In this document: positions 1 through 64,000 of the stretch, piece after piece | Position numbering within the stretch: position 1 is the stretch's first letter | How the letters are laid out: each line of letters opens with the position of its first letter | Assembly (NCBI GenBank): GCA_036172245.1 | Contig: JAYWIR010000096.1 | Location: forward strand, 124,001 to 188,000 | Direction of reading: 5' to 3' | From: Raillietiella orientalis | Lineage: Eukaryota | DNA length: 64,000 nucleotides | Notes under the pieces: generated by a model | Databases searched by the model: none | What the model saw: the letters and a program-made list of their open reading frames with translations, nothing else | What the model was told of the DNA's origin: nothing | Translations under genes and position numbers: made by a program

Positions 1-2660
1 AGGAGCTCGGGAGGTAAGATAGCAACTGCCTGTAAGCCTCCAGCACCAATTCAAAATAGATGCTGAAGAGCAACGGGCTTAAGCTATCACCCAGCCTAAA
101 TCCTTGAAGTAACGGCACGCCATACACGCGACAGCCACTGAAAACAATGGATGTAATCGCGTTGCGCCAGCAGGAGCGTAAGTACGCCTAAAGGGATACC
201 GTAAGACCCAGACGTTCCAAAAGCTCAAGAAGAAGCTTTTGGTTCACGCTATCGAAAGCTTTGTGCAGATCGACTGCAACCGCCAAGGCTCCCGGTGTCT
301 CCCTTTGCGTCCCGCGCCTCCGTCGGTGAGAGATCGAAGGCGTCGCTTCCGCACGACGATCCACCGTCACACGATGCTGCAATTGCAGCCATGTGCGGAT
401 GAACAAGAGATTCGCGTCCATGGACCGCCCAGGAACAGCGTACGTCTGCTCCGGACTTACCAAGGATTCCGCGATCCTACCCATCCGCGCCACCCAAAGT
501 TTCGAGAACAACTTGACGTCCGAATCCACTAATGTGATCGGACGCCAGTTGTGCAATTGGCGCAAATCACCGCCTTTCGGCAGTAGACGCACCGCCGCTG
601 AGCGAAACGAGGCGGGGATATCGCCCCAGTCTCGCATCAGCGACGAGAGTTGAAGCACCAGGGGGATGAGTTCCGCCGGAAAACACTGAAAGAATTCTGC
701 GGGGAGCGTATCTTCGCCTGGCGCTTTTCGTCTCTTGAGCCCCGAGATGGCCGAGGAAATTTCCTCTGCCGTGAAGGGCTCACCAAGACGCGCGCGTTCC
801 TCCTCGTCTACAACAGGTGCATCAATCGGCACAAGAAGCCGGGAGAGGCTGCTTTCCGTCAGTGCCTCTGCATACAGACAAGAGTAATAGCACGTGACTC
901 TCCGTCGCACGTCGGCTGGAGACGAGCATTCCCGGTTCTGGTCGTCAAGTGGAACTGTCGCCCTTGACTGCCAGACCTGGCGCTTGGACTTGGACTTGTA
1001 CTCCAATAATCGACCAACGTCCGCGCGCCTGCAGAAAATCTCTGCTGTTCGCTACGCTCTTTCCGAAGTCACGCGGTAGCTGGTGCGAGGGGAACCGGCA
1101 GCAGAACTCGCGGACCGATCTTTTTAGATCGTCCCAGTCCTCGAGCTCACTTGAGGCAAAGCCGAGGAGGTACTGGCTAAGATACTCAGCCGCCTCCGGG
1201 TGGCTTAGCCAGTCTGCCGTCATCCTCCAAAAACAGTTTGGAGGCCCCTTGCCTGGCGGGAGCAACTCGAACTCGAGCCTGTTGTGGTCTGAAAGCACGG
1301 ACAGCACGGGACCTCACCGACCCACTCGAGAGAGCAAGTGTTCGTCAAGGTACATTTGGTCCGGCGTTGCTGCCATAACAGGTAATCGAGAGAACAAGTT
1401 ACACGCGTGCACGGACTCGCACATCTCTTCCGCTAGCAACTTTTTCCTTCTGTGGGATCTATTCTTGGAAAGCAGCAGAACGTTAAAGTCTCCCGCAATG
1501 AGATGGGCCACAGTAGGGTAAAAAAGAGTGAGCCTCTGGCTTTGAAAGGTACCGTAGAACTCAATTCTTTCGGCCCATCGTCCAGCACCGCTCGGCGCGT
1601 ACACGTTGGTTACGACAAGGTCGATTGAGTCGGACCACTTAAGTACAAGCTGTCCCACTTGGCCTTCCGTGTCGATACGGACGCTGCGCACCGCTTTCAC
1701 CAAAGTTCCTCGCACGAGGAAAGCAACGCCGCACGTACGTGCAGCGCCACACCTATAAAGTAGCGTTCCGCCCGCGCGCCGTTCGATTTCGGCAGCCTGC
1801 TCTCCGGAGATCCTGTGAATCTCCTGCAGGAGCGTCAAGTCGAAGGCGTGCAGAGTGTCAGCCACTAGTCGCCTCTTCTCCTCGTGTTGGAGCCTGTTGA
1901 CGTTCCAAGACGTTACGGCAACACGACGAGAAGACGCGATTGCCCTCATCACGGCTAGGAAAGCGAGGCCTTGGTGCTCGCCTCACCCGGCGAGCTGGCA
2001 GTAAGCAGCACGACGGGCTGGAGGCCGCGGTCGCCACCGGCCTCAAATGTGCTGCACGTAATCGGGTGCTCCTCCCCGGGTGCAGAACCTGTGGGTTCCG
2101 GTGTGAGCACTCTCCATTGCGCGGCGAGTGTGTCACGCCTCAGGACTTCAGCAATGCGTGCGCTCGCTCGCGTGCGAGTAACGCGTCGTTCAGCGGTGCT
2201 ATCAGACTACTTTGCGGAGTCTGATGCTCGCAAAATCGACGTGCGCTTGCATCGGTCCGATTGCACCGAAATGGTCTTCTCGGTGGTCACAGAAGCGGAC
2301 TTGCACGCGTTGAAGGCGCTGGCTTTTTCCTTGGAAGAGGCACAAGCCGCGCGTGTTTTCGTATTCTCGCGACTGCTTTTTCCTTTGGAAGAGCTGAAAG
2401 ATGGATTTTGCGGAGCTTTTTTTGGGGATTATTCTTACCTAGTCTCTACAATCTTCCATTCGTTTTCGCGATTTTCGGCGGCTTCCACGACAGTAGTTGC
2501 GGAAACCTCCGGGATTTTCGCTGCATTCTCTGAAAGTGTTGCTTTCGCTACGCCTTTAAAAGCAGGCAACGGAGTCACCTTGTTGACAGTCGGGAGATTG
2601 CTCCTCTCCTGCCGAGTCGGTGAACTTGCTCCGCGGCTCGAAGTATTGTGCGCTTGCCAA
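1..2660 (-). mobile_element. Decayed L1/Tx1-like element, C-like family: ORF1 C-terminus plus ORF2 APE-RT, running off the window start
   Basis: ORF2 starts at TGATG 1951-1947 (MRAIASSRRVAVTSWNVN) and has LQEIH, NVYAP, GDFN, SDH, KAPGED, WRPITL and DLHKAFD motifs spread over several frames. Right boundary approximate. Confidence 0.9.
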
Positions 2661-2792
2661 CTTAATCAGTTCATTGTGCTCGTGTGTGCCCGGAGAGGGG
2701 AAGTTTTCCAGAAGAAACAAAAAAAAAGAAGCGGCGAGGAGATCGCGGCAAAAGACCTGCAGTGGTCCCGTGCAGCAAGACCAGCTGCCAGG

Positions 2793-4040
2793 ATGCAGGC
2801 ACCTAGAAGAGGAGTGGAGAGACCGTCGTCCCCCATGGAAGCCATGGAGGTAACGTGCGGCAACGGCGAGGCGGTGGCAGGCATGCCGAGGATCGCGCCC
2901 GCGGCGGGCTTTGCTGCGCCGGCGGCGGCGATGCCAAGGGTCGTGCCCGCGGCGACGACGGCGGAGGTCGTGCCCGCGGCGGCGACGCCGAGGATCGTGC
3001 CCGCGGCGAGGAAGGTCGCGCCTGCGGCGGCGATGCCGAGGGTGCCGCCCGCGGCGGTAACGGCGGCAACGTCGAGGTTTGCGCCCGCGGCGGTGGCGTC
3101 CCAGGCGGGACCCGCGGGCGTCCACGCGGTGCAGGGAGCGACGCCATCTTGTTCGGCTGCGGCGTCGCAGCCCTTTTCTTATGCGTCGGTGGCGGCTGGA
3201 CAGGCGAGTGTCCACCCACCTAGGAAATTCGGTAAGCCGCTTAGCGGAAAAGTACTAAAAGTGGACCGACCAATAGTCGAAATAGGCCCCAACGTGAAGC
3301 CCATTATCTTCAAGACAGGGCTAATAAAATTTAATAACATCAGGGAGGTCTATTTGTCCCTCGACAAGACGGACATAGACTTTGATCGCATTCAGGCGAT
3401 CATTCCATCAAACAACGGGTTCACAGTCTTTACAGACTGTGAAAACATTAGAGAGCGATTGATCCAGAAGGGGATCAATATACAAGGACGGATGGTTTGT
3501 GGTATTGGCGAGATGCCATACACAACCGTCTTTTTAAACGGCATCTCCATCCTCACACCGCAACTAGCGGTGTGGAATTACTTGGAGCAGTTTGGGGAAG
3601 TTCTGGACCTTGATTTCACGAACTTCTCTGGAAACATATTTTCTGGCGAAATGATCGCCAAAATGAAGTAGAAAGAGGCAGCTGTGATCCTTGGATTAGT
3701 CGTTGTTGACGAACAATTCCAGGGAGTGAACGTGCGTTACCGGCAACAGCCGATATTCTGCACCGGGTGCAAGCAGTTCGGCCACAGGTCCGGCGCTTGC
3801 GCAACGTGTCGTTGTTTCCGCTGCGGCAAAGTAGGACATCAAGTCCGCAACTGCCCGCAGCCGGAGGTGTGCTTTTTCTGCAAGATACATGGACATGCCA
3901 AATGGAGCTGTCCGGAGTTTGCAAACTGCAGGAGGATTCGCTGTCTCTCTCCCATGAGAGAGATAAACACCAAGGGGGCGGAACAGCCTCAGAAGGCAGG
4001 AAGGCCGAAGAAGGTGAAACAAGTTGTCCCAGATTATTGA
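2793..4040 (+). pseudogene. ORF1 of a distinct L1/Tx1-like family (I): Ala/Pro repeats, RRM-like region, three CCHC zinc knuckles
   Basis: One frame with an internal TAG at 3669-3671. Knuckles CTGCKQFGHRSGAC, CFRCGKVGHQVRNC, CFFCKIHGHAKWSC. No matching ORF2 follows. Confidence 0.8.
2883..3095 (+). repeat. Degenerate ~27-bp coding tandem repeat (MPRVVPAAA-like)
   Basis: Recurring ATGCCGAGGGTCGTGCCCGCGGCGGCG-like units. Confidence 0.85.
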
Positions 4041-4062
4041 ATATCCTCCCCGAGATTATTGA

Positions 4063-7000
4063 TGTCGGGGCCGCGGCTCGGAGCGTACGGTTCGACGATC
4101 ACGGTCGTGTCGGCCAGCTGACTTTCAGGTGGTCCGACTCGATCGATCTGATCGTCACAAACGTGTACGCACCGAGCGGCGCGGATCTGATCAACAGGAG
4201 GGCGAGGAAAGAGTTTTTCCTTGCCCTCCGGCGCGACTGGCTGATCGGAGTAGGCGTGCGGAATGCCCATCTGGTTGCAGGCGCTTTTAACGTTCGCCTG
4301 AATCCAGATGGGCAGAAAAAGAAGCGTGACCTCGTCAACGAGGTGTGCATGGCAGTGCACACCTGTAATTTGTTGGTCAGTGCACTGAGGATGGAGGACA
4401 GCATTGACCACGTGTTTCTTGACGAGCACCTGTGCCCTCGCTTGGGCAGGCGCGGCAAGTTACCACCGAGCTGTCCGACCATCGCCCGCTAGTCCTTGAG
4501 ATCCATCCGCGCGACAGGGGCCCCCCCTCGTCAGCGTGGCATTTCCCAGGGGACTGGCGGAAGCTTTTGGACGTAGCGTAACATCTTCGCACGTTCATAC
4601 GGAGCTTCAGGCTGCGGACACTCCAGGATTGGGACCGCTTTAAGCGATCGGTCCAGGAGTTCTGCGACCAGTTCTTTCTGCACCACCTACCTACGGGTTT
4701 TGGGACTGGGGTCCGTAACGAACGAGCCTACCTGCAGGTCCGTCGTTACGCCAGGACCCCTGACATCCGCAGGCTGGCGGAATACAAAGCGGGAGCCGAG
4801 AGGCATGCTTGGCAGTCCGGTTCGGCCACCTTCCCTGACGATCAGGGCCAGGAGCACTCGGCACCCGCCCAAATCCGCGGCCTGCTGCGGAGTTACTACT
4901 CCTCCCTGTATGCCAGGGCACTTTCGGAGAGGAACGTCTTACGACTCCTGCTTCCGGAAGGCGCTCCAGCGATCGGGGAGGAGGAGAGAAAGACCCTCGA
5001 CGAGCCTTTCACGATGGACGAGATCCTCTCGGCCATCGGAAAGCTCAAGAAACGAAAGGCTCCAGGGGAGGAGAGTATGCCCGCGGAGTTTTATCAAACT
5101 TCCGCGGCTGAGCTTACTTCCCTGGTACAGCAACTCACCTTGCTGATACGCGAAACAGGTTACGTTCTCGCCTTGTTTCGTTCGTTAAAGGTGTGGCTTC
5201 TTCTTAAGGGAGGAGATCTGAGGAGCATGAACAACTGGCGTCCCATCACAATAGTGAATGCGGACGCCAAGTTGATAGCTAAGGTTCCGGCAGAGCGTCT
5301 AAGACATGTTGCCAACATCTTCATCAGACCGGAACAGACATATGGTGTTCCCGGGCGAAGCATAGAGGCGAACCTGTTCCACGCATCCACCTGGCTAGAG
5401 CTCCAACATGAAAGGAGCTTGGTGTGCAGCCGGAATTCCGGTGCGTGCGCCGGCAAGGGGCTGGATCTTCGGGTGGATGAGGGAGCCCTTGCGGTCGCAA
5501 TCGACTTGCGAATAGCATTCGATTGCGTCAACGAGAATCTCCTTCTGGAGCTTCTGGAACGCTTGGGCTTCCCAGCCTCATTAGTGGCCTATCTGCGCTC
5601 CTGCTGGGGCGACGCACTTATCAATGTTACTTTCAGCGGGCAGACCTTGCACGGCGTGCCGGTGCGGCGTGGGATCCGGCAGGAAGACAGCCTGAGCCCC
5701 TTGCTCTTCAGTACCTACTTTGAGTTGGTACTAAGAGCGTACAGGGGAACTCTGGCGCACCTGCCGCACGACTGTGCCGGTACGCCGGCCGTTTCAGCAT
5801 ACGCGGACGACCTTCTGCTGCTGCTCCCTATGTCCACCCCGGCTGCGGCGGTCGAGGAGTTCTTCGACCTGCTGCATCGGGGTACCGGACTTAAGGTGAA
5901 CAGGGCGAAGTCGTTCGTGATGCCAGTTTGTGCGGCGTGGGCAGGGCAGCAGGACTGGGTCCGTTTGGGGATCCCCACGGTGAGGTACTTCAAGTACCTT
6001 GGTGTGCCGTTGGGGGACTACTCCCCTGCGGAAGCGTGGTCCGGCTGCCTTCAAAAGTAGAGACGGCCATCGGCCCGTTCCGAGGCGGCAGGTTTTTCCT
6101 GCCTGAACGGGCCGCGGTTTGGAACACGTTCGCGGCTCCTCTCCTCCGCCCCCTGCTTTTTGTTTGCCTTCCCACAGAGAGGATTAAAAAGCGGACAAAG
6201 GACCTCCTCCGTATCGCCCTTTGGGGCAACGGGAGGGCCCGTGTCCGCTTAAAGGACTTGTGCGCTCCTCGTCGGGATGGTGGTCTGAGCCTCCTGACGC
6301 TGTAGCGGCTGGAGCTTCAGCTCCATTTCCGCTTGTCGGCACTCGTACCTGAGTTGTGGTGCACCTGTTGGTGCGTCCCTGCACGTCTCCTTCTCCAGCA
6401 AGCCACCGGCAAGACGGAACTGACGTCGTTTCTTGCACTCCGTCGCCGCGTCAACCCATGCGGACTCCAGCTACGGAGGGTGGCTGCGCTGTATCGGAAA
6501 ATCCCAGGAGTGCTCACCTGTCGCCCGTTTAACGGTGGTGCCTGGTTGCAGGAAACCGTTCGAATGTGGGGACAGTTCGGCATGCAACGCTCCCAACAGG
6601 AACGAAGGTTCGTGTTTGGGGGTTACAGAAGTTGCACGCTCCGCGAGATCCTGGAGGATCCAAAGAAGAGAGCGTGGGCAGGAAGAACCCCCCTCGCTGC
6701 TGCGCTGCCCTCCCTGATGAAAGATCTGGACAGCGATGTTGCGGCGAAGTGGGTGGTTACAGTAACAATCTCCGGAAAGGAGAAGAAGATAGGAGAGTGG
6801 AAGACGGTCCAGTCAACAGACGCTGCGACCCCGAGTAAGCCCCCCAATGGACTTCTGCGCTGGGGCGCGCTGCTCGATGTTCCCATTGAACATCTGAAGT
6901 GGTCCCCGGTTCTCATGAACACTTCCGCCCTCCCCTTGAAATGGCAGGAGTCGGCTCTCCTGTTGCAGCACTGGGGACTCCCCTGCAACGCCCGCCGACA

Positions 7001-7614
7001 CCACTGGACCTGGGGAGCCGTGGACCCCAATTGCGTCAGGTGTGGGGAACGGGAGTCCCTCCCCCACCTGCTAGTGGATTGTGTTGCCCTTCGGCCCCTT
7101 TAATTTCGCTTTGCCGCGGCCATCGGAATCCCCTGGGGCAACCCCAGGGACGCACTGAAAGCCCTCTTCCTTGTTGACGCCCTTCGGCCAGCGGACTCGT
7201 TAGCAGCTTTGTGCTGCCTACGCGGGATCGTCACCGCTTGGAGCAAGGCTACGGGAGGACAACGCGACCAGTCTGCCATCCAGCCAGCCTCCCATTTCCT
7301 AGGAGAGCGTCCCGATGGCCGCACCTGGATCCAGGAATACAGAAGGAACTTGCCGGCATCCTGCAAAGGATGCAACGGCCCCACCAGCAACTGTGATCCC
7401 TTCCCTTACCCTCCCAACTTTTCTTTTCCTTTTTGTTTTGTTTTTTGTTTTTCCCCCTTCCCCCTGCTGCCGTTGTGGACCGTACCGGTCTGCGAACCGG
7501 TGACCCGGCAGGCTCTGTGTTTCTTCGTGCGTGGCTGGAGCAATGGTCCAGCCACCGCACGTCTTTGTAAAAGTTTATTTTACAATAAACGCCCCGGCGA
7601 AATCCGGGTGAAAA
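4063..7614 (+). mobile_element. Family A copy A1: 5'-truncated within APE, decayed ORF2 to 7396, complete 3' end
   Basis: APE C-half, RT (RQED, YADD), CVRC..H..C motif, TGATCCCTTCCC at the stop, AATAAA 7584-7589, hairpin 7593-7608, TGAAAA tail. Confidence 0.92.
7584..7614 (+). terminator. AATAAA, CCCGG-N6-CCGGG hairpin and TGAAAA 3' terminus (representative copy)
   Basis: Same architecture at ten 3' ends. Confidence 0.7.
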
Positions 7615-7748
7615 TCGAACGCCTTGCGTTCTCTAGGGTGGATGTGTTTTCTCGGTGCTCCTCGTGCCAGGAAGTCTCCCCCAGTGCAAGCGTCGCATGG
7701 TTCGGAGGTCGATCAGGCAGCGATGCCTGACGCGACCACCAGGGATGG

Positions 7749-7830
7749 CCAGGGGGCAGCGGCAACGCCGCCCCCAGAGGCGATGGAGAGCCAGGGGGCG
7801 GCGGCAACGTCGCCCCCAGAGGCGATGGAG
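7749..7830 (+). repeat. 42-bp tandem duplication in A2 ORF1 (QGAAATPPPEAMES x2)
   Basis: Two nearly identical adjacent 42-bp units. Confidence 0.85.
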
Positions 7831-9029
7831 GTGGGGGCATCCGCCCCCACAGAATCGGTCCCCGCTGCAGCGCGGGCGTGGAGCGCCGTTGTGTCGGCGC
7901 CATCGCCTGCAGCCGCGGCGGAATTGTCGGCCTATGTAGAGGAGGGGTACAATCCCTCATTGTTCTACAAGGTAGGCAATTTATATTCTTTAGAGAGCGC
8001 GCGCGCCTTCTCGAAGGGCATGCGCGCTCTCGATGTGAAAGAGGAGGAGCTCAGCGCTATGACCATCCGAGGCGGGGGTCAGTACGTTGAGGTCATTTGA
8101 AACATGCAGAGCTGGCCCAACGACTGCTAAAAACCCCCGTTGTGATGGGGACGCGCAGGCTCCTCCCCACTACGGCGGACCGCAGCATGGTGGTCCACCT
8201 GTTAGGCGTAACCGCGCGAATGCGCAAAGAACAGGTTGGCGCCGCTCTGGAAGAGTTCGAAACGGTCCACGCGCAGTGGACGAAAGTTAGTCCTTTCGAG
8301 GACTACACGGGGCTGCAACACGGCCTCACTGCTGCGCGCGTGACCGTTCAGGAGGGCTGCACTTTTCCCCACAAACTGGTGGTCGAAGGCGAAACCGTCG
8401 ACCTCTGGTATGTGGGGAACCCGAAATACTGTGGCATCTGCAATACGTCGGGCCACCTCAAAAAGGGGTGTCCCAACGTGCAGTGCCAAGTATGCGGAAC
8501 CTTGGGACACACGAGGAAGGTGTGACCTAAAGCAGCATTGCGGGTGGTTTCCAAGAGAAACCTTAAAAAACGTGCCCGGCTTCTGCAGAAAAGACTGGCG
8601 GCGAAGGCTGCCGCGAAGGCTGTGCCACCCGCGCCCAAGGTCCAGCCCGCACCCGAGACCCCGGCGAACAACGCTGAACTAGTCGACGGAACAAGCCAGG
8701 AGCCTGGGGGGCAGGTGGTTACGGCCAAAAAATCAAAGAAGGAGAGGAGGATGGAGAAAAAGCTCGCGTACCGCCAGAAAAAACAGCAGGCAAGCGAGCA
8801 AACTAAAGAATGCAGCGTTGTCGTTTATTACCCGGTTGCGCCGGGACGTTTATCTAAATATCAACTGAGAACTGTGTTCCCAGGCAAGGGGAACAGAAAA
8901 TGGGGAGTAGATTTCCCTGAACGCAGTCCGGGCACACTGAGAGTTCGGAACGGGATTGGGTGGGACAATAAATAAACAAACTGGGTGGGTAGGCGCAGAC
9001 AGGGGTATACCGTCTAACCGTTGCTATTC

Positions 9030-12000
9030 TCAGAACCGGCGGTGAATGCCGCGGATCTCCATCCTCACTTCTGCTCCAAGATGTGGCCACCCGGTAGCCA
9101 TTTGCAGGTTGCAGGCTGCGGTGTCGGGGACCGATGTTGGGACTGCTTGCCACTGCAATACGTGACGGGCTCTGACAATGGCGCGGACGCAGCGGATGAT
9201 TGCGACGACCGCTCCAAGAGAAAGTCCGCCACGCGTGTACAAGCGGCGCATCCAATCCAGTGCGGTGTGTCCAGGGTGCAGGAGCGCAGAAGACAGCCGC
9301 TGCCACAGCTCCTGGAGGGCACCGCACTCAAACAGCATATGCGGAAGCGATTCCACCGCTCCGCATTTGGCACAGTTCGGAGACGCAACTCCCCCAGGAA
9401 TCAGGTGCGCCCGCTGGTTGCAGTACAAACCCCAATGCACCAGCAGAAAAGCGTCCTGCTTCCACCGAAGGGGGAAGAGAGTCGCGTCCAAACACGCAGA
9501 AGGGACCACAAGTTCATCGGTGGGCACCCCGAGGAGCTCACTTCACCGGAGAAGCCCCTTTGCAAGAATGCGAGGTGTGACAGCGTCTGCCACTTCGCAA
9601 GTCCTCCAGCCGCCCAGCAGTCGGGTTTCGCCTGCGATTTCGCAAGTGATCTCCCACCTCGCCGGCAGGTCACTGTCATCTTGCACCATCAGTGCACACA
9701 GTGCTTCGGCGAGTGGCGTAGCGACTAGGCGTGTCCACTGGCCCTGGTCTTCCAGCACCTCCCCCACTGGACAGTATGGGGAAACTTTCACGCAGCAGAG
9801 TTCCAAACGGGACACATCCTGTTGCGCTGCCCAGGACGATAAGGCTTTTTGCCTCCAGGCGTTGAAGTTCGTCGGCCGGCAGGAGATCCACTCATGCATT
9901 CCCAGAAGCGTGGCGAGCTGCTTCAAAGGGAAGCCGAATCCTCTCTGGGCGCGCTCCGTGCGCAGATGCAGCGAACGTAGTCCGTCGCCACCCGTGCTGC
10001 GCCGCAGCAGCAGCCGCGCTGGAGCACACCAGGGAGTAGTCCAGAGCTGCGCACAAAGTGCCAGCATGCGGAACTGCACTAGCAGTCCGATCCGCTCCAG
10101 CGTCAGGATGCCCAATCCTGCATCCCGCCGAGAAGCCGCCAAGTCCTTCAGGCGTATCCTGGACCTCGCCGGTCCCCAGAGGGCGTTACGCAACAGGCGT
10201 TGCGCCCGGCGCTTAGCCGAGTAGGGAGGGGGACAAACAAAAAAGAGGGGACGGAGGAGGGGGGCAACGAAAATGTTCCACACGAAGGCCCGTTCCGACA
10301 GGAGAATCCTGCGGCCTTGGTACGGGCCCAGAGCAGTTTCGGCCTTGTGAAGGCAGTCCGACCACGCTTCTGCTGGAGAGAAGGCGCCCAAGGGAACGCC
10401 GAGGTACTTCAAGCACCTGCTCGTGGGGATCTTCAGGCGGATCCAGTCGCACTGCCCCTTCCACGTAGAGCCAACCGGTAGAACGGTTGATTTCGTCCTG
10501 TTCACGCTCAGGCCCGCTCCCCGACGAATGAGCTCGAAGAAGTCCTCGAGCCTGGACGCCGGGGTGGACATGGGCAGCAGCAGGAGAAGGTCGTGAGCAT
10601 AGGCGTCCACGGCCGGGATTCCCGGGCAGGAGCTCGGCAGGTTGGCCAGCGTCAGCCTGTACGCCCTCAGCACCAACTCAAAGAAGATGCTGAAGAGCAG
10701 GGGGCTTAAGCCGTCTCCCTGCCTGATACCCCGCCGTATGGGAACACCGTACACGTGACGCCCGCTGAAAGAGATGCAGCATAACGCGTAACGCCAGCAG
10801 GAGCGCAAGTAGGCGAAGAGGTGCGTCGGGAGGCCTAGGCGTTTTAGAAGCTCCAGGAGGAGGTCCTGGTTTACGCTGTTGAACGCTTTGCAGAGATCGA
10901 CGGCGACCGCTAAGGCTCCCGGCATTCCATCGTGCCTTGAACACGGATGCTCTCCTTTGGCAGCAGCGATTTCGGCTGCCTGGCTCTGCTGCGGCACGCG
11001 CTGCTGCAACTCGATATATGTTCGCGCGAAGAAGAGATTCGCGTCCATGGACCGCCCCGGAACAGCATACGTCTGCTCCGGACTTACCAAGGACTCTGCG
11101 ATTCTCCCCAGGCGCGCGACCCATAGCCTGGAGAACAACTGGACGGCCGAATTCACCAATGTGATGGGACGTTAGTTGCTGAGGTGGCGCAAATCACCGC
11201 CTTTCGTCAGGAGACGCACCTTTGCTGAGCGGAAAGAAGCGGGAACATCTCCCGTCTCACGCATCAGCGAGAAAAGGCTTAGCACCAGAGGGACGAGCTC
11301 CGCCGCGAAGCACTGGAAGAACTCCGCGGGCAGGGCATCCTCCTTAGGCGCCTAACGCCTCTTCAGGCTTGCTATGGCAGAAGACACTTCTTCCGCCATG
11401 AATGGTCAATCCAATTTGCCGCGTTCCTCCTCGTCGATAGCAGGGTTGCTCGTCTGAAGAAGCAGCTCGGAGAGACTGCGTTCCGTAAGCTCCTACGCGT
11501 ACAACGAGGAGTAGTAGCGCTTGACTACGCGGTGTACTTTGGCTGCAGCCGAGCATTCCTGGCCAGCGTCATCGAGCAGACAGGCCGCTCCAGACTGCCA
11601 AACCTGGCACTCGGCCCTGGACTTGTACTCCGCAAGGTACCGGACGTCCGGGCATCGAAAGAATTGGCGGGCCTGCAGAAACTCTCTGCTGTTGGCCACG
11701 CCTTCCCCGAAGCCACGGGGAAGCATGTGCAAGAAGAACCGGCAGCAGAACTCGCGGTCCGATCTTTTCAGATCGTCCCAGTCCTCGAGTTCACAGATGG
11801 CGAAGCCCCGGAGGTGTTGGCGGAGATGCTCCGCCGCCTCCGAATTGCTAGGCCAGTCGGCCGGCAACCTCCAGACATTCATCGGAGGCCCTTTGCCAGG
11901 CGGTTGGAGCTCGAACTCCAGTCTAGGATGATCCGAAATCGCGGACAGCAAACGCCCTCTTTGACCTACTCGTGAGAGCAGGTGTTCATCGAGGAACGCA

Positions 12001-12593
12001 TGGTCCGACGATCTCTCCATCCCGGGCTCACAAGCAAGCAAGTTTTGCACGCGCACGGACGCGCATACCTCGCTCACCAGTTGCTTCTCCCTCAAGCGGC
12101 ATCTCTCCTCTGTTAGCAGGTGGACGTTGAAGTCTCCTGCAAGGAGGTGCGCCACGTTAGGGCCGAAGTCAGGGAGCCAGCGGCTGCGCAGGCCACCCAG
12201 GAATGCAAGTCGATGGGCGTAATGCCGGGCGCCGCTCGGCGCGTAGATGTTCGTAACGACCAGGTCGATCGATTCGGACCACTTGAGGACAAGTTGGCCC
12301 ACACGACCTTCCTCGTCGAAACAAACGTTCCGCATCGCCTCCGCAACCCTGCCTCGGACGAGGAACGCGACTTCGCACGTGTGCGCGGAGCCTTGCCGCC
12401 AGTGTAGCGTCCCGCCCGCGCGCTCTTCCAGATCCGATGCCTGCCGTACGGAGATGCTATGTATCTCCTGCAGCAGCATTAAATCGAACGTGCGCAAAGC
12501 GTTGGCTGCCGTCCGTTTTTTGTCAGCATCACGTAGTTCGTTGACATTCCAACAGGCCACGCTGACGCAACGAGCGGATGCGAGTCCACGCAT
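9030..12593 (-). pseudogene. B1 ORF2 (APE-RT-CCHC), disrupted
   Basis: APE motifs, DLCKAFN, RQGDGLSP, YAHD in place of YADD, CAKCGAVESLPHMLFEC; several stops. Confidence 0.92.
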
Positions 12594-14559
12594 CACTGCT
12601 GCGGACACGACGGCGTGCTCCTCGCCCCGTCGGGCGAGAAGTCAGCTGGTAGGAGAGCGGATTGGGAAGCGGAATTGCTCCCGTTCGCCGTTACATCGCG
12701 CCCAGCTGAGTCCTGGGAGCCGAGGATCATCGCCTCGGTCTCCGTGCAGGAGCCGGAACCGCCTCCGGCAACAGGCTCGTGCTTTCGCACTTTAGCCAGG
12801 CGCGCTACCGGCTTACCCCGGGATGCGCGCTCCATTTGGTTGCACTCGGACTCCACCTCGGACTCCGAGTGCCTGGCGCGAGACTGGCGTTTTGCCAGTC
12901 TCTTTCTGTTTCGGCAGGTGGAGGCTTGCCCTGCCCGCGCGGGGGTCATCGCAGTCGCCAACGCAGCTTCCGGAGCTTTGGCTTCCGCAGCCGCCCTCTT
13001 GCGCGAAGCGACAGAGACAGAGCACACAGCGGTAGTGCGTACCTGGGTACGCACCTTTTTCGGGGAGCTTCTCTTTTGCCTCTCACCTACCTTAAGGATG
13101 GGGAATATTGAAGGGTCAACCTTCTTCTTCCCCTTTGTGGGCGTCCTGGAGACTCGAGTCCAGCGCGCGTCGGGGACACCCTCCTGGGAGGCCGACGCCT
13201 CCCTCAATTGTTTAGCCGGAGATACCGGCTCACGTTTCGCGCTCGCGGCGGGAGACGGCTCCGTCCCCGTTACGCACTGCACCTGCTTCTTAGCCGATGC
13301 GAGCGAAACGGCGGTGATTGCCGTCGTCCCGCGAGGCGCTATTGCAGCCTTCGCTGCTCGTGCCTTCGGCGTGGAAGACGTGATCTCCACCGCCGTAGGA
13401 GGAGACTGCCGTTCAGAGGTAGCTCCGAGGGTTCCCGCGCACGGTTTCCCGTATGCTCCGCTGGACGCGCAAGCGGACGCGGACGGTTCAGCAGCCTTGA
13501 TTGAGTGCGTGCCCGCACTCTTAGGCTGCTTCGAAGGGGACCATTTGCCCCCAGGGCGACGTGGCATCTTTCCCGTCTTGGCGGTTGTCTGCGATGGTGG
13601 CTTTCCTGAAGCAACCGCGCCTTTTTTCGCGGGACCGGCACTCGAAGATGCCCCGCCCTTGGAGCCCGATTTCTCCCGTGGCACAACGGGGGATCTTTTC
13701 GGCGCGTACGGGGTTGATTGTTGGCGGCTGATCGCCTGCCACTTTCTCTTCAGCTCGGCGCACTCTTTGATGGAGTGGCCGAGCTGTTTACAATAGCAGC
13801 AGTTGCGTAAAGGGCACGTCCACGGACGGTGGCCCTCGGCACCGCAAATGCCGCAAGCCAGTCGCTGACCGGCAAATTTAAGGTGGACGATCGCATCGCC
13901 CACCTGCAAGTGCGGAGGCATTTGCCTCCTATCCGCCATGGTGACACGCGCCATGGCAAGTTCGCTGTGGAGAGATGCAGTCCTTTTGATCGGATTATCT
14001 GCTCTCCTCAGCGCGTGCACCGTGGCGAATGCACTTAGTGCAGCGACGAGCACGCGATCAAGCGTGTCCACCTGGACGGCGGATAATCGAACCACGAACG
14101 ACTGGTCCATGGCCAACAGACGACCTCCTTCCCGCGGATATTTAGCAGGGTGCAAAGAAGGCGCTGGACTAGGGATGCCTCTTTGCAGTGCACATCCCAG
14201 TGTCCGAGCGCGTTAACCGGCATGACGGGCAGGAGGTCGTCCTGTCGGACCCCGACGCGCAAAAGCTCGTCCCACAAATTTTCTCGGACCCCGTCGGAGA
14301 TCGCAGCACTCACCGGATAGCATAGCGCAGGCTTGTAGCCATGGGCTGCATATGCCTGATGCCCCGCTTCGTCGGGCGGTGCTCCGCTGGCTGCCGCCGC
14401 CTTGACGACGGAAACGAAGCTTCTCGTCGGTGGCGAGACACAAGAATCAGAGGCAGACCGGACATCTGGAGTAAAGTCTCCACTGCAAGTGGCGGCTTCC
14501 ACATCCATGTTTTGCTGCAGGGGCTCCGTGAACATCCCAGTGGACGCACTCGGGCACAT
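12593..14559 (-). pseudogene. B1 ORF1 (two CCHC knuckles, long K/A/S/P-rich tail), frameshifted
   Basis: CGICGAEGHRPWTC, CCYCKQLGHSIKEC; ends PQQ-TGA overlapping the ORF2 ATG. Confidence 0.88.
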
Positions 14560-15188
14560 CACACACAAGAAGACGGAAAGGAATCACGCTCGAGGAGCAA
14601 CACAGAACACGTCCGTGCACTGTTGTCGTCGAGTGTATTCCCGACCGCTGCGAAAAAGAACTCGCCGCTACCGACGACCACCGCTCTGCTGAGTGTCAAC
14701 AGCGAGGGGAGCGAGCCGGCAGCAGTGTCCGTCATCGACACCACCATCGATGACGTAGCCTTCGCGCGAGCCGCGGAGGAGCTGGCAGCCTCGTTACAGC
14801 CAGAACCCTCCAAGGCTGGCAAGAAGGCCGTAAGGCGTCCGGCCTCCCCTCAGGAGTCCCCTACTGCCGATCCCGAAGTGGAGGCCGGAAGCGCAGCCTC
14901 TGTTTCCACGGCACCGCACAAGAAGGCTGGACGTAAGTCCACAATGCCAAGGAAGCTCGTCTCCCCCGTCGTAGGGGAAGAGATGGCTTCCGCAAGCGAG
15001 GGTGCCATGAGCGTGGGAAACTCTCGGGACCCGTCGACCCAGAGACTCCGACGCGGGGACACTGAGGGGATGGAGGGGGTGGAGGCCGAACTGGTGCCTC
15101 AGGTGCCTGAGAAGGCCGAAACCCCCATGAACATCCCGCCCGCCTCGCAAGAGGAGGGCTCCCCCACACCTTAATCTTCTTAGCAGTA

Positions 15189-18100
15189 ATGCCGGAAATC
15201 TCCCGCCGTCGTCTGCGCATCGCCGTTTGGAACGTGAACGGGATGACAGACGCCGGGAGGAGACGAGACATGGTCGCCCTTCTGGAGTCCTACCAACTTG
15301 CGCTGCTGCAGGAGATCCACCTGATCTCTGCAGAACAAGCGCGAGAGATCGAACGGATCTCCGAAATGCGGCTATGGTACAGGTGTGGGAGAGCGAAAAG
15401 TTGCGGTGTCGCCTACCTGCTCCGGCCAGCCGTCGAGACCGCGGCACGGAACATGCGGTTCGACGATCACCGTCGTTTCGGCCAGCTGACTCTCAGGTGG
15501 TCGGACTCGATCGATCTAATCGTGACGAACGTGTACGCACCGAGCGGCGCGGACCTGATGAACAAAAGGGCGATGAAAGAGTTTTTCCTTGCTTTCCGGC
15601 GAGACTGGCTGACCGAAGGAGGCGTGCGGAATGCCCATCTGGCTGAAGGCCGTTTCAACATTCGCCTGAAATCAGATGGGCAGAATCCCGAGCGTGACCT
15701 GGTCAACGAGGTGTGCAAGGCGGTGCACACCTGCAATTTGTTGGCCAGTGCGCCGGGGATGGGAGACTGCATCGACCACGTGTTTCTTGACGAGCATTTG
15801 TGCCCTCGCGTGGGCAGGCGCGGCAGGTTACCGTGCGAGCTGTCCGACCATCGCACGCTAGTCCTCCAGATTTATCCGCGCGACAAAAGCCCCCCCTCGT
15901 CAGCGTGGCGTCTCCCAAGGGACTGGCTGAAGCTCCCGGTCTCGGCACAACATCTCCGCACGTTCATACAGAGCTTAATGCTTCGGACACTTCAGGATTG
16001 GGAACGCTTCAAGCGGTCGTTCCACGAGTTCTGCGAGCAGTTCCCTCTGCACCGCCTACCTACGGGTTTTGGGACCGGGGTCCGTAACGAACGAGCCTAC
16101 CTGCAGGGTTGTTGTTACGCCAGGACCCCCGACATCCGCAGGCTGGCGGAATACAAAGCGGGAGTGAAAAGGCAAGCCTGGCAGTCCGGATCGGCCAGCT
16201 TACTGGACGATCAGGGCCAGGAGCACTCGGCACCTGCCAAAATCCGCGGCCTGCTGCGGTGTTACTACTCCTCCCTGTATGCCAGGGCACCTACGGAGAG
16301 GAACGTCTAACGAATTCTGCTTACGGGAGGCGCTCCAGCAATCGAGTAGGAGCAGAGAAAGACCCTCGACGAGCCTTTCAAGATGGACAAGATCCTCTCA
16401 GCCATCAGAAAGCTCAAGGAGCGAAACTCTCCAGGGGAGGACGGCTTGCCCGCGGAGTTTTATCAAACTTTCGCGGCTGAGCTTACCCCCCTGGTTTAGC
16501 AACTCACCTTGCTGATACGCGAAACAGGTGACGTTCCCGCCTCGTTTCGTTCTGCAAAGGTGCGGCTCCTCCCTAAGGGAGAAGATCTGAAGAGCATGAA
16601 CAACTGGCGTCCCATCACAATAGTGAATGCGGACTCCAAGTTGCTGGCTAAGGTTTGGGCAGAGCGTCTGGGACGGGTTGCCAACATGTTCATCAGCCCG
16701 GAACAGACATATGCTGTTCCTGGGCGAAGCATGGAGGCGAATCTGTTTCACGCTTCCACCTGGCTAGAGCTCCAACATGAAAGGAGCTTGGTGCGCAGCC
16801 GGAATTCCGGTGCGTGAGCCAGCGAGGAATTGGATGGTCGGGTGGGCAAGGCAGCCTTAGCGTTCGCAATCGACTTGCGGAAAGCATTCGATTGCATACA
16901 CCAGAATCTCCTTCTGGAGCTTCTGGAACGCTTGGGCTTCCCGGCCTCATTAGTGGCCTATCTGCGCTCCTGCTGGCGCAACGCGCTTATCAATGTTACT
17001 TTCAGCGGGTAGACCGTGCACGGCGTGCCGGTGCGGCGTGGGATCCGGCAGGGAGACAGCCTGAGCCCCTTGCTCTTCAGTACCTACTTTGAGTTGGTAC
17101 TGAGAGCGTACAGGGGAACTCTGGCGCACCTGCCGCACGACTGTGCCGGTACGCCGGCCGTTTCAGCCTTGCGGACGACCTTCTGCTGCTGCTCCCTATG
17201 TCCACCCTTGCAGCGGCGGTCGAGGAGTTCTTCGACCTGCTGCATCAAGGAACCGGAGTTACGGTGCATAGGGCGAAGTCGTCCGTTATGGCAGTTGGTG
17301 CGCCTTCGGCAGGGCAGCAGGACTGGGTCGGTTTGGGGATCCCCACGGTGAGGTACTTCAGATACCTTAGTGTGCCGTTGGGGGACTACTCCCCTGCGGA
17401 AGCGTGGTCCGGCTGCCTTCAAAAAGTAGAGACGGCGATCGGCCATCTCCGAGGCGCAGGTTTTCCTTGCCTGAACAAGCCGCGCTTTGGAACACGTTCG
17501 CGGCTCCTCTCCTCCGCCCCCTGCTTTTTGTTTGCCCCCCCACAGAGAGAATTAAAAAGCGGACAAAGGACCTCCTCCGTATCGCCCTTTGGGGCAACGG
17601 GAGGGCCCGAGTCCGCTTAAGGGACTTGTGCGCTCCTCGTCGGGATGGTGGTCTGGACCTCCTGACTCTGGAGCATCTGGAGCTTCAGCTCCAGTTCCGA
17701 TTGTCGGCATTCGTTCCAGGGCTGTTGTGCACCTGTTGGTGCGTACCTGCACGTTTCCTTCTCCAGCAAGTTACCGGCAAGACGGTACTGACGTCATTTC
17801 TTGCACTCCGTCGCCGCGTCAACCGATGCGGACTCCAGCTACGGAGAATGGCTGCGCTGTATCGCAAAAACCCATGATTTCTCACCTGTCGCCCTTTGAA
17901 CGGTAGTGCCTAATCGGAGGAAACCGTTTGAACCTGGGGACAGTTCGGCATGCAACGCTCCCAACAGGAACGAAGGTTCCTGTTTGGGGGTTACAGAAGT
18001 TGCACGCTCCGCGAGATCCTGGAGGATCCAAAGAAGAGAGAGTGGGCAGGAAAAACCTCCTCGCTGCTGCGCTGCTCTCCCTGATGGAAGATCTGGACAG

Positions 18101-18764
18101 CGATGTTGCGGCGAAGTGGGTGGTTACAGTAACAATCTCTGGAAAGGAGAAGAAGATAGGAGACTGGAAGACGGGCCAGTTAACAGATGCTGCGTCCCCG
18201 AGTACGCCTCCCAATGGACTTCTGCGCTGGGGCGCGCTGCTCGATGTTCCCATTGAACATCTGAAGTGGCCCCCGGTGCTCATGAACACTTCCGCCCTTC
18301 CCTCAAAATGGCAGGAGTCGGCTCTCCTGTTGCAGCACTGGGGACTCCCCTGCAACGCCCGCCGACACCACTTTACCTGGAGAGCGGTGGACCCCAATTG
18401 CGTCAAGTGTGGGGAACGGGATTCCCTCCCCCACCTGCTAGTGGATTGTGTTGCCCTTCGGCCCCTTTGGTTTCGCATTGCCGCGGCCATCCTAATCCCC
18501 TGCGGCAACCCCAGGGACGCAATGAAAGTCCTCTTCGTTGCCGACGCCCTTCGGCCAGCGGCCTCGTTAGCATCTTTGTGCTGCCTACGCGGGATCGTCA
18601 CCGCTTGGAGCAAGGCTACGGGAGGACAACGCGACCAGGGTGCCATCCAGCCAGCCTCCCAGTTCCTGAGGAGGGCGTTTCGATGGACCCAACTGGATCG
18701 AGGAATACAGAAGGAGCTTGCCGGCATCCTGCAAAGGATGCAACGGCCCTACCAGCAACTGTGA
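15189..18764 (+). pseudogene. A2 ORF2 (APE-RT-CCHC), multiple stops and frameshifts
   Basis: WNVNG, LQEIH, NVYAP, IDH, SDH, WRPITI, DLRKAFD, RQGDSLSP, CVKCGERDSLPHLLVDC. Confidence 0.92.
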
Positions 18765-18983
18765 TCCTCTCCCTTACCCTCCCAACTTTTCTTTTTTCTT
18801 TTGTTTTTTTTTTTTGTTTTTCTTCCTTCCCCCTGCTGCCGTGGTGGACCGTACCGGTCTGCGAACCGGTGACCCGGCAGGCTCTGTGTTTCTTCGTGCG
18901 TTGCAGGTGCAATGGTCCAGCCACCGCACGTCTTTGTAAAATTTTATTTTACAATAAACGCTTCGGCGAAATCCGGATGAAAA

Positions 18984-21900
18984 TCGAACGCCTTGTGGAG
19001 ATCGCCTGCGATCGCTAGGGCTTTCTTTCCCGCTCCGAGGTCCCTTCCTAGTCCGGCTGGCGGCCTCAATGTTGGGTTCCAGATTTTCCGTTTCCCTTTC
19101 TTCTTTCTTCTCTGCAGGTGCATCCATGTGCTTGCGAATAACAGGTTGGCATCCATACTTCGCCCGGGAACAGCATAAGTCTGCTCCGGGCTAATTATGG
19201 ACTCTGCCACCTGTCCCAGAGGCAAAGCCCATAGCCCTGCCAGCAACTTGGCGTCCGTATTCACAATTGTGATGGGACGCCAGTTGTTCAATTTACTGAG
19301 GTCTACCCCTTTCGGAAGGAGCCTCACTCTGTCTGACCGAAACAAGGCGGGAACATCGCCTTCGTCTCGGAGCAGCCTTGTCAACTAAAGCACCAGGGGT
19401 GCCAACTCTGCTGCGAAGCACTGGAAGAACTCCGCTAGCAAGCCTTCCTCCCCTGGCTCTTTACGTCTCTTGAGCCTTTTAATCCCGGCGAGAATTTCGC
19501 CGGTCGTAAAAGGCTCGTCGAGGCTTTCCTTCTCCTCCTCCCGTTTTGCCGGGGCTCCCTCCGGGAACAAACCACTGGGAACGTCCCGCTCCGGGAAGGA
19601 CTTCGCGTAAAGGGAGGAATAAAAACACCGCACGAGGTGCCGTATTCGAGCCGGGGCCGAGTGCTCCTGGCCCTCGTCCAGCAGGCTAGCAGACCCGGAT
19701 TGCCAGGCTTGACGTTCCGCCCCGGCTCGATACTCCACCAGGCGACGGATATTAAGGGTCCTCGCTTAACGACGAACGTACAAATACGCGCGTTCGTTAC
19801 GGACCCCTTCCCCAAATCCGGGGGCAGGCGATGCAAGGGGAACTCCTCGCAGAATTCCCTGACCAAGGCCTTAAAGAGGTCCCAATCAGCGGGATTCTGG
19901 AGGGTGACGCGTCTCAGGAATTCGCAAAGGTGTTCCTTCGCATCTGAGAGGCGCGTCCAGTCCCCAGGCAACCGCCACACCCTGGACTGGGGTCCCTTGT
20001 CGCGCGGGCACTCCTCGAATATCTATCTGGAATGGTCAGACAGTTCCGACGCAACTTTCCCCCGTTTGCCGACCCGCGAGCACAGGTCGACGTCCAGCAA
20101 GAGGTGGTCGATGCTGCTGACCATTTCCGGGAGTTCCCCTAACAAGTTGCACGTGCGCATTGCAGCCCACAACTCGTTAGCCGTCCGTTCCTGTGTGCGT
20201 AACTCACCTGATAGCAGGCGGAGATTGAAGTCTCCCGCTATCAGGTGAGCCACGCGAACGTTCGCTTCCACCAGCGAGTCGTGCTTCAGGCTTTCCAGGA
20301 ACGCCGCGCGTTCCCGGTACCTGTTATAACCGCTCGGGGCGTATACCTTTGTTACGACGAGGTCGATCGTGTCGGACCATCTGAGAATCAGCTGGCCGAC
20401 ACGACCGGCTTCGTCGAAGCGCACGCCCTTCACGGCAGCGTCGACCGCCGGCTTCATGAAAAACTTGACGCCGCAGGTGAATCGGGTGCCGCATTGCCAC
20501 ACCAGCCGCCCCCTGCGATCCTCTCGATCTCCTGGGCGTCCTCCCCGGTGATCACGTGGATCTCCTGCAGGCGTGCCAGGTCGAAGTCACGCAGGGTGGC
20601 TGCCGTGTCCCGTCTGTTGCTGTCGTCGCGCAGCCCGTGGACGTTCAAACATGCCACACGCAATCGACGGCGACAGGCGAGCCCAGGTGTTATTCCCGGG
20701 TAAGTGGCAATGGGGCTCCCGCCACCTGGTCGGGCGGGACGGATGGAGGCATAGGGGAACCGCCCAGCGGTTCTCCCACCTCCATGGGGGCAAATTCCTC
20801 GGCGGACCGGAACGATTGAAGGGAGCATGCTTCACGCACCTGCTTCCCCTCTTCCATGGGGGCCGATTCCTCGGCTGCGTTGGACGGCAGGGGGGAGCGG
20901 TTCTCAGCTGTCTTCTCTCCCTCTTCCATGACCATCTCCTCCGCAGGCTCCACCGGTGGAAGGGTGAGGCAATGCCCTACTTGCTCCCCTTCCTCCATGG
21001 GGGTGGCCGGCTGCTCGGTGGCGGAGGGTGGGAAAATTCCTCCCTCTGTTCCCACGCTGCCGGCTTCCCCCTCGGCTGCCGGTGCGTCCCCCTTGCTCTT
21101 TGTCGGGATGCGCCTCTTGGGATTCTTGGACTTCCGTCCAGTCTTCTTCGGAGGCGCCTCCGTGGAGGAGGACGAACTTCCGGCGTCCGTGTCGTGGTCA
21201 CCTGTCGGAGATGCCCTGGTCGCGGCCGGCCTTCGCAAGGCCTTGCGCGCGCCGTTCTCACGGTCGGCGAGTTTGGCCGCGAGCTCTTCCGCCGCCTGCT
21301 GGAAGGCGGCCTCGTCGATCGCGGCGAGCGCGTCGCGCGGTTCCCCCTCTGTTCGCACAGAGGGGAAGCCTTCCGTGATCGCGTTATCGTCGGCGTCGAC
21401 TCAGGGGATATCTCCCCCGGTGGCGGTCTCGGGTACCTCCACACGCTCCAAAGCGACCGAACATTCGCGGTTCAACGCGCGGCGTTGTCTCCTATTTAAA
21501 AGAGACGTCGCGGGTTCCGCTGTCGACCCTTCGGTTTTCTTAATTTTCTTGGCTTGAGGCTTCGCCTTCTGCCATCCTTCGCTCTTTTCAGCGTCGTCGG
21601 TAGATTCCACGATCGGCGTTTGCTGCACGGGCTTGGGCTCCGGCTGTGGGTTCCGCCTCACGGGTGCCTTCGCAAACTTTTCCGTAGCGCCCGCGCGTTT
21701 CCCTTTGGCCTTTTTCAAGGCAGCGGGAGTGGGGGGTTCGCGCTTCGGGCACACTTTGCGGAGGTGGCCCTTCTCTACACAGTAAAAACACTGGATGTGA
21801 GGGCACCGCTTTTTCAGGTGCCCTGTGGCATCACAGTGTCCACAGTACTTGGGCTTGCCCACGTACCAGACGTCGACTGTCTCGTTGCCGACGTCTAGTT

Positions 21901-22500
21901 TGTTATGTAGCCCACCGTTTTCGTGGACGGTTACTCGCGCACCAGCCATGCCACTAAACAGTCTTCCGTAACTCTGGATGACGTTGGGCTTGGTCCATAG
22001 CGCGTGAACCGTTCCGTATTTTCCGAGTTCCTCCTGTACGTCGGCATTCGACATGCGGAGGGTGACTCCCGTGAGGTTCGTTACCACGGAGCGATCCTCC
22101 GTTACCTGGAAAACTTTTCGGCCTTCCAGTGTGATTGGCGTATTCAGGAGGTGTTGAGCAAAGCTTGCATTCCTGCAAGTCAGCTCCACCCGCTGACCAC
22201 CACTCAACACGGAAAGACTTTCCAAGTCTTCCTCTTTTACGTTCAACCGCGGCAACTCCCTTTCGAAGTTGCGAGCGGTGTTTTCGACAAACAGATTGCC
22301 TACCTTGTATATCAGAGACGGCTTGTATCCCTGCTCCAGGTAGGCTTTCTGCTCGGCGAGGGCTGCAGGAGATGGGGCTGCAGCCACTGAACTCCAGGTC
22401 TTCGGCGATGCCGAAGACGCATTCGAGGGTGCAGGTGCCCCCTTTTTCAAGGAGGCGGTTGCGCCCTTTTCCAGGGTTGCGATTGTCCCCTTTTTGAAGC
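18984..22500 (-). mobile_element. Family E copy E0: ORF1 plus ORF2 up to DLHKAFD, where it is cut by A2
   Basis: ORF1 with CGHCDATGHLKKRC ends TAA 20692-20690; APE motifs; RT ends at AGDLHKAFD. Confidence 0.9.
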
Positions 22501-22795
22501 CACCAGTTTGTGGATAAGGGTAGAGCTCTCTTGAACGGTTACACGGGCAGCCGTGAGGCCGCACTGAACTGTGGTATAGTCCTCGAAAGGACTAGGCTTG
22601 GTCCATACTCCATGGACCGTGCTTTCTTTTGCCAACGCGGCGCGTAACTGTTCTTTCCGCATCCGCGCGGTTACTCCTAAAAGGTGGATCACCATACTGT
22701 GGTCCGCCGTAACGGGAAGGAGCCTGCGTGTGCTTATTATTACGGGGGTTTTAAGGAGACGTTCGGCCAGATCTGCATGTTTGCAGATCACAGCT
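22500..22795 (-). mobile_element. A-type ORF1 fragment fused to E0
   Basis: KHADLAERLLKTPV...AARVTVQE matches A2 ORF1 8097-8380. Confidence 0.75.
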
Positions 22796-23635
22796 ACGAA
22801 ATAAAAAAGTGGAACAAGAACCTCCTGCGCATTGCCCTTTGGGGCAAGGGGAGGCCCCGATTCCCCTTGATGGACTTGTGCGCTCCGCGTCGTGATGGTG
22901 GTCTAGGCCTCCTGATGCTGGAGCGCATGGAAATTCAGCCGCGATGGCGAACCTTGACCATCACAGCCAAGCTGTGGAGCACCCCCTGGTGTGCTTCCTC
23001 CCGCCACTCGCCAGACGTGTATCCGGAACGGGAGGACTCGCATCTCTTCTTTTATGTCGTGAAAGGAAGACAAGAAGATGAGGCCATCTGCTCGGAAGAG
23101 TTGCTACCCTGACGAGGGAGAATGCTTGGATGATCTGCAGCCCCGTCTACTCCAGCGCATGGCTGGATGAAACAGTTGGCACGTGGACTGTAGTGAATAA
23201 GAGGAGCCACGTGACATAAACTAGCCTGCGACGGTGCCGATACGCCCGCTGCACTCTACGCAAGATCGTTGAGTGTCCAGCCAGAAGCACGTGAGCAGAG
23301 GCGACTTGCCTGCCGACAACGCTATACTACCTACGTATGGCAATCGTGAGCAGCCGGACGCCGAGGTGGCAAGTGTCATGCCGTATCGCAGGCAGCGAAA
23401 AACTGTTAAGCAGTTGGACAATGGGGCAGCTAGCGGACGCCACAACCCATAGCCTCCTTCCGCAAGGACTCCAAAAATGTGGCGAGCTGCTCGGCATCAC
23501 GACTGTTAACTTGAAGTGGCCCCAGGTAATAACTGAAACCAGAATCCTTCCCCTAAAATGGCAGGATTCGACGCTGATGCTGTTGCACTGGGGACAGCCC
23601 TGCAATTCACGCCGTCAACACTGGACACGGAGAAG
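22796..23635 (+). mobile_element. D/E-type ORF2 C-terminal fragment
   Basis: LLRIALWGKGRPR...DLCAPRRDGGLG; LPLKWQ...LHWG..CN..R.HW, cut by the 3' end of D. Confidence 0.8.
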
Positions 23636-26600
23636 TTTTCACCCAGTCACGCCAAAGCGTTTATTCCTAAACACTTTGTTTTCGCAGAACGAGGCCCCGC
23701 TACGGCCAATACTTCTTCGGACATGTCAGAAAGCAGGCTCGCAGGCAGGCTTGACTCTCCTCGGCAGCGGAGGGGGTAGGAGGTAAAAACGAAAAGGAAA
23801 ATAAAAGAAATAAACGAAAAGAAACTATTTGGAGGGCCGGGAAGGGATCACAGCCCGCTGGAGGAAGAGATCATCCTTTCGAGGATGTACTCGAGGTCCC
23901 TCTTAATTGTTCCCAGATGGGAACAGCCGATCGTGATTCGCAGGTATCGACCAGCGTGTACGATGGGATCCCTGTCGCTGCTTCCTCTGTTGGCTGCGCT
24001 CAAGGCGGCCACAATCCCTTGGAGGCAGCAAAGTGCTGCCAGGGCTGAGGCTGGTGTCAGGGCGTGTCGCACGAAGAGGAGTCTTATAACATCTCTGGGG
24101 GGTGCCGTGGCCAGTGGGGTCGTCTCCGCCCAAGTGCTTCTGGCGGGACACACGATCATGTTCCGCAGCGTGCAGCGGGTGTAGATGCCGGTACGCAGGC
24201 CGTTGCAGGATTGTTCACTGATATTGTTCATCTTTGCCCACGTTCCAACTGTTGCTTCCAGACATGCGCTGGAGTTAGCGAGGCTGCTGGTCATCCACGC
24301 GTTCTCCTTTGCCAGGGTGGCCATGCGTCCCAGGAGAAGTCCGTATCTTCTTTTTTTCCGTCCGGGGCACAGAAGAAAAAACGCGAGTCCTTTAGTCCCG
24401 GACACACGTCTGGCAAAAAGGCTGGCCGGTACGCACCACGGGGTGTTCCACATTTTCGCTGCGATGGCTAGAGTACGCCACCGCAGCTGTGTTTATAATC
24501 GCTCCATGGTCAGTACGCTGAGACCTCCGTCCCTACGTGGAGCGCACAAGTCTTTTAGAGGCACACAAAGCCTCCCGCCTTCCCACAGGGCGATACGTAG
24601 GAGGTCCTTCGTTCTTTTTCTTAATTCACGGGGTACGGGGCAAACAAAAAGTAGGAGGCGAAAAAGAAAGGCTGCGAACGCGTTCCACACCGCGTACCGT
24701 TCCGGCAAGTAAAACTTGCCGTCCAGGAACGGGCGGATCTCTGACTCCACTTTCTGAAGACGGCCTGACCATGCTTCTGACGGGCAGAAGTCTCCCAGCG
24801 GAACGCCAAGGTACTCCAGATGTGTGTCAGTCGGGATCACCAGGCGGATACAGTCAGGCCGTCCGACCTACGTCGCTCCAACTGTCACCATCGACGATTT
24901 TGCCCTGTTGACCCGTAACCCTGTCCCATGGCTTAGCAGGTCCAATAAATATTTTACTGCCGTTGCAGGGGCGGACATTAAGAGCAGTAGCAGGAGATCT
25001 TCGCCATATGCGGACACGGCAGGCGTGCCGGGGCACGAGCTTGGCAAGGCAGCTTAATTCATCCTGTATGCTCTCAGCCCCAACTCAAAATAGGTGCTAA
25101 AGAGCAGGGGACTGAGGCTATCGCCCTGCCGAATCCCGCAGCGCACTGGCACGCTGTACACGTTCTGACTTCTGGAAGAGATATTTATTAACGCGGCTTG
25201 CCAGCAGGAGCGCAGGTACGCCGTTAATGTAGGAGGGAAACCCATGCGATGCAGAAGCTCCAGAAGGAGCTTCTGGTCCACGCATTCGAACGCTTTATGA
25301 AGATCAACTACGATCGCTAGGGTACTCTTACCCGCCCGGCTTTCCGCACTCTGACTGGCGCTCACCCTTAAATTCGGGTAGCCGAGAGATCCTTTGCGTT
25401 CCGTACTTTCTTGTTTAGCATGAAACCATGTGCTGGCGAAGAACAGGTTAGCCTGCATACTTCGCCTGGAAACAGCGTATGTCTGCTCCGGGCTAATTAC
25501 GGATTCGGCTACCTGTCCGAGCCGCGCAGCCCACAGTTTCGCCACCAACTTCACGTCCGTATTCACGACAGTAATCGGACGCCAGTTGGTTAGCTTACGG
25601 AGGTTTCCTCCCTTAAGAAGGAGCCTCATCCTAGCTGACCGGAACGAGGCGGGAAGATCGCCTTCTTCCCGGATCAGCTGTGTCAATCTGTGAACTAAAG
25701 GGGTTAACTCTGCCGCGAAGCCTTGAAAAAACTCCGCAAGCAGGCCGTCCTCCCCTGGTGCCTTCCTCCTCTTGAGCCCTTTCATCGTGGTGACGATTTC
25801 ACCGGTTGTAAAAGGCTCGTCGAGGCTTTCTTTCTTTTCCCCTTCTATGACCGGGGCTCCTTCAGGATGCAACAGTCGCGAAGCGTCCTGCTCGAGAGGC
25901 GCCCTGGCTTACAGGGAGGAATAAAATTTTTTCACCATGTGTCGAATTGCTGACGGGGCCGAGTGTTCGCGGTCCTGGTCGTCCAGAAGGGTGGACGGCC
26001 CGGACTTCCAAGCTTGGCGCTCAGCCCTGGCTCGGTAGTCGTCCAGGCGACGGACGTTGGGGGTTCTCGCGTAACGACGTGCGCATAGATAAGCTTTTTC
26101 GTTGCGAGTTCCTTCCTCTAACCCAGAGTATAGGCGCCCCAGGGGAAACTCCTCACGGAACTCGTGGACCGAACGCTTGAAAACGTCCCAATCCTCGAGA
26201 TTCCAGAAGGTGACGCCTCTCAGGAATTGGCGGAGATGATCCGCCGCACTAAGAGCCTCGTCCAATCCCCCGGTAGACGCCACGCCCTGAATGGAGGTCT
26301 TTTATTGCGTGGCCAGACATCGAACATCAGACGGAAATGGTCGGACAGCGTCGACAGGAGCCTTCCTCGTATACCGAGACGAGTACACATGTCGTGGTCG
26401 AGGATAACGTGGTCGATGCTCTTCTCCATTTCCGGGTGTCCCTCCATCAAGTTGCGCGCGCGTTTGGCGGAGCACAACTCGATCGGCACGTTCTTTTGCG
26501 TGCAGCACGCACCTGAGAGCAGGCGGAGGTTAAAGTTTCCGGCTATCAGGTGGGCCTTGCGCACTCCTGCATCCGTCAGCCAGACGCGCTTCAGATACAA

Positions 26601-28885
26601 GAAGAACTGAGTTCTTTCTGCGTATCCTTTGCTGTCGCTTGGAGCATACACGTTGGTAACGATGAGATCGATCGTGTCAGACCAGCATAGAGTCATCTGT
26701 CCAGCACGACCGTTGTCATCGAAGCGTACGTTCCTCACGGAGGCGTCGATGGCTGGCTTCAGGAAGAACGCGACACCGCAGGTGTTGCGGTCGCCGCATC
26801 ACCAATACAACCGTCCCCCTGCGATCCTCTCGATCTCCTCGACGTCTCTTGCAGTGATCACATGGATCTCCTGCAGAAGCGCCAGGTCGAATTCTCGCAG
26901 GGTGTCGGCTCTATCTCGCCTGTTGCCGTCGTCGCGCAGCCCGTTGACATTCCAACAGACCACGCGGATCCTTCGGCGACAGACGAGCCCAGGGGTTATT
27001 CCTGCGAACGTGACAGTGCAAGTCCCGCCACCTTATAGGGCGGGACGGATGGAGGAGTGGGTGCATAGCGTATAAGTTTTTCCTCCTCCATCGAGGCCGA
27101 TTCGGATACAGGCCACATCGCGGTGGGCAGGCAGGTATCTCCTACCAGCGCTTCCTACTCCATGAGGTCCAATTCGCCGGCTGGGACGGTCGGTGGAAGT
27201 GGGAGGTTGTCACCTAACTGCTCCCCCTCCTCCGTCGGGGTTGACAGCTGCTCGGTCACAGGGAGTGGAATATTAGCTCCCTCCGTTACCGCGCTGTCGG
27301 CTCCCCCCCAGGCTGCCGGTGCGTCCCCATCCTCGTTCTTTGTCGGGAGTCGCTTCCTAGGATTCTTGGACTTGCGTCCCGTCTTCTTTGGAGGCGCCCT
27401 CGCGGAGGAGCACGCACTACCGGCATGCGGATCAGTATCACCTTCTTCAGGTGCCTTCACCGCGGCCTGCCTTCTCAAGGCATTTCGCGCGGGGATCTTG
27501 TGGTCGACGAGTGCAGCCTTGAGCTCTTCCGCCGCCTGCTCGAAGGCGGCGTCCTTGATTACAGACAGCGCGTCGTGAGACTCCACTGTTGTCAGAGAGG
27601 GTTCTCCTTCGGTGATCGCGGCTTCCACGCAAACGAGGTGGGGGATATCTCACCGGTGGAGACCTCTAAGGCCTCCACGCGCTCCAAAGTGACCGAGCTT
27701 TCGCGAAGTAGTGCGCAGCGCTCTCTCCTATTCAGAGGTTTCGTCGCTGGCTCCGCTTTCGTGGCTACGGTTTTCTTTGGTTTCTTTTGCTTCACCGTCC
27801 TCCAGCCATCCTCATCAACGCCGTCGGGAGTTTCCTCGACCGGTGTTTGCTTAGTCATATCGGGGTCTGGCTTCTAGCTACGCCTTACTGTAGCCTTTTT
27901 GGGCTTCGACGTTTTTTCCGCGCGTATCCCATGAGCTCTTTTCGAAGCAGGGCGAGCCAAAGTTACGCGCTTTGGGCACACTTTCAGGAGGTGGCTCTTT
28001 TCTCCGCACGATAAATACTCGATGTGGGGGCACAGGTGCCCTGTCGCATCGCAGTGTCCACAGAACTTGGGTTTCCTTACGTACCAGATATCGACCTTTT
28101 CGTTGGCGACGTCTAGCTTGTGGGGTAACCCACCGTTCTCATGCACGGTTACACGCGCTGCGGCCATGCCACTAAACAGCCTTCCATAGGACTGTAAGAC
28201 GTTGGGCTTGCTCCAAAGCGCGTGAACCGTGCCGAACTTGCTGAGTTCCTCCTGCACGCCCTTCGTCGACATACGGAGGGTAACTCCCGTGAAATGCGCT
28301 ACTTCGGAGCGGTCCTTAGTTACAGGGAAGAGCTTTCTGTCTTCCAGCGTAATAGGGGTGTTTAGCAGGCGTTGAGCCAGGCTTGCATCCTTACAAGTCA
28401 ACTCCACCCGCTGACCACCGCTTAACACTGAAAGACCTTCCAACTCTTCTTCTTTCACATTAAGCCGCTGCGACTCCCTCTTAAAGTTGCGAGCGGTATT
28501 TCCAACAAAGATATTGCCTACCTTATAGATAAGGGACGGCTTGTACCCTTGTTCTTTATAGGCTGTTTGTTCGGCCATTACATCAGCGGATGGTGCTGCA
28601 TCCACGGCGCTCCAAGTCCTCGTCGTTGGCGAGAATGGCTCCCAGGACACGCTTCCACCCTTTTTCAAGGGAAACAATGCCCTCGCCTCCGTGGAGGAAA
28701 TCGCCCCCACCACCATAAGCTGGGAAGAGACACTAGCCTCTCCGAGTCCAATCTCCATCGCGGTGCTCGCTGGCATTTCTGCCATAAGACACCGACGATG
28801 CGCCACACACTCTATCAAACGGAAAGAAATAAAGGAGACTTCCCAAGCTGAAGCGGTAGGAGTGCAGGAAAAACACGTCCGTACT
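23636..28885 (-). mobile_element. Family D: near full-length decayed copy with both termini (ORF1 ~28785-26996, ORF2 26996-23848, internal deletion near 24090)
   Basis: 5' AGTACGGACGTG at 28885; APE, DLHKAFE, RQGD; TGATCCCTTCCC at 23850; AATAAA 23665-23660; TGAAAA tail. Confidence 0.88.
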
Positions 28886-29082
28886 ATTCGACGAGGAAGG
28901 TCGAGTTGGGCAACTTGTTCTCAAGTGGTCCGACTCGATCGACCTCGTGGTGACGTACGTATACGCGCCCTGTAGCAACCACAAACGCGGAGAACGCACT
29001 TCGTTCTTCAAAGCCCTGAGGAGAGACTGGTTGGCCGAAGCAGGCGTGAGGCGGACGCATCTGATAGCGGGAGACTTCAACC
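28886..29082 (+). mobile_element. APE fragment (FDEEGRVGQLVLKW...LIAGDFN)
   Basis: Translation matches the APE of the other copies and stops at GDFN. Confidence 0.85.
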
Positions 29083-30020
29083 GTCCCCTGTTTTTTGTTT
29101 TCGACACCCCCTATGCGGCGAAACAGCGGGCTAAAAGCCAGCTCAGGAAGGCTCTCTGGGGTCAGGCGAGATCCAGGATCCGTTTTAAAGATTTGGTTGC
29201 TCCGCGTCGGGATGCTGGTGTGGGTACCCTGACAATGGAGCAAATCGGACTGCAGGTGTAGCTCCAACTGCTGGCACTGTGTGCCCAGCTATGGACATCC
29301 CCCCCGTGTGTGCCAGCACGCATTCTCCTGCGAAGATGCACCGGTAGCGGAGGATTTCTCTCGCTTTTGCCGGGCACCCAATACAGGAAGCGGGGTTTCG
29401 GGTTTCCATTGCGGCAGTTGACCGCCCTTCTGGAAACTCACTCGAGGATCTCCCGCCGCCCAATAAACTTTGAAGCTTAGCGGCAGGAGTCTGTTGAATC
29501 CTGGGCGGCGTTCCAAGGAATACGCCCTGAAGATCTTCGTCCCCTGCGCCAATTTTTTCCACGATCCTTGGAAGAAGTACTGCAGGACGAGGTGAAGTTT
29601 TCTACCCTCACTGCCACGCCTCTTGCCGCAGCGCTGTATGCCCTGGGGGGAAGAAACGACAATTGCCAACCGGCGAGGTGGGAGGTTTCCTGCACGATAG
29701 AGGAAAAAACCAAACTCTTTGGCGCCTGGAAGACGAGTAAGTTGGCGGACGCCGCCACTCCTCGTGTAACTGCAAAGGGACCCCTCCGGTGGGCAAAAGA
29801 ACTTTGTGTCACCCCCTTCGAACTTGTAGTCTTTCCACAGTGTGTCGACAGTTCGCTGCTTTCCCTTGCTTGGAAACAAGCCATGCTGCTTTTCGTTCAC
29901 TGTGGTTTTCAGTGCAACGAGCGTTGGCATCGTCACTCCAGGGGACTTGCGTCTGCGAACTGCGTTCGGTGCGGATCGACGGAGTCGATTTCGCACCTAC
30001 TTCTGGACTGCATTGGGGCA
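29083..30020 (+). mobile_element. B/C-clade ORF2 C-terminal fragment starting directly after the host GDFN
   Basis: RPLFFV...KDLVAPRRDAG; CVRCGSTESISHLLLDC. Confidence 0.8.
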
Positions 30021-30147
30021 ATGAGGTCATCGCCCCCGGATCCCCACCGGTGGTGATATCAGGCATTGCTGCCTAATCCTCCACCCACACCACGCACAAG
30101 CGCCAACGGAAATGAAACTCAGGAGCAAGGAAAAGACACGTCCGCTC
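30021..30147 (-). mobile_element. Family H 5' end remnant (5' UTR plus MPDITT)
   Basis: Closely matches 61299-61425; begins GAGCGGACGTG. Confidence 0.85.
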
Positions 30148-32676
30148 CACGCTCCGGAATCTCCAGGACTGGTACCTTTTCAAGGAATCGGTCCGCGAGA
30201 TCTGTGAGCAGTTCCCCCTGGATCGCCTGCCCTCCGGATTCGGCGAGAGTGCTCGCAACCGTCGGGCCTATTTACAGGCTCGTAGGTACGAGAGAACCCC
30301 TATTGCCTCTCGCCTTGCCGAGTACCGAGCCGGGGCCGAACGCCAAGCCTGGCAATCTGGGTCGGCCATCTTGCTGGACGACCAGGGCCGGAAATGTTCG
30401 TTCCCGGCGTCGGTACGGCATCTCGTGCGGAGTTTTTATTCCTTCCTTTACGCCAGGGAGCATCCGGATCGAAACGCTTCTCGGCGCTTGCTTCCGGATG
30501 GCGCCCCGGCAATAGGGGAGGAGGAGATGGACAGCCTCGACGAGCCTTTTAGCACCGGCGAAATTCTCGCCGGTATCAAAAGGCTCAAGAGACGTAAAGC
30601 TCCAGGGGAAGACGGCTTGCACGCGGAGTTCTTTCAGAGCTTCGCGGAAGAGCTGGCACCCCTGTTGCTTAAGTTGATCAAGCTGATCCGAGACGAAGGC
30701 GATGTTCCCGCCTCGTTTCGGTCAGCCATAGTGAGGCTCCTTCCGAAAGGGGAGACCTCAGGAATTTAAAGAACTGGCGTCCGATGACGATCGTGAATAC
30801 GGACACCAAGTTGATGGCAGGCCTATGGGCTTCGCGTCCACCCCGGCGTCGGCGCTCGAAGATTTCTTTGAGTTGCTGCGCCGGAGGACGGGCCTCGAGG
30901 TGAACAGAGAGAAATCTTCCATCGTTCCAACATCACCACTACTTTTAAACAATACGGCGTGTGCCGGACGGCTGTTCTGGATCCGCTTGGGGATCCCCAC
31001 GGGCAGGTGCTTCAAGTACCTTGACGTTCCGTTGGGGGACTTCTGCTCTGCAGAAGCCTGGTCCGACCGTCTCCAAAAGGTGGAGTTGGCGATCGGCTTG
31101 TTCCGGAACGGCAAGTTTTACTTGCAGGAGCGGGTCGCGGTGTGGAACGCGTTCGAGGCCCCCCTCCTTCGCCCCTTACTTTTTGTTTGTTCCGCCTTTC
31201 CCATCATACAGAGACGGACCAAAGCCCTCTTGAGGACTGCCCTTTGGGGCACAGCAAGGTCGCGAGTCAGATTGAAAGACTTGTGCGCTCCACGCAGGGA
31301 TGGTGGCTTGGGCCTCCTTACGTTTGAGCGCATCCAACTACAAACAACACTTCGGAAGTTAGCCCTTGCGGCTAGCTTATGGATGACGCCATGGTGCGAT
31401 TCGGTACGACTCCTCGCCAGAAGAGCGACCGGCTGCGATGGATTGTCCTCGATCCTCGTGGCCTACCAGAGCAGCATCTCCAACTGTGGCCCGATTGCGC
31501 CAGATGGTCGCCCTGATGAGGGAGAATACCTGGATCTCCTGCCTACCCGCGAAGTGCACTGCCTGGCTTCAGGAGTCAGCTTCCGCGTGGGTTAAGATCA
31601 ACGGCACGAGCAAGGCAAAATACAACTGCCTACGACGAGGACCGTACGCTCGACAGCGGCTGCAGGAGATTTTCAACACGCTTCGGAAGTTTCTGTGGGC
31701 TTCTTTCAGTCCTCTTGCCCCCGTTCTGTCCTCCCTGAAGAACACTAGGAGCAGCAACGAGCTGGCATCGTGGGAAGTGTTCTGCCTCATCCGAGGCAAA
31801 AAAAAACCTTTAAAGGCGTGGACGACTCGGGAGCTCACGGACGCTGCTACCCCGAGCGTCCCGCCTCACGTTCTTGCGCGCTGGGGAGAGCTGCTCGCAA
31901 TACCTTCGGAGGAGGTGAAGCGGCCCCCTGCGTGTTGGGATTGCGGCACACTTCCGTTGAAGTGGCGGGAGACGGCGTTGCTATTTCTACACTGGGGACT
32001 GTTAAGCAGAACACGCATGTCTCACTGGACACTGGGGAATGTGGATGCCCGCTGTGTCGAATGCGGAGAAAGAGAAACCTTCCCGCATCTCACCCTCGAC
32101 TGTGTCGAGCTGGATGGACTCTGGATTCGAATCGCCCCAATCCTCCATTTTCCAATAGGCAACCCTAAGGAAATTTACCGTCGCCTTTTTCTGCGTGACG
32201 GCCTGCGCCCCGCTGCGTCTCTAGCAGTCCTCAGCTGAGTGCGCGGCATTGTGCAAAGGTGGCACGCAAGATGAAGAGGCCCAAGATGCAGGGACGCCAT
32301 CCACTGGACGACGATCTCTTTAGAAACGGCGACAAGGTGGCGTCTACCTTTCACAATTAAAACCGAACTTGACGGCATCCTCAACAGGTTGCGGAGGACC
32401 GACCCAGGCGCCCAGTGATCCCTTCCCTGCCTACTTCTCTCCCCTTACAACTGTTTTTCTCCCCGTTATCCCTCTTTTTGTTTGTTTTTGTTCTAGTTTT
32501 CCCTTCCCATGCGCCTCGGGAAAGGACCTAACCGGTCTATGAACCGGCAACCGACACGTCGAGCAAGGTGGGAGAACCTAGTGCTTCCCCACAGAAAACA
32601 TCTTTTTTAAAGACTTCATTATCTAATTTTTGTAAAAAATTAGAATAATAAATACCCGGCATATCCGGGTGACAAA
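30148..32676 (+). mobile_element. Family F (E-related) ORF2 3' portion, RT core deleted near 30835, intact 3' end
   Basis: Jumps from LMAGLWA to STPASALEDFF (no KAFD/RQGD/YADD); CVECGERETFPHLTLDC; stop 32416-32418; AATAAA 32647; hairpin 32655-32669. Confidence 0.87.
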
Positions 32677-35600
32677 CGTCGGCTGGAGCAGAGCATTCGC
32701 GGTCCTGGTCGTCGAGCAGAACTGTCGCCCCTGACTGCCAGACCTGGCGCTCGGCTTTGGCCTTGTACTCGGATAATCGACCAACGTTTGCACGCCTGGA
32801 AAAGGTGCGGACCTGCAGAAAATCTCTGCTGTTGCCTACGCCCTCTCCGGAGCCGCGCGGAAGCTGGTGCAAAGGAAACCGGCAGCAGAACTCGCGGACC
32901 GATCTTTTCAGATCGTGCCGCGAGTTCTGCTGCCGTTTAGAGGTTTAGAGGGTCCTCGAGTAAGAGCGGACGGGTTTTTGTTTCGCTCTTGAGCGTTAGT
33001 GGTTTTATTTTTTCTTTTTTTTCTTGGTGTGCCAGTTAATTCGGTGGTGGTTAGGCAGCAATGCCTGCAACCATCACCAATGTTAAGGACGGGGCGACGT
33101 CCATGTCGCCTTCTGAATCAATAAATGTGGGGACAACCGTCTCCACAGAAGCCACTCCCTCGCTAGGGAGAAGCTGGAGTTCCGTGGTTGTGGCGCCAAC
33201 GCAAGCGGCTGCGGCTGAGTTAAAAGCCTACCTGGAGGAGGGGTACAATCCCCTCTACTCTGCAAGGTAGGCAACCTTTACTCCTTTGAGAGTGCACGCG
33301 CTTTCTCAAAAGCGATGCACTCCCTCAAAGTACCACAGAAGGAGCTCATGGCGATGACCATCATGAGTGGTGGACAGTACGTTGAGGTGATTTGCAAAGA
33401 ACCAAGTCTTGCCCAGCGTCTGCTCCGTACACCTGTTCCTTTAGGGAATCGCCGGCTCCTCCTCATCACGGAGGATAAATCTATCGTGATCAACCTCCTC
33501 GGAATCACCTTCCGGATGGCCGAAGAGGCTGTCCGAAAGGAACTAGTTAAATTTGGAACTGTTCACGCGTTGTGAAAAAGGCCGACTCCGTTTTGGAAGT
33601 ACGATCTCCTCAATTGCGTTATTGCTTTCGCGCGCATCACTGTCCGCTAGTGTTGTACCCTACGAAAAAAGGTGGAGGTCAACGGCGAACCCGTTGACAT
33701 CTGGTATGTTGGTAAGCCGCAATTCTGAGGGCATTGCAGCACTTCAGGGAACCTGAAAAAAGGTGCCCCCAATTGCAGTGCAAGCAAAGCAAGCAACCCG
33801 AGCACACTCTTCCAGTGTGCCTGCAAGATGAAGTCCGCGTCGCGTCCGCACGGAATGACAAGAAGCGCGCGGCGAGAAAAACACGAGTTCAGGCAGCCCA
33901 AGAGAGAGAAGCCGCTAGAAAAACAACTATCGTGTCCCAGTTGAAGGTCAGCTTCGAGATCTCGGAAAACTCGGACAAGATCGAGGAGAACAGCCAGGAT
34001 CCTGGATGGCAGGTAGTAAAATCCAAGAGGCAGAAAAGCCTCAAGGAGGTAAGAAAAAATGTCGCGAAACGTAGCGAGAATTTGCCGCGTCGCGAAAATA
34101 TCAAACGCTGCTCTGTCGTCATCAAGCGCATTCCTGCGGTCGAACAGAGCGGCTAAATAGCACACGTCGCTGCCGACATTCAGCCCTCCGGCAAATTCAT
34201 GCCGGAGGCTATCGACTTGGCGGTGGCGTCCGTCGTCGAACGCATGCTCGACGATGTCGCCTTTGAGCGGGCGGCGGAGAAGCTCGCTGCATCCTTGCAG
34301 CGTCCCCTTAAATCCGCGGAAAAGGCCTTATGGCGTCCGACCTCGATCAAGAAGTCGGAGATTCCGAACTCTGACGCAGAGGCGGAAAACAGCCTGCGGC
34401 ATCGCGGTCTCCCGACCAAAGGCCAATTGCACGAAAGAGGCTACCCGCAAAATTCTCCACTCCGTGGAAAAGGAAGAGATAATTGAGGAAAGCGAGCGTG
34501 CCAATAAAGTGGGGAACTCCGGGGACTATCCTCGAGAGGTAACCTCACCCTGCAACTTCGGAGGGAGGGAAAGGGTAGAGTCTGTGCCCCAGGTGCTTCA
34601 AGTGCCTGAGACGGCCGCGGTCGCCTTACTCGTCCCTCCCACCTGTCCGTTGACAGGTGCTGCAACGGCACGTTCCCAGCCTTAATGCCGGGAATCGCCT
34701 CTGGCCTCGGTGTGTGAATTGCCTGTTGGAACGTCAACGGGCTAAGCGACGACGGCAAGAGACAAGACGTGGCCTCTACCCTGGCATCGTTCGACCTGGT
34801 GCTGCTGCAAGAGATCCACGTGATCTCCGCAGATCAAGCAACGGAGATCGAGCGTAACTCCGGTGGACGGCTGCTGTGGCGTTGCGGCACCGTTAAATCT
34901 TAGGATGTCGCGTTCCTGCTTCGTCCAGCTGTCGATCTTGCGGCAAAGGGCGTACGGTTCGATTGTGCCGGTTGCGTCGGGCAGTTGACCATCATTTGGT
35001 CCGACTCCATCGATCTGGTCATTACCAACGTGTACGCCCAAAGCGGCAGCGACGCGCTAAGGGCAAAGGCAAGGAGAGATTTCTTTCTTACCCTGAGGCG
35101 CGAATATCTGGACGAAGCGGGTGTGCGCAAGGTGCACCTAATCGCAGGTGACTTTAACCTGCGCCTGCTGTCAGGTGCGTCCGACACACTTCTGGACCGC
35201 GTGAACGAGCTGTGCGCAGAGATGCACACGCGGCACTTGTTCGCGGGAGATTCGGAAATAACCGACAGCATAGATCACGTGTTTCTCGACCTGCACTTAT
35301 GCTTACGCGTGGGCAGGCGCAACAAGTTACCTTCGGAACTGTCGGACCATGACCGGATCATACTCAAGCTGCGCTCACGCGATAGGAGCCCGCCGTCATC
35401 TGCGTGGCGCTTACCGGGGGACTGGCTGAAACTTTCGGAAGCCGCAAAGCATCTCCGCGGATTCACATGAGGTTCCAGTTTGCAGACGCTTCAGGACTGG
35501 AACCGCTTCAAGCGCTCGGTCCGGAATTTTTGCGACGAATTCCCTATGAACCTTCTGCCTCCTAAGTTCGGTGAAAGCTTGCGTAACGAGAGATGGTATT

Positions 35601-38600
35601 TACGATCTCGATGTTACGCGCGAACAGACGTACGAAGGCTAGCCGAATACCGTGCGGGAGCCGAGAGGCAGGCGTGGCAATCCGGGTCGGCCAGCTTACT
35701 GGACGACCACGGTTCGGAGCACTCGGCCCCCGCCCAGGTAAAAGGCTCATTAAAAAAATTCTACTCCTCCCTGTACGGGCGCTCTCCACGGGAACGAGAT
35801 GTCTCGCAACTTCTCCTTCCGGAGGGCGCTCCAGCGATAGGGGAGGAGGAGAGAAAGATTCTCAACGAGCCTTTCACGATGGACGAGATCCTCTCGGCCT
35901 TCGGAAAGCTCAAGAGACGAAAGGCTCCAAAAGAGAATGGCCTGCCCGCGGAGTTTTACCAAACTTTCGCCGCTGAGCTTACCCCTTTGGTACAGAAACT
36001 CACCTTGCTGAAACGCGAGACAGGTGACGTTCCCGCCTCGTTTCGTTCGGCAAAGTTGCGGGTCCTTCCTAAAGGAGCAGTTCTGAGGAGCATGATCAAC
36101 TGGCGTCCCATCACAATAGTGAATGCGGACGCCAAGTTGCTAGCCAACCTGTGGGCAGAGCGCCTGGGACGGGTAGCCAACATCTTCATCATCCCGGAAC
36201 ATACATATGCTGTTGCCGGGCGAAGCATGGAGGCGAACCTGTTTCTCGTTTCCACCTGGCTAGAGCTCCAACATGAAAGGAGCTTGGTGCACAGCCGGAA
36301 TTCCGGTGCGTGCGCCGGCAAGGGGTTGGATGGTCGGGTGGGGGAGGGAGCCCTTGCGGTCGCAATCGACTTGCGAAAAGCATTCGATTGCGTCGACCAG
36401 AATCTCCTTCTGGAGCTTCTGGAACGCTTGGGCTTCCCGGCCTTATTAGTGGCCAATCTGCGCTTTAGCTGGCGCGACGCGCTCATCAACGTTTCTTTCA
36501 GCGGGCAGACCGTGCACGGCGTGCCGGTATGGCGTGGGATCCGGCAGAGAGACAGCCTGAGCCCCTTGCTCTTCAGTATCTACTTTGAGTTGGTACTGAG
36601 AGCGTACAGGGGAACTCTGGCGCACCTGCCGCACGACTGTGCCGGTACGCCGGCCGTTGTAGCGTACGCGGACGACCTTCTGCTGCTGATCCCTATTTCC
36701 ATCCCGGCTTCGGCGGTCCAGGAGTTCTTCGACCTGCTGCATAGGTGAACACCCGACTTAAGGTGAACACTTCGAAGACGTCCGTAACGCCATTCGGAGC
36801 GGCGTTGGAGGGCAGCAGGACTGGGTCCGTTTGGAGATCCCCACAATACGGTACTTCAAGTACTTTGATGTACCGATGGGGGACTATCTTCCTTCGGATG
36901 CGTAACTTAGCTGCCTTCAGAATGTAGAGATGGCGATTGGCCCGTTCCAAGGCCGCAGACTTTTCCTGCCAGGACGGGCCGCGGTGCGGAACGCGTTCGT
37001 GGTCCCCCTTCTTCGTTTACCACTTTTTGTTTGCCCGTCCACCAAAGAGACTAAAAAGCAGACGTAGGACCTCCTAAGGATTGCGTTTTGGGGTAGAGGT
37101 AGGGCCCGATTCCGGCTTTCGGACTTGAGCGCTCCGCGTCGGGACGTCGGTCTAGGTCTTCTGACGCTAGAGCGGCTGGAACTCCAGCTCCAGTTTCCGT
37201 TACACGAACTAGTGGCGAAGTATTGGAGTTGCAGTTGGTTCGAGCCCGCACTTTTTCTCGACGAACAAGCTACAGGCAAGGTGTGACTGTCATCCTTCCT
37301 TGGGCTCCGTCGTCGCCGTCATGTCGGTCACTGCGGGTTGCAGCTGCGCAGAGTGTCTGATTTGATGAGGATGAACGCGGGATGGCATTTTATTTTCCCT
37401 CTAACGGAACCGTTTGAATCCAGGAAAGCGTTTACATGTGGGCGTGAAGCAACGATCACCTCGACGGACAAGATCGAAGACAACTGTTTGCTTGCAACGA
37501 ACGCTTCACCCTTATTGAGATTCTGCAGAATCCCTAGAAACAAGCGTGGGCGAAAATAATCCCCTCGCCGCAATGCTGTCTTCCCTCGCTAAACATTTGG
37601 ACAGCAACACTGCTGCGAAATGGGAAGTGTCCGTGAAAATCTCCGGTACGGAGAAACAGATCGGGGAATGGAAAACGGGCATTCTCTGTGATACTGTTGC
37701 CCGGATTATCACCCCAATTGGACTTTTGCACTGAGGCGAGCTGCTGGAATTTCCGACGGAACAACTTAAGAGGCCCCGGTTGCTGATGAACATCTTTACC
37801 CTCCCCCTAAAATGGCAGGACTCGGCGTTACTGTTGCCGCATTGGGGGCTCCCCTGCAACGCCCATTGACATCATTAGACCTGGGCTGCGGTGGACCCTA
37901 ATTGTTTGGGGTGTGGGAAACACCGTCCCTCCCCTACCTCCTTATGGATTGCGTTGCTCTTCGGCCCATTTGGAACCGCTTCGCCGCGGCAATCGGTATC
38001 CCCTGTGGCAACCCCAGAGACGCTATTAGGTCCCTCTTCGTTTCCGACGCCCTTTGGCCAGCGGCATTGTTATCAGCCATGTGCTGCTTTCGAGGGATCG
38101 TCGCTGCTCGGAGCAAGGCAATAGAAGGACTACGCGATAAGGGTACCATTTAATGCGCAGTCGAATTTATGAGGACAGCGACTGGATGGACCCATCTGGA
38201 TTAATTAAGTAATGGACAGCTTGCCAAAATTCTAGAAAGGATGGAGCGGCCCCGCAGCAGACTGTGATCCCTTCCCGTGCCCACCAGATCTTGTTTTTAT
38301 ATAGTTTTTATTTTCATTCATATCGTTTTGTTTTGTCCCAGCCCCCTGTACTGTCGTGGTTGACCGTACCAGAATGCGAACAGGTGACCCAGCAGGATTG
38401 TTGCTGTGTATTTCTATGTGGCTAAACCACCAGTTGAGCCACAGAATCTCGTTTTATCCGCAAGAATAAACGACCCGGCGCAACCGGGTGAGAAGCGACT
38501 TCAAGGACGGCGAAGCCCCGGAGGTGCTGACGAAGGTGCTCCAACGCTTCCGAATTGCTCAGTTGATAGCACGGCATCCTCCACACATTCTTCGTAGGCC

Positions 38601-41150
38601 CTTTTACAGGCGGTAGAAGCTGGAACTCCAGTATCGGATGATCCGAAATGTCGGACGCCAGGCGCCCTATCCGATCTACTCGTGAGAGCAAGTGTTCATC
38701 GAGGAACGCATGGTCCGCGAACTCTCCATCCTGGGTTCACCAGCAAGCAAGTTTTGCACACGCACGCACGCGCATACCTAGCTCAACAGTTGCTTCTCCC
38801 TCGAGCGGCATCTCTTCTCTGTTAGCAAGTGGACGTTGAAGTCTCCTGCAAGGAGGATTGCCATTTAAGAGCCAGAGTCAGAGAGCCAACGGCCGCGCAG
38901 GCCACCCTGCCCCGGACGAGGAACGCGACTGCACACGTGTGTGCGGAGCCTTGCCGCCAGTGTAGCGTCCCGCCCGAGTGTTCTTCCATATTCGATGCCT
39001 GCCGTTCGGAGATGCTATGTATCTCCTGCAGCAAAACCAGATCGAATGCGCGCAAAGCGTTGGCTACCGTCCGCCTTTTTTCAGCATCACGTAGCCCGTT
39101 GACATTCCAACAGGCCACGCTGACGCGACGAGCGGACGCGAGTCCATGCTTTAGTGCTGCGGACATCACGACGTGCTCGTCGCCCCGTTCGGCGAGAAGT
39201 CAGCTGGTAGGAGAGCGGATTGGGAAGCGGAATCGCTCCCGTTTGCCGTCACATCGCACCCAGCTGAGTCCTGAAAAACGACGATCATCGGCTGGGGCTC
39301 CGTGCATAGGCCGGAACCGCCTCCGGCAACAGGCTCGTGCTTTCGCACTTTAGCTTGGCGCGCTTGCGGGTTACCCCAGGGTGCGCGCACTCTTTACTTG
39401 CAATCGGACTCCACCTCGGAGTCCGAATGCCGAGAACGAGACTGGCGTTTCGCCTGTCTCTTGTTTTTGCGGCAGGTGGGTCTTGCCCTGCTTGCGCGGG
39501 GCCGCCGCAGTCGCCAACGCCGACACCGCTTCCAGAGCTTTGGCTTTCGCAGCTTCCTACTCGCGCGAAGCGAGAGACAGAGCACGCAGCCGTAGTGCGT
39601 ACCTGGGTACGCACCTTCTTCGGCGTGCTTCACTTCTGTCTCCTACCTACCTTAAGGATGGGGAATATTGAAGGGTCAACCTTCTTCTTCCCCTTTGTGG
39701 GCGTCCTGGAGACTCGAGTCCAGCGCGCGTCGGGGACACCCTCCTGGGAGGCCGACGCCTCCCTCAATTGTTTAGCCGGAGATACCGGCTCACGTTTCGC
39801 GCTCGCGGCGGGAGACGGCTCCGTCCCCGTTACGCACTGCACCTGCTTCTTAGCCGATGCGAGCGAAACGGCGGTGATTGCCGTCGTCCCGCGAGGCGCT
39901 ATTGCAGCCTTCGCTGCTCGTGCCTTCGGCGTGGAAGACGTGATCTCCACCGCCGTAGGAGGAGACTGCCGTTCAGAGGTAGCTCCGAGGGTACCCGCGC
40001 ACGGTTTCCCGTATGCTCCGCTGGACGCGCAAGCGGACGCGGACGGTTCAGCAGCCTTGATTGAGTGCGTGCCCGCACTCTTAGGCTGCTTCGAAGGGGA
40101 CCATTTGCCCCTAGGGCGACGTGGCATCTTTCCCGTCTTGGCGGTTGTCTGCGATGGTGGCTTTCCTGAAGCAACCGCGCCTTTTTTCGCGGGACCGGCA
40201 CTCGAAGATGCCCCGCCCTTGGAGCCCGATTTCTCCCGTGGCACAACGGGGGATCTTTTCGGCGCGTACGGGGTTGATTGTTGGCGGCTGATCGCCTGCC
40301 ACTTTCTCTTCAGCTCGGCGCACTCTTTGATGGAGTGGCCGAGCTGTTTACAATAGCAGCAGTTGCGTAAAGGGCACGTCCACGGACGGTGGCCCTCGGC
40401 ACCGCAAATGCCGCAAGCCAGTCGCTGACCGGCAAATTTAAGGTGGACGATCGCATCGCCCACCTGCAAGTGCGGAGGCATTTGCCTCCTATCCGCCATG
40501 GTGACACGCGCCATGGCAAGTTCGCTGTGGAGAGATGCAGTCCTTTTGATCGGATTATCTGCTCTCCTCAGCGCGTGCACCGTGGCGGATGAACTAAGTG
40601 CACCGACTAGCACGCGATCGGGCGTGTCCACCTGGACGGCGGACATTCGGACCACGAACGACTGGTCCATCGCCGAAGGGACCACCTTCTTCCCGCGTAT
40701 GTTAAGCGGGGTGCGGAGAAGGCGCTGGACTAGGGATGTCTCTTTGCAGTGCACCTTCCAGTGTCCGAGCGCGTTAACCGGCATGACGGCTAGGAGGTCG
40801 TCCTGCCGGACCCCGACGCGCAAAAGCTCTTCCCACAGAATATCTCCGGCCCCGTCGGAAATAGCAGCACTCACCCGATATCAGAGAGCAGGCTTGCAGC
40901 CATGGGCTGCGTATGCCTGCAGCTTCGCTTCGTCGGGCGGTGCTCCGTTGGCTGCCGCCGCCTTGACGACGGCGGCGAAGCTTCTCGCCGGTGGCGAGAC
41001 ACAAGTAGCAGAGGCGGACCGGGCATGCGGAGTGGAGTCTTCATTGCCGGCAGCAGCCTCCACATCCATCTTCTCCTGCGTGAGCTCCGTGGACATTTTA
41101 GTGTACGCACTCGGGCACACAACACACAAAAAAGACGGAAAGGAATCGCT
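32677..41150 (-). mobile_element. Family B copy B2 (ORF1, APE and linker), interrupted by A' and cut at SAPADV by F
   Basis: 32677-32961 and 38495-41150 are collinear with B1 ~11535-14590. Confidence 0.88.
32962..38494 (+). mobile_element. Family A': full-length decayed copy (ORF1 33061-34685, ORF2 34685-38267), nested antisense in B2
   Basis: 5' GAGCGGACGGG; TAATG 34683-34687; DLRKAFD, YADD; AATAAA 38465; hairpin 38474-38488. Confidence 0.9.
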
Positions 41151-42600
41151 TTAAGGAGGGCTACAACCATGCCTTTCATTATAAGGCAGGTAACCTCAAT
41201 TCTCCTCTTACCACGCGAAAATTTGGAAATGCCATTCGGAAGATGGGCATTAGAGACCAGTAGATTTTCTATTTCTTTGTTTGCAGAGGCAACAGTTTGC
41301 CGAGCTCATCTGCCGAGATGCAGCGCTCACGCACAAACTGCTCTGCACGCCTATACCTTCCGATGAACTTAATGTCCTCATACATATGTTGGATGACTCT
41401 AAAGTGATCTACTTATCTGGCAGAATTGCTCGGTTTAGCGAGGAAGCCATCCGCACAGAATTAAACAAATTCGCAAAGATTTACGCAATTCTTCAGGAGT
41501 TTAACTCATTCACCTTTAGAGGGTCATTTAGTGGGCGAGTGGCCTCTTGGGTAGCTCTTCACAACATTGAACCTCCCCACAAACTAGAGATCAACATGAA
41601 GCTGGTTGACATCGGGTACGTGGTGAAGGAAAAATGATGCAAGCAGTGCAAAATGCTCGCGTATTTGAAACAACGATGCCTTTAAGCAAATTGACCAACA
41701 TGCGTCGAAAAGGGCCATACAAGCGTCGTTTGTTTGAATATCGTCGTTTCACCGCCGGAAACCCCCAAGAAAGAGGGCTAGAAGGCAAAAAAACAAGTAG
41801 AGGCGACTAATGGCCAATCCCAGAAGAAGTAGAACAGGCGGAGCAGGAGTCTCAAAGGTAGACTTCTAAGCAAAATGTCGGCGTGAACGACGGGAAAAAG
41901 GTCGTAAACAAAAAACTGAACAATAATAGAAATAAAACAAAAACCCTGCAAAAAAACACAAGGCAAAACGCGAACGTTCCAACAAAACTCGCTAGTGGCA
42001 CTAATGAAATTTCGACGTGTGGAATAATAAACAAATGCCGCGTTACAATTCAGCGCGTTCCGTCGATCGAGCGTCGATCGGTGAACGCGAAAGCTTTAGC
42101 CGTCCAGGAACTGCCACAGAAAAACTGTGACAAGGGTGACAGCAGCAGCGATGAGAAGACTTTCGATAAGGCGGCAGTGGAAGTGACAGCGAAGTTAATG
42201 CAGCCTCCGTAGGCTGTAAAGAAGGCCGTGAGGCGACCGGCGGATTTCGAAGGTCTGGCAACTTCCGAGTCCGCAACGGGAAGCGGAAGCGCTCTCTCCT
42301 TCGCCCACCGGAAGAATCGTGTTCGGTGTGTCGGTGCGAAAAGGGATCAGGCGGAACAATATCCTGATCCGCGTGCTCTTCAGCATTCACTTTTAGCTGG
42401 TGCGTTGAGCGCAGCGGTAGAATCCGACTTGCTTGCCGCGTGTATGCCCAGGTTTTTACCTGGACATGCTATGGCATTTCTTATTAAAATAAAAATAAAT
42501 AAAATTATGCGATGAAGTCTAAAAGCATGTTTTAGGCCGAACACGCGGTTTTGCTTCATGAAACACTCCTAATTACAGGTTTGCAGGCCGGTGAAGTAGC
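41151..42600 (+). mobile_element. Old, heavily decayed ORF1 and start of APE of a related family
   Basis: KEGYNHAFHYKAGNL, ELICRDAALTHKLLCTP, KCRVTIQRVP, EKTFDKAAVEVTAKL, LLHET. Confidence 0.7.
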
Positions 42601-43265
42601 TACCGTTGGGACGCAAAAACCACAAAGAAACAAAAAATGGAAAGGGAGTGGGGGCGTCGACGGTATCCTGGGTATGGAAGAAAGGGGCCACTGCAGAGCT
42701 CGAGAGGTCCTCCAAATACGGTTCTGTTTGCTAAGGAGTGCGGATCTGAATGTTTAAAGGCGGCGCCATATGAAATCTTTTTGAATGGAGATGGCTGCCT
42801 GATGAATGGCATTCTGGCTGTTGCGGCTCTGCTCGTTGCGGAAAACTTATCCAGCATTCCGCGTGCGCAATGCAGAGCTACTACACAGGCAGCTGTTCGA
42901 AGAGAGTTCTGAATCGAGAAGTGATAAAAAATCTTCTCTGGATCACCAAGACACATGTAGAAACTCCACGATAGTCGATTCCACATTGGGTGGACAGCAA
43001 TACATTCGAATAGGAGGTAGAAAAAGCTTTGCTTCTCCTTAAATCCTGAACAATTGAAATTCACGCATTCTAATGTCCACAGGGCAAAGCGTGCGTTTTG
43101 AAGGAGTTCAAAATGCAATCCCAGCAAAGCAGTTTCTTGTCAATCCAGGAGAAAGGTGCTCCTGTCACAACTCTATGGGAGCCACTTCCACTTCACATCC
43201 TCCGGAGAAATATCGAGCAGCACTCCCCATCGTCCAAACCCTTTAAATGGGACACTATGGAGATA
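42601..43265 (-). mobile_element. Old decayed ORF2 C-terminal fragment plus U-rich 3' UTR
   Basis: RWGVLLDISPEDVK, QETALLGLHF, YLLFECIAVHPMWNRL. Confidence 0.65.
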
Positions 43266-43269
43266 CCCA

Positions 43270-44780
43270 AGTACAGTGGCCGTGTAGGCTTATACAATCA
43301 ATCGGCTGTTTATGCAGCCTACGTTCACCTACGCATCGGAGTTCTAAAATTTCTTCGACCTGCTACGCCGGAGGAAAAGACACGAGATGAAGAGAATGAT
43401 CGCCTTCTTCTCGAAGACGATCTTTTCAACGATGATAAAAGAAATAAATGTGGATAGGAACCTATTAAACCAAGGGAAAAAAATCAACAAAGTCAGTCAG
43501 CAATTGTAGGAGAAAAGAGCCATTAAGTAAAGGATGGATTCACTGTGACCTCTATTCTTAACAGTTTTGTCAACTAAAAGAAAGAATCATATACCAATGC
43601 AGATAACATCCGCTCTAGAACCAACACACACAAACAAAGCCCAGAGGTAAAACATGGGAAGGCTATGGATCAGCAAGGCGGTTAATAACTTAGAAAGACA
43701 GAAAAAATCTAGTTCAGCTTTAAGTGAATAATGTTGCCAATTTTTGAAACCGAATTACCCTTCCGAGAAAAAAAATATATATTCTGGAACTTCTTTAATG
43801 GGTTCAACTTCAGAAGAAACAAAGAAAATGAAGATATATTCTCAGCTGTTACCAACGAAACTCCATTTAGCAAGCGTTCCGCGAATAGATATTGAATAAA
43901 AAGCAAAAACAAAAGTCCACATCAAAAATCCAAGAAATAGTTGAGGCATAAACCACTAAACAGGTTCCAGACTGCAGCATACAAACGAGGAACTCGAAGT
44001 AACATTGGAATAACCTAGGAAACAATTAAAATAATCAAGTTTCAGTTCTGTGTCACTCACACTTCAAAGCTTGATCTTAAAGAAAATTTTATGATATTCT
44101 CTTCGAAAAAGGTAATCAACTAAATGTAACATTAACATGAACCTAAAAATTCTCAAATGTTAGGTTCTCTCGGCATGGAATCACAACTTCGAAATCAGGA
44201 AATTTTGGATCGTGTAACGATCGTGAAAGAGATATGTAAACTGTACGATCTTATAGAGGAGACAGCATTATACAAATTTGAGAACAGCAATGAATTTTCA
44301 AGTTTCATAAATTTAGCAGGCAGGAATGACGACATAGATACAATACCCTTTCTAGATCAGAATTTCAAAATGAAACTACGAGAGATTGGATTCTCCAGAA
44401 TCAATGATCTACTTGAATGTCTCAGGTATTGCGATTACGAAGGACTGTTGTTTATAATCGTGGTTCGCGCCGACCTCGGAGGTGACCTACAGCAAACCAT
44501 ATCACAACTAATATTTCTGGCCTTAACACTCTACTTCTATATACTGTTAGGAAAATGATAAAAATCAAAGAAATAAAAAAACTTAAAAAAGTGGTGTGAA
44601 GTGATGAACTTATATTGAGCAATAGAAAACTGAGACAGGGAAGTGCATAGGTCAGGTCAGGTAAGGTTAGGTTAAATTAGGATGAGCGGTTGCCTTGGTC
44701 AACGTTTTGTGCGCTTCCCGCGTGCTGTGGTTTCCGAATTCGTCCTATCGACGGAATGACGTTTGCGGAAGTGGCAGACC
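43270..44780. other. AT-rich island unrelated to the retroelements
   Basis: Abrupt compositional shift; no retroelement motifs; TTAGG-like pentamers at ~44649-44681. Confidence 0.7.
44157..44558 (+). CDS. Hypothetical protein or exon of unknown function (133 aa, hydrophobic C-terminus)
   Basis: Open frame in AT-rich DNA where stops are otherwise frequent; no motif recognised. Confidence 0.3.
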   Translation: MLGSLGMESQLRNQEILDRVTIVKEICKLYDLIEETALYKFENSNEFSSFINLAGRNDDIDTIPFLDQNFKMKLREIGFSRINDLLECLRYCDYEGLLFIIVVRADLGGDLQQTISQLIFLALTLYFYILLGK

Positions 44781-46435
44781 TACTGCATTCGACTGAGGAT
44801 CCCGCGGTCCGGTACTTTAAGTACCTTAGCGTTCTGTTGTGCAAATTCTGCCCGTCACAAACGTGATCGGCCTGTTGTCAAAAGGCAGAGATAGCTCTCT
44901 GGCCTTTCCTGGAAGGCAACCTCGTCTTGCCAGAAAAAATGTTCATATGGAACACTTGCCCTGCTTCTCCGCTCTTTGTTTTTTGTTTGTACGCCTCCCT
45001 ATTTGGTGGAACTCCGGACTCAGCATCTCCTTCGCAAAGCCGTGTGGGGCGCTGCACGCTCCCAGGTTCCACTTAAAGATTTGGTGGCGCCATGCCAGGA
45101 CGCAGGCCTGAGCATTCTGACCATCCAGAAGATTGGACTGCAAGTGCAGTTCCGACCTTTATCCCTATGTGGGAAAATGTGGCCTAATCAGTGGTGTGCT
45201 CCAGCTCGCCGTATCCTCCAGCGATGTGTGAACAGTGCAGGACTGCTTTCGTTGCTGCCGTGCAACCTTCGCCGGAGAACTGCATTTGGTTACCCACTAA
45301 GGCATCTCGTTGTTGTTAGTCCATTCCTGCATTTTTTACCCCCCCTCCAACTGAAATGCTTGGCAGCAGGAATGTCTGAAGCACTAGACTTCTTTGGATG
45401 TGCGTCCAGTGCAACTGCGAACTCTAAAGGGTCTCTAACGCAAACCGCTAGGAGTGATCCTACAGGACTGGTCGCTTTGGTCCCGGGTAGCCGTCTCACC
45501 CATCGCCGCAGCGCTGTCTGCTCTCAGGGCAAACAACGACAGCAGACAACCGGCAAGGTGGGAGTTCTGCAGCATTGCAGGAGTGTGGAGACTGCTGATC
45601 GGCTGCAAAACAAGCGTGTTGATAGAAGCTGCCACTCCTCGTTACCCGGCAAAGGGACTCCTTCGTTGGAGTGAGGTTGTTAGATTACTCTTCGAAGATC
45701 TCGTGGTCCCTTCCTGTGTGTGAACACCTCCTCGTTCCCGCTTCGATGGAAACAGGATGTTCTGCTTTTCCTGCACTGGGGATTTCAGTGCAATAAGCGC
45801 AGACACTTGGTTTTCGGGGAGTCGCCTCCCCGAACTGCCTAAGGTGTGGAGCGATAGATTCGCTTACGCACCTGTTCCTGGAGTGCAGTGACTTGCGGGA
45901 GTTATAGCGGAGACTTGCTTTGGCACTTCAACGTCCCTAGGACACTGTCATCGGCCTGCTGAGATGCTTCTTCAACGAAAATACAGACTGGATAAAGGCG
46001 CTGTGATCGCAAAAATCTGTTGCATCCCCGCCATCGTAGCGGCCCGCCGTAAGCTACAAGGAAGCTCGCAGCGTATGGACGCCGTCAGGATAGCCGCGAA
46101 CCTTATGGAGGTAGCTGTCAGGTGGCCTCATGTGCACAGAAAAGTCTCCAGAGAAGTCCCCATCGTAAGACTGCGCTTCTAAGAAGATGAGGAACGTTTA
46201 ATGCCAAAGATCCTGTACCCCATCCTCCACCGTTTTCTTGTTTGTTCTCTAATGTTTTGTTTATTTTGTAGCCCTCTTCCTCCGTTCCTTTCTTTTGTAA
46301 GGCGGCCTGCGTGCCGGTGATCCTTCCGGGCTGAACATTCTGTATGGGCTTCTCTGGTGTCTTCAAGGGATAAATTTTCCTTCAAGATTGTGGTTTGTTT
46401 TCAAAAATAAACGTCTTTGCGCAACCGGGTTCAAA
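44781..46435 (+). mobile_element. B/C-clade (G) ORF2 C-terminal part with 3' end
   Basis: RYFKYL, LKDLVAPCQDAGL, HLFLEC; AATAAA 46406-46411 and decayed hairpin. Confidence 0.8.
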
Positions 46436-46705
46436 CTGCATCAACGCGCAAAGGATGAGCACCACGGGGACGAGCTCCGCCGCGAAGCACGGAAAGAACT
46501 CTGCGGGCAGGCCATCCTCCCCAGTCGTCTTACGCCCCTTCAGGCTCACTATGGCGGAAGATACCTCTTCCGCTGTGAAATGCCCATCCAATCTGGCGCG
46601 TACCTCCTCGTCAATATCTGAGTTACCCGTCGGAAGAAGTAGCTCGGAGAGACTGCGTTCTGTGGGCTTTTCCGCGTACAACGAGGAGTAGTAGCGCTTT
46701 CCGCG
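46436..46705 (-). mobile_element. B-type ORF2 linker/RT-start fragment (host of G)
   Basis: RYYSSLYA...GEDGLPAEFF...LCALMQ. Confidence 0.8.
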
Positions 46706-48050
46706 CGGTGCACCCCGGATTAGTCCGTTCCAAGAAGGCAGGATCTACTTGCAGGAACGGGCCGCGATGTAAAACGTGTTTCCGGCCCCCCTTCTTCGCC
46801 CCCTACTTTTTGTGTGCCCCGCCTCAAATTTCTGACGAAAAAGGGCAGCGGGCCTCCTCAGGACAGTCCTTTGGGGCAAAGGTAGGTCCCGTATGAGGCT
46901 CAAAGACTTCTCTGCTCCACGAAACGACGGTGGACTAAGCGTTCTTACGCTGGAGCGCATAAAAGTGCAACTCCAGTTTAGGACTCTCGCCCTCGCGGCA
47001 GAACTGTGGGACACGCCCTGATGCATCCCAGCACGCCTCCTGGCCCAACGAGCCTGCGGATTCGGCGGACTTTTGTCGTTTCTGCTGGCGCGCGACCGCA
47101 GAGAAGCACACGGCGGCTTTCTCCTGCGTCGCATGGACGTTGTGGTACGGGAGAACGCCTGGATCTCCTGCCTCCCAGGGAACTACTCGGCATGGTTGCA
47201 CGAGTCAGTCTCCACCTGGGAAAAGATCCACGTTCCGGCGGGCACAAGGAACACTTGCCTGAAAAGGCACGCCCGCTGGACGCTGCAAAAGATCGTGCAG
47301 TCCCACAAGGCTGGCAAGAAGAACGGTTGCCCGAGACGTGTCGCCCCTCTGCAAGTGGAGGAGGCCACGTCCTCGGGCACGGAGGAGGAGGCAATGTGCG
47401 TTGCCCCACGCGACCCTTCTCCGTTCCGTGTCTCTGAAGCCAGCCAAATTGAAGTCTCTCTGGAAAACGTGCTCACAAGGTAGCAAACGTGCTACCTTGT
47501 GAGCAGCAGACCGTCGTCACGGCCGCCAGCGAGGCGCCTCCCGGAAGGGAGAAGGCCACCTCCACCCCACCATAAACACACCGATTGGTGGGCTCGCCTC
47601 TTGCAGCCGCTTGCACGTCACCTGTTGGAATGTCAACGGATTGCACGACGACGGTAAGAGGCGAGACGTAGCCGCCACACTGCGAGACTTCGACCTGGTG
47701 CTCTTGCAAGAGACGCATCTTCTCATAGCAGATGTCCAGAAAATCGAAAAATTCGCAGGAGGACGCCTACTGTGGAGGAACTGAACGGAATTCTCCTGCG
47801 GAGTGGACTTTCTGCTCAAGCCACCCGTCGACAATTCACTGCGCAGCGTCCGGTTCGACGAGGACGGTCGAGTTGGGCAGCTTGTGTTCAAGTGCTTCGA
47901 CTCGATCGACTTCGTGGTCTCGAACCTGTACGCTCCAGTGGGCAGCCACAGGGCCAAGGAACGCACTGCGTTATTCCAATCCCTGCGGCGATAGTGGTTG
48001 GTGGAAGCGGGCGTGCAAAGGGCGCACCTCATTGCGGGCGAATTCAATCT
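46706..48050 (+). mobile_element. Mosaic: ORF2 C-terminal fragment joined (~47380) to an ORF1 end and APE N-half ending at IAGEFN
   Basis: LKDFSAPRNDGGL; VTCWNVNG, LQETH, NLYAP, GEFN. Confidence 0.75.
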
Positions 48051-49795
48051 AGTGCGGACGTATTTTTCTTCGCATTCGTCTCCTGGCTTTCATTCCCTCC
48101 ATCCTGGTGTCGTGCATTCCGACAACGATGGCGACTTAACCCGAAGATACTGAAGAGGGAGTAATAGCATCAGGATCTGCAATCGCGGAACCAACGGCCG
48201 CCTCCTCTCCTTCTGCCTCGCCAATGGCGAGATGTTTCGCTGACGTTGCTGCCGCGGCAGCCGTCAAAGGGGTACAACCCAACGAGAAGGAGGTGCAGGC
48301 CTACGTAGTCCAGGGCTACAATCTTGCACTCCGCTGCCAGTTCAGTGGATTTCTTTCTGTACGCGACGGTAATCAGTTCAACGATGAACTGACCCGTATT
48401 GGCGTGAGAAAGGAAGACCTTCTAGCCATTCTGCCCATCAAAAGCATGGGATATTTCAAAGTGCGCTGCAAAGACGCCGCTCTTGTGCAACGATTGCTAC
48501 GCACTCCTTTCTCCATCCGTGGTAAGAAGGTCTTCCCGTCAACCATGGATGAGTCATTCGTGGCGGAGATTTACGGCATCGAACCGGAAAGTTCCGACCG
48601 CGAATTGCATACTGTGTTAGCGAAATCCCCACGTTCCATGCTATGTAGAAGGTTGGAAGCACCCTTAAGGATTTTTCATCCATCGTAAGCGGTAGTGCAG
48701 CGGTTCGACTAACCATGGCGGACCGCCGGCTTCTACCCTTTAAGCTACAAGTGAACGGCACGGTCGTTCACCTGTGGCATTCAGGAAAGCCTCGAGTATG
48801 CGAGAGTTGCGGCGAAGAAAGGCATTATTCACAAAAGTGCCCTTCTGGTAAATGCCGCTATTGCAAGCAATCCAAGCACAACTTTAATAAATCCCGGACC
48901 TTGCTAGAAAAAAGGCAGCCGCAAAGCATAAACGCGCGAAATACGTCGCGAAAACGAGAAACGCGGCAGAGAAAAAACAGTGCGCATGGGCTAAGTCTCG
49001 TTCCGATGCGAATCGAAATGCCGGATAACAAAAGGGGTCCTCAACGTTGAAGCCCCTCGCGTCCCACTTAGCGGCAGGCAAGCTGGAGAAATTGCGCGGG
49101 AGCTCAAAGGACGACTCTACAGCTCGTGTCAACGATCGCGGAACCGCGGTTTCAGACCAGGGCCCAAAGAAGGCCAAGGGAAAAGAACTGCTGAACGGCG
49201 ATCGCAGTCAAGTGAAAAATAATCATTTCACGACATTGAGCCCTTCAAAGACGAAGAAGCCCAATGGCGAAAAAGGAAGGAGGCCTTCTTTCTGGATTCG
49301 AAAACCGGAAAAAATAATCGCGCGCCTCGCAGCAGCGCCCCGTCAGCGGAGAACCGTTCTCCGTGCGCACGATCGGAGAGCAAGCTCCCGACATAAAAGG
49401 ATGCGACCCCGACGGAGACGTCCACGGCGGTGGCGCACGCAGCGCCGCTGACGGCCGAGGAGTTAACCGCAGGGGTTCTCGCGGCGCAACAGGAGATCGC
49501 CTCCGAATACAGCGAAAGCGAGTAAACAGTGGTGCAGAGGAGAGGTAAGAAAAAAGCTCCGAAAAACGCTCCACAGCATCCGTCGAAAGCGCTCTTGAAG
49601 GCAAGGAACTCTCGAGTGATGAAAAAGACTCGCGCGGAAGTTCCTGGTGCAATATTGCGCTCCGATGCTGAAATCGCGCGAGCTGTAGAAACAGCCTCCT
49701 TACAAAGCGAAGCCACATTACCAAAGAGCGCAAAAACGATCGCTGTCCCACAAAAAAACAGCCGTTGCTCTTCGCGTGACGCGAAGAGCAACGGC
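48051..49795 (+). mobile_element. Family C copy C1: 5' end plus decayed ORF1
   Basis: AGTGCGGACG start; ORF1 homologous to that at 54665; CESCGEERHYSQKC. Confidence 0.85.
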
Positions 49796-52124
49796 TGTTT
49801 TTTGGGGCAGATGGCAGAATCCGTAATTAGCCCGGAGCACACTTATGCTGTTCCCGGACGAAGTATGGATGCCAACCTCTTCTTCGCAATCACATGGATG
49901 CACCTGCAGAGAAGAGAAAAGAAAGGGATAAGGAAAGTCGGCAACCCCACATTGGGGCCGCCAGCCGGGCTCGGAAGGGACACACGGGCTGGGAAAGGGG
50001 CCCTAGCGCTCGCAGTCGACCTCTACAACGCGTTCGACTGTGTAGACCAGGAACTTCTCTTGGAGCTCCTGGGTCGCATGGACTTTCCACCTTCCCTGAT
50101 TTCCTACCTGCGCTCTTGCTGGCGGAATGCGATAATTACCGTCCCTTTTAGCATTCAAAAGGTATATGGCGTGCCGGTGCGGCGGAACATAAGGCAGGGA
50201 GATAGCCTCAGCCCCCTTCTCTTCAGCACCTACTTTAAGTTGGTGCAGAGAGCGTACAGGGTGACTCTGGCCTCATTGCCGAGCTCGTGCCCCGGCACGC
50301 TCGCCGTAGCAGCGTACGCCGACGATCTTCTGCTCCTCTAACCTATGTCCACCCAGGCGAAGGCGGTCGGAGATTTCTTCGACCTGCTTAGCCGTGGGGC
50401 CGGATTACAGGTTAACAGGGCGAAGTTGTCAGTGTTGCCAGCAGGAGCGACGTGGGCAAGGCAGCAGGACTGGATCCTTCTGGGGATCCCCACGGTGAGG
50501 AGCATCATGTAACTCGGTGTGCCGTTGGGGGACTTCTCTCCTGCGGAAGCGTGGTCCAGCTGCCTCCAGAAAGTCGGGACGGCGATCGGCCCGTTCCTGG
50601 AAGGCAAGTTTCACTTGCCGGAACGGACCGCGGTTTGGAATGCCTTCGGGGCCATCATCCTCCGCCCCTTGCTTTTTGTTTGCCCCCCCCTGTGGAATCA
50701 AAAAAGCGGACGAAGGACCTCCTCCGCATAGCTCTTTGGGGCAAGGAAAGGCCCCGAGTCCCTTTGAAGGACTTGTGCGCTCCGCATCGGGACGGCGGTC
50801 TCAGCATCCTGACGCTGGAGCGCGTGGAAATCCAGCTGCGATGGCAAACCCTCGCCATCGCAGCGAAGATGTGGAGCACCCCTTGGTGCATTCCGGCCCG
50901 CCTCCTGGCCAGCGGTGTGTCCCGGTGCGATGGACTCGCGTCTTTTCTTCTGAGCCGTGGCCGGAAGATGCGAAGATGCGGCCTACTACTCGGACGCATG
51001 GCAACATTGGCCAAGAAGAACAGCAGGATGGTTTGCTGCCCCGCCAACTCCCCCTCCTGGCTGGAGGAGAATATTGGAACGTGGGCAGTGGTTAACCAGA
51101 GAAGCCACGAGACGTGGAATCGTCTCCGATGCAGCCTTCACGCCCGCTGCACGCTGCGCAATCTCCTGGAGAGTCCAGCAAGATTCACGTGGACAGAAGC
51201 GACCTGCCTAGCTACGGCGCTGCCCTTCCTGAGGAGGGCAGTTCACAGCAGACGGACGCCGAGGTAACAAGTCTCCTGCTGCATCGAAGGACGCGAGAAG
51301 TTGAATAGCGGCTGGACAACAGGAGAACTGGCCGACGCCACGACCCCGAGCGTCCAGCCGCGAGGATTATTAAGATGGGGCGAGCTGCTCGCCATCCCCA
51401 GGGATGAGCTGAAGTGGCCCCCAGTGATGAAAGAATCCAGGATCCTACCCCTCAAGTGGCAAGAGTCGGGCTGCTTTTGTTGCACTGGGGTCTACCCTGC
51501 AACGCGCGCCGCTTCCACTGGACGAGGGAGTTGTGGATCCTGCGTATGCGAGGTGCGGAGAGCGGAAGTCTCACCCCCACCTTATTGTGGATTCTGCTGC
51601 CCTGCGACCCCTTTGGAAACGGCTCGGGACGACCCTCGGGCTCCCTACAGGCAGCACCCTCAGAGACGTTCTTCGGCCCCTCTTCGTGAAGGACGCACTG
51701 CAGCCCGCCGCAGTTATCGCAGCCTTGTGCTGCTTCCGTGGCATCGTGGCGGCATGGAGCGACGGCAGCAACGAAGAAGTAGGTCCACAGGCGAGAGATG
51801 CCATCCCATATGCCCTACGCTCCTTGCGAAGAGCTGCCGTATGGCCCCAACTGGGGAATATGCAGACTGACCTCGAGGGCTTTGTTGGACGGATGGGCCC
51901 TCCCCACAGCGACCACTGATCCCTTCCCCGCCCTCCAACTTCTTTTTGTTCGTTTCTTTTTATTTTTCGTTTTGTCTTATCATCATCCCCCTTCGCTGTC
52001 GGGGAGTGCCACGCCGGGCTGCGTCCTGGTGTCCCGACTGGTCGCGTGTTTACGGCCGTCGTGGGGCCTCGTACCACGCATGTAGAGTTTACAAATAAGC
52101 GCCCCGGGCGTACCCGGGTGACAA
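49796..52124 (+). mobile_element. Family E copy E1: RT to 3' end
   Basis: DLYNAFD, RQGD, YADD; stop 51917-51919; hairpin CCCGGG-CGTA-CCCGGG at 52103-52118. Confidence 0.88.
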
Positions 52125-52138
52125 CGCCGAATCCCGGC

Positions 52139-54587
52139 TGTGGAGAGAGGACGTGCTTTTCCTGCGCTCCGCATGCGTAGCAAAGCGAGTGTTTTTTTTT
52201 TCTTGAGTGATTTGTGCGTGCACATCCTCGGTGTCCGATGGCAGCGTTGCCAGAAGACACCGCGATGGAAGTAGGCGTGATGGAGGCTTGTTCGTACCCA
52301 CAGCCTACTGGAGCAGGGTCATCCGCCCCGGAATCGTCCCCGGCGACGCCGAGGTCATGGAGCGCCATGATGGCCGCGCCTAGCGTGGAAGCCATGGCCG
52401 AGATGGAAGCCTAGAAGAAAGCGGGGTATAAACCCTCGCTAGTCTACAAGGTAGGCAACCTTTTCCATAGGCGAACTGCACGCGCCTTTACGAAGGCGCT
52501 GCAGAACGCCAATATCTTCGAAAAAGATCTGGACGGCCTCTGCGTCCTCAGCGGCGGGCAGCGAATCGAGGTGGTATGCAAGGATATAACCTTGGCCCGA
52601 CACCTGATCACCGACCCGCTGATCGTTGATGCTCGGAAGATCTTGCCGGTGACGATGGAACGCTCGGTGGTGGTCCATCTCACTGGGATCTCCAGTCGAA
52701 TGACTAGGTCAGCGGTTCGAGAACAGCTACAAAAGCACGCAGAAGTGCACGCGTTGTGGCCGGAGTCCACGATTTTCCAAGGCTACAATAGCCTTTTCAA
52801 ATGTCAAGCTGCGGCGCGTATCACCGTAAAAGAGGGTGGTTCGCTTCCCCACAAGCTGGAAGTCTGCCAAGAAGCGGTGGACCTCTGGTACGTGGGGAAA
52901 CGCCAATTTTGTGGCTACTGCAATGCAGTAGGGCATCTACGAAAAAGGTGCCCGAACATTGTGTGCCACCTATGCGGCGGAAAGGGTCACGTTCGGCGCG
53001 TGTGCCCCAAGCGCATCACCCCGGTGCCCCCTGCCGCCAAAAAGGCGCAGGGCAAACGTGGAAAGCTGGTAGAAAGACCAGCTCGCGAAAATGGCCGTTT
53101 CCAACTGCCAGCCTCCCTTCCTCCCGTACAGACGTCGGGAGAAAGAGCTCCCGTGAACGCGGAAATTGAGGAGGGTTGGCAGCTGGTTCAGGCCAGAAAA
53201 AAAAAAAAAAAGAAATTAATGCCACAAGAAAACTCCGAGAAGAAAACTGCCGGCAACAAGAAAAAAGCCGCGCCGCTTTCAAGAAAAAAAAAACAACTTC
53301 GCGAATGCTCGGTGGCACTGGAAAGCTTAGCCGTTCATGCCGAGTCCGCCCGCGGCAATGTTCGCGGAACAGCTGATGCGGACGCGATGAATACTCGCGT
53401 GGACGAGCCCATTCTACGTTTAGAGGGTGAGACGCGAGACTCGCGCGCCGACAGCCAGGACGCCGCGCTCGATAAAGTCGCGTAGGAGCCCGCGGCAACG
53501 TTCGCCGTCAGCGATGACTCCGCGCTCGATAAGGTCGCGGAACAGCCCGCGGCACCGGTCCCCGCTGGGGAAGACGAGGCCTTCTAGAATGCGGCAAAGG
53601 AGCACGTAGCAACGCTCGCCGAGCGCGAAAACCAGCCGCGCAAGGGCGTACGCAGGTCGGCTCCGACGAAGAAGGCCCCCGCAGGTGAGTGCGAGCTGGG
53701 GGCCGGAAGCGGATCCTCCTCCTCGGAGGCACCCCACAGGAAGTCGGGACGCAAGTCCGAAAAACCCAGGAGGCGCCTGCCCTCCACCAGCGAGGAGGAG
53801 AAGCCGGAAGGAAGCGGCAGCGTGGGAATCCCGGTGGAGGAATACCCACGCCCGGAAGCCGTCGAGTCGGCCACCCCCATGGAGGAGGATGAGCATAGGG
53901 GTGAAGTCCTCCCTGCAGTCGCGAAACCTGAGCAGCCCGAACCCATGGAGGAAGGCGAACAGGTAGGCGCGGCTCCACCTGCGGGTGATCCGGCCGCCGC
54001 TCCGGCAGCGATGGAGGAGTAGGAACAGGTGCCTTCAGTACCTGTCCTCCCTCCCCCTTCACCTAGCGTCCCGCCCACGCAGGTGGCGGACGCCGCATCG
54101 CCGTTTTCCCAGGACTAACACCTGGGCTCGCCAGTCGCCGTCGGATTCGCGCCGCCTGTTGGAATGTTAACGGGCTGCGCGACGACGGCAACAGGCGACA
54201 TACGGCCGACACCCTGCGTGAGCTCGACCTAGCGCTGCTGCAGGAGATCCACGTGATCACCGCGGCAGACGCCCAGGAGATCGAGACGATCGCGGGGGGT
54301 CGGTTGTATTGGCGATGCGGCCACCGCAACACCTGCGGGGTCGCGTTCTTCGTGAAGCCGGCCATCGGCGCTGCCGTAAAGGGCGTGCGCTTTGATGACG
54401 ACGGTCCGATCGGTGAGCTGATTCTCAGCTGGTCCGATTCGATCGACCTAATCGTCACAAACGTGTATCGCCCCAGCGGCAAACAGTGGTACCGCGACCG
54501 CACCAGGCTGCTGGAAACCCTGAAACGCGACTGGATGGCGGATACCAATTTGTGAAAGGTTCACATGATAGCGGGAGATTTCAATCG
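52139..54587 (+). mobile_element. Family E copy E2: 5' end, ORF1 52238-54118, APE up to GDFN
   Basis: GAGGACGTG 5' motif; CGYCNAVGHLRKRC, CHLCGGKGHVRRVC; TAACA junction. Confidence 0.88.
53458..53630 (+). repeat. Three degenerate ~57-bp units (D.ALDKVA.EPAA) in E2 ORF1
   Basis: GAC(G/T)CCGCGCTCGATAA(A/G)GTCGCG occurs twice; the third unit is the DEAF..AA motif. Confidence 0.65.
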
Positions 54588-54604
54588 AGTGCGGACGTGT
54601 TTTA
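54588..54604 (+). promoter_or_regulatory. Conserved 5'-terminal (C)GGACGTG motif, DPE-like internal promoter candidate (representative copy)
   Basis: Present with variants at all nine recognisable A-H 5' ends. Confidence 0.55.
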
Positions 54605-57600
54605 GTTCGCTCTCGTCTCCGTGCATTCATCCGCTTCATTTTGGCGTGGTAGATTTTGACGACGATGTCGACCCAACCCAGAGCTACTGAAGTTGGAGGA
54701 ACAGCATCCGGAACTGCAATCGCGGAACCGACGGCAGCCTCCACTTCGTCTTTCTCGCCAATGGAGAAAAGTTTTGCTGACGTTGCTGCCACAGCAGCCG
54801 TCAATGAGAAACCACTCGATGAGTCGGAGTTGGGGGCATACGGAGCCCAAGGCTATAGACCTGCTCTCCGATATAAGGTAAGTGGCTTTCTTTCTGCGCG
54901 CGAGGGGAATCAGTTCAACGATGAACTGACCCGTGTTGGCGTATGGGAGGAGGACCTTCTCGCCATTATGCCCGTAAAAGACATGGGCTATTTCAAGGTG
55001 CGTTGCAAAGACGCTGCACTTGTGCAACGCTTGCTGCGCACCCCGTTGTCGATCCGTGGCCAAAAGGTCTTCCCGGCCGCCATGGACGACTCATTTGTGG
55101 TGGAGATTTTCGACATCGAGTCGGAAATCCCCGATACTGATATTCGGAACGCGTTGGCGAAATTCGCCACGGTCCATGCGCTGTGGAGGGTGGGTAGCAA
55201 CCTCAAGGACTTCTCGTCCATACACAGCGGAGTCGCTAGAGTCCGGCTTACAATGCCGGACCGCCGTCTGCTGCCCACCAAACTACAGGTGAAAGACACG
55301 GTCGTTCACCTGTGGTTCGTAGGCAAAGTAAGAACGTGCGAGCAATGCGGGAAGGAGGGGCATTGTTTGGATAAATGCCCCTCGGAAAAATGCCGTTATT
55401 GCAAACTATCCGGGCACCACTTGAAAAATTGCCCGGATCTTTTGCGAAAAAAGGCAGCCGCGGAGCTCCATCTTAGAAAACAAAGCGCGGATCAAAAGAA
55501 AAATTCAGCGAAAAACCTGGAGACCCCACGGCAGAAATTCCGAAAAAACGCGAGGCGGAATGTCGCCCCAAAGCAGCAGGAAACCTCGCACGCCCCTCTC
55601 GCGGCAGCTGAGCCGCAAAAGAAAGGGTGCGGAAAATCCGGGGCAATGGTAAGTCCCCCTAGGCGCAATAGCTGTCCTTCCCAAGCACGCCCGGCTCTTT
55701 CGGAGTTCGAGCAACCGGCGGGGACGTCAATGGACAACGGCGGTAAGGACACTTCCAGTACCGTCAGATCGAATCCTTCACCTCCTGCAGTGGCTGAGAA
55801 GCCCAAATCGGGTAAGAAGGGTTGTGCCGTGTAGACTTCGAAAGTCGGCAAAAAAAAATCCGCGTCGCGATTTAACACCCCGAAAGCGGAAAAAAATCTC
55901 ACGTTGTCGCGTTTGGAGAGCAAGCTCTCGACTAACGCGGATGCCATGCCAACGAAGGGATTAAATGCGCTTCCGAAGGCAGCGTCCATGACGAGCGTGT
56001 CGAAGCCATCGAAAGTGCTTCCGTCCAAAGACGCGGATGGCTTCAAAGATGGCAATGGAGCACAATCTCCATTTACGGCGCCACGCGAAGTGAGGAACCG
56101 TAATGAAGTAAAGAAGACTTCAGCAAAGGTCCCTCGTGCAACTGCGCGTGGGCACGCTGAAAACGCGTGCGCCGCGAAAGCAGCAGTCACCAAAAGCGAT
56201 GCTCTGGTGACGGAAAACGAAAACAGGACAGCTGTCAATCCAGCAGAACCTGTCACTACTTCGCGGAAGCCCGAAACCCGATCGAACATGCGCTAATCGG
56301 ACTCCGAAATGGATGCCGTTCCGATCACCGAGACAAGGACAACTCTTTCGAAAGCGGGTGCGCGCCGATCAAAAGTAGGCAGCCAGGCAACGCCAGCCGC
56401 GAAGCCACGCGAAGTCTTCACGAAATCCGACAAGGTTAAGCCTGGCGTGGAGAAATTACATGCATGCAGCACGACGGAGGACGGTGGCGACCGTCCCTTC
56501 CAGCCAGTCGTGCTGCTCGCCGGATAAAGCGAGCAACAATCCGCCACCTTCCCAGCAGTAATGCGGGGAATCGCGTCTTCTCGTCGTCTGTCCGTAACGT
56601 GTTCCAACGTGAACGGACTACAGAACGACGAGAAGAGGCGATTAGTAACCAATGCCCTGCGATCCTTCGACCTCGCGCTCCTGCAGGAGATTCACGTAAT
56701 CTCCGACGAGCAGGCAACCGAAATCGAGGAGCGCGCAGGCGGAACGCTACATTGGCGGTGCGGCGGCGCACACACGTGCGGCGTCACGTTCCTCGTAAGA
56801 GGAAAAATGGCGGAAGCGGTGCGTAGTGTTCGTATTGATGACGACGGACGGATAGGCCAGCTTGTCATCAAGTGGTCCGTGTCCGTCGATCTCGTCGTTA
56901 CGAACGTCTACGCGCTGAGAGGCTCTCGCTACCTCGAAGAAAGAGTAGCTTTCTTTGGAGAGGTGCAGAGCCACTGGCTCAACAACTCCAGCTTCCGACT
57001 GGCGCAACTCGTCGCTGGGCACTTCAACGTCCGCCTGCTCTCAGACGATTGGAGCCGCCCGAGGGAGCGCGCGCTGACCATCGAGATGTGCGCTTCCGGG
57101 CACGCCGCCAACTTGATGGTCAGCAAACCTGGAATGGAAAGATCGCTCGATCACGTTTTCCTCGATGAAAACCTGTATTTGCGTGTGGGTAGGAGAGGAA
57201 GATTGTTGACTAAGCTTTCTGACCACCTCAGGTTGGAGTTTGAGATCCTTTCGCCAGGCAAGGGGCCTCCGTTGCAAAGCTGGAGGATGCAGGCGGATTC
57301 GCTTAGCCAACCTGAGGCTGCGGAACATCTACGTGGATACCTCCGAGGCTTTGCCATACAAGAACTTGCGGACTGGGACAATCTCAAAAGATCTGTCCGC
57401 GAGTTTCGCTGCCAATTCTCCTTGCACCGGCTTCCACGCGGTTTCAGAGAGGGTGTGGCCAACAGTAGAGACTTTCTGCAGGCCCGCACGTTTTCAAGAC
57501 GCGCCGATGTCGGGCGTCTCGCAGAGTACAAGGCGAGGGCCGAGCGCCAGGTCTGGCAGTCCGGAGCAGCATGCCTGTTGGACGACAGGGGCCGGGAATG

Positions 57601-58278
57601 TTCGGCCCCAGCCGAAGTACGCAGCATTGTGAGACGCTACTACTCCTCGCTCTACGCGGAATCCCCGACGGAGGATATTCTTTCTGAGATACTCCTATCT
57701 CAGGATGCTCGTGTTGTCGGCAAGGAGGAACGCGAACGTCTCGACGAGCCCTTCACGGCGGATGAATTTTCGTCCGCCATCGCTGGGCTGAAGAGACGAA
57801 AGGCGCCAGGCGAGGATGGGCTCCCTGCAGAGTTTTATCAGTGCTTTGCAGTGGAGCTCATTCCCTTGATGCTGAAGCTCGCGACGCTGATGAGTGAATC
57901 CGGGAATGTCCCTGATTCCTTCCGCTCAGCGAAGGTGCGTCTCCTGCCGAAAGACAGAGACTTGCGCCAACTTAGCAGCTGGCGTCCGATCACCTTGGTG
58001 AACTCGGAGGTCAAGTTGTTTTCCAAGGTGTGGGTCGCGCGGTTAGGAAGAATCGCGGAATCTGTGGTGAGCCCGGAACAAACCTACGCGGTTCCAAGAC
58101 GATCCATGGAGGCGAACATCCTTTTCGCGCGTACATGGATGCAGCTGCAAAAAGTTGTGACGCAGCAAAGCCAGGCTGCTGCGAAAGTCACTGCCGCAAG
58201 CAAAAAGAACAGGCGCCGACGGCAGGAGGGAACGCTAGGTGCCTTGGCGGTCGCGGTCGATCTCCACAAGGCGTTCGA
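54588..58278 (+). mobile_element. Family C copy C2: 5' end, ORF1 54665-56561, ORF2 56561-58278 cut at DLHKAFD
   Basis: AGTGCGGACGTG; CEQCGKEGHCLDKC, CRYCKLSGHHLKNC; TAATG 56559-56563; ORF2 open to KAFD but with GHFN for GDFN. Confidence 0.9.
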
Positions 58279-60145
58279 TTTTCACCCGCATTTTGCCAGG
58301 GCGTGTATTGTGAAATATACATTTACAAAGACGTGCGGTGGCTGGACCATTGCTCCAGCCACGCACGAAGAAATACAGAGCCTGCCGGGTCACCGGTTTG
58401 CATACCGGTACGGTCCACCACGGCAGCAGGGGGAAGGGGGAAAAACAAAAAACAAAACAAAAAAAAAAAGAAAAGTTGGGAGGGTAAGGGAAGGGATCAC
58501 AGTTGCTGGTGGGGCCGTTGCATCCTTTGCAGGATGCCAGCAAGCTCCTTCTGTATTCCTGGATCCAGGTGAGGCCATCAGGACGCCCTCCTCAGGTACT
58601 GGGAGGCTGGCTGGATGGCAACCTGGTCGCGTTGTCCTCCCGTAGCCTTGCTCCAAGCGGTGACGATCCCGCGTAGGCAGCGCAAAGCTGCTCACGAGGC
58701 CGCTGGCCGAACTGCGTCGGCAACGAAGAAGGCTCTCAGTGGGTCCCTGGGGTTGCCGCAGCAGATTCCGATGGCCGCGGCAAAGCGAAACCAAAGGGGC
58801 CGAAGGGCAACACAATCCACTAGCAGGTGGGGGAGGGAATCCCGTTCCCCACACCTGACGCAATTGGGGTCCACCGCTCCCCAGGTACAGTGGTGTCGGC
58901 GGGCGTTGCAGGGGAGTTCCCAGTGCTGCAACAGGAGAGCCGACTCCTGCCATTTTAAGGGGAGGGCGGAAGTGTTCATGAGCACCGGGCGCCACTTCAG
59001 ATGTTCAATGGGAACATCAAGCAGCGCGCCCCAGCGCAGAAGTCCTTTGGGAGGCGTACTCGGGGTCCCAGCGTCTGTTACCTGGCCCGTCTTCCACTCT
59101 CCTATCTTCTTCTCCTTTCCGGAGATTGTTACTGTAACCACCCACTTCGCCGCAACATCGCTTTCCAGATCTTCCATCAGGTAGGGCAGCGCAGCAGCGA
59201 GGGGGGTTCTTCCTGCCCACGCTCTCTTTTTTGGATCCTCTAGGATCTCGCACAGCGTACAACTTCTGTAACCCCCAAACAGGAACCTTCGTTCCTGTTG
59301 GGAGCGTTGCATGCCGAACTGTCCCCACGTTCGAACGGTTTCCTGCAACCAGGCACTACCGTTAAACGGGCGACAGGTGAGCAATCCTGGGTTTTTCCGA
59401 TACAGCGCAGCCACCCTCCGTAGCTGGAGTCCGCATCGGTTGACGCGGAGATGGAGTGCAAGAAACGACGTCGGTCCCGTCTTGCCGGTGGCTTGCTGAA
59501 GCAGGAGACGTGCAGGGACGCACCAACAGGTGCACCACAACTCTGGAACGAGTGCCGACAAGCGGAACTGGAGCTGAAGCTCCAGCCGCTCCAGCGTCAG
59601 GAGACCCAGACCACAATCCCGACGATGAGCGCACAAGTCCTTTAAGCGGACTCCGGCCCTCCCTTTGCCCCAAAGGGCGTTACGGAGGAGGTCCTTCGTC
59701 CGCTTTTTGAACCTCTCTGTGGGGGAACAAACAAAAAGCAGGGAGCGGAGGAGAGGAGCCGCGAACGTGTTCCAAACCGCGGCCCGTTCAGGCAGGAAAA
59801 ACCTGCCGCCTCGGAACGGGCCGATCACCGTCTCTACATTTTGGAGGCAGCCGGACCACGCTTCCGCAACGGAGTAGTCCCCCAACGGCACACCAAGGTA
59901 CTTGAAGTACCTCACCGTGGGGATCCCCAAACGGACCTAGTCCTGCTGCCCTGCCCACGCCGCACCAACTGGCATCACGGACGACTTCGTCCTGTTCACC
60001 GTAAGTCCGGTTCCCCGATGTAGCAGGTCGAAGAACTCCTCGACCGCCGCAGCCGGGGTGGACATAGGGAGCAGCAGCAGAAAATCGTCCGCGTATGCTG
60101 AAACGGCCGGCGTACCGGCACAGTCGGGCGGCAGGTGCGCCAGAG
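58279..60145 (-). mobile_element. Family A copy A4: RT C-half to 3' end, antisense in the C2 KAFD codons
   Basis: Collinear with A1 ~5755-7614; YADD; TGATCCCTTCCC at 58499. Confidence 0.9.
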
Positions 60146-61298
60146 TCACCCTGTACGCTCTCAGCAACAACTCAAAGTAGGTGCTGAAGAGCAGGGATGT
60201 GAGGCTATCTCCCTGCCTTATGCCTTGCCGCACCGGCACGCCATACACCTTGTGAACGCTGAAACAGACGGTCATCATCGCATTCCGACAGCAAGAGCGC
60301 AAGTAAGAAAGCAGGGAGGGTGGGAAGCCCACGCAACGCAAGACCTCTGAAAGTAGTTCCTGGTCTACACAGTCGAACAGCATGTGGAGATGGACTGCGA
60401 GTGCGAGGGCACCCTTCCCCGCTCAAGGTTTTCTTTTCAGTCTGGATTGCGGGCCCAATGTGGGGTTGCTGACTTTCCCTATCCCTTTATTCTCTCTTCT
60501 CTGCAGGTGCACCCATGTGCTTTCGAAGGAGAGGTTGGCATCCATACTTCTCCCGGGAACAGCATAAGTCTGCTTCGGGCTAATTACGGATGCTGCCTCC
60601 TGCCCCAGACGCGAAGCTCATAGCCCTGCTATTAACTTGACGTCCGTCTTCACGATCGTGATAAGACGCTAGTTCTTTACATATCTGAGGTTTCCCCCTT
60701 TCGGAAGGAGCCTCACTCTGGCTGATCGAAATGAGGCGGGAACATCGTCTTCGTCTCGGATCAGCCTGAACAACTTAAGCAACAGGGGTTCCAGCGCTCC
60801 CGCGAAGCTCTAAAAGAACTCCGCGGGCAAGCCGTCTTCCCCTGGAGCCTTACGCCTTTTAAGCCTTTTCATACTGGTGAAAATTTTGCCGGTGGTAAAA
60901 GGCTTGTCGAGGCTTTCCATCTCCTCCTCCACTATTGCCGGGGCACCATCCGGAAGCAAGCGCCGAAAGGCGTCTCGATCCGGAAGCTCCCTGGTGTGAA
61001 GGGAGAAATAAAAACCTTGCATGAGATGCCGTACCGACGCCGGGGACGAACATTCCCGGCCCTGGTCGTCCAGCAAGCTGGGTAACCCGTATTGCCAGGC
61101 TTGGCGTTCGGCCCCGGCGCGGTACTCGGATAGGCGACGGACATTAGGGATTCTCTCGTACCTACGAGCCTGTAAATAAGCCCGATGCTTGCAAGGACCC
61201 TCGCCGAATCCGGGGGCAGGCGGTTTAAGGGGAACTGCTAGCAGAACTCCCGGTCCAAGGCCATAAAAAGGTCCCAATCCGTAAGACTCTGGAGCGTC
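60146..61298 (-). mobile_element. E/F-type ORF2 linker and RT N-half, fused in frame to A4
   Basis: TLQSLTDW...KAPGEDGLPAEFF...HKVYGVPVRQGIRQGDS. Confidence 0.8.
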
Positions 61299-62081
61299 GA
61301 GCGGACGTGTCTTTTCGCTGCTCCTGAGTTTCATTTCCATTGGTGCTTGTGCGTGGTGTGGGTGGAGGATTAGGCAGCAATGCCTGATACCACCACCGAC
61401 GAGGATCCGAAAGCGATGACCTCATTGCCACCGGAGGAGCTGGAGATGGGGCTTTCGCATCAGTGGAGGCTCCCGAGACCACGGATGCGCCCCCGGCCCT
61501 ACCCAGGGCTTGGAACACCGTGGCTGCGGCACCTACGCCAGCGGAAAGCCTACTCCTTTTGTCGATTACGACGAGGTGCTTGGCGGCCTGAGTGCAGCGC
61601 GAGAGACGGTTCGCGAAGGGTGTGAGTTTCCCCACAAACTCACCTTCAACGGTGAATCCGTTGACGTGTAGTACGTGGGGAAACCCAAGTTCTGCGGCTG
61701 CTGCAGCAGCTTTGGTCACCTCAAAATGAGTTGTCCGAGCGTGCAGTGCCATCAATGTGAACTAGCGGGGCACACCCGTCTGATGTGCCCCCAAAACACA
61801 GTCCGCGTTATGTCCGCAAAAAACGCGAGTAAGCGCACGGCTAAAAAAAGAAAGAAGTTGGCAGCTCGTGCTGCTGCTAAGGAATTCACCTACGCCACCA
61901 AGGCGAAGGCCAGCCCCGACAACCCGGCGAAAAACGCCGAAAAGGTCGAGGGCGAGGGTCAAGAGCCAGGTTGGCAGAAGGTCGACTCCAAGAAGAAGTC
62001 CTCTAAGAAGGGCGAAAACGTACAGAAACGGAGCGAAACCGCTCCGCGCCACGAAAAAACCAAAACCTGCTGCGTCGTCGT
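61299..62081 (+). mobile_element. Family H copy H2: 5' end plus internally deleted ORF1 (from 61380), cut by B3
   Basis: GAGCGGACGTG; CGCCSSFGHLKMSC, CHQCELAGHTRLMC; ends KTCCVVV. Confidence 0.85.
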
Positions 62082-64000
62082 TTATGACCCGGTTGCGCCG
62101 GGACGTTTATTAAAATATCAACTAAGAACTGTGTTCCCAGGCAAGAAGAACAGAAAATGGGGAGTAGATTTCCCAGAACGCAGTCCGGGCACACTGAGAG
62201 TTCGCAACGGGAGGGGGTGAAACAATAAATAAATAAATTGGTTGGGAGGGAGGGGATAGGTGTATACTGTTTAACCGTTCCTATTCTCAGAACCGGCGGT
62301 GAATGCCGCCGATATCCGTCCTCACTTCTGCTCCAAGATGTGGCCACCCAGCAGCCATTTGCAGGTTGCAGGCTGCGGTGTCGGGGACCGATGTTAGGAC
62401 TGCTCGCCTCTGCAATACGTGACGGGCCCTGACAATGGCGCGGACGCAGCGGATGATTGCGACGACCGCTCCAAGAGAAAGTCCGCCACGCGTGTACAAG
62501 CGGCGCATCCAATCCAGTGCGGTGTGTCCAGGGTGCAGGAGCGCTGAAGACAGCCGTTGCCACAGCTCCTGGAGGGCACCGCACTCAAACAGCATATGCG
62601 GAAGCGATTCCACCGCTCCGCATTTGGCACAGTTCGGAGACGCAACTCCCCCGGGAATCAGGTGCGCCCGCTGGTTGCAGTACAAACCCCAATGCACCAG
62701 CAGAAAAGCGTCCTGCTTCCACCAAAGGGGGAAAAGAGTCGCGTCCAAACACGCAGAAGGGACCACAAGTTCATCGGTCGGCACCCCGAGAAGCTCACTT
62801 TACCGGAGAAGCCCCTTTGCAAGAATGCGAGGTGTGACAGCGTCTGCCACTTCGCAAGTCCGTTAGCCGCCCAGCAGTCGGGTTTCGCCTGCGATTTCGC
62901 AAGTGATCTCCCACCTCGCCGGCAGGTCACTGTCATCTCGCACCATCAGTGCACACAGTGCTTCGGCGAGTGGCGTAGCGGCTAGGCGTGTCCACTGGTC
63001 CTGGTCTTCCAGCACCTCCCTTACTGGACAGTATGGGGAAAGTTCCACGCAACGGAGTTCCAAACGGGACACATCCTGTTGCGCTGCCCAGGACGATAAG
63101 GCTTCCTGCCTTTAGGCGTTGAAGTTCGCAACCGGCAGGAGATCCACTCATGCTTTCCCAGAAGCGTGGCGAGCTGCTTCAAAGGGAAGCCGAATCCTCT
63201 CTGGGCGCCCTCCGCGCGCAGATTCAACGAACGTAGTCCGTCGCCACCCGTGCTGCGCCGCAGCAGCAGCCGCGCTAAAGCACACCAGGGAGTAGTCCAG
63301 AGCTGCGCACAGAGTGCCAGCATGCGGAACTGCACTAGCAGTCCGATCCGCTCCAGCGTGAGGATGCCCAATCCTGCATCCCGCCGAGGAGCCGCCAAGT
63401 CCTTCAGGCGTATCCTTGACTTCGCCGGTCCCCAGAGGGCGTTACGCAACAGGCGTTGCGCCCGGCTCTTAGCCGAGTGGGGAGGCGGACAAACAAGAAA
63501 GAGGGGACGGAGGAGGCAGGCAACGAAAATGTTCCACACAAAGACCCGTTCCGACAAGAGAAACCTGCCGCCTTGGAACGAGCCCAGAGCAGTCTCGGCC
63601 TTATGAAGGCAGTCCGAGCACGATTCTGCTGGACAGAAGGCGCCCAACGGAACGCCGAGGTACTTCAAGCACCAGCCCGTGAGGATCCCCAGGCGGATCC
63701 AGTCGGACTGCCCCTCCCACGTAAAGCCAACCGGTGGAACGGTTGATTTCGTCCTGTTCACGCTCAGGTCCGCTCCCCGACGAATGAGCTCGAAGAAGTC
63801 CTCGAGCCTGGACGCCGGAGTGGACATGGGCAGCAGCAGGAGAAGGTCGTCAGCATAGGCGGCCACGGCCGATGTTCCCGGGCAGGAGCTCGGCAGGTTG
63901 GCCAGCGTCAGCCTGTACGCCCTCAGCACCAGCTGAAAGAAGATGCTAAAGAGCAGGGGGCTTAAGCCGTCTCCCTGCCTGATACCCCGCCGCATGGGAA
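62082..64000 (-). mobile_element. Family B copy B3: RT C-half to 3' end (ORF2 stop 62287), continuing beyond the window
   Basis: Collinear with B1 8825-10745; RQGD, YADD; AATAAA and hairpin 62088-62111. Confidence 0.92.

Follow-up and report, generated by a model that had tools for sequence, protein, structure and literature searches.

Recurrent junctions at conserved coding motifs among nested APE-type LINEs in a 64-kb window of Raillietiella orientalis

Why should fragments of related LINEs meet, several times over, at the same nucleotide of one another's coding sequence? An earlier note on this DNA had described such junctions and read them as a network of families that use each other's conserved motifs as insertion sites. 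In the window (the whole 64-kb stretch that was analyzed), the recurrent junctions are real: when read directly, those at the KAFD, CxVVV, GDFN and linker motifs each recur in identical nucleotide register. Here, we ask whether they represent independent events and what could have produced them.

The window and its elements

About 87% of the window is LINE derived, and the LINEs are of the APE type and belong to several related families. Their layout is an ORF1 with CCHC knuckles and an ORF2 with APE, RT and zf-RVT domains. Among the 138 ORFs scanned with Pfam, 6 matched Exo_endo_phos, as an N-terminal APE-like endonuclease, and 9 matched RVT_1, with the RT downstream of the endonuclease. The endonuclease matched human L1 endonuclease structures in a phmmer search (E = 0.0015-0.0026), and the RT matched the L1 ORF2p and R2 structures. 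LTRs are absent, the 3' end is defined, and ORF1 lies 5' of ORF2; both full-length and 5'-truncated copies were found (by tblastn, with ORF2 positions here and below given in B1 coordinates). All of the window elements are one group of APE-type non-LTR retrotransposons. The nearest named proteins to their ORFs are unannotated Microbotryum ORFs (about 30% identity), and a fully intact ORF2 was not seen in the window.

The elements also share their termini. The common 5' motif is G[A/T]GCGGACGTG, and all nine recognizable 3' ends in the window carry a stem-loop (ATAAACG-n-CCCGG-loop-CCGGGT) and, after it, a short tail of 4 to 11 nt that is specific to each family; poly(A) was not found at these 3' ends. 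Antisense LINE coding sequence adjoins every one of the nine, amounting in two cases to just 11 to 13 nt.

Junctions at RT motif A

At the left edge, E1 (1..2056, minus strand), a B-superfamily LINE that continues past the edge and comprises ORF2 residues 2-671 (tblastn; Pfam RVT_1 and Exo_endo_phos), adjoins head to head E2 (1959..4063, plus), the ORF1 of a distinct family with 693 codons, one stop and a C-terminal CCHC knuckle. Directly after E2 comes A1 (4064..7614, plus), an A-family copy that is 5' truncated at ORF2 residue 99 and ends in the 3' stem-loop and a GTGAAAA tail. Twelve nucleotides, TCGAACGCCTTG (antisense KAFD; 7615..7626, unstranded), separate it from A2L (7627..8825, plus), an A-type 5' UTR and ORF1 up to codons C-S-V-V-V. 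The matching right part, A2R (14586..18983, plus), starts 30 nt upstream of a second motif (C-T-V-V-V) and continues as far as a 3' end that meets the antisense KAFD of C2 (18984..22782, minus), a D-like element with ORF1 and ORF2 residues 15-588 that ends exactly at KAFD. Its sister D (23900..28884, minus) is near full length, with motif A uninterrupted. Toward the right of the window, the C-family element C3 (54589..58278, plus; 5' UTR, ORF1 and ORF2 residues 1-588) is likewise cut at KAFD, and the 3' end of the mosaic H3 (58279..61298, minus) lies on its antisense KAFD.

A-type 3' ends are joined antisense to KAFD at 7614/7615 (+), 18983/18984 (+) and 58279/58278 (-), and in the same register at all three places the junction reads ...GGGTGAAAA followed directly by TCGAACGCCTTG, the latter 12-mer being the reverse complement of codons K-A-F-D (ORF2 residues 585-588, B1 coordinates). 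The inserts are 91-95% alike, whereas the long hosts, C2 and C3, are 57-59% identical. A 7-row tree built from the 5' half of ORF2 puts C2 in a clade with D and C3 in one with B1 and E1 (support, 100/100 each), and motif A is uninterrupted in B1 and E1, as it is in D; a 9-row tree of the 3' half brings A1, A2 and H3 close together in a single clade, their end branches measuring 0.025-0.057. Because the hosts lie in different supported clades with uninterrupted sisters, a single duplicated event is excluded as the source of the KAFD junctions. The claim of the earlier note that these hosts belong to different families thus stands for C2 and C3; of the two hosts that it named, "E0" at 7614 does not survive, being host-like for 12 nt and then the 5' UTR of another A-type element.

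It could be argued instead that each junction descends from one old insertion, with the composite copied by segmental duplication and the inserts homogenized by gene conversion from younger copies. Self-alignments of the window do run across several junctions, and the mosaic elements H3 and A' reveal exchange between families; given such mosaics, recombination or gene conversion is active among the families and could homogenize inserts. We nevertheless regard this account as improbable: C2 and C3 belong to different deep clades, and an insertion predating their split would be found in their sisters, namely D, B1 and E1; in every case, gene conversion would need to have ended precisely at the junction; and the hosts of the B and C junctions, discussed below, are likewise just 57-60% alike.

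The exact 12-mer (CAAGGCGTTCGA) occurs three times in the window and has an A-type 3' end at all three, and the four motif-A sites with one or two mismatches (F21, D, B1 and E1) are all empty. The 12 nt that separate A1 from A2L (7615-7626) are identical to 18984-18995, which places one copy at each end of the A2L...A2R element; the sequence at 7615-7626 reads as a target-site-duplication-like remnant. Beside the junction, the KAFD hosts are identical at 20 of 20 positions, an identity that might stem from a co-mobilized or converted flank and not from recognition by an endonuclease. R1 and telomere-specific LINEs are helped by read-through or target-like 3' tails, and integration here might have been guided by homology, with no sequence-specific endonuclease: a read-through host flank would anneal to the same motif elsewhere and set the register, and it would be the location of a master copy, not protein specificity, that the recurrent sites record. 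The 20/20 identity of hosts that are otherwise 57-59% identical is what such a process would leave, as are the 11 to 13 nt of target-like sequence followed by unrelated DNA at A1 and F21, which resemble a transduced tail. However, the 12-mer at 7615-7626 can equally well be the target duplication of the neighboring element; in the flanks of the B junctions, 2 of the first 15 nt are mismatched and similarity is lost entirely beyond them, so no flank was co-mobilized there; and the process would still amount to site-specific targeting of the same motifs. On balance, we think it unlikely.

In H3 itself, the H-like part runs from the linker and extends about 200 nt beyond the element's own motif A; the rest, up to the 3' end, is 93-95% A1-like, with the switch in the conserved QGDSLSP region. 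H3 is without an APE but has an A-type 3' half, and it landed on the A target, which suggests that H3-like nonautonomous chimeras are mobilized in trans through recognition of the 3' end.

Junctions in ORF1, the endonuclease and the APE-RT linker

B elements meet ORF1. Within A2L/A2R lies B1 (8826..14585, minus), a full-length B element of 5,760 bp. Its ORF1 is intact (539 aa), and its ORF2, about 1,203 codons long, has a few lesions; B1 ends, at its 3' side, on antisense CSVVV. At the right edge, B3 (62083..64000, minus), a B-family copy 94% identical to B1 that continues past the edge, has its 3' end on the antisense CCVVV of Z (61299..62082, plus), an A-like, 5'-complete element (GAGCGGACGTG...) that is collinear with A2L and A' up to codons C-C-V-V-V. 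The junctions (8826/8825 and 62083/62082) read ...CCGGGT(A/C)ATA followed directly by AACGAC(A/G)ACGC(T/A)GCA. At these C(S/C)VVV junctions, which the earlier note had listed at 8825 and 62082, the inserts are close relatives and the hosts distant ones: 1807/1918 (94%) for B1 versus B3 and 369/643 (57%) for their hosts, with two differences in the first 15 nt of flank and full divergence beyond. Both B1 flanks contain C(S/T)VVV codons; since they are identical at only 22 of 45 positions (hand count), they are not a simple target duplication. A further B-family copy, B2 (38499..41147, minus; 5' UTR, ORF1 and ORF2 residues 1-285), has its 5' flank about 850 bp upstream of the expected CxVVV site.

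C is the sole lineage joined in sense. Its 5' ends meet GDFN at 48051/48052 and 54588/54589, where the sequence reads ...TTCAATC(T/G)A followed directly by GTGCGGACGT. In the first case, E19 (47530..48051, plus; APE residues 3-173, ending at GDFN) is followed by C4 (48052..49300, plus), a C-family 5' end (GTGCGGACGT...) with ORF1; in the second, E23 (52139..54588, plus), a D/C2-like element with 5' UTR, ORF1 and APE to GDFN, is followed by C3. The inserts are 654/871 (75%) identical, and the hosts are 305/509 (60%) identical. A third site, assigned to C by the earlier note as a possibility, fares less well: the APE remnant G10a (28885..29081, plus; approximately residues 106-172), whose antisense APE (FDEEGR) adjoins the 5' end of D, does break within 1-2 nt of the GDFN site (29081-29083), but it is joined to an ORF2 fragment from residue 797. 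This fragment, G10b (29082..30016, plus; residues 797-1110, closest to B1 at 63% nucleotide identity), is possibly a 5'-truncated insert at the GDFN site. No C-family 3' junction lies within the window. In a single related run with short contigs (X1), one contig of the related genome spans the GDFN-C3 junction with 32 letters on the host side; it may be the same locus as the window and is therefore not independent support. A metagenome pattern scan returned chance matches only.

At the APE-RT linker, junctions 30147/30148 and 61299/61298 share an identical register, as the earlier note had it. What is joined there, however, is not an "H" end; an antisense A-like element contributes its 5' end: at 30147, it is the first 131 nt of a Z-type A-like 5' UTR (30017..30147, minus), adjoining the linker of H1L (30148..30838, plus; H-family ORF2 residues 275-507), and at 61299 it is Z, antisense at the linker of H3. 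Nor is the independence of the two supported; the sequence on either side of the junction matches between them (91% and 87%), and they may therefore be one event by descent, a likeness that also suits the old-insertion account above. The H1 unit begins 131 nt inside the antisense 5' UTR and runs into the neighboring element. The human L1 antisense promoter yields chimeric transcripts, and by analogy, chimeras of this type could explain the unit.

Almost the same linker site (E-L-E-D-W region) is occupied by A' (32920..38498, plus), which is full length. Its left flank is the host remnant S15 (32675..32919, minus; ORF2 residues 287-369, 86% E1-like), and its right flank is B2 (87% B1-like); the flanks thus resemble different families, and they are contiguous in B1 coordinates (11779/11789), which demonstrates a true insertion. 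The 5' junction carries a 16- to 29-nt inverted host duplication.

Other boundaries are less tidy. H1R (30839..32674, plus; ORF2 residues 692-1203 and the 3' stem-loop) has its 3' end antisense to S15. F21 (49803..52125, plus; H/C2-like ORF2 residues 511-1203 and the 3' stem-loop), directly preceded by a 49-nt palindrome (49754-49802), picks up in H coordinates one nucleotide beyond where H1L stops, and in B coordinates the right edge of G17 (46436..46713, minus; B1-like ORF2 residues 374-461) directly neighbors the left edge of S15. G17 lies between L (41148..46435, plus), older and AT-richer LINE material (46% GC) whose degenerate 3' stem-loop is joined antisense to it, and G18 (46714..47300, plus), a 5'-truncated insert with ORF2 from residue 771. 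A 13-nt piece before E23 resembles antisense GFGE linker codons. The 5' flanks of A1, H3, H1R, B1 and B2 do not continue the host of the 3' flank. Such flank mismatches and the noncollinear halves at H1L/F21 and G17/S15 point to rearrangement. The junctions might then be breakpoints, left where diverged LINEs sharing a short conserved motif underwent ectopic recombination, template switching or repair, and the H3 switch within QGDSLSP would fit. We find this highly improbable as their source: a complete 3' or 5' terminus is joined to an internal antisense position, which homology-driven exchange cannot give, and the A' flanks are precise on both sides.

Nested insertion and its relation to known LINEs

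Five levels are stacked at the right end of the window: E23 received C3, C3 received H3, H3 received Z and Z received B3. All four motifs at these junctions serve again, in other hosts, elsewhere in the window. The window is thus a nested cluster built by insertion into existing LINE copies, and within it the same target, register and orientation recur in diverged hosts at KAFD (three junctions), CxVVV (two) and GDFN (two or three). These figures come from one 64-kb window with two to three events per site. By our own estimate, two independent insertions would share position and strand in an element of about 5.7 kb roughly 1 time in 11,000; the recurrent junctions are more than chance, which would require coincidence at several sites. 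Host and insert identities and the ORF2 trees bear out the earlier note's central claim, that several related families sit, through independent events, at the same positions in the conserved coding motifs of others. Its partly circular network also holds: B enters A-like ORF1, A' and Z enter B-like and H-like linkers, A-type elements enter D-like and B-like RT, and C enters D-like and other APE domains.

We favor family-specific, site-specific nesting as the probable explanation, with the window as a LINE-only island. The ORF2 endonuclease of each lineage would nick, in other lineages, one strand of a 12- to 20-nt sequence within a conserved coding motif: antisense RT motif A (HKAFD) for the A-type 3' module, antisense ORF1 C(S/C)VVV for B, the antisense APE-RT linker for A' and Z, and APE GDFN, in sense, for C, with ORF2 residue ~371 of B-like hosts as a possible fifth. 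The nick would prime reverse transcription on the 3' end of the element (target-primed reverse transcription), and second-strand cleavage at a fixed distance would leave a short target duplication, 12 nt for A and perhaps about 45 nt for B. Such a duplication could regenerate the site and permit head-to-tail reinsertion, as the A1-12-mer-A2L arrangement suggests.

One speculative extension, which we put forward tentatively, is that at least five LINE lineages form a self-sustaining community of reciprocal, partly circular transposon-versus-transposon targeting. Each endonuclease would recognize, in competing lineages, a motif under codon constraint (RT motif A, APE GDFN, the APE-RT linker or the ORF1 motif) of which the version in its own lineage differs; insertion would provide a harmless landing site and disable a rival, and chimeras such as H3 would hijack a 3' module to reach the same target. 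We infer, rather than observe, the "safe harbour" and the inactivation of relatives of which the earlier note spoke.

Known LINE targets include rDNA (R1 in 28S rDNA), telomeres (TRAS and SART in telomeric repeats), small RNA genes, microsatellites and a few transposons (Tx1L targets the Tx1D DNA transposon), and Zepp-like elements nest in themselves. Zepp has a poly(A) 3' end, unlike the window 3' ends with their stem-loop and short tail. In Zepp and ZeppL, the L1-type LINEs of green algae, new copies insert into existing copies, and the clusters are like the window in being nested or tandem arrays of GC-rich LINEs (PMC8226300, PMC3446292); they are described as one family nesting in itself, with one ZeppL family in Chlamydomonas (PMC9940879). 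The window, in contrast, has at least five diverged lineages at defined codon motifs of each other. Transposons are among the targets of target-specific LINEs, for which one account names the Tx1 and R1 clades (PMC4640811). The window lineages resemble these in being APE type and in their association with one particular sequence in a target that exists in many copies and may itself be a transposon; they differ in that the apparent targets are protein-coding motifs of related LINEs and in that several lineages with different targets coexist and insert into each other. In the subtelomeric arrays of Cryptococcus, the non-LTR retrotransposon Cnl1 similarly accumulates in its own copies, but it is a single family that prefers GC-rich sites and also inserts into genes, and codon-register targets are not described for it in the part of that report used here (bioRxiv 10.1101/2021.08.11.455996).

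Should genome-wide support fail to appear, the window would be a heavily rearranged LINE graveyard. If site-specific nesting is true, related lineages with different coding-motif targets would add direct, reciprocal transposon-transposon interactions to the known specificities, and LINE-only islands, possibly centromere-like, could grow without harm to genes. The lineages would also supply a set of APE endonucleases that are closely related yet differ in their 12- to 20-nt specificities, and these would help to show how specificity is encoded.

LINE content and lineages of the window

Of the 233 stop-to-stop ORFs with a length of 110 aa or more, we scanned 138 against Pfam, which recovered RVT_1 in 9, Exo_endo_phos in 6, zf-RVT in 2, zf-CCHC in 2, and no other domain; a weak knuckle was the sole gain from 9 additional ORFs. 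Self-alignment combined with tblastn, in which two in-window reference elements served as queries, covered 87% of the bases, and most of the stretches left uncovered are ORF1 tails. The APE domain of these LINEs matches human L1 endonuclease structures, and their RT matches L1 ORF2p and R2. The closest named proteins are unannotated Microbotryum ORFs (ca. 30% identity), and a single unnamed metagenome protein reaches 57% identity; neither carries taxon-level information.

All fragments were mapped onto the coordinates of the nearly intact copy B1 (8826-14585, minus strand; 5,760 bp) and were assigned to lineages by sliding-window identity and trees. This placed A1 and A2 in lineage A; A' in a lineage of its own; B1 to B3 in lineage B; C3 and C4 in lineage C; D, C2, and E23 in a D-like lineage; and H1L, F21, and the 5' part of H3 in lineage H. 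The remaining lineages are represented by E1, E2, and the old element L. We obtained seven 3' termini through a motif scan (10 hits, 3 of them nontermini) and read two more at junctions. When all nine were aligned, they shared the motif ATAAACG-n-CCCGG-loop-CCGGGT, followed by a 4- to 11-nt tail without poly(A), and every one of them faces LINE coding sequence in antisense. G(A/T)GCGGACGTG forms the start of full-length copies, whose 5' UTR contains a GGCAGCAATGCC hairpin. E2 (1959-4063) contains an ORF1 of 693 codons with CCHC knuckles at the C terminus; it is dissimilar to the other ORF1s, with ca. 24% aa identity in the knuckle region only. A 5'-truncated A1 is joined directly to E2 in the same orientation, an arrangement that may be a template-switch chimera.

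GC content varies between 45 and 62% along the window. The block at 41148-46435, which is made of older LINE remains, has a GC content of 46%, compared with 57% for the window as a whole. Its GC-to-AT excess is moderate, and RIP is not supported as the cause, there being no RIP-like dinucleotide pattern and no CpG depletion (observed/expected ratios of 0.91 for CpG and 0.64 for TpA). The block may reflect the background composition of the genome.

Junctions at coding motifs of ORF1 and ORF2

One recurrent position lies at the KAFD codons of RT motif A. The 12-mer TCGAACGCCTTG directly follows an A-type 3' end at 7614, 18983, and 58279, and at 18984 and 58278 the host goes on with the 5' part of ORF2 in antisense, terminating exactly at residue 588. 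The inserts are 91 to 95% identical, whereas the hosts C2 and C3 are 57 to 59% identical. The earlier note had proposed comparing host and insert trees, and the outcome agrees with its view that one duplication cannot explain these junctions: a 7-row tree groups C2 with D and C3 with B1/E1, both at 100/100, and in a 9-row tree A1, A2, and H3 form one tight clade. A single ancestral insertion is excluded, because motif A is uninterrupted in D, B1, E1, F21, H3, A1, A2, and A'. Next to the junction, C2 and C3 are identical at 20 of 20 nt. All three exact copies of the 12-mer in the window are occupied, while the four motif-A sites that differ from it by one or two mismatches are all empty. The note's three A-type junctions are thus present, but the host-like part at 7615 consists of the 12-mer only, after which a further A-type element starts with its 5' end. 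Both ends of 7627-18983 are therefore flanked by the same 12 nt, in the manner of a target duplication, and we infer that A1 reinserted at a 12-mer site which such a duplication had regenerated.

Insertion of lineage B at the ORF1 motif C(S/C)VVV, also claimed in the note, was borne out. B1 and B3 are 94% identical (1,807/1,918), whereas their hosts (8100-8825 and 61430-62082) are 57% identical (369/643), with two differences in the first 15 nt and complete divergence beyond. The ORF1 of A' runs across this motif unbroken, which indicates that the host ORF1 is continuous there. The right flank of B1 begins 30 nt upstream of a second C-T-V-V-V motif. A simple 45-nt target duplication was ruled out, the two copies being identical at 22 of 45 positions by hand count; given this low identity, the flanks of B1 probably derive from two different hosts. 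B2 has as its 5' flank the 5' UTR of L, ca. 850 bp from any such motif.

At the GDFN motif of the APE domain, it is the 5' end of lineage C that recurs. The terminus GTGCGGACGT comes after ...TTCAATC(T/G)A, in sense, at 48051 and 54588, and uninterrupted relatives read TTCAA(T/C)CTCCGCCTG at this position. The inserts are 75% identical (654/871) and the hosts 60% (305/509); E23 is D/C2-like (75 to 78%), and no other sequence in the window exceeds 63% identity with E19. No 3' junction of the C family lies within the 64-kb window. A third APE remnant breaks at 29081-29083, 1 to 2 nt from the GDFN junction position. The note had listed 29083 as a possible further C junction, but what is joined there is an ORF2 fragment that starts at residue 797 and whose nearest relative is B1 (63%).

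The APE-RT linker of ORF2 calls for a different reading from the one first offered, namely, insertion of an H end. The loci at 30017-30147 and 61299-61429 share a piece that lacks the 3' stem-loop and corresponds, in reverse complement, to the opening 131 nt of an A-like 5' UTR. Because this piece is the start of a 5' UTR and the right-hand copy, Z, is collinear with A2L and A' as far as C-C-V-V-V, the site of B3, the linker junction is where an A-like insert in antisense has its 5' end. The A' 3' junction maps 12 nt away from it. Between the two linker copies, likeness is 91% on the Z side and 87% on the H side; given these values on both sides, the junctions at 30147 and 61299 may represent one event by descent. 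A' itself (32920-38498) is a full-length insertion; in B1 coordinates its host flanks adjoin each other (11779/11789), apart from a loss of ca. 9 nt. These flanks resemble different families, and the 5' junction (32910-32938) carries an inverted copy, 16 to 29 nt long, of adjacent host sequence. The H1 unit begins exactly 131 nt inside the antisense A-like 5' UTR (30017-30147); at the H3 locus, the same UTR continues into ORF1. The start of H1 could stem from a retrotransposed chimeric transcript driven by an antisense promoter or from rearrangement.

Nesting order, mismatched flanks, and mosaic elements

These positions are stacked at the right end of the window, where the order reads as E23 having received C3 (at GDFN), C3 having received H3 (KAFD), H3 having received Z (linker), and Z having received B3 (CCVVV); each of the four motifs has also been used at another place in the window, in a different host. 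A fifth recurrent site may exist: the 3' end of H1R adjoins antisense S15, an E1-like remnant, at 32674/32675, and G17, a B1-like remnant, stops at 46713, the adjacent nucleotide in B coordinates to the S15 edge, beside a 5'-truncated insert. The 3' end of L adjoins antisense G17 at 46435. The 3' end of F21 and the 5' end of E23 are separated by 11 to 13 nt that resemble, with an indel, antisense GFGE codons; this short resemblance makes a GFGE target a possibility. Immediately before the start of F21 is a near-perfect 49-nt palindrome (49754-49802; AAAAACAGCCGTTGCTCTTCGCG..CGCGAAGAGCAACGGCTGTTTTT).

In most cases (A1, H3, H1R, B1, and B2), the host in the 3' flank is not continued by the 5' flank. 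H1L and F21 (30838 and 49803) are adjacent in element coordinates and 19 kb apart in the window, and G17 and S15 (46713 and 32675) are neighboring nucleotides in element coordinates and noncollinear in the window. An attempt to un-nest the whole window into a clean insertion hierarchy failed at 28 to 50 kb because such halves are noncollinear. Ectopic recombination, if it took place between inserts of one lineage at a shared site in different hosts, would account for these mismatches. The elements themselves are mosaic: H3 (58279-61298) is H-like until ca. 200 nt beyond its own motif A and 93 to 95% A1-like thereafter, and A' is A-like (82 to 93%) in mid-RT only. Recombination or template switching between lineages appears to be common. 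The switch in H3 falls within the conserved QGDSLSPLLF region.

External comparisons and known nested LINEs

A metagenome scan for a degenerate 19-nt A-type 3' end returned 106 loci, a count close to chance expectation, and blastn against the window and tblastn with the B1 proteins gave no match for any of them. A related sequencing run, X1, contained 0.13 of the sampled words and, at 80% likeness, yielded short contigs that are mostly less than 90% alike. One X1 contig of 3,755 nt, lying at 54557-58278, matches C3 with 162 differing letters; its start is 32 nt ahead of the C 5' junction. X1 contigs bridge only this GDFN-C3 junction; the contig ends 7 letters beyond KAFD, so the KAFD junction is not bridged.

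In the full-text papers searched, we found no description of several LINE lineages that target each other's coding motifs. Kojima and Jurka (PMC4640811) include transposons in their list of targets for target-specific LINEs and mention the Tx1 and R1 clades, and Cnl1 is described as forming arrays made of its own copies (bioRxiv 10.1101/2021.08.11.455996). Zepp and ZeppL clusters are described (PMC3446292, PMC8226300, PMC9940879) as arising from a single family inserting into its own existing copies, whereas in this window several LINE lineages have entered each other's coding motifs. With two to three events per target site in one 64-kb window, we hold with moderate confidence that family-specific, site-specific nesting of LINEs is the best explanation for this arrangement.

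What the first reader, a model, noticed from the sequence alone, without database searches (positions are those of the whole stretch)
8811..14640. Family B inserts antisense into the ORF1 C(S/C)VVV motif of A/H elements
TGCAGCGTTGTCGT|TTATTACCCGG (8811-8835) and TGCTGCGTCGTCGT|TTATGACCCGG (62068-62092) have the same register. The host ORF1 proteins are clearly more diverged than B1 and B3, which suggests independent events. B1 has an 8-bp duplication GTTGTCGT (14 bp with two mismatches). Empty homologous sites are KRCSVVIKRIP (~34105) and RECSVALE (E0, E2).
Basis: seen in the sequence. Interest (0 to 1): 0.75.

Follow-up and report, generated by a model that had tools for sequence, protein, structure and literature searches.

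The report
LINE that targets another LINE's ORF1
A retrotransposon family sits backwards at exactly the same base inside a coding motif of two very different host retrotransposons, which points to sequence-specific insertion of one jumping gene into another.

Summary
B is an APE+RT non-LTR retrotransposon on the minus strand. B1 is 8825-14621. B3 is 62082-64000 and is cut by the window end. Both 3' ends abut the same base of the ORF1 codons C-(S/C)-V-V-V of two plus-strand LINEs: TGCAGCGTTGTCGT|TTATTA and TGCTGCGTCGTCGT|TTATGA.

B1 and B3 are 94.2% identical (K2P 0.06). The host flanks are 68% identical (K2P 0.42) and the host ORF1 proteins 51%. The two insertions are therefore independent.

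One correction: the duplication is 8 bp (GTTGTCGT). The extra "TGCA" belongs to B's own conserved 5' terminus.

Three homologous ORF1 sites that differ at the nick-proximal bases are empty. Other families in the window behave the same way. Three A-type 3' ends follow the antisense of the RT motif K-A-F-D. Three 5' junctions follow the APE motif G-D-F-N.

Best reading (about 0.72): B is a sequence-specific, TPRT-inserting LINE whose target is a conserved coding stretch of other LINEs, within a nest of LINEs that insert into each other.

Limits: only two B junctions can be assessed, B2's 5' flank is unrelated, and no genome-wide survey was possible. It is a new variant of a known kind (Tx1L into Tx1D; Zepp nesting).

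The parts
8825..14621 (-). B1, a full-length but degenerate B element (5,797 bp): 5' terminus, ORF1, APE, RT, 3' hairpin and tail
   Evidence: Pfam finds RVT_1 in 9543-11159(-) and Exo_endo_phos in 11493-12608(-). The 3' end is fixed by the shared hairpin+tail module. The 5' end is fixed by the shared terminus AGTGCACGGACGTG. ORF1 is frameshifted relative to B2, and the APE and RT frames are separated by stops.
8825..8854 (-). B1 3' module: AUAAACG, hairpin CCCGG-CGCAA-CCGGG and 6-nt tail UAAUAA
   Evidence: Nine 3' ends in the window share this module and all end T-N-A/C-N-A-A. 35 of 36 stem cells pair and there is one compensatory change.
8817..8824 (+). Left copy of the 8-bp target-site duplication GTTGTCGT. 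The inferred first-strand nick lies after T8824.
   Evidence: Exact repeat of 14622-14629. The host base after the nick is C, whereas B starts with T.
14622..14629 (+). Right copy of the 8-bp target-site duplication
   Evidence: It is followed by CGAGTGTATTCCC, which encodes (V)ECIP. This continues the host ORF1 and matches the empty A3 site CSVVIKRIP.
7627..8824 (+). Host A2, 5' part: 5' UTR and ORF1 with two CCHC knuckles, ending ...KECSVV(V)
   Evidence: Translation. tblastn against other ORF1 copies. The 5' region aligns to A3.
14630..18983 (+). Host A2, 3' part: ORF1 end, APE, RT, 3' module
   Evidence: Pfam finds Exo_endo_phos in 15189-16310. 90.3% identical to A1 over 3.5 kb. 3' module at 18953-18983.
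62082..64000 (-). B3, the 3' part of a second B copy, cut by the window end
   Evidence: 94.1-94.2% identical to B1. Hairpin and tail UCAUAA at 62082-62111.
61430..62081 (+). Host H2: a 5'-truncated ORF1 fragment ending ...KTCCVV(V). The start coordinate is approximate.
   Evidence: A minus-strand element reaches about 61429.
38495..41165 (-). B2, the 5' part of a third B copy (84-91% to B1). It is split by A3, with a further piece at 32676-32916. Its 5' flank is not the host ORF1 site.
34109..34123 (+). Empty homologous site in A3 ORF1 (TGCTCTGTCGTCATC, CSVVI)
21449..21463 (-). Empty homologous site in E1 ORF1 (TGTTCGGTCGCTTTG, CSVAL)
53306..53320 (+). Empty homologous site in E3 ORF1 (TGCTCGGTGGCACTG, CSVAL)

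Best explanation
B is a target-sequence-specific non-LTR retrotransposon with an ORF1 carrying CCHC knuckles and an ORF2 carrying an APE-type endonuclease and an RT. Its chosen target is a short stretch, about 10-14 bp (..GCGTYGTCGT^C..), lying 10-20 codons before the end of ORF1 in other LINE families (A and H).

Inferred mechanism, by analogy with target-primed reverse transcription:
- The B endonuclease nicks the host element's sense strand after GTCGT.
- That 3'-OH primes reverse transcription of B RNA from its 6-nt tail. The tail lies just downstream of a conserved 3' hairpin, which presumably binds the RT.
- The second strand is cut 8 bp away. This gives the 8-bp duplication and an insert antisense to the host ORF1.

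Shown: element anatomy, exact junctions, the 8-bp duplication, independence of the two events, and empty variant sites.
Inferred: which protein part reads the target, the order of the nicks, and that the site is preferred genome-wide.

The insertion kills the host LINE, so B behaves as a parasite of other LINEs and helps build a LINE-only nest.
For: - 2 of 2 assessable B 3' junctions lie at the same base and strand of homologous ORF1 codons.
- Inserts are 94.2% alike against 68% for the host flanks, and the host ORF1 proteins are 51% alike.
- The occupied sites share 12 of 14 bases. The three empty homologous sites differ in the last bases before the nick.
- GCGTYGTCGT occurs only at the 2 occupied sites in 128 kb of both strands.
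- The duplication is an exact 8 bp and host ORF1 continues across the insert.
- APE and RT domains are present. The APE is nearest to human L1 endonuclease among solved structures, weakly, E about 1e-3.
- The 3' end is defined by a module shared by 9 element ends.
- A-type elements follow the same logic. All three 3' ends (A1, A2, Hx) are followed by TCGAACGCCTTG. The two full host sites are 20/20 identical while 5 empty K-A-F-D sites differ. The hosts are 69% alike against 90-93% for the A copies. A1 and A2 lie head to tail, separated by one copy of A2's 12-bp duplication.
Against: - Only two B junctions can be assessed.
- B2's 5' end abuts an unrelated AT-rich element with no duplication and no host ORF1.
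- One perfect 8-mer, GTCGTCGT at 47645(-), is unoccupied.
- No genome is held, so flanks of other B copies could not be surveyed.
- Endonuclease specificity is untested.
- All sequence shared between occupied sites lies on the primer side of the nick. Protein recognition and RNA/DNA annealing therefore cannot be told apart.
Confidence: 0.72

Rival explanations
1. Homology-guided rather than enzyme-guided targeting. B RNAs transcribed from resident copies read through into the flanking host ORF1 sequence. That 3' extension anneals to the nicked homologous site in other A/H elements, so the RNA flank sets the site while the endonuclease is only loosely specific.
For: All conserved target bases that can be seen lie on the primer side, immediately 3' of the element. 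B has no poly(A), and its tail has no complementarity to the primer. A1 re-used a site that kept only 12 nt of the canonical target on the primer side.
Against: There is no direct evidence of read-through transcripts. The exact, shared nick position in hosts only 68% alike needs a precise nick in any case. Tx1L and R1Bm endonucleases are themselves sequence-specific (PMC1950540, passages read).
Confidence: 0.13
2. There is no long recognition sequence. B prefers LINE-rich chromatin (regional or cluster targeting) and its endonuclease has a short consensus such as GTCGT/C, so the two hits at the same ORF1 base are a coincidence helped by codon conservation.
For: The window is a dense LINE nest: 39,747 of 64,000 bases are hit by LINE proteins, and there are no tRNAs and no Rfam families. 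Zepp-type LINEs are reported to accumulate by nesting into existing copies (PMC8226300, passage read). B2's flank is different.
Against: GTCGT occurs 123 times in the window, yet both B 3' ends use the same homologous one. A-type ends show the same exactness at another motif in 3 of 3 cases.
Confidence: 0.1
3. There was one ancient insertion into an A/H ancestor, and the B parts were later homogenised by gene conversion. Alternatively, the arrangement is an assembly artefact in a repeat nest.
For: Conversion tracts would naturally stop where homology stops, which is at the element ends. The nest shows rearranged pieces.
Against: A host with a 5.8 kb antisense insert in ORF1 cannot propagate, so A and H could not have diverged to 51% protein identity while carrying B (inference). 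Identity steps from about 70% to 88-98% exactly at the junction.
Confidence: 0.05

Closest known systems
Tx1L / Tx2L of Xenopus laevis (Tx1 clade, L1 group)
   Same: An APE-type LINE whose endonuclease is highly sequence-specific and whose unique target lies inside another transposable element (PMC1950540 and PMC6719617, passages read). An ORF1 with CCHC knuckles is recalled for Tx1L and comes from no call.
   Different: The Tx1L target is a DNA transposon (Tx1D). Here the target is a protein-coding motif of other LINEs, hit antisense, and several LINE families appear to target each other. Clade membership could not be tested.
Zepp / ZeppL LINE clusters of green algae
   Same: L1-like LINEs that pile up as nested clusters by inserting into existing copies (PMC8226300 and PMC3446292, passages read). 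The high GC content and the LINE-only nest resemble this window.
   Different: Zepp is described as one family nesting into itself and giving arrays of 3' ends. Its poly(A) tail is recalled and was not seen in a call. Here there is no poly(A), there are several diverged families, and the target positions are base-exact. The primary paper (Higashiyama 1997) was not held.
R1/R2 in 28S rDNA and TRAS/SART in telomeric repeats
   Same: Site-specific TPRT into a multicopy target, no poly(A) dependence, fixed junctions, and repeated use of one site. The list of target classes comes from the introduction of PMC4640811.
   Different: Those targets are host multicopy genes or repeats, not other retrotransposons. 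R2 uses a restriction-like endonuclease.

Membership tests
Target-sequence-specific APE-type non-LTR retrotransposons | ORF2 with an N-terminal apurinic-like endonuclease followed by a reverse transcriptase | tested here: met
   Pfam Exo_endo_phos (E 1e-9) in 11493-12608(-) and RVT_1 (E 5.9e-14) in 9543-11159(-). PDB sequence hits to L1 endonuclease and to R2/L1 ORF2p reverse transcriptases.
Target-sequence-specific APE-type non-LTR retrotransposons | Independent copies at the same nucleotide and orientation of a repeated target | tested here: met
   2 of 2 assessable B 3' junctions. Independence follows from 94% against 68% identity. The sample is small, and the B2 5' flank does not fit.
Target-sequence-specific APE-type non-LTR retrotransposons | Defined target-site duplication | tested here: met
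   An exact 8-bp GTTGTCGT flanks B1, the one copy with both ends.
Target-sequence-specific APE-type non-LTR retrotransposons | Most or all genomic copies lie in the target, and the endonuclease nicks the target in vitro | not testable with these tools
   No genome is held. Contigs of run X1 were too short and junction loose ends were not listed. Pattern scans found nothing related.
Tx1 clade (L1 group) | RT/APE phylogeny places the element within the Tx1 clade | not testable with these tools
   No reference LINE library was available. Only 3 database homologues were found, the best at 57% identity and unnamed.
Tx1 clade (L1 group) | ORF1 with CCHC zinc knuckles | tested here: met
   B ORF1 reads CGICGAEGHRPWTC and CYCKQLGHSIKEC. 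Pfam zf-CCHC hits the related E3 and E1 ORF1 but not B ORF1 itself.
Zepp / ZeppL | Poly(A) 3' tail (a feature recalled, not taken from a call) | tested here: not met
   All nine 3' ends stop 6 nt after a hairpin (TAATAA, TGAAAA and similar) with no A-run.
Zepp / ZeppL | Nested accumulation in existing LINE copies | tested here: met
   Nesting chains such as B1 in A2 in E1, and A3 and X in B2.
Zepp / ZeppL | One cluster per chromosome, or centromeric location | not testable with these tools
   No assembly is held.

The most novel reading that the evidence does not exclude
The window shows a multi-tier network of LINE lineages. Each lineage carries its own sequence-specific integration machinery aimed at a conserved coding motif of rival LINE lineages: B into the ORF1 C-S-V-V-V codons, A-type into the RT K-A-F-D codons, and G-type into the APE G-D-F-N codons. 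Targeting codons that the victim cannot change without losing function would be an arms-race strategy. It would also explain mechanistically how LINE-only islands, possibly centromere cores as proposed for Zepp-like clusters, grow by self-nesting.
Probability: 0.4. Interest if true: 0.78.

Novelty: new variant of a known kind. Interest (0 to 1): 0.6.

Why it matters
Sequence-specific LINEs are known for rDNA, telomeres, small-RNA genes, microsatellites and one DNA transposon. A LINE whose safe haven is a conserved coding motif of other LINEs would add a new target class. This is more striking if several families do it to each other. It would be a clear case of transposon-on-transposon parasitism. 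It would also give a base-level mechanism for the nested LINE clusters that mark putative centromeres in some algae. APE-type endonucleases with new long recognition sites are also of interest as natural examples of retargeted integration.

Tried and rejected
- Own-genome search: no genome is held.
- Earlier notes of this scan: none, by place or by sequence.
- Sequencing runs: one run, X1, holds related DNA with a word share of 0.10. Laying it on 7700-15400 placed 154 short contigs: 7 at 99% or more, 32 at 95-99%, 45 at 90-95% and 70 under 90%. Only 6 of 87 loose ends were listed, none at 8825 or 14621, so it says nothing about B flanks.
- Metagenome scan for the shared 3' hairpin: 1 hit (L001), which on reading is unrelated.
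- Prokaryote genome scan for the B 3' end: 0 hits.
- Protein search with the B reverse transcriptase: only 3 hits, all unnamed. The Atlas gave only generic RT clusters.
- Rfam and tRNA scans of the window: nothing.
- The 14-bp duplication reading was rejected in favour of 8 bp.
- A single ancestral insertion was rejected on the divergence step.
- I considered that the host-like 14 bp might belong to B. This was rejected because the empty sites carry the same codons.
- I tried to use B2 as a third junction. Its 3' end is missing and its 5' end abuts element F.
- Literature: five searches listed no paper describing LINEs that target coding motifs of other LINEs. Only listings and the passages named in this report were read. 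Higashiyama 1997 and Yamamoto 2003 are not held, so Zepp's exact insertion sites could not be checked.
Full report
WHAT THE WINDOW IS. The 64 kb window has 53-62% GC, apart from an AT-rich stretch at 42-46 kb. It is a dense nest of related non-LTR retrotransposons. tblastn with the B1 proteins and two ORF1 pieces hits 39,747 of 64,000 bases. No tRNA and no Rfam family is found. Each element has an ORF1 with two CCHC knuckles and an ORF2 with an APE-type endonuclease and a reverse transcriptase. No whole genome is held for the window. I did not try to name the organism.

THE OBSERVATION. B1 lies on the minus strand. Its RT ORF is 9543-11159 and its APE ORF is 11493-12608, both minus. B3 (62082-64000) is a second copy cut by the window end. 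Self-comparison gives 94.1% identity over 1,934 bp, starting at 8811/62068. In both places the 14 bases before the insert are in-frame ORF1 codons of a plus-strand LINE...KECSVV(V) in A2 and ...KTCCVV(V) in H2. Beyond B1 the A2 frame continues with (V)ECIPDRC. This matches the uninterrupted A3 copy (CSVVIKRIP), so B1 is a simple insertion into one ORF1.

EXACT ENDS.
- Nine element 3' ends in the window belong to at least five families: A1, A2, Hx, A3, B1, B3, F, n6 and X.
- All nine share one module: AATAAACG, a 4-5 bp hairpin (CCCGG...CCGGG) and a 6-nt tail T-N-A/C-N-A-A. None has a poly(A) tail.
- 35 of 36 stem cells pair, with one compensatory U-A.
- This places the 3' ends of B1 and B3 at 8825 and 62082. 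The host base expected there is C, while B begins with T.
- At the other end, B1 starts (in its own sense) with AGTGCACGGACGTGTT. G-type 5' ends start (T/G)AGTGCGGACGT. E2 and E3 carry (A)GGACGTG(T/C)TTTT at their 5' ends.
- The TGCACT at 14616-14621 is therefore B's own terminus. The duplication is the exact 8-mer GTTGTCGT at 8817-8824 and 14622-14629, not 14 bp with two mismatches.
- B1 is thus 8825-14621. It is a dead copy. Its ORF1 is frameshifted relative to B2. The APE and RT ORFs share a frame but are separated by stops. The C-terminal part is in another frame.

INDEPENDENCE.

| Comparison | Identity | K2P | Call |
|---|---|---|---|
| B1 vs B3 | 1808/1919 = 94.2% (88-98% in 200-bp bins) | 0.06 | 46 |
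| Host flanks, 560 bp upstream | 360/529 = 68%, 64 gap columns (59-71% in 100-bp bins) | 0.42 | 46 (357/527) |
| Host ORF1 proteins, A2 vs H2 | 91/177 = 51% | - | 61 |

The host ORF1 proteins are as far apart as other family pairs; E1 against E3 is also 51%. The step in identity falls at the junction. A host with a 5.8 kb antisense insert in ORF1 could not have propagated and diverged, so a single ancestral insertion is not credible (inference). Two independent insertions remain the reading.

SPECIFICITY AT BASE LEVEL.
- Five homologous ORF1 sites can be read.
- Two are occupied: A2 (TGCAGCGTTGTCGT) and H2 (TGCTGCGTCGTCGT). They agree at 12 of 14 bases.
- Three are empty: A3 (TGCTCTGTCGTCAT), E1 (TGTTCGGTCGCTTT) and E3 (TGCTCGGTGGCACT). 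They differ at the bases next to the nick.
- GCGTYGTCGT occurs only at the two occupied sites on both strands of the window.
- The 8-mer GTYGTCGT occurs 4 times: 3 are B junction or duplication copies, and 1, at 47645(-), is empty in a different context.
- The 5-mer GTCGT occurs 123 times.

THE SAME LOGIC IN NEIGHBOURING FAMILIES. This was outside the finding, but it bears on the finding.
- A-type ends. The three A-type 3' ends are A1 at 7614, A2 at 18983 and Hx at 58279(-). Each is followed by TCGAACGCCTTG, the antisense of the codons K-A-F-D of the RT domain of a host LINE.
- The two complete host sites (E1 and G2) read GATCTCCACAAGGCGTTCGA, 20/20 identical. Five uninterrupted K-A-F-D sites (D1, B1, A2, E2, A3) all differ from it.
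- The E1 and G2 flanks are 69% alike, while the A copies are 90-93% alike.
- A1 and A2 lie head to tail, separated by one copy of A2's 12-bp duplication TCGAACGCCTTG. This is what repeated use of one site would leave.
- G-type ends. Two G-type 5' ends and one 5'-truncated element begin right after the APE codons G-D/E-F-N (TTCAAT|C or TTCAAC|C), in sense orientation. That is 3 of 8 such sites.
- Here the contrast is weaker: hosts 65% against inserts 72-78%.
- A3, X and F end antisense inside B-type copies.

EVIDENCE AGAINST, AND GAPS.
- Only two B 3' junctions and one informative 5' junction exist in the window.
- B2 (38495-41165 plus 32676-32916) has lost its 3' part. Its 5' end abuts an AT-rich element, F, with no duplication and no ORF1 continuation.
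- External data did not help. Run X1 holds related contigs, but they are about 300 bp long and no loose end at the junctions was listed. The pattern scans found nothing related. Only three unnamed protein homologues exist in the large collection.

MECHANISM.
- Shown: element anatomy, junctions, the duplication, independence of the two events, and the pattern of occupied and empty sites.
- Inferred, from the established TPRT model for APE-type LINEs: the B endonuclease nicks the host sense strand (window plus strand) between T8824 and the following C. The 3'-OH primes cDNA synthesis from the tail of B RNA, and the adjacent hairpin probably positions the RT. The other strand is cut 8 bp upstream.
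- All bases conserved between occupied sites lie on the primer side. I therefore cannot separate recognition by the endonuclease, as shown for Tx1L and R1Bm (PMC1950540, passages), from annealing of a read-through RNA to the primer.

COMPARISON WITH WHAT IS KNOWN.
[quoted passage not shown] The APE-type ones fall in the Tx1 and R1 clades (PMC4640811, introduction passages).
- Tx1L inserts in the DNA transposon Tx1D (PMC1950540; PMC6719617).
- Zepp LINEs of green algae form nested clusters by targeting existing copies (PMC8226300 and PMC3446292, passages). Related cluster descriptions appear in PMC11005252 and two bioRxiv papers. None of the passages read there gives a base-level target.
- The present case works like Tx1L: an APE-type, sequence-specific LINE whose target is another mobile element. 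It looks like a Zepp-type nest.
- It differs in three respects. The target is a conserved coding motif of other LINEs, hit antisense. The elements have no poly(A) tail. Several families seem to aim at each other.
- Clade membership could not be tested.
- Five literature searches listed nothing that describes this. Only listings and the cited passages were read, and the primary Zepp papers are not held.

VERDICT. It is a new variant of a known kind. Interest is 0.6. The genome-wide flank survey is the decisive missing step.

Noticed in passing
7584-7626, 18953-18995, 58259-58338: Three A-type 3' ends (A1, A2, Hx) are each followed by TCGAACGCCTTG, the antisense of the RT codons K-A-F-D of a host LINE. 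The two full host sites are 20/20 identical, and five empty K-A-F-D sites differ.
   Followed up: partly
7615-7626 and 18984-18995: A1 and A2 lie head to tail. A2 is flanked by a 12-bp duplication, and A1's 3' end abuts the left copy, as if the same site was used twice.
   Followed up: partly
48037-48060, 54574-54600, 29070-29095: Three element 5' junctions fall immediately after the APE codons G-D/E-F-N (TTCAAT|C or TTCAAC|C) in sense orientation. Five other G-D-F-N sites are uninterrupted. The host/insert divergence contrast is modest (65% against 72-78%).
   Followed up: partly
nine 3' ends: 7614, 18983, 58279(-), 38494, 8825(-), 62082(-), 46435, 52124, 32675: All share AATAAACG, a short GC hairpin and a 6-nt tail T-N-A/C-N-A-A, with no poly(A). 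This is probably the RT recognition module common to several families.
   Followed up: yes
14600-14621(-), 48049-48065, 54586-54602, ~28800(-), ~52145, ~30130(-): A conserved 5' terminus AGTGC(A)CGGACGTGTTTT is shared by B-, G- and E-type elements. It may be an initiator or internal promoter.
   Followed up: partly
58279-61340 (-): Hx looks mosaic. Its 3' 2 kb is 93.5% identical to A1, while its 5' part matches E-like copies at 79-87%. The RT frame nevertheless runs through the change-over.
   Followed up: no
32880-32940: The 5' junction of A3 inside B2 carries an 18-nt inverted copy of the adjacent target (CGGCAGCAGAACTCGCGG ... CCGCGAGTTCTGCTGCCG), a snap-back-like junction.
   Followed up: no
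32676 and 46699: Two different plus-strand elements abut B-type copies at nearly the same B coordinate (B1 11522-11530): one by its 3' end (X) and one by a truncated 5' end. The two B pieces would be adjacent in B coordinates but lie 14 kb apart, which suggests rearrangement or repeated use of the site.
   Followed up: partly
41165-46435 (+): Element F is AT-rich (about 45% GC, against 57-60% around it) and single-copy in the window. It has a degenerate ORF1 and RT, and the same 3' module as the other families.
   Followed up: no
1971-3671 (+): A 566-aa open frame with no Pfam match is followed by a CCHC-knuckle stretch (3720-3869) that runs in frame into the 5'-truncated A1 APE at 4064. Its origin is unclear.
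   Followed up: no

Follow-up and report, generated by a model that had tools for sequence, protein, structure and literature searches.

A probable target-specific LINE family inserted antisense at a fixed base of the reverse transcriptase motif of sibling LINEs

Family A, one of several LINE families found in the window (the whole stretch of 64 kb that was analysed), is probably a target-specific APE-type LINE that integrates, by what we take to be target priming, into the catalytic reverse transcriptase (RT) motif of sibling LINEs. The observations behind this reading are three identical junctions in two hosts, the orientation of the insertions, the constant terminus of the element and a repeat of 13/14 bases around one of the copies, A2. 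The parts of the window that bear on the analysis are the following.

4064..7614, plus strand: A1, family A; ORF2 residues ~83-1017 and 3′ UTR, ending in the hairpin and TGAAAA
7615..7628, plus strand: TCGAACGCCTTGCG, a 14-base remnant separating the 3′ end of A1 from the 5′ end of A2; 13/14 bases as in 18984-18997
7629..8824, plus strand: left part of A2; 5′ end, 5′ UTR and start of ORF1 (CCHC), stopping at the Ca insertion
8825..14615, minus strand: Ca, a complete 5.8-kb family C element, antisense in the A2 ORF1 (...ECSVVV)
14616..18983, plus strand: right part of A2; rest of ORF1, ORF2 (APE, RT, C-terminal zinc region) and 3′ UTR, ending in GGATGAAAA
16872..16892, plus strand: A2's own intact motif GACTTGCGGAAAGCATTCGAT (DLRKAFD)
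18984..19004, minus strand: target, the last 21 bases of E0a, GATCTCCACAAGGCGTTCGA(T), encoding DLHKAFD; identical to the E0b target
18984..22782, minus strand: host E0a, 5′ part of a LINE; ORF1, APE and RT to KAFD (ORF2 residues 3-573), cut by A
54586..58278, plus strand: host E0b; 5′ UTR, ORF1 and ORF2 to KAFD (573 codons), cut by A3
58279..61301, minus strand: A3, chimeric, its 3′ end adjoining the KAFD of E0b
61302..62081, plus strand: H3, 5′ end and ORF1 of an A-like element, cut by Cb at the same ORF1 site (TCCVVVY)
62082..64000, minus strand: Cb, second family C copy, ~95% identical to Ca, extending to the end of the window
Starts 5503, 36368 and 50018 (plus strand) and 271, 10898, 25305 and 60392 (minus strand): other intact copies of the motif

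Results

The window as a nest of LINEs

A composite ORF2 reference (1017 residues) and ORF1 were mapped onto the window and gave ~25 fragments distributed over both strands; nested APE-type LINEs therefore fill the whole 64 kb. Several families are present, 50-70% identical to one another, and their parts include a CCHC ORF1, an APE endonuclease and an RT. The GC content along the 64-kb window is 45-62%. The long ORFs matched the Pfam families RVT_1 and Exo_endo_phos, and gave weak matches to zf-RVT and zf-CCHC. In family A the Exo_endo_phos match has an E value of 1.3e-07 (15189-16310) and the RVT_1 match one of 4.9e-19 (5014-6060), and the zf-RVT match falls below the Pfam cut-off.

A common 3′ terminal module, composed of AATAAACG, a 5-bp hairpin (CCCGG...CCGGG) and T-N-A-N-AA, was found at 10/10 element 3′ ends, which belong to eight families. 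The ten ends have no poly(A) tail, and all of them stop 5-7 bases past the hairpin. One of the five predicted pairs of the hairpin is changed on both sides, and the rest stay paired via G-U. The elements thus have the conserved 3′ terminal stem-loop without poly(A) of stringent-type LINEs, a structure that the RT would putatively recognise. Full-length 5′ ends have CGGACGTGTTTT in common, and the ends of the elements were placed to within a base or two by means of this 5′ motif and the 3′ module.

Copies A1 and A2 are 90.4% identical over 3547 aligned bases. The left part of A2 is homologous to the 5′ region of another element, A4, and carries the 5′ terminal motif common to full-length elements. 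A3 is ~94% identical to A1 in its 3′ half and ~89% identical to element F in its 5′ half. Exact scans with the family A 3′ UTR returned 0 matches in public metagenome contigs and 0 in public genome contigs. A protein-pattern scan of metagenome contigs produced 556 matching stretches, 122 of which encode a relative; the best 80 loci were all only 20-42% identical, too distant to be of use. One of the closest database proteins is 57% identical, and the others are LINE-like proteins with 20-30% identity. One sequencing run contained 7% of the sampled words, and its short contigs, which come from a relative of 90-99% likeness, were uninformative on the A junction.

Junctions of family A

The three 3′ ends of family A are located at positions 7614 (plus strand), 18983 (plus strand) and 58279 (minus strand). 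All of them (3/3) stop 6 bases past the terminal hairpin and are followed by TCGAACGCCTTG(C/T)G, for which the chance expectation is 0. The pattern GGRTGAAAATCGAACGCCTTG, with up to two mismatches allowed, matched at 7606-7626 (plus), 18975-18995 (plus) and 58287-58267 (minus), and at no position in 100 shuffles; TCGAACGCCTTGYG occurs in the window at the identical three sites and no others. When the 12-mer was searched with up to one mismatch, four sites were recovered, namely the three A junctions and an intact RT motif at 50026-50037 that differs at one base. Since this sole extra site carries a mismatch, the exact 12-mer in the window always adjoins an A 3′ end.

The flank is in frame with ...ALAIAGDLHKAFD at 19003-18983 (minus) and with ...ALAVAVDLHKAFD at 58259-58279 (plus). 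At both of these places (flanks beginning at 18984 and 58278) the sequence continues, antisense to A and in frame, into the RT of the host, and both hosts are cut exactly after DLHKAFD. The final T of the target, at 18983, could have originated from either the host or A. The A junctions are antisense to the KAFD codons in 3/3 cases. Upstream of the junctions, matches to ORF2 cover residues 294-573 in E0a (E 2e-74) and 1-573 in E0b, where ORF2 is open over all 573 codons up to the A3 break. The final 21 host bases (GATCTCCACAAGGCGTTCGAT) are identical between E0a and E0b, against a background of 60%. With a per-base expectation of ~80% for the motif, we estimate the chance of 21/21 identity at ~1 in 100, a hint that the primer-side sequence is important over about 20 bases.

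A preliminary description of this DNA had reported the three A 3′ junctions at these positions, and the pattern matches confirmed them (3/3). Its identification of the flank as the reverse complement of (H/R)-K-A-F-D codons was borne out, in frame at two sites, and its proposal that family A inserts antisense in DLxKAFD can now point to two direct cases with one fixed base in two host families. Of the hosts that it named, E0 stood; the "C2" host at 7615 had to be given up, as only 12-14 bases of the motif are present there and they are followed by non-RT sequence.

This third site, between A1 and A2, has a different structure. No RT was found downstream of 7628; from 7629 onwards, beginning with the common 5′ terminal motif, the plus strand matches A-like elements in their 5′ UTR and ORF1. 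Ca interrupts a single full-length element, A2, which is flanked to the left by TCGAACGCCTTGCG and to the right by TCGAACGCCTTGTG. These two flanking segments are equal at 13/14 bases, the sole difference being a CG/TG change. Among the three A copies, A2 is the only one in which both sides are readable (13/14 bases). The segment 7615-7628 is best read as the left copy of a putative 14-base target-site duplication of A2, formed when the same E0a nick was hit again. We infer that A1 was the first to insert at the E0a site and that A2 followed at the same nick.

Occupancy of the motif

The window contains ten copies of the motif. In the comparison of KAFD variants suggested in the preliminary description, the disrupted and intact copies within the window differ: the exact 12-mer is present in 2/2 disrupted copies, so that every copy that has it is occupied, and in 0/8 intact ones. 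The chance of such a split is 1 in 45 by our own count. The eight intact copies, which represent at least five families, differ from the target at 1-4/12 bases and at 3-8/21 bases, and the motifs of A itself are the most different (3-4/12 and 7-8/21). The variants in intact copies include AAA in place of AAG, GCA in place of GCG and, in element G, AAC. The motif of element G at 50026-50037, one base off the 12-mer and unoccupied, is uninformative either way.

It had also been suggested that family A could avoid itself through codon choice. The variants reported for its own motifs, CGGAAAGCATTCGAT at 16878 and CGAAAAGCATTCGAT at 36374, were found as stated, but the order in which they had been given was reversed. 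The self-avoidance itself was not shown: A is not special in this regard, as none of the eight intact copies, which come from several families, matches the target. Because the intact motifs of all other families differ as well, these data agree with target specificity without bearing on self-immunity in particular.

Other families at fixed sites

Family C behaves in a comparable way at another place. Ca is bordered by host sequence at either end, with a 14-base duplication formed by 8811-8824 and 14616-14629 (TGCAGCGTTGTCGT and TGCACTGTTGTCGT). Ca and Cb are at the same ORF1 position in two hosts that are only 50-68% identical there; their targets differ at 2/14 bases, and the contiguous match at the nick is only 5 bases long. 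A4, which is 73% identical to A, lies antisense within a C-like host, in the linker between APE and RT; this host can be read on both sides, and the junctions of A4 show a 9-base target deletion and, at the 5′ end, an 18-base inverted copy of host sequence. Element F is antisense at ...ECSAPADV of the same C-like host as A4, Z is antisense in the zinc region of Y, and P is antisense at about residue 444 of Q. The orientation was antisense in 8/8 of the 3′ junctions with a readable host strand, which correspond to six distinct family-site pairs.

Four site-sharing pairs exist among the ten 3′ ends, compared with a random expectation that we estimate at ~0.004 for elements of ~6 kb inserting on either strand. 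The final 3 bases of the primer strand include a CG at 5/7 distinct sites (the six pairs and the site of G), against a CG frequency of 0.081. This regularity was noticed post hoc and is only a hint of a nick preference.

An "APE GDFN hot spot" was also considered, as three plus-strand APE copies break just after GDFN (29067, 48034 and 54571), and was not counted as site-specific. The breaks N/G′ and M/E0b are alike on both sides and may represent one copied ancestral composite, and the break K1/K2 looks like a microhomology deletion.

Rearrangement of the cluster

The downstream half of the host (RT past KAFD) lies beside no A 5′ end among the three A copies. The left flank of A1 is the plus-strand three-knuckle CCHC ORF1 of another element, the 5′ side of A3 adjoins the 5′ end of H3, and the left neighbour of A2 is A1. 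A second, inverted copy of the A3/H3 junction, 88% identical, is present at 30017-30247. The chimeric nature of A3 and this recurrence indicate that the cluster has been reshaped by DNA-level recombination, a process that can move junctions. Perhaps 5′ inversion has also reshaped it. Head-to-head 5′ ends were considered as proof of antisense nesting and dropped, since 5′ inversion (twin priming) yields the same picture. No empty A site could be reconstructed from the window.

Discussion

In the mechanism that we propose, the family A machinery would nick other families in the sequence that encodes RT motif A, on the sense strand, at 5′-GATCTCCACAAGGCGTTCGA/T-3′ (the slash marks the nick), directly after ...GGCGTTCGA, and the freed 3′ end would prime reverse transcription of the A RNA. 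The start of the cDNA would be set by the 3′ hairpin, 6 bases past the terminal hairpin of A. The new copy would lie antisense to its host, splitting the host RT just after DLHKAFD, and a second-strand nick 12-14 bases upstream would give rise to the duplication TCGAACGCCTTG(Y)G. Since the duplicated side would retain the recognised sequence, the same nick could be hit again, with the A1-14 bases-A2 tandem as the outcome. As in target-specific APE-type LINEs, ORF2 of family A includes APE and RT, independent copies are found at the same base and the orientation is fixed. The ORF2 protein appears to be the slightly likelier reader of the target, rather than RNA pairing, because the targets of family C, with so short a contiguous match at the nick and 2/14 differences, fit a protein that reads a degenerate motif better than they fit RNA pairing.

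An alternative that we regard as unlikely, and that nonetheless has several observations in its favour, is guidance by homology, in which the 3′ flank of a read-through A transcript would pair with nicked RT motifs and set both the place of insertion and the start of reverse transcription; a variant is that the junction was spread by ectopic gene conversion. In R1 and R2, precise initiation is helped when the RNA template carries downstream target sequence. The 3′ ends of the elements, which carry no poly(A) tail, must come from longer transcripts, and this makes read-through plausible. Pairing of this kind would also agree with the apparent need for the primer side alone, as A2 re-hit a site whose other side is A1, with the 21 identical junction-adjacent bases in both hosts, with the location of near relatives at other sites (A4 in the APE-RT linker) and with the fact that every lineage has its own site within repeats. 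However, the family C targets, with 12/14 bases shared overall in poorly matching hosts, offer little for pairing alone, and no internal guide-like match to the flank was found in the last 900 bases of any of the ten elements. An internal RNA guide was searched for in those segments and rejected: the best match of an element to its own flank was 9-11/14, versus 9-12 for the flanks of other elements. The gene-conversion variant leaves the A1-14 bases-A2 tandem unexplained. Under guidance by homology, each lineage would get its insertion site from its parent copy.

A wider version, which we consider doubtful, is that each LINE lineage has its own fixed nick site in its siblings, inherited through the read-through flank in a re-programmable, RNA-guided manner, or else that A interferes with other elements and escapes itself through synonymous codons. 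The sites may then be RT motif A for family A, "CSVV" of ORF1 for C, and antisense "PGFG" for G and M, with the host sense strand priming all of them. In the version based on interference competition, A may disable rival LINEs at the catalytic motif, its own synonymous codons escaping.

Target-specific insertion, the reading preferred here, requires that the junctions be independent. It is very improbable that segmental duplication, or recombination inside the cluster, spread a single ancestral A-in-host junction. Junctions are copied at the DNA level here, as the recurrence of the A3/H3 junction at 30017-30247 (88% identity) illustrates, and in A3 an A-like half is joined to an F-like one. 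However, for the INDEPENDENCE of the hits, hosts E0a and E0b are 58.8% identical (1003/1706 aligned bases; 60.4% over the last 300), whereas the three A copies are 92.5-93.8% identical over their last 1000 bases. A duplicated composite would have diverged equally in host and insert, and this difference therefore largely refutes duplication and indicates separate insertions rather than one copied junction. In addition, the likeness between the hosts falls off within ~25 bases of the junction (the A2/A3 alignment ends at 19021/58241), and a copied junction does not account for the A1-A2 tandem with its 14-base spacer and the complete 5′ end of A2. There were only three events at one base, in two hosts, all in a single 64-kb window.

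The notion that the 12-14 flank bases are a 3′ extension of A itself that happens to resemble antisense KAFD, with host adjacency due to microhomology joining or chance, has in its favour that non-RT sequence follows the shared flank at 7615-7628, as if the flank travelled with A, but it is hardly credible, since A would be the sole family with an extension when all ten 3′ ends stop so near the hairpin, two of the flanks run in frame and unbroken into host ORF2 (280-573 residues), and the agreement between hosts spans 21 bases, beyond 12-14.

If the proposed mechanism is correct, a coding-motif target with a fixed base and a fixed strand would provide a concrete mechanism for the growth and localisation of nested LINE clusters. 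It would also mean that one retrotransposon family disables the reverse transcriptase of other families, and that a compact APE-type system with a target of ~20 bases is a candidate for programmable insertion tests. Nested LINE clusters have been proposed as centromeric sequence in several green algae, and the accessible parts of that literature state only that new copies target existing ones, one of them calling for further study of such regions.

Several known systems resemble family A in part. R2 inserts at one fixed site in the 28S rDNA, and the structure of its 3′ RNA sets the start of reverse transcription; it has a restriction-like endonuclease and its target is a host gene. Family A is like R2 in having one fixed site, but it has an APE domain and its targets are other LINEs. 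R1 and TRAS/SART are examples of target-specific APE-type LINEs. Elements of this type, from the R1 and Tx1 clades, are described in the available portion of one source as having multicopy targets, transposons among them (PMC4640811). As far as that portion goes, family A has in common with them the APE and RT domains and a fixed base with a single orientation in a multicopy target. It differs in that its target is the coding sequence of the catalytic RT motif of sibling families, in antisense.

Nested clusters of L1-type LINEs, in which insertion targets existing copies and tandem arrays are formed, are reported for Zepp and ZeppL of green algae in the accessible sections of two articles (PMC8226300, PMC3446292). 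The window resembles them, as there described, in being a localised cluster of nested LINE copies with high-GC elements. The difference, which compares descriptions, is that these sections present Zepp/ZeppL as tandem 3′-end arrays with no fixed base, motif or antisense rule. No statement on a fixed Zepp target was found in the accessible parts of the later literature on Zepp clusters, and the original Zepp papers may say more. Cnl1 of Cryptococcus is, from the available text, a LINE that prefers its own copies and forms nested arrays in tandem orientation in subtelomeres (PMC9942834). Judging from that text, Cnl1 inserts in tandem into itself, whereas family A inserts antisense, into other families and at a coding motif. 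No report of a LINE aimed antisense at the catalytic RT motif of sibling families was found in the literature searched. Target-specific APE LINEs themselves are already known, and what appears to be new here is the catalytic RT motif of sibling LINEs as an antisense target.

Orientation and Targets of the Insertions

Wherever the host strand can be read at a 3′ junction (eight of eight), the insert lies antisense to the coding strand of the host LINE:

8825, 18983, 23636, 32675, 38495, 46435, 58279 and 62082: antisense 3′ junctions

This bias could have a mechanistic cause, for instance if the non-template strand is the one nicked, or it could reflect survivorship, since recombination may remove nested homologues lying in the same orientation.

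Members of family C are found antisense at a single ORF1 site, at residues E/T-C-S/C-V-V-V, in two different A-like hosts, the family A copy A2 and the A-like element H3:

8811-8824, 14616-14629 and 62068-62081, insertion antisense to host: family C site in ORF1

The copy in A2, Ca, is a complete element of 5.8 kb with a 14-base duplication, identical at 12 of the 14 positions. The N-terminus of A2 ORF1 also includes a GC-rich tandem repeat, two copies of a 42-base unit (7748-7830).

The 3′ end of another LINE, G, is located at 52124 and is followed by a spacer of about 16 bases (52125-52140), CGCCGAATCCCGGCTG, and then by the full-length 5′ end of element M. Read in antisense, the ...PGFG codons of the APE-RT linker are similar to the spacer (compare 61214, − strand). 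G-M is a second tandem pair of the same build as A1-A2, the pair of family A copies separated by 14 bases.

Rearrangements and 5′ Junctions

Short inverted copies of neighbouring sequence are present at the 5′ junctions at 32880-32935 and 22760-22795, with a perfect 18-base inverted repeat at the junction of A4, a relative of family A, and an inverted copy of about 9 bases where the host LINE E0a meets element Y. Their presence suggests fold-back priming during 5′ end joining.

The family A copy A3 (58279-61301) is chimeric: the 3′ half shares 94% identity with A1, and the 5′ half shares 89% with element F. Where A3 meets H3, whose 5′ end is inverted, the junction is seen again, 88% identical, at the F locus (58279-61301 versus 30017-30752). 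Together, the chimera and the repeated junction are evidence of recombination or 5′ inversion within the cluster. Judged by tblastn segments alone, ORF2 residues ~492-676 are missing from element F (30828-30837), and the KAFD target region is missing with them.

Three APE copies break directly 3′ of the GDFN motif, and the sequence continues on the same strand:

29067-29084, 48034-48051 and 54571-54588, + strand: GDFN breaks

Two of the copies run on into the 5′ end of an E0-type element, the remaining one into RT residue 782. The three breaks may represent a single copied composite plus one microhomology deletion.

A different, AT-richer element contributes an ORF1 (3000-4063, + strand) that has three CCHC knuckles as well as an RRM-like region and directly adjoins A1 at ORF2 residue 83 of the latter. 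A GC-rich tandem repeat with a 27/48-base unit occupies 2883-3094, within a region antisense to the ORF1 of element C′. Decayed fragments of LINE ORF1 and RT, in which the codons are AT-rich, lie in an AT-rich island (41200-46000, GC 0.45-0.47). The island may represent a copy of greater age, or one that has been altered by C-to-T mutation.

Conserved 3′ Terminal Module

Ten elements share a module in their last 40 bases, consisting of AATAAACG, a 5-bp hairpin and T-N-A-N-AA, and their 3′ ends have no poly(A) tail:

7575-7614, 38456-38495 and 8825-8864 (− strand): examples of the 3′ module

The module looks like a 3′ recognition signal of the stringent type.

Follow-up and report, generated by a model that had tools for sequence, protein, structure and literature searches.

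A LINE family joined to the GDFN endonuclease codons of a sister LINE clade: junctions that point to site-specific LINE-into-LINE insertion

Why should diverged copies of one repeat family begin at the same nucleotide, just past the GDFN codons, inside the endonuclease genes of other elements? We addressed this question in a 64,000-nucleotide stretch of Raillietiella orientalis DNA (GCA_036172245.1 JAYWIR010000096.1:124001-188000), called the window here. As mapped with nhmmer, nearly the whole window consists of nested LINE pieces, from subfamilies that coexist at only 55-80% identity. These LINEs have an ORF1 with CCHC knuckles, an ORF2 made up of APE, RT and zf-RVT, a conserved 5′ terminus and 3′ hairpin, and no poly(A); Pfam found PF03372, RVT_1 and zf-RVT in many copies besides those discussed below, and the PDB sequence matches were to human L1 EN and also to L1 ORF2p and the R2 RT. 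Of the 11 element 5′ ends mapped, ten start inside other LINEs, where they share five recurrent positions. The features at the GDFN site are collected in Table 1.

Table 1. Features at the GDFN junctions and at an uninterrupted copy of the site (window coordinates).
Feature	Coordinates	Strand	Description
H1	47569..48050	+	3′-truncated APE N-terminal half of an H-clade LINE; ends with GEFN codons (48037-48048) and CT
C1	48051..48933	+	5′ end AGTGCGGACG, 77-nt 5′UTR, ATG at 48128, frameshifted ORF1 of a C-family LINE
H2	52147..54587	+	5′ part of an H-clade LINE: 5′UTR, ORF1 (52415-53485, CCHC knuckle), APE N-half (54100-54587)
C2/E2	54588..58282	+	Colinear C-family LINE: 5′UTR (54588-54664), ORF1 (54665-55834), ORF2 (APE + RT) from 56528
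H3	28886..29081	+	H-clade APE fragment (aa ~100-167); ends at GDFN codons (29070-29081)
X	29081..30014	+	5′-truncated C-clade LINE fragment, RT C-terminal/zf-RVT region, E3 coordinates 4368-5301
Empty site in E5	20207..20236	-	Uninterrupted GGGAGACTTCAAT CTCCGCCTGCTATCAGG; E5 is the closest relative of H2 (APE 77.8% identical)

An earlier note on this DNA had reported two junction strings, GGCGAATTCAAT-CT followed by AGTGCGGACG (48037-48060) and GGAGATTTCAAT-CG followed by AGTGCGGACG (54574-54597), and both are present as it gave them. Read directly from the sequence, the H1-C1 junction runs from GGCGAATTCAAT (G-E-F-N) through CT into AGTGCGGACG at 48051-48060, and the H2-C2 junction from GGAGATTTCAAT (G-D-F-N; 54574-54585) through CG into AGTGCGGACG at 54588-54597. 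Both host APE halves end 2 nt past the Asn codon, and the insert lies in sense orientation at the same nucleotide in both hosts, as had been proposed. The strong divergence of both pairs was likewise borne out: hosts and C parts are 62.1% (287/462) and 74.7% (660/883) identical, respectively. As an exact 10-mer, AGTGCGGACG is found twice in the whole window, at these two junctions; with up to one mismatch there were 10 matches in the window against 5.5 expected. The dinucleotide ahead of C2 is CG, whereas relatives of H2 carry CT.

To judge from sequence, the left flanks are N-terminal halves of APE endonucleases from the LINE clade sister to C. A tblastn search with an intact ORF2 placed aa 7-168 at 47569-48051 in H1, which nhmmer mapped to E7 coordinates 1729-2198, and aa 6-167 at 54100-54585 in H2. 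The APE half of H2 has one stop in 162 codons and a Pfam match to PF03372 (Exo_endo_phos) on 54067-54555, covering profile positions 3-138 of 225; the nhmmer matches of H2 are 52145-53230 and 54024-54586. In L1 EN, D145 and N147 are presumably the catalytic residues. The target codons align with the GDFN of the human L1 endonuclease (chains 8sp5 and 1vyb), which agrees with the earlier assignment of the target to this motif. The site is spanned by 12 APE copies in the window, nine of which continue as GDFN-(L/V)xLL while three break (at 48050, 54587 and 29081). Interrupted sites number 3/8 in the H clade versus 0/4 in the C clade, counts too small to tell whether insertion is aimed at a rival clade.

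Family C proved to be neither an element kind of its own nor a special parasite, but the 77-nt 5′UTR and ORF1 of an ordinary full-length LINE from the clade sister to the hosts, and C2 runs on into its own APE-RT ORF2. A single nhmmer match (54590-58279) covers C2/E2 as E3 coordinates 5-3744, and 56528-58645 matches PF03372 (profile positions 4-225 of 225) and RVT_1, with the APE preceding the RT. The ORF2 of E2 has no stop in 584 codons, so that the insert is less decayed than its host APE; an antisense LINE cuts this element in turn, its 3′ end abutting the RT motif-A KAFD codons. The translated ORF1 of C2 shows two CX2CX4HX4C motifs, a knuckle found in many LINE clades, although Pfam zf-CCHC gave no match there; that profile reached E = 9.9e-05 on the ORF1 of H2 alone and was weak on that of E5. 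The C 5′ terminus, AGTGCGGACGTGTTTT, is common to other subfamilies, including the hosts' own clade, and opens at least five other elements, each behind different flanks. Because C2 is colinear with a whole LINE and the same terminus recurs behind different flanks, AGTGCGGACG is a true element end. The diverged tail of the C1 ORF1 probably extends to 49802; Z (49803-52128), considered as the 3′ part of C1, was rejected, as it belongs to the H clade and is 80-86% identical to A1 and E5. Family C falls in the clade of E2, E10, E3 and E8. The window has two C-family 5′ ends, both at the GDFN site, to which X adds another junction, whereas sister subfamilies sit elsewhere: E3 in ORF1, E10 in the APE FDEEG codons and V adjoining an antisense RT fragment. 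GDFN specificity would then belong to one subfamily, whose 3′ end is never seen.

C had also been called the only sense-oriented targeter, which did not hold: X joins an H-clade APE, H3, in sense at 29081, within 0-2 nt of the site used by C1 and C2. Four independent blastn alignments of X all begin at this position, and its nhmmer score was 300 bits to E3 versus 39-114 bits to H-clade copies. Since H3 and X belong to different clades, an internal deletion within one element was rejected as the origin of this join. Host and X share microhomology here (host GTCCGCCTG, X CGTCCCCTG), and the join could be a repair junction; as a third sense junction it strengthens the case for a preferred site. 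Independent insertions at one target nucleotide are represented by these three junctions, which agree within 2 nt (48050/51, 54587/88 and 29081) and lie in non-sister hosts. With 2-3 events in all, the pattern points to site-specific LINE-into-LINE insertion, in which one LINE lineage would have landed at least twice, and probably three times, at the same bases of a sister lineage's endonuclease gene. We regard it as moderately probable that C enters other LINEs by site-specific target-primed insertion, in the manner of Zepp.

The evidence in the window comes from a handful of junctions, seen on the 5′ side only. C1, E2 and X all lack a 3′ end within the window. Behind each of the 10 element 3′ ends seen in it, neither post-GDFN APE sequence nor a duplicated GDFN tail was found, and an orphan APE C-terminal (3′) half was likewise absent throughout. 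The lack of a host 3′ half behind the insert would fit an alternative that we consider unlikely, namely that GDFN is a hot spot of breakage and joining, where reverse transcriptase switched template onto truncated host RNA or DNA ends or where microhomology-mediated repair or deletion took place. The microhomology at H3-X agrees with this, as do head-to-tail junctions with 8-22 filler nucleotides that resemble end-to-end template jumps (R-E11, 7626/7635; Z-H2, about 52128/52147) and several flanks irreconcilable with simple nesting, such as the two sides of E6. However, the same nucleotide is the point of attachment for two full-length elements whose 5′ termini are exact, template jumps would be expected onto RNA 3′ ends, and nothing indicates host RNAs ending at GDFN+2. 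Nor did any ribozyme or other Rfam family reach the gathering threshold in the window, where only a sub-threshold miRNA match near the junction was obtained, so that release of C from host transcripts by a 5′ HDV-like ribozyme is unsupported. On the nhmmer map, simple nesting would place the missing halves beyond the right edge of the window, at a distance of over 16 kb. The same nest also contains clean insertions with target duplications. E3, which has exactly the same 8 bp (GTTGTCGT) on both sides, at 8817 and 14622, splits a single host element into 7635-8824 and 14622-18976, and E7 is inserted into one antisense host, whose halves W and E8 flank it, with a target duplication of about 10-11 bp. 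These duplications, observed at the sites of other elements rather than for C copies, show that LINEs of this nest integrate in the ordinary manner. The 5′-truncated copies X, Z and Y are a footprint of target-primed reverse transcription (TPRT).

A single ancestral insertion, after which a composite of APE N-half and C was copied by segmental duplication or by 5′ transduction from a chimeric master, whose transcripts, begun in the host LINE, took the APE fragment with them as a 5′ leader, we judge distinctly unlikely. In its favor, the C1 and C2 regions align without a gap through the junction (47589-48922 with 54123-55461, 71.4% identity; 70.4% globally), a neutral host leader would decay faster than the coding C part, and the window contains rearrangements as well as clear duplications of other composites (8321-10744 with 61584-64000, 87.5%; 30017-30838 with 61429-60608, 86.8%). 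Yet H2 is far nearer to the uninterrupted copies E5 (77.8%) and E6 (76.3%) than to H1, which weakens this explanation because a copy already interrupted could not have given rise to an uninterrupted one. In a maximum-likelihood tree of the 12 APE halves, H2, E5 and E6 grouped with support of 92/96, and the C and H clades were split at 100/100. The AU test rejected an H1+H2 clade (p = 0.005, delta lnL 23.5), a grouping chosen for testing after the distance matrix had been seen. Alignment ends showed H2 nearer to E5 than to H1 all the way to the junction, and sliding identities gave no rise in H1-H2 similarity toward it. The upstream contexts differ as well, H2 keeping ORF1 and the 5′UTR and H1 being cut near the start of ORF2, and the H3-X join would be left unexplained. 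The two insertions thus look independent rather than like one duplicated composite. A short, loose nick preference around CGA/GA-N-TTCAA, common to all these LINEs and coinciding with the GDFN codons without dedicated recognition, so that the precision reflects few events, is very improbable. In its favor, the sequence 3′ of E7 at the linker site, GCGACTTCAAGG on the antisense strand, has GACTTCAA in common with the GDFN site, GNGANTTCAA occurs eight times in the window against 2.5 expected (6/8 at GDFN sites), and some sites are used by elements of both clades, as FDEEG is by E6 and E10. Against it, a short motif would give many sites in an element of about 5.5 kb, yet 10/11 mapped 5′ ends are confined to five places, the positions of the three GDFN junctions differ by no more than 2 nt, and no convincing nick motif common to all five sites was found.

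Under site-specific insertion, the LINEs of the nest would insert into each other at a few fixed places, and the C family would have entered H-clade copies by TPRT with host orientation kept. The upstream (second-strand) break would fall 0-2 nt past the GDFN Asn codon, after ...TTCAAY-C(N), and the element-encoded endonuclease may recognize 10-13 bp around G-N-GA-N-TTCAA-Y, perhaps with help from base pairing between the target and the 3′ end of the RNA. The predicted 3′ junction would carry a duplicated ...TTCAAYCN and then CCGCCTGCT (LRLLS), and the strand carrying the motif would set the orientation of the insert. Such an element would benefit from a multicopy target held constant by selection on active elements, and host genes would be spared.

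At least four further sites in the window are struck repeatedly, among them the RT motif-A KAFD codons. There the insertion is antisense, and the inserting family has a 12-nt 3′ tail reverse-complementary to the (H)KAFD codons. A broader proposal, possible but doubtful in our view, is that this genome holds a guild of diverged LINE subfamilies homing with nucleotide precision into each other's conserved coding motifs: GDFN in sense, KAFD in antisense, and three more sites. By analogy, this proposal would extend the logic of inteins and homing introns to retrotransposon versus retrotransposon, catalytic codons offering a target from which an active rival cannot escape by mutation. At its own copy of the GDFN site the C clade reads AAC-GTC, against AAY-CTC in the interrupted hosts, and this difference, which lies exactly at the break, might render C immune to its own insertion.

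Homing introns and inteins are selfish inserts in the most conserved codons of a gene, which active copies cannot mutate away. Conserved catalytic codons are occupied here too, a likeness of analogy only: those inserts use a DNA homing endonuclease and repair, whereas the LINEs here would use TPRT, and a LINE insert is not spliced out, so that the host copy is destroyed. Known targets of site-specific LINEs include rDNA, small-RNA genes, telomeres and microsatellites; Tx1L enters a different transposon, Tx1D, and LINEs of the Zepp type pile into their own copies. By description, the window elements resemble LINEs of the R1 and Tx1 clades in combining an APE-type endonuclease with a defined site in a multicopy target; in those clades the known targets comprise genes for rRNA, snRNA and tRNA, telomeric repeats, microsatellites and a DNA transposon, whereas the target here is the endonuclease coding sequence of a sister LINE. 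Passages in PMC4640811 describe target-specific APE-type LINEs as using one defined sequence of a multicopy target, with precise 3′ boundaries, less precise 5′ ones and sometimes tandem copies. Zepp and Zepp-like (ZeppL) elements appear in passages of PMC8226300 (citing Higashiyama 1997) as clusters of L1-type LINEs in green algae, in which new copies target existing ones, with 5′ truncation and tandem pieces, and nested Zepp clusters appear in part of PMC3446292. Compared by description rather than by sequence, the window is likewise a LINE-in-LINE nest of head-to-tail pieces and 5′-truncated copies. It is set apart from Zepp by the absence of poly(A), by the conserved terminal hairpin and by several subfamilies that strike discrete places to the nucleotide, among them the GDFN and KAFD codons. 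In the literature searched, which did not extend to the original Zepp reports, we found no description of LINEs with fixed targets in the APE or RT motif codons of other LINEs. If confirmed, this would be a case of related LINE subfamilies with separate nucleotide-precise targets in each other's coding sequence and a clear one of competition between transposons or of safe-haven targeting. It would also supply naturally occurring APE endonucleases that differ in their long recognition sites, a series of use in understanding and re-targeting LINE integration, and a mechanism for the build-up of LINE-only islands, possibly centromere-like.

Wider searches returned few relatives. A protein search with an RT ORF gave two only (57% and 26% identity), and an atlas search gave generic RT clusters only. 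In metagenomes, 213 stretches matched a C ORF1 pattern, none confirmed by tblastn, and the three matches to the junction pattern GAYTTYAAYNNAGTGCGGACGT (L001-L003), none with LINE proteins by tblastn, are chance matches. Among sequencing runs, one DNA run, X1, contained window sequence (0.19 of words), and no RNA run was listed. A Logan contig of this run spans 54557-58278 at about 95.6% identity and bridges the H2-C2 junction by 31 nt; it probably comes from this locus in a close relative and does not represent an independent event. A second X1 contig, ending at 48050 with 20 unaligned letters, was uninformative.

We examined the two places at which the earlier note had reported inserts of family C (a LINE 5′ UTR plus ORF1) in sense orientation behind the GDFN codons of another LINE's endonuclease (APE) domain, and both quoted strings were present in the sequence as read. 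The hosts, the H-clade LINE fragments H1 and H2, end with GGCGAATTCAAT (GEFN) and GGAGATTTCAAT (GDFN), followed by CT and CG, respectively, and then by AGTGCGGACG, with which the inserts C1 and C2 begin; this exact 10-mer was found at these two junctions only, with no further copy in the 64 kb. Both left flanks encode the N-terminal half of an endonuclease of the Exo_endo_phos (APE) type: residues 7-168 and 6-167 of an intact ORF2 found in the window aligned to H1 and H2, respectively, ending at the Asn of GxFN, and Pfam PF03372 covered only profile positions 3-138 of 225 in the H2 fragment. The GxFN motif aligns with GDFN of the human L1 endonuclease in solved structures, at residues that we take to be the catalytic D145 and N147. 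A 3755-nt contig from one sequencing run, which covers 54557-58278 at ~95.6% and bridges H2/C2 by 31 nt, supports the assembly and probably represents the same locus. The sense-oriented junctions at the GDFN codons are real, and the note's interpretation holds in part, recurrent, independent insertion being the best reading of them.

Coordinates of junctions, elements and element ends in the window
Feature	Position	Strand or orientation	Remark
H1/C1 junction	48037-48048; C1 from 48051	sense	C1 recognizable to 48933
H2/C2 junction	54574-54585; C2 from 54588	sense	C2 ATG at 54665
E2 ORF2	from 56528		endonuclease motif at 57017-57028
H3 end	29070-29081		GGAGACTTCAAC
X	29081-30014	sense	alignments to RT C-terminal region
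E3	14621-8825	minus	full-length element
E3 target duplication	8817-8824; 14622-14629		GTTGTCGT
E3 host halves	7635-8824; 14622-18976		
Composite with E3-type junction	61546-64000		
E7	32963 to ~38493		linker site
E7 host halves	W 32676-32927; E8 38496-41158		
FDEEG junctions	28885/28886 (H3); 4060/4061 (R)	hosts plus	
TCGAACGCCTTG tail junctions	58267-58290 (E2/A1); 18978-18995 (E4/E5); 7609-7634 (R/E11); ~52120-52147 (Z/H2)		
Head-to-tail junctions	7626/7635; ~52128/52147		
5′ ends, AGTGCGGACGTGTTTT type	E3 14621(-); E6 28885(-); E7 32963(+); E12 30146(-); E13 61300(+)		
5′ ends, AG(T)GCGGACGTGTTTT	54588; 48051; 14621(-); 28885(-); 32963		
Element 3′ ends	7609; 18978; 32670; 38489; 62087(-); 23641(-)		hairpin AAACGNCCCGGCGNAACCGGGT

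In C2, a leader of 77 nt is followed by an ORF1 of ~390 codons, which contains two CX2CX4HX4C motifs, and then by a low-complexity tail; the ORF2 behind it encodes a complete APE and the beginning of the reverse transcriptase (RT) domain. Because 54590-58279 is colinear with positions 5-3744 of the full-length element E3 in a single nhmmer alignment, C2 is the 5′ portion of a full-length LINE of ordinary type, named E2. C1 corresponds to this portion, has a frameshifted ORF1, and probably extends to 49802. Five other LINE copies likewise begin with AGTGCGGACGTGTTTT or a near variant of it, and the terminus is less well kept at the starts of H2 and E11; since the same terminus starts elements behind flanks that differ in each case, it is a true 5′ end, and the C junction is correctly placed. 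Subfamilies only 55-80% identical share a conserved 5′ terminus, AG(T)GCGGACGTGTTTT, and a conserved hairpin, AAACGNCCCGGCGNAACCGGGT, which with 2-4 A-rich nt forms the 3′ end of all elements, and poly(A) was absent from every LINE 3′ end seen in the window. The E2 ORF2 runs for 584 codons without a stop up to its KAFD junction, and its endonuclease motif reads GHFN, with CAC in place of GAC, so that this copy is probably endonuclease-dead now.

The best reading of these sequences, and in our judgment a moderately probable one, is that the C family inserted into H-clade APE genes by target-primed reverse transcription (TPRT) that was site-specific or strongly site-preferring. The second strand would break after TTCAAY-C(N), and a first-strand nick ~8-13 nt upstream would give a duplication ending in TTCAAYCN; recognition would be by the C-family APE, and orientation would be set by the motif-carrying strand. 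At the break, the site reads AAY-CTC in interrupted hosts versus AAC-GTC in the C clade, a possible self/non-self difference. E7 is flanked at its 3′ end by GCGACTTCAAGG (antisense strand of the linker site), of which GACTTCAA recurs in the sense strand of the GDFN site. Under simple nesting, H2 would resume directly after the E2 3′ hairpin AAACGNCCCGGCGNAACCGGGT, starting with an 8-13-nt duplication that ends in TTCAATCN and continuing with CCGCCTGCT (LRLLS). The order to the right of the window would then be the remainders of an antisense E3-like element, of E13, of A1, and of E2 (from the KAFD codons), and lastly H2, and the missing host halves would lie >16 kb beyond the right edge. A "rival-killing" purpose is speculation.

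A less probable rival explanation is that the GDFN position is a break hot spot rather than an integration target. Rearrangement is common here, as duplicated composites are present in the window and simple nesting does not account for some neighbourhoods, such as the flanks of E6 and the C1/Z junction. The window contains neither a C-family 3′ end (A1 interrupts E2 at KAFD, C1 is cut before ORF2, and the third insert, X, breaks off at E3 coordinate 5301) nor an orphan APE C-half, and post-GDFN APE sequence stood behind 0 of the 10 element 3′ ends seen in it. Metagenome scans returned no relatives, their three matches all being by chance, and an Rfam search found no 5′ ribozyme.

Elements do integrate like LINEs at other places in the same nest, and 10 of 11 mapped 5′ ends (a count that leaves out E5 and E9) lie at five recurrent places inside other LINEs. 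At the ORF1 site, E3 (~5.8 kb) stands antisense in another LINE, between halves of one host whose reference coordinates overlap at 1146-1160, and has an exact target duplication of 8 bp at its two ends; another composite with an E3-type junction is 87.5% identical to 8321-10744 and may have arisen by duplication and not by a separate insertion. The APE-RT linker (E7 coordinates ~2512-2540) is a recurrent region of antisense insertion, where E7 lies between W and E8, the halves of one host, flanked by a decayed duplication of ~10-11 nt. E12 and E13 begin beside the same region in other hosts; the E12/Y and E13/A1 junctions are ~8-12 nt from that of E7, the composites are 86.8% identical to each other, and the two may be one event. 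At the APE "FDEEG" site, the minus-strand elements E6 and E10, which belong to different clades, have identical start points, to the nucleotide, in the antisense APE of H3 and R (CGTCGAAT/AGTACGGACG and CGTCGAAC/CGTACGCTCC).

At the KAFD site in RT motif A, the 3′ ends of A1 (in E2, C clade) and E4 (in E5, H clade) abut TCGAACGCCTTG/TGGAGATCG, the reverse complement of DLH-KAFD. Read in reverse complement, the 12-mer TCGAACGCCTTG that follows A1/R/E4/Z-family 3′ ends gives the (H)KAFD codons; in E2 and E5, from different clades, the host continues past it as antisense ...DLH, and uninterrupted hosts read AAAGC(A/T)TTCGA in place of AAGGCGTTCGA. R and Z carry the same or a decayed tail, followed head-to-tail by E11 and H2. 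Since R has the same 12-mer but a different flank, this 12-mer may be either a part of the element's RNA tail that pairs with the target or a target duplication from tandem re-insertion. The two head-to-tail junctions, in which a complete LINE 3′ end and 8-22 nt precede the (nearly) complete 5′ end of the next element, are compatible both with repeated insertion at a single site and with template jumping from end to end.

Nearly the entire window is made up of LINE pieces on both strands, as seen with Pfam, tblastn, and nhmmer with two full-length references, and a maximum likelihood tree of 12 APE N-halves separated a C-like clade (E2, E10, E3, E8) from an H-like clade (H1, H3, H2, E5, E6, E7, E4, R) with support of 100/100. 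H2 grouped with E5 and E6 (92/96), to which it is 77.8% and 76.3% identical and which are uninterrupted at the site, reading GDFN-LRLLSG; H1 grouped with H3. A chimeric master element carrying the APE piece as its leader is argued against because an interrupted copy cannot yield an uninterrupted one. A single alignment of H1/C1 with H2/C2 passes through the junction, and a duplicated composite of host and C therefore had to be excluded. Against it stand the identities of the host parts (62.1%, 287/462) versus the C parts (74.7%, 660/883), the uninterrupted relatives of H2, and an H1-H2 similarity that shows no rise towards the junction. The AU test likewise rejected a tree in which H1 and H2 form one group (delta lnL 23.5, p = 0.005), a grouping chosen after the distances had been seen. 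From these comparisons we conclude that two C-family elements inserted, in one orientation and at an identical nucleotide position, into separate H-clade copies.

The earlier note named family C as the only sense-oriented targeter seen; a further element in sense orientation is present at this site. The APE fragment of a third H-clade copy, H3, is joined within 0-2 nt of the position of the C junctions to X, a 5′-truncated C-clade LINE fragment, and four independent alignments of X to other elements all start at the same nucleotide, at the RPLFF codons. An internal deletion of one element is out, since H3 belongs to the H clade and X scores highest against E3 (300 bits with E3 and 276 with the E3 duplicate, compared with 39-114 bits for H-clade copies). 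The junction shows microhomology to the next codons of the host (host GTCCGCCTG, X CGTCCCCTG), which would fit a 5′-truncated TPRT product and equally a repair junction. In total, 3 of the 12 APE copies spanning the site are broken there (3/8 H-clade and 0/4 C-clade, too few for clade-preference statistics). X also shares its start, at reference coordinate ~4060, with the LINE piece F (~22774-22803), and coordinate ~3200 is both the start of Z (49803) and the place of an internal deletion in Y (30836).

The nearest known systems, likened by their nesting, occur in green algae, where LINE clusters of the Zepp and ZeppL type are described as arising by nested insertion targeting existing copies (PMC8226300, PMC3446292); target-specific APE LINEs from the R1 and Tx1 clades (PMC4640811) are also close. 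Unlike these, the window holds several diverged subfamilies that lack poly(A) and have discrete, nucleotide-defined targets in the coding motifs of sister LINEs. A literature search, with the original Zepp descriptions outside its coverage, returned no account of LINEs directed at the APE or RT motif codons of another LINE.

Two further features of the nest were observed. Between H2 ORF1 and APE, three tandem 57-nt units occupy 53446-53616, the second and third being 82% and 61% identical to the first. The stretch 42000-46000, between LINE pieces, has a G+C content of 0.45-0.47 versus 0.53-0.62 elsewhere and holds the more diverged fragments E9 and V.
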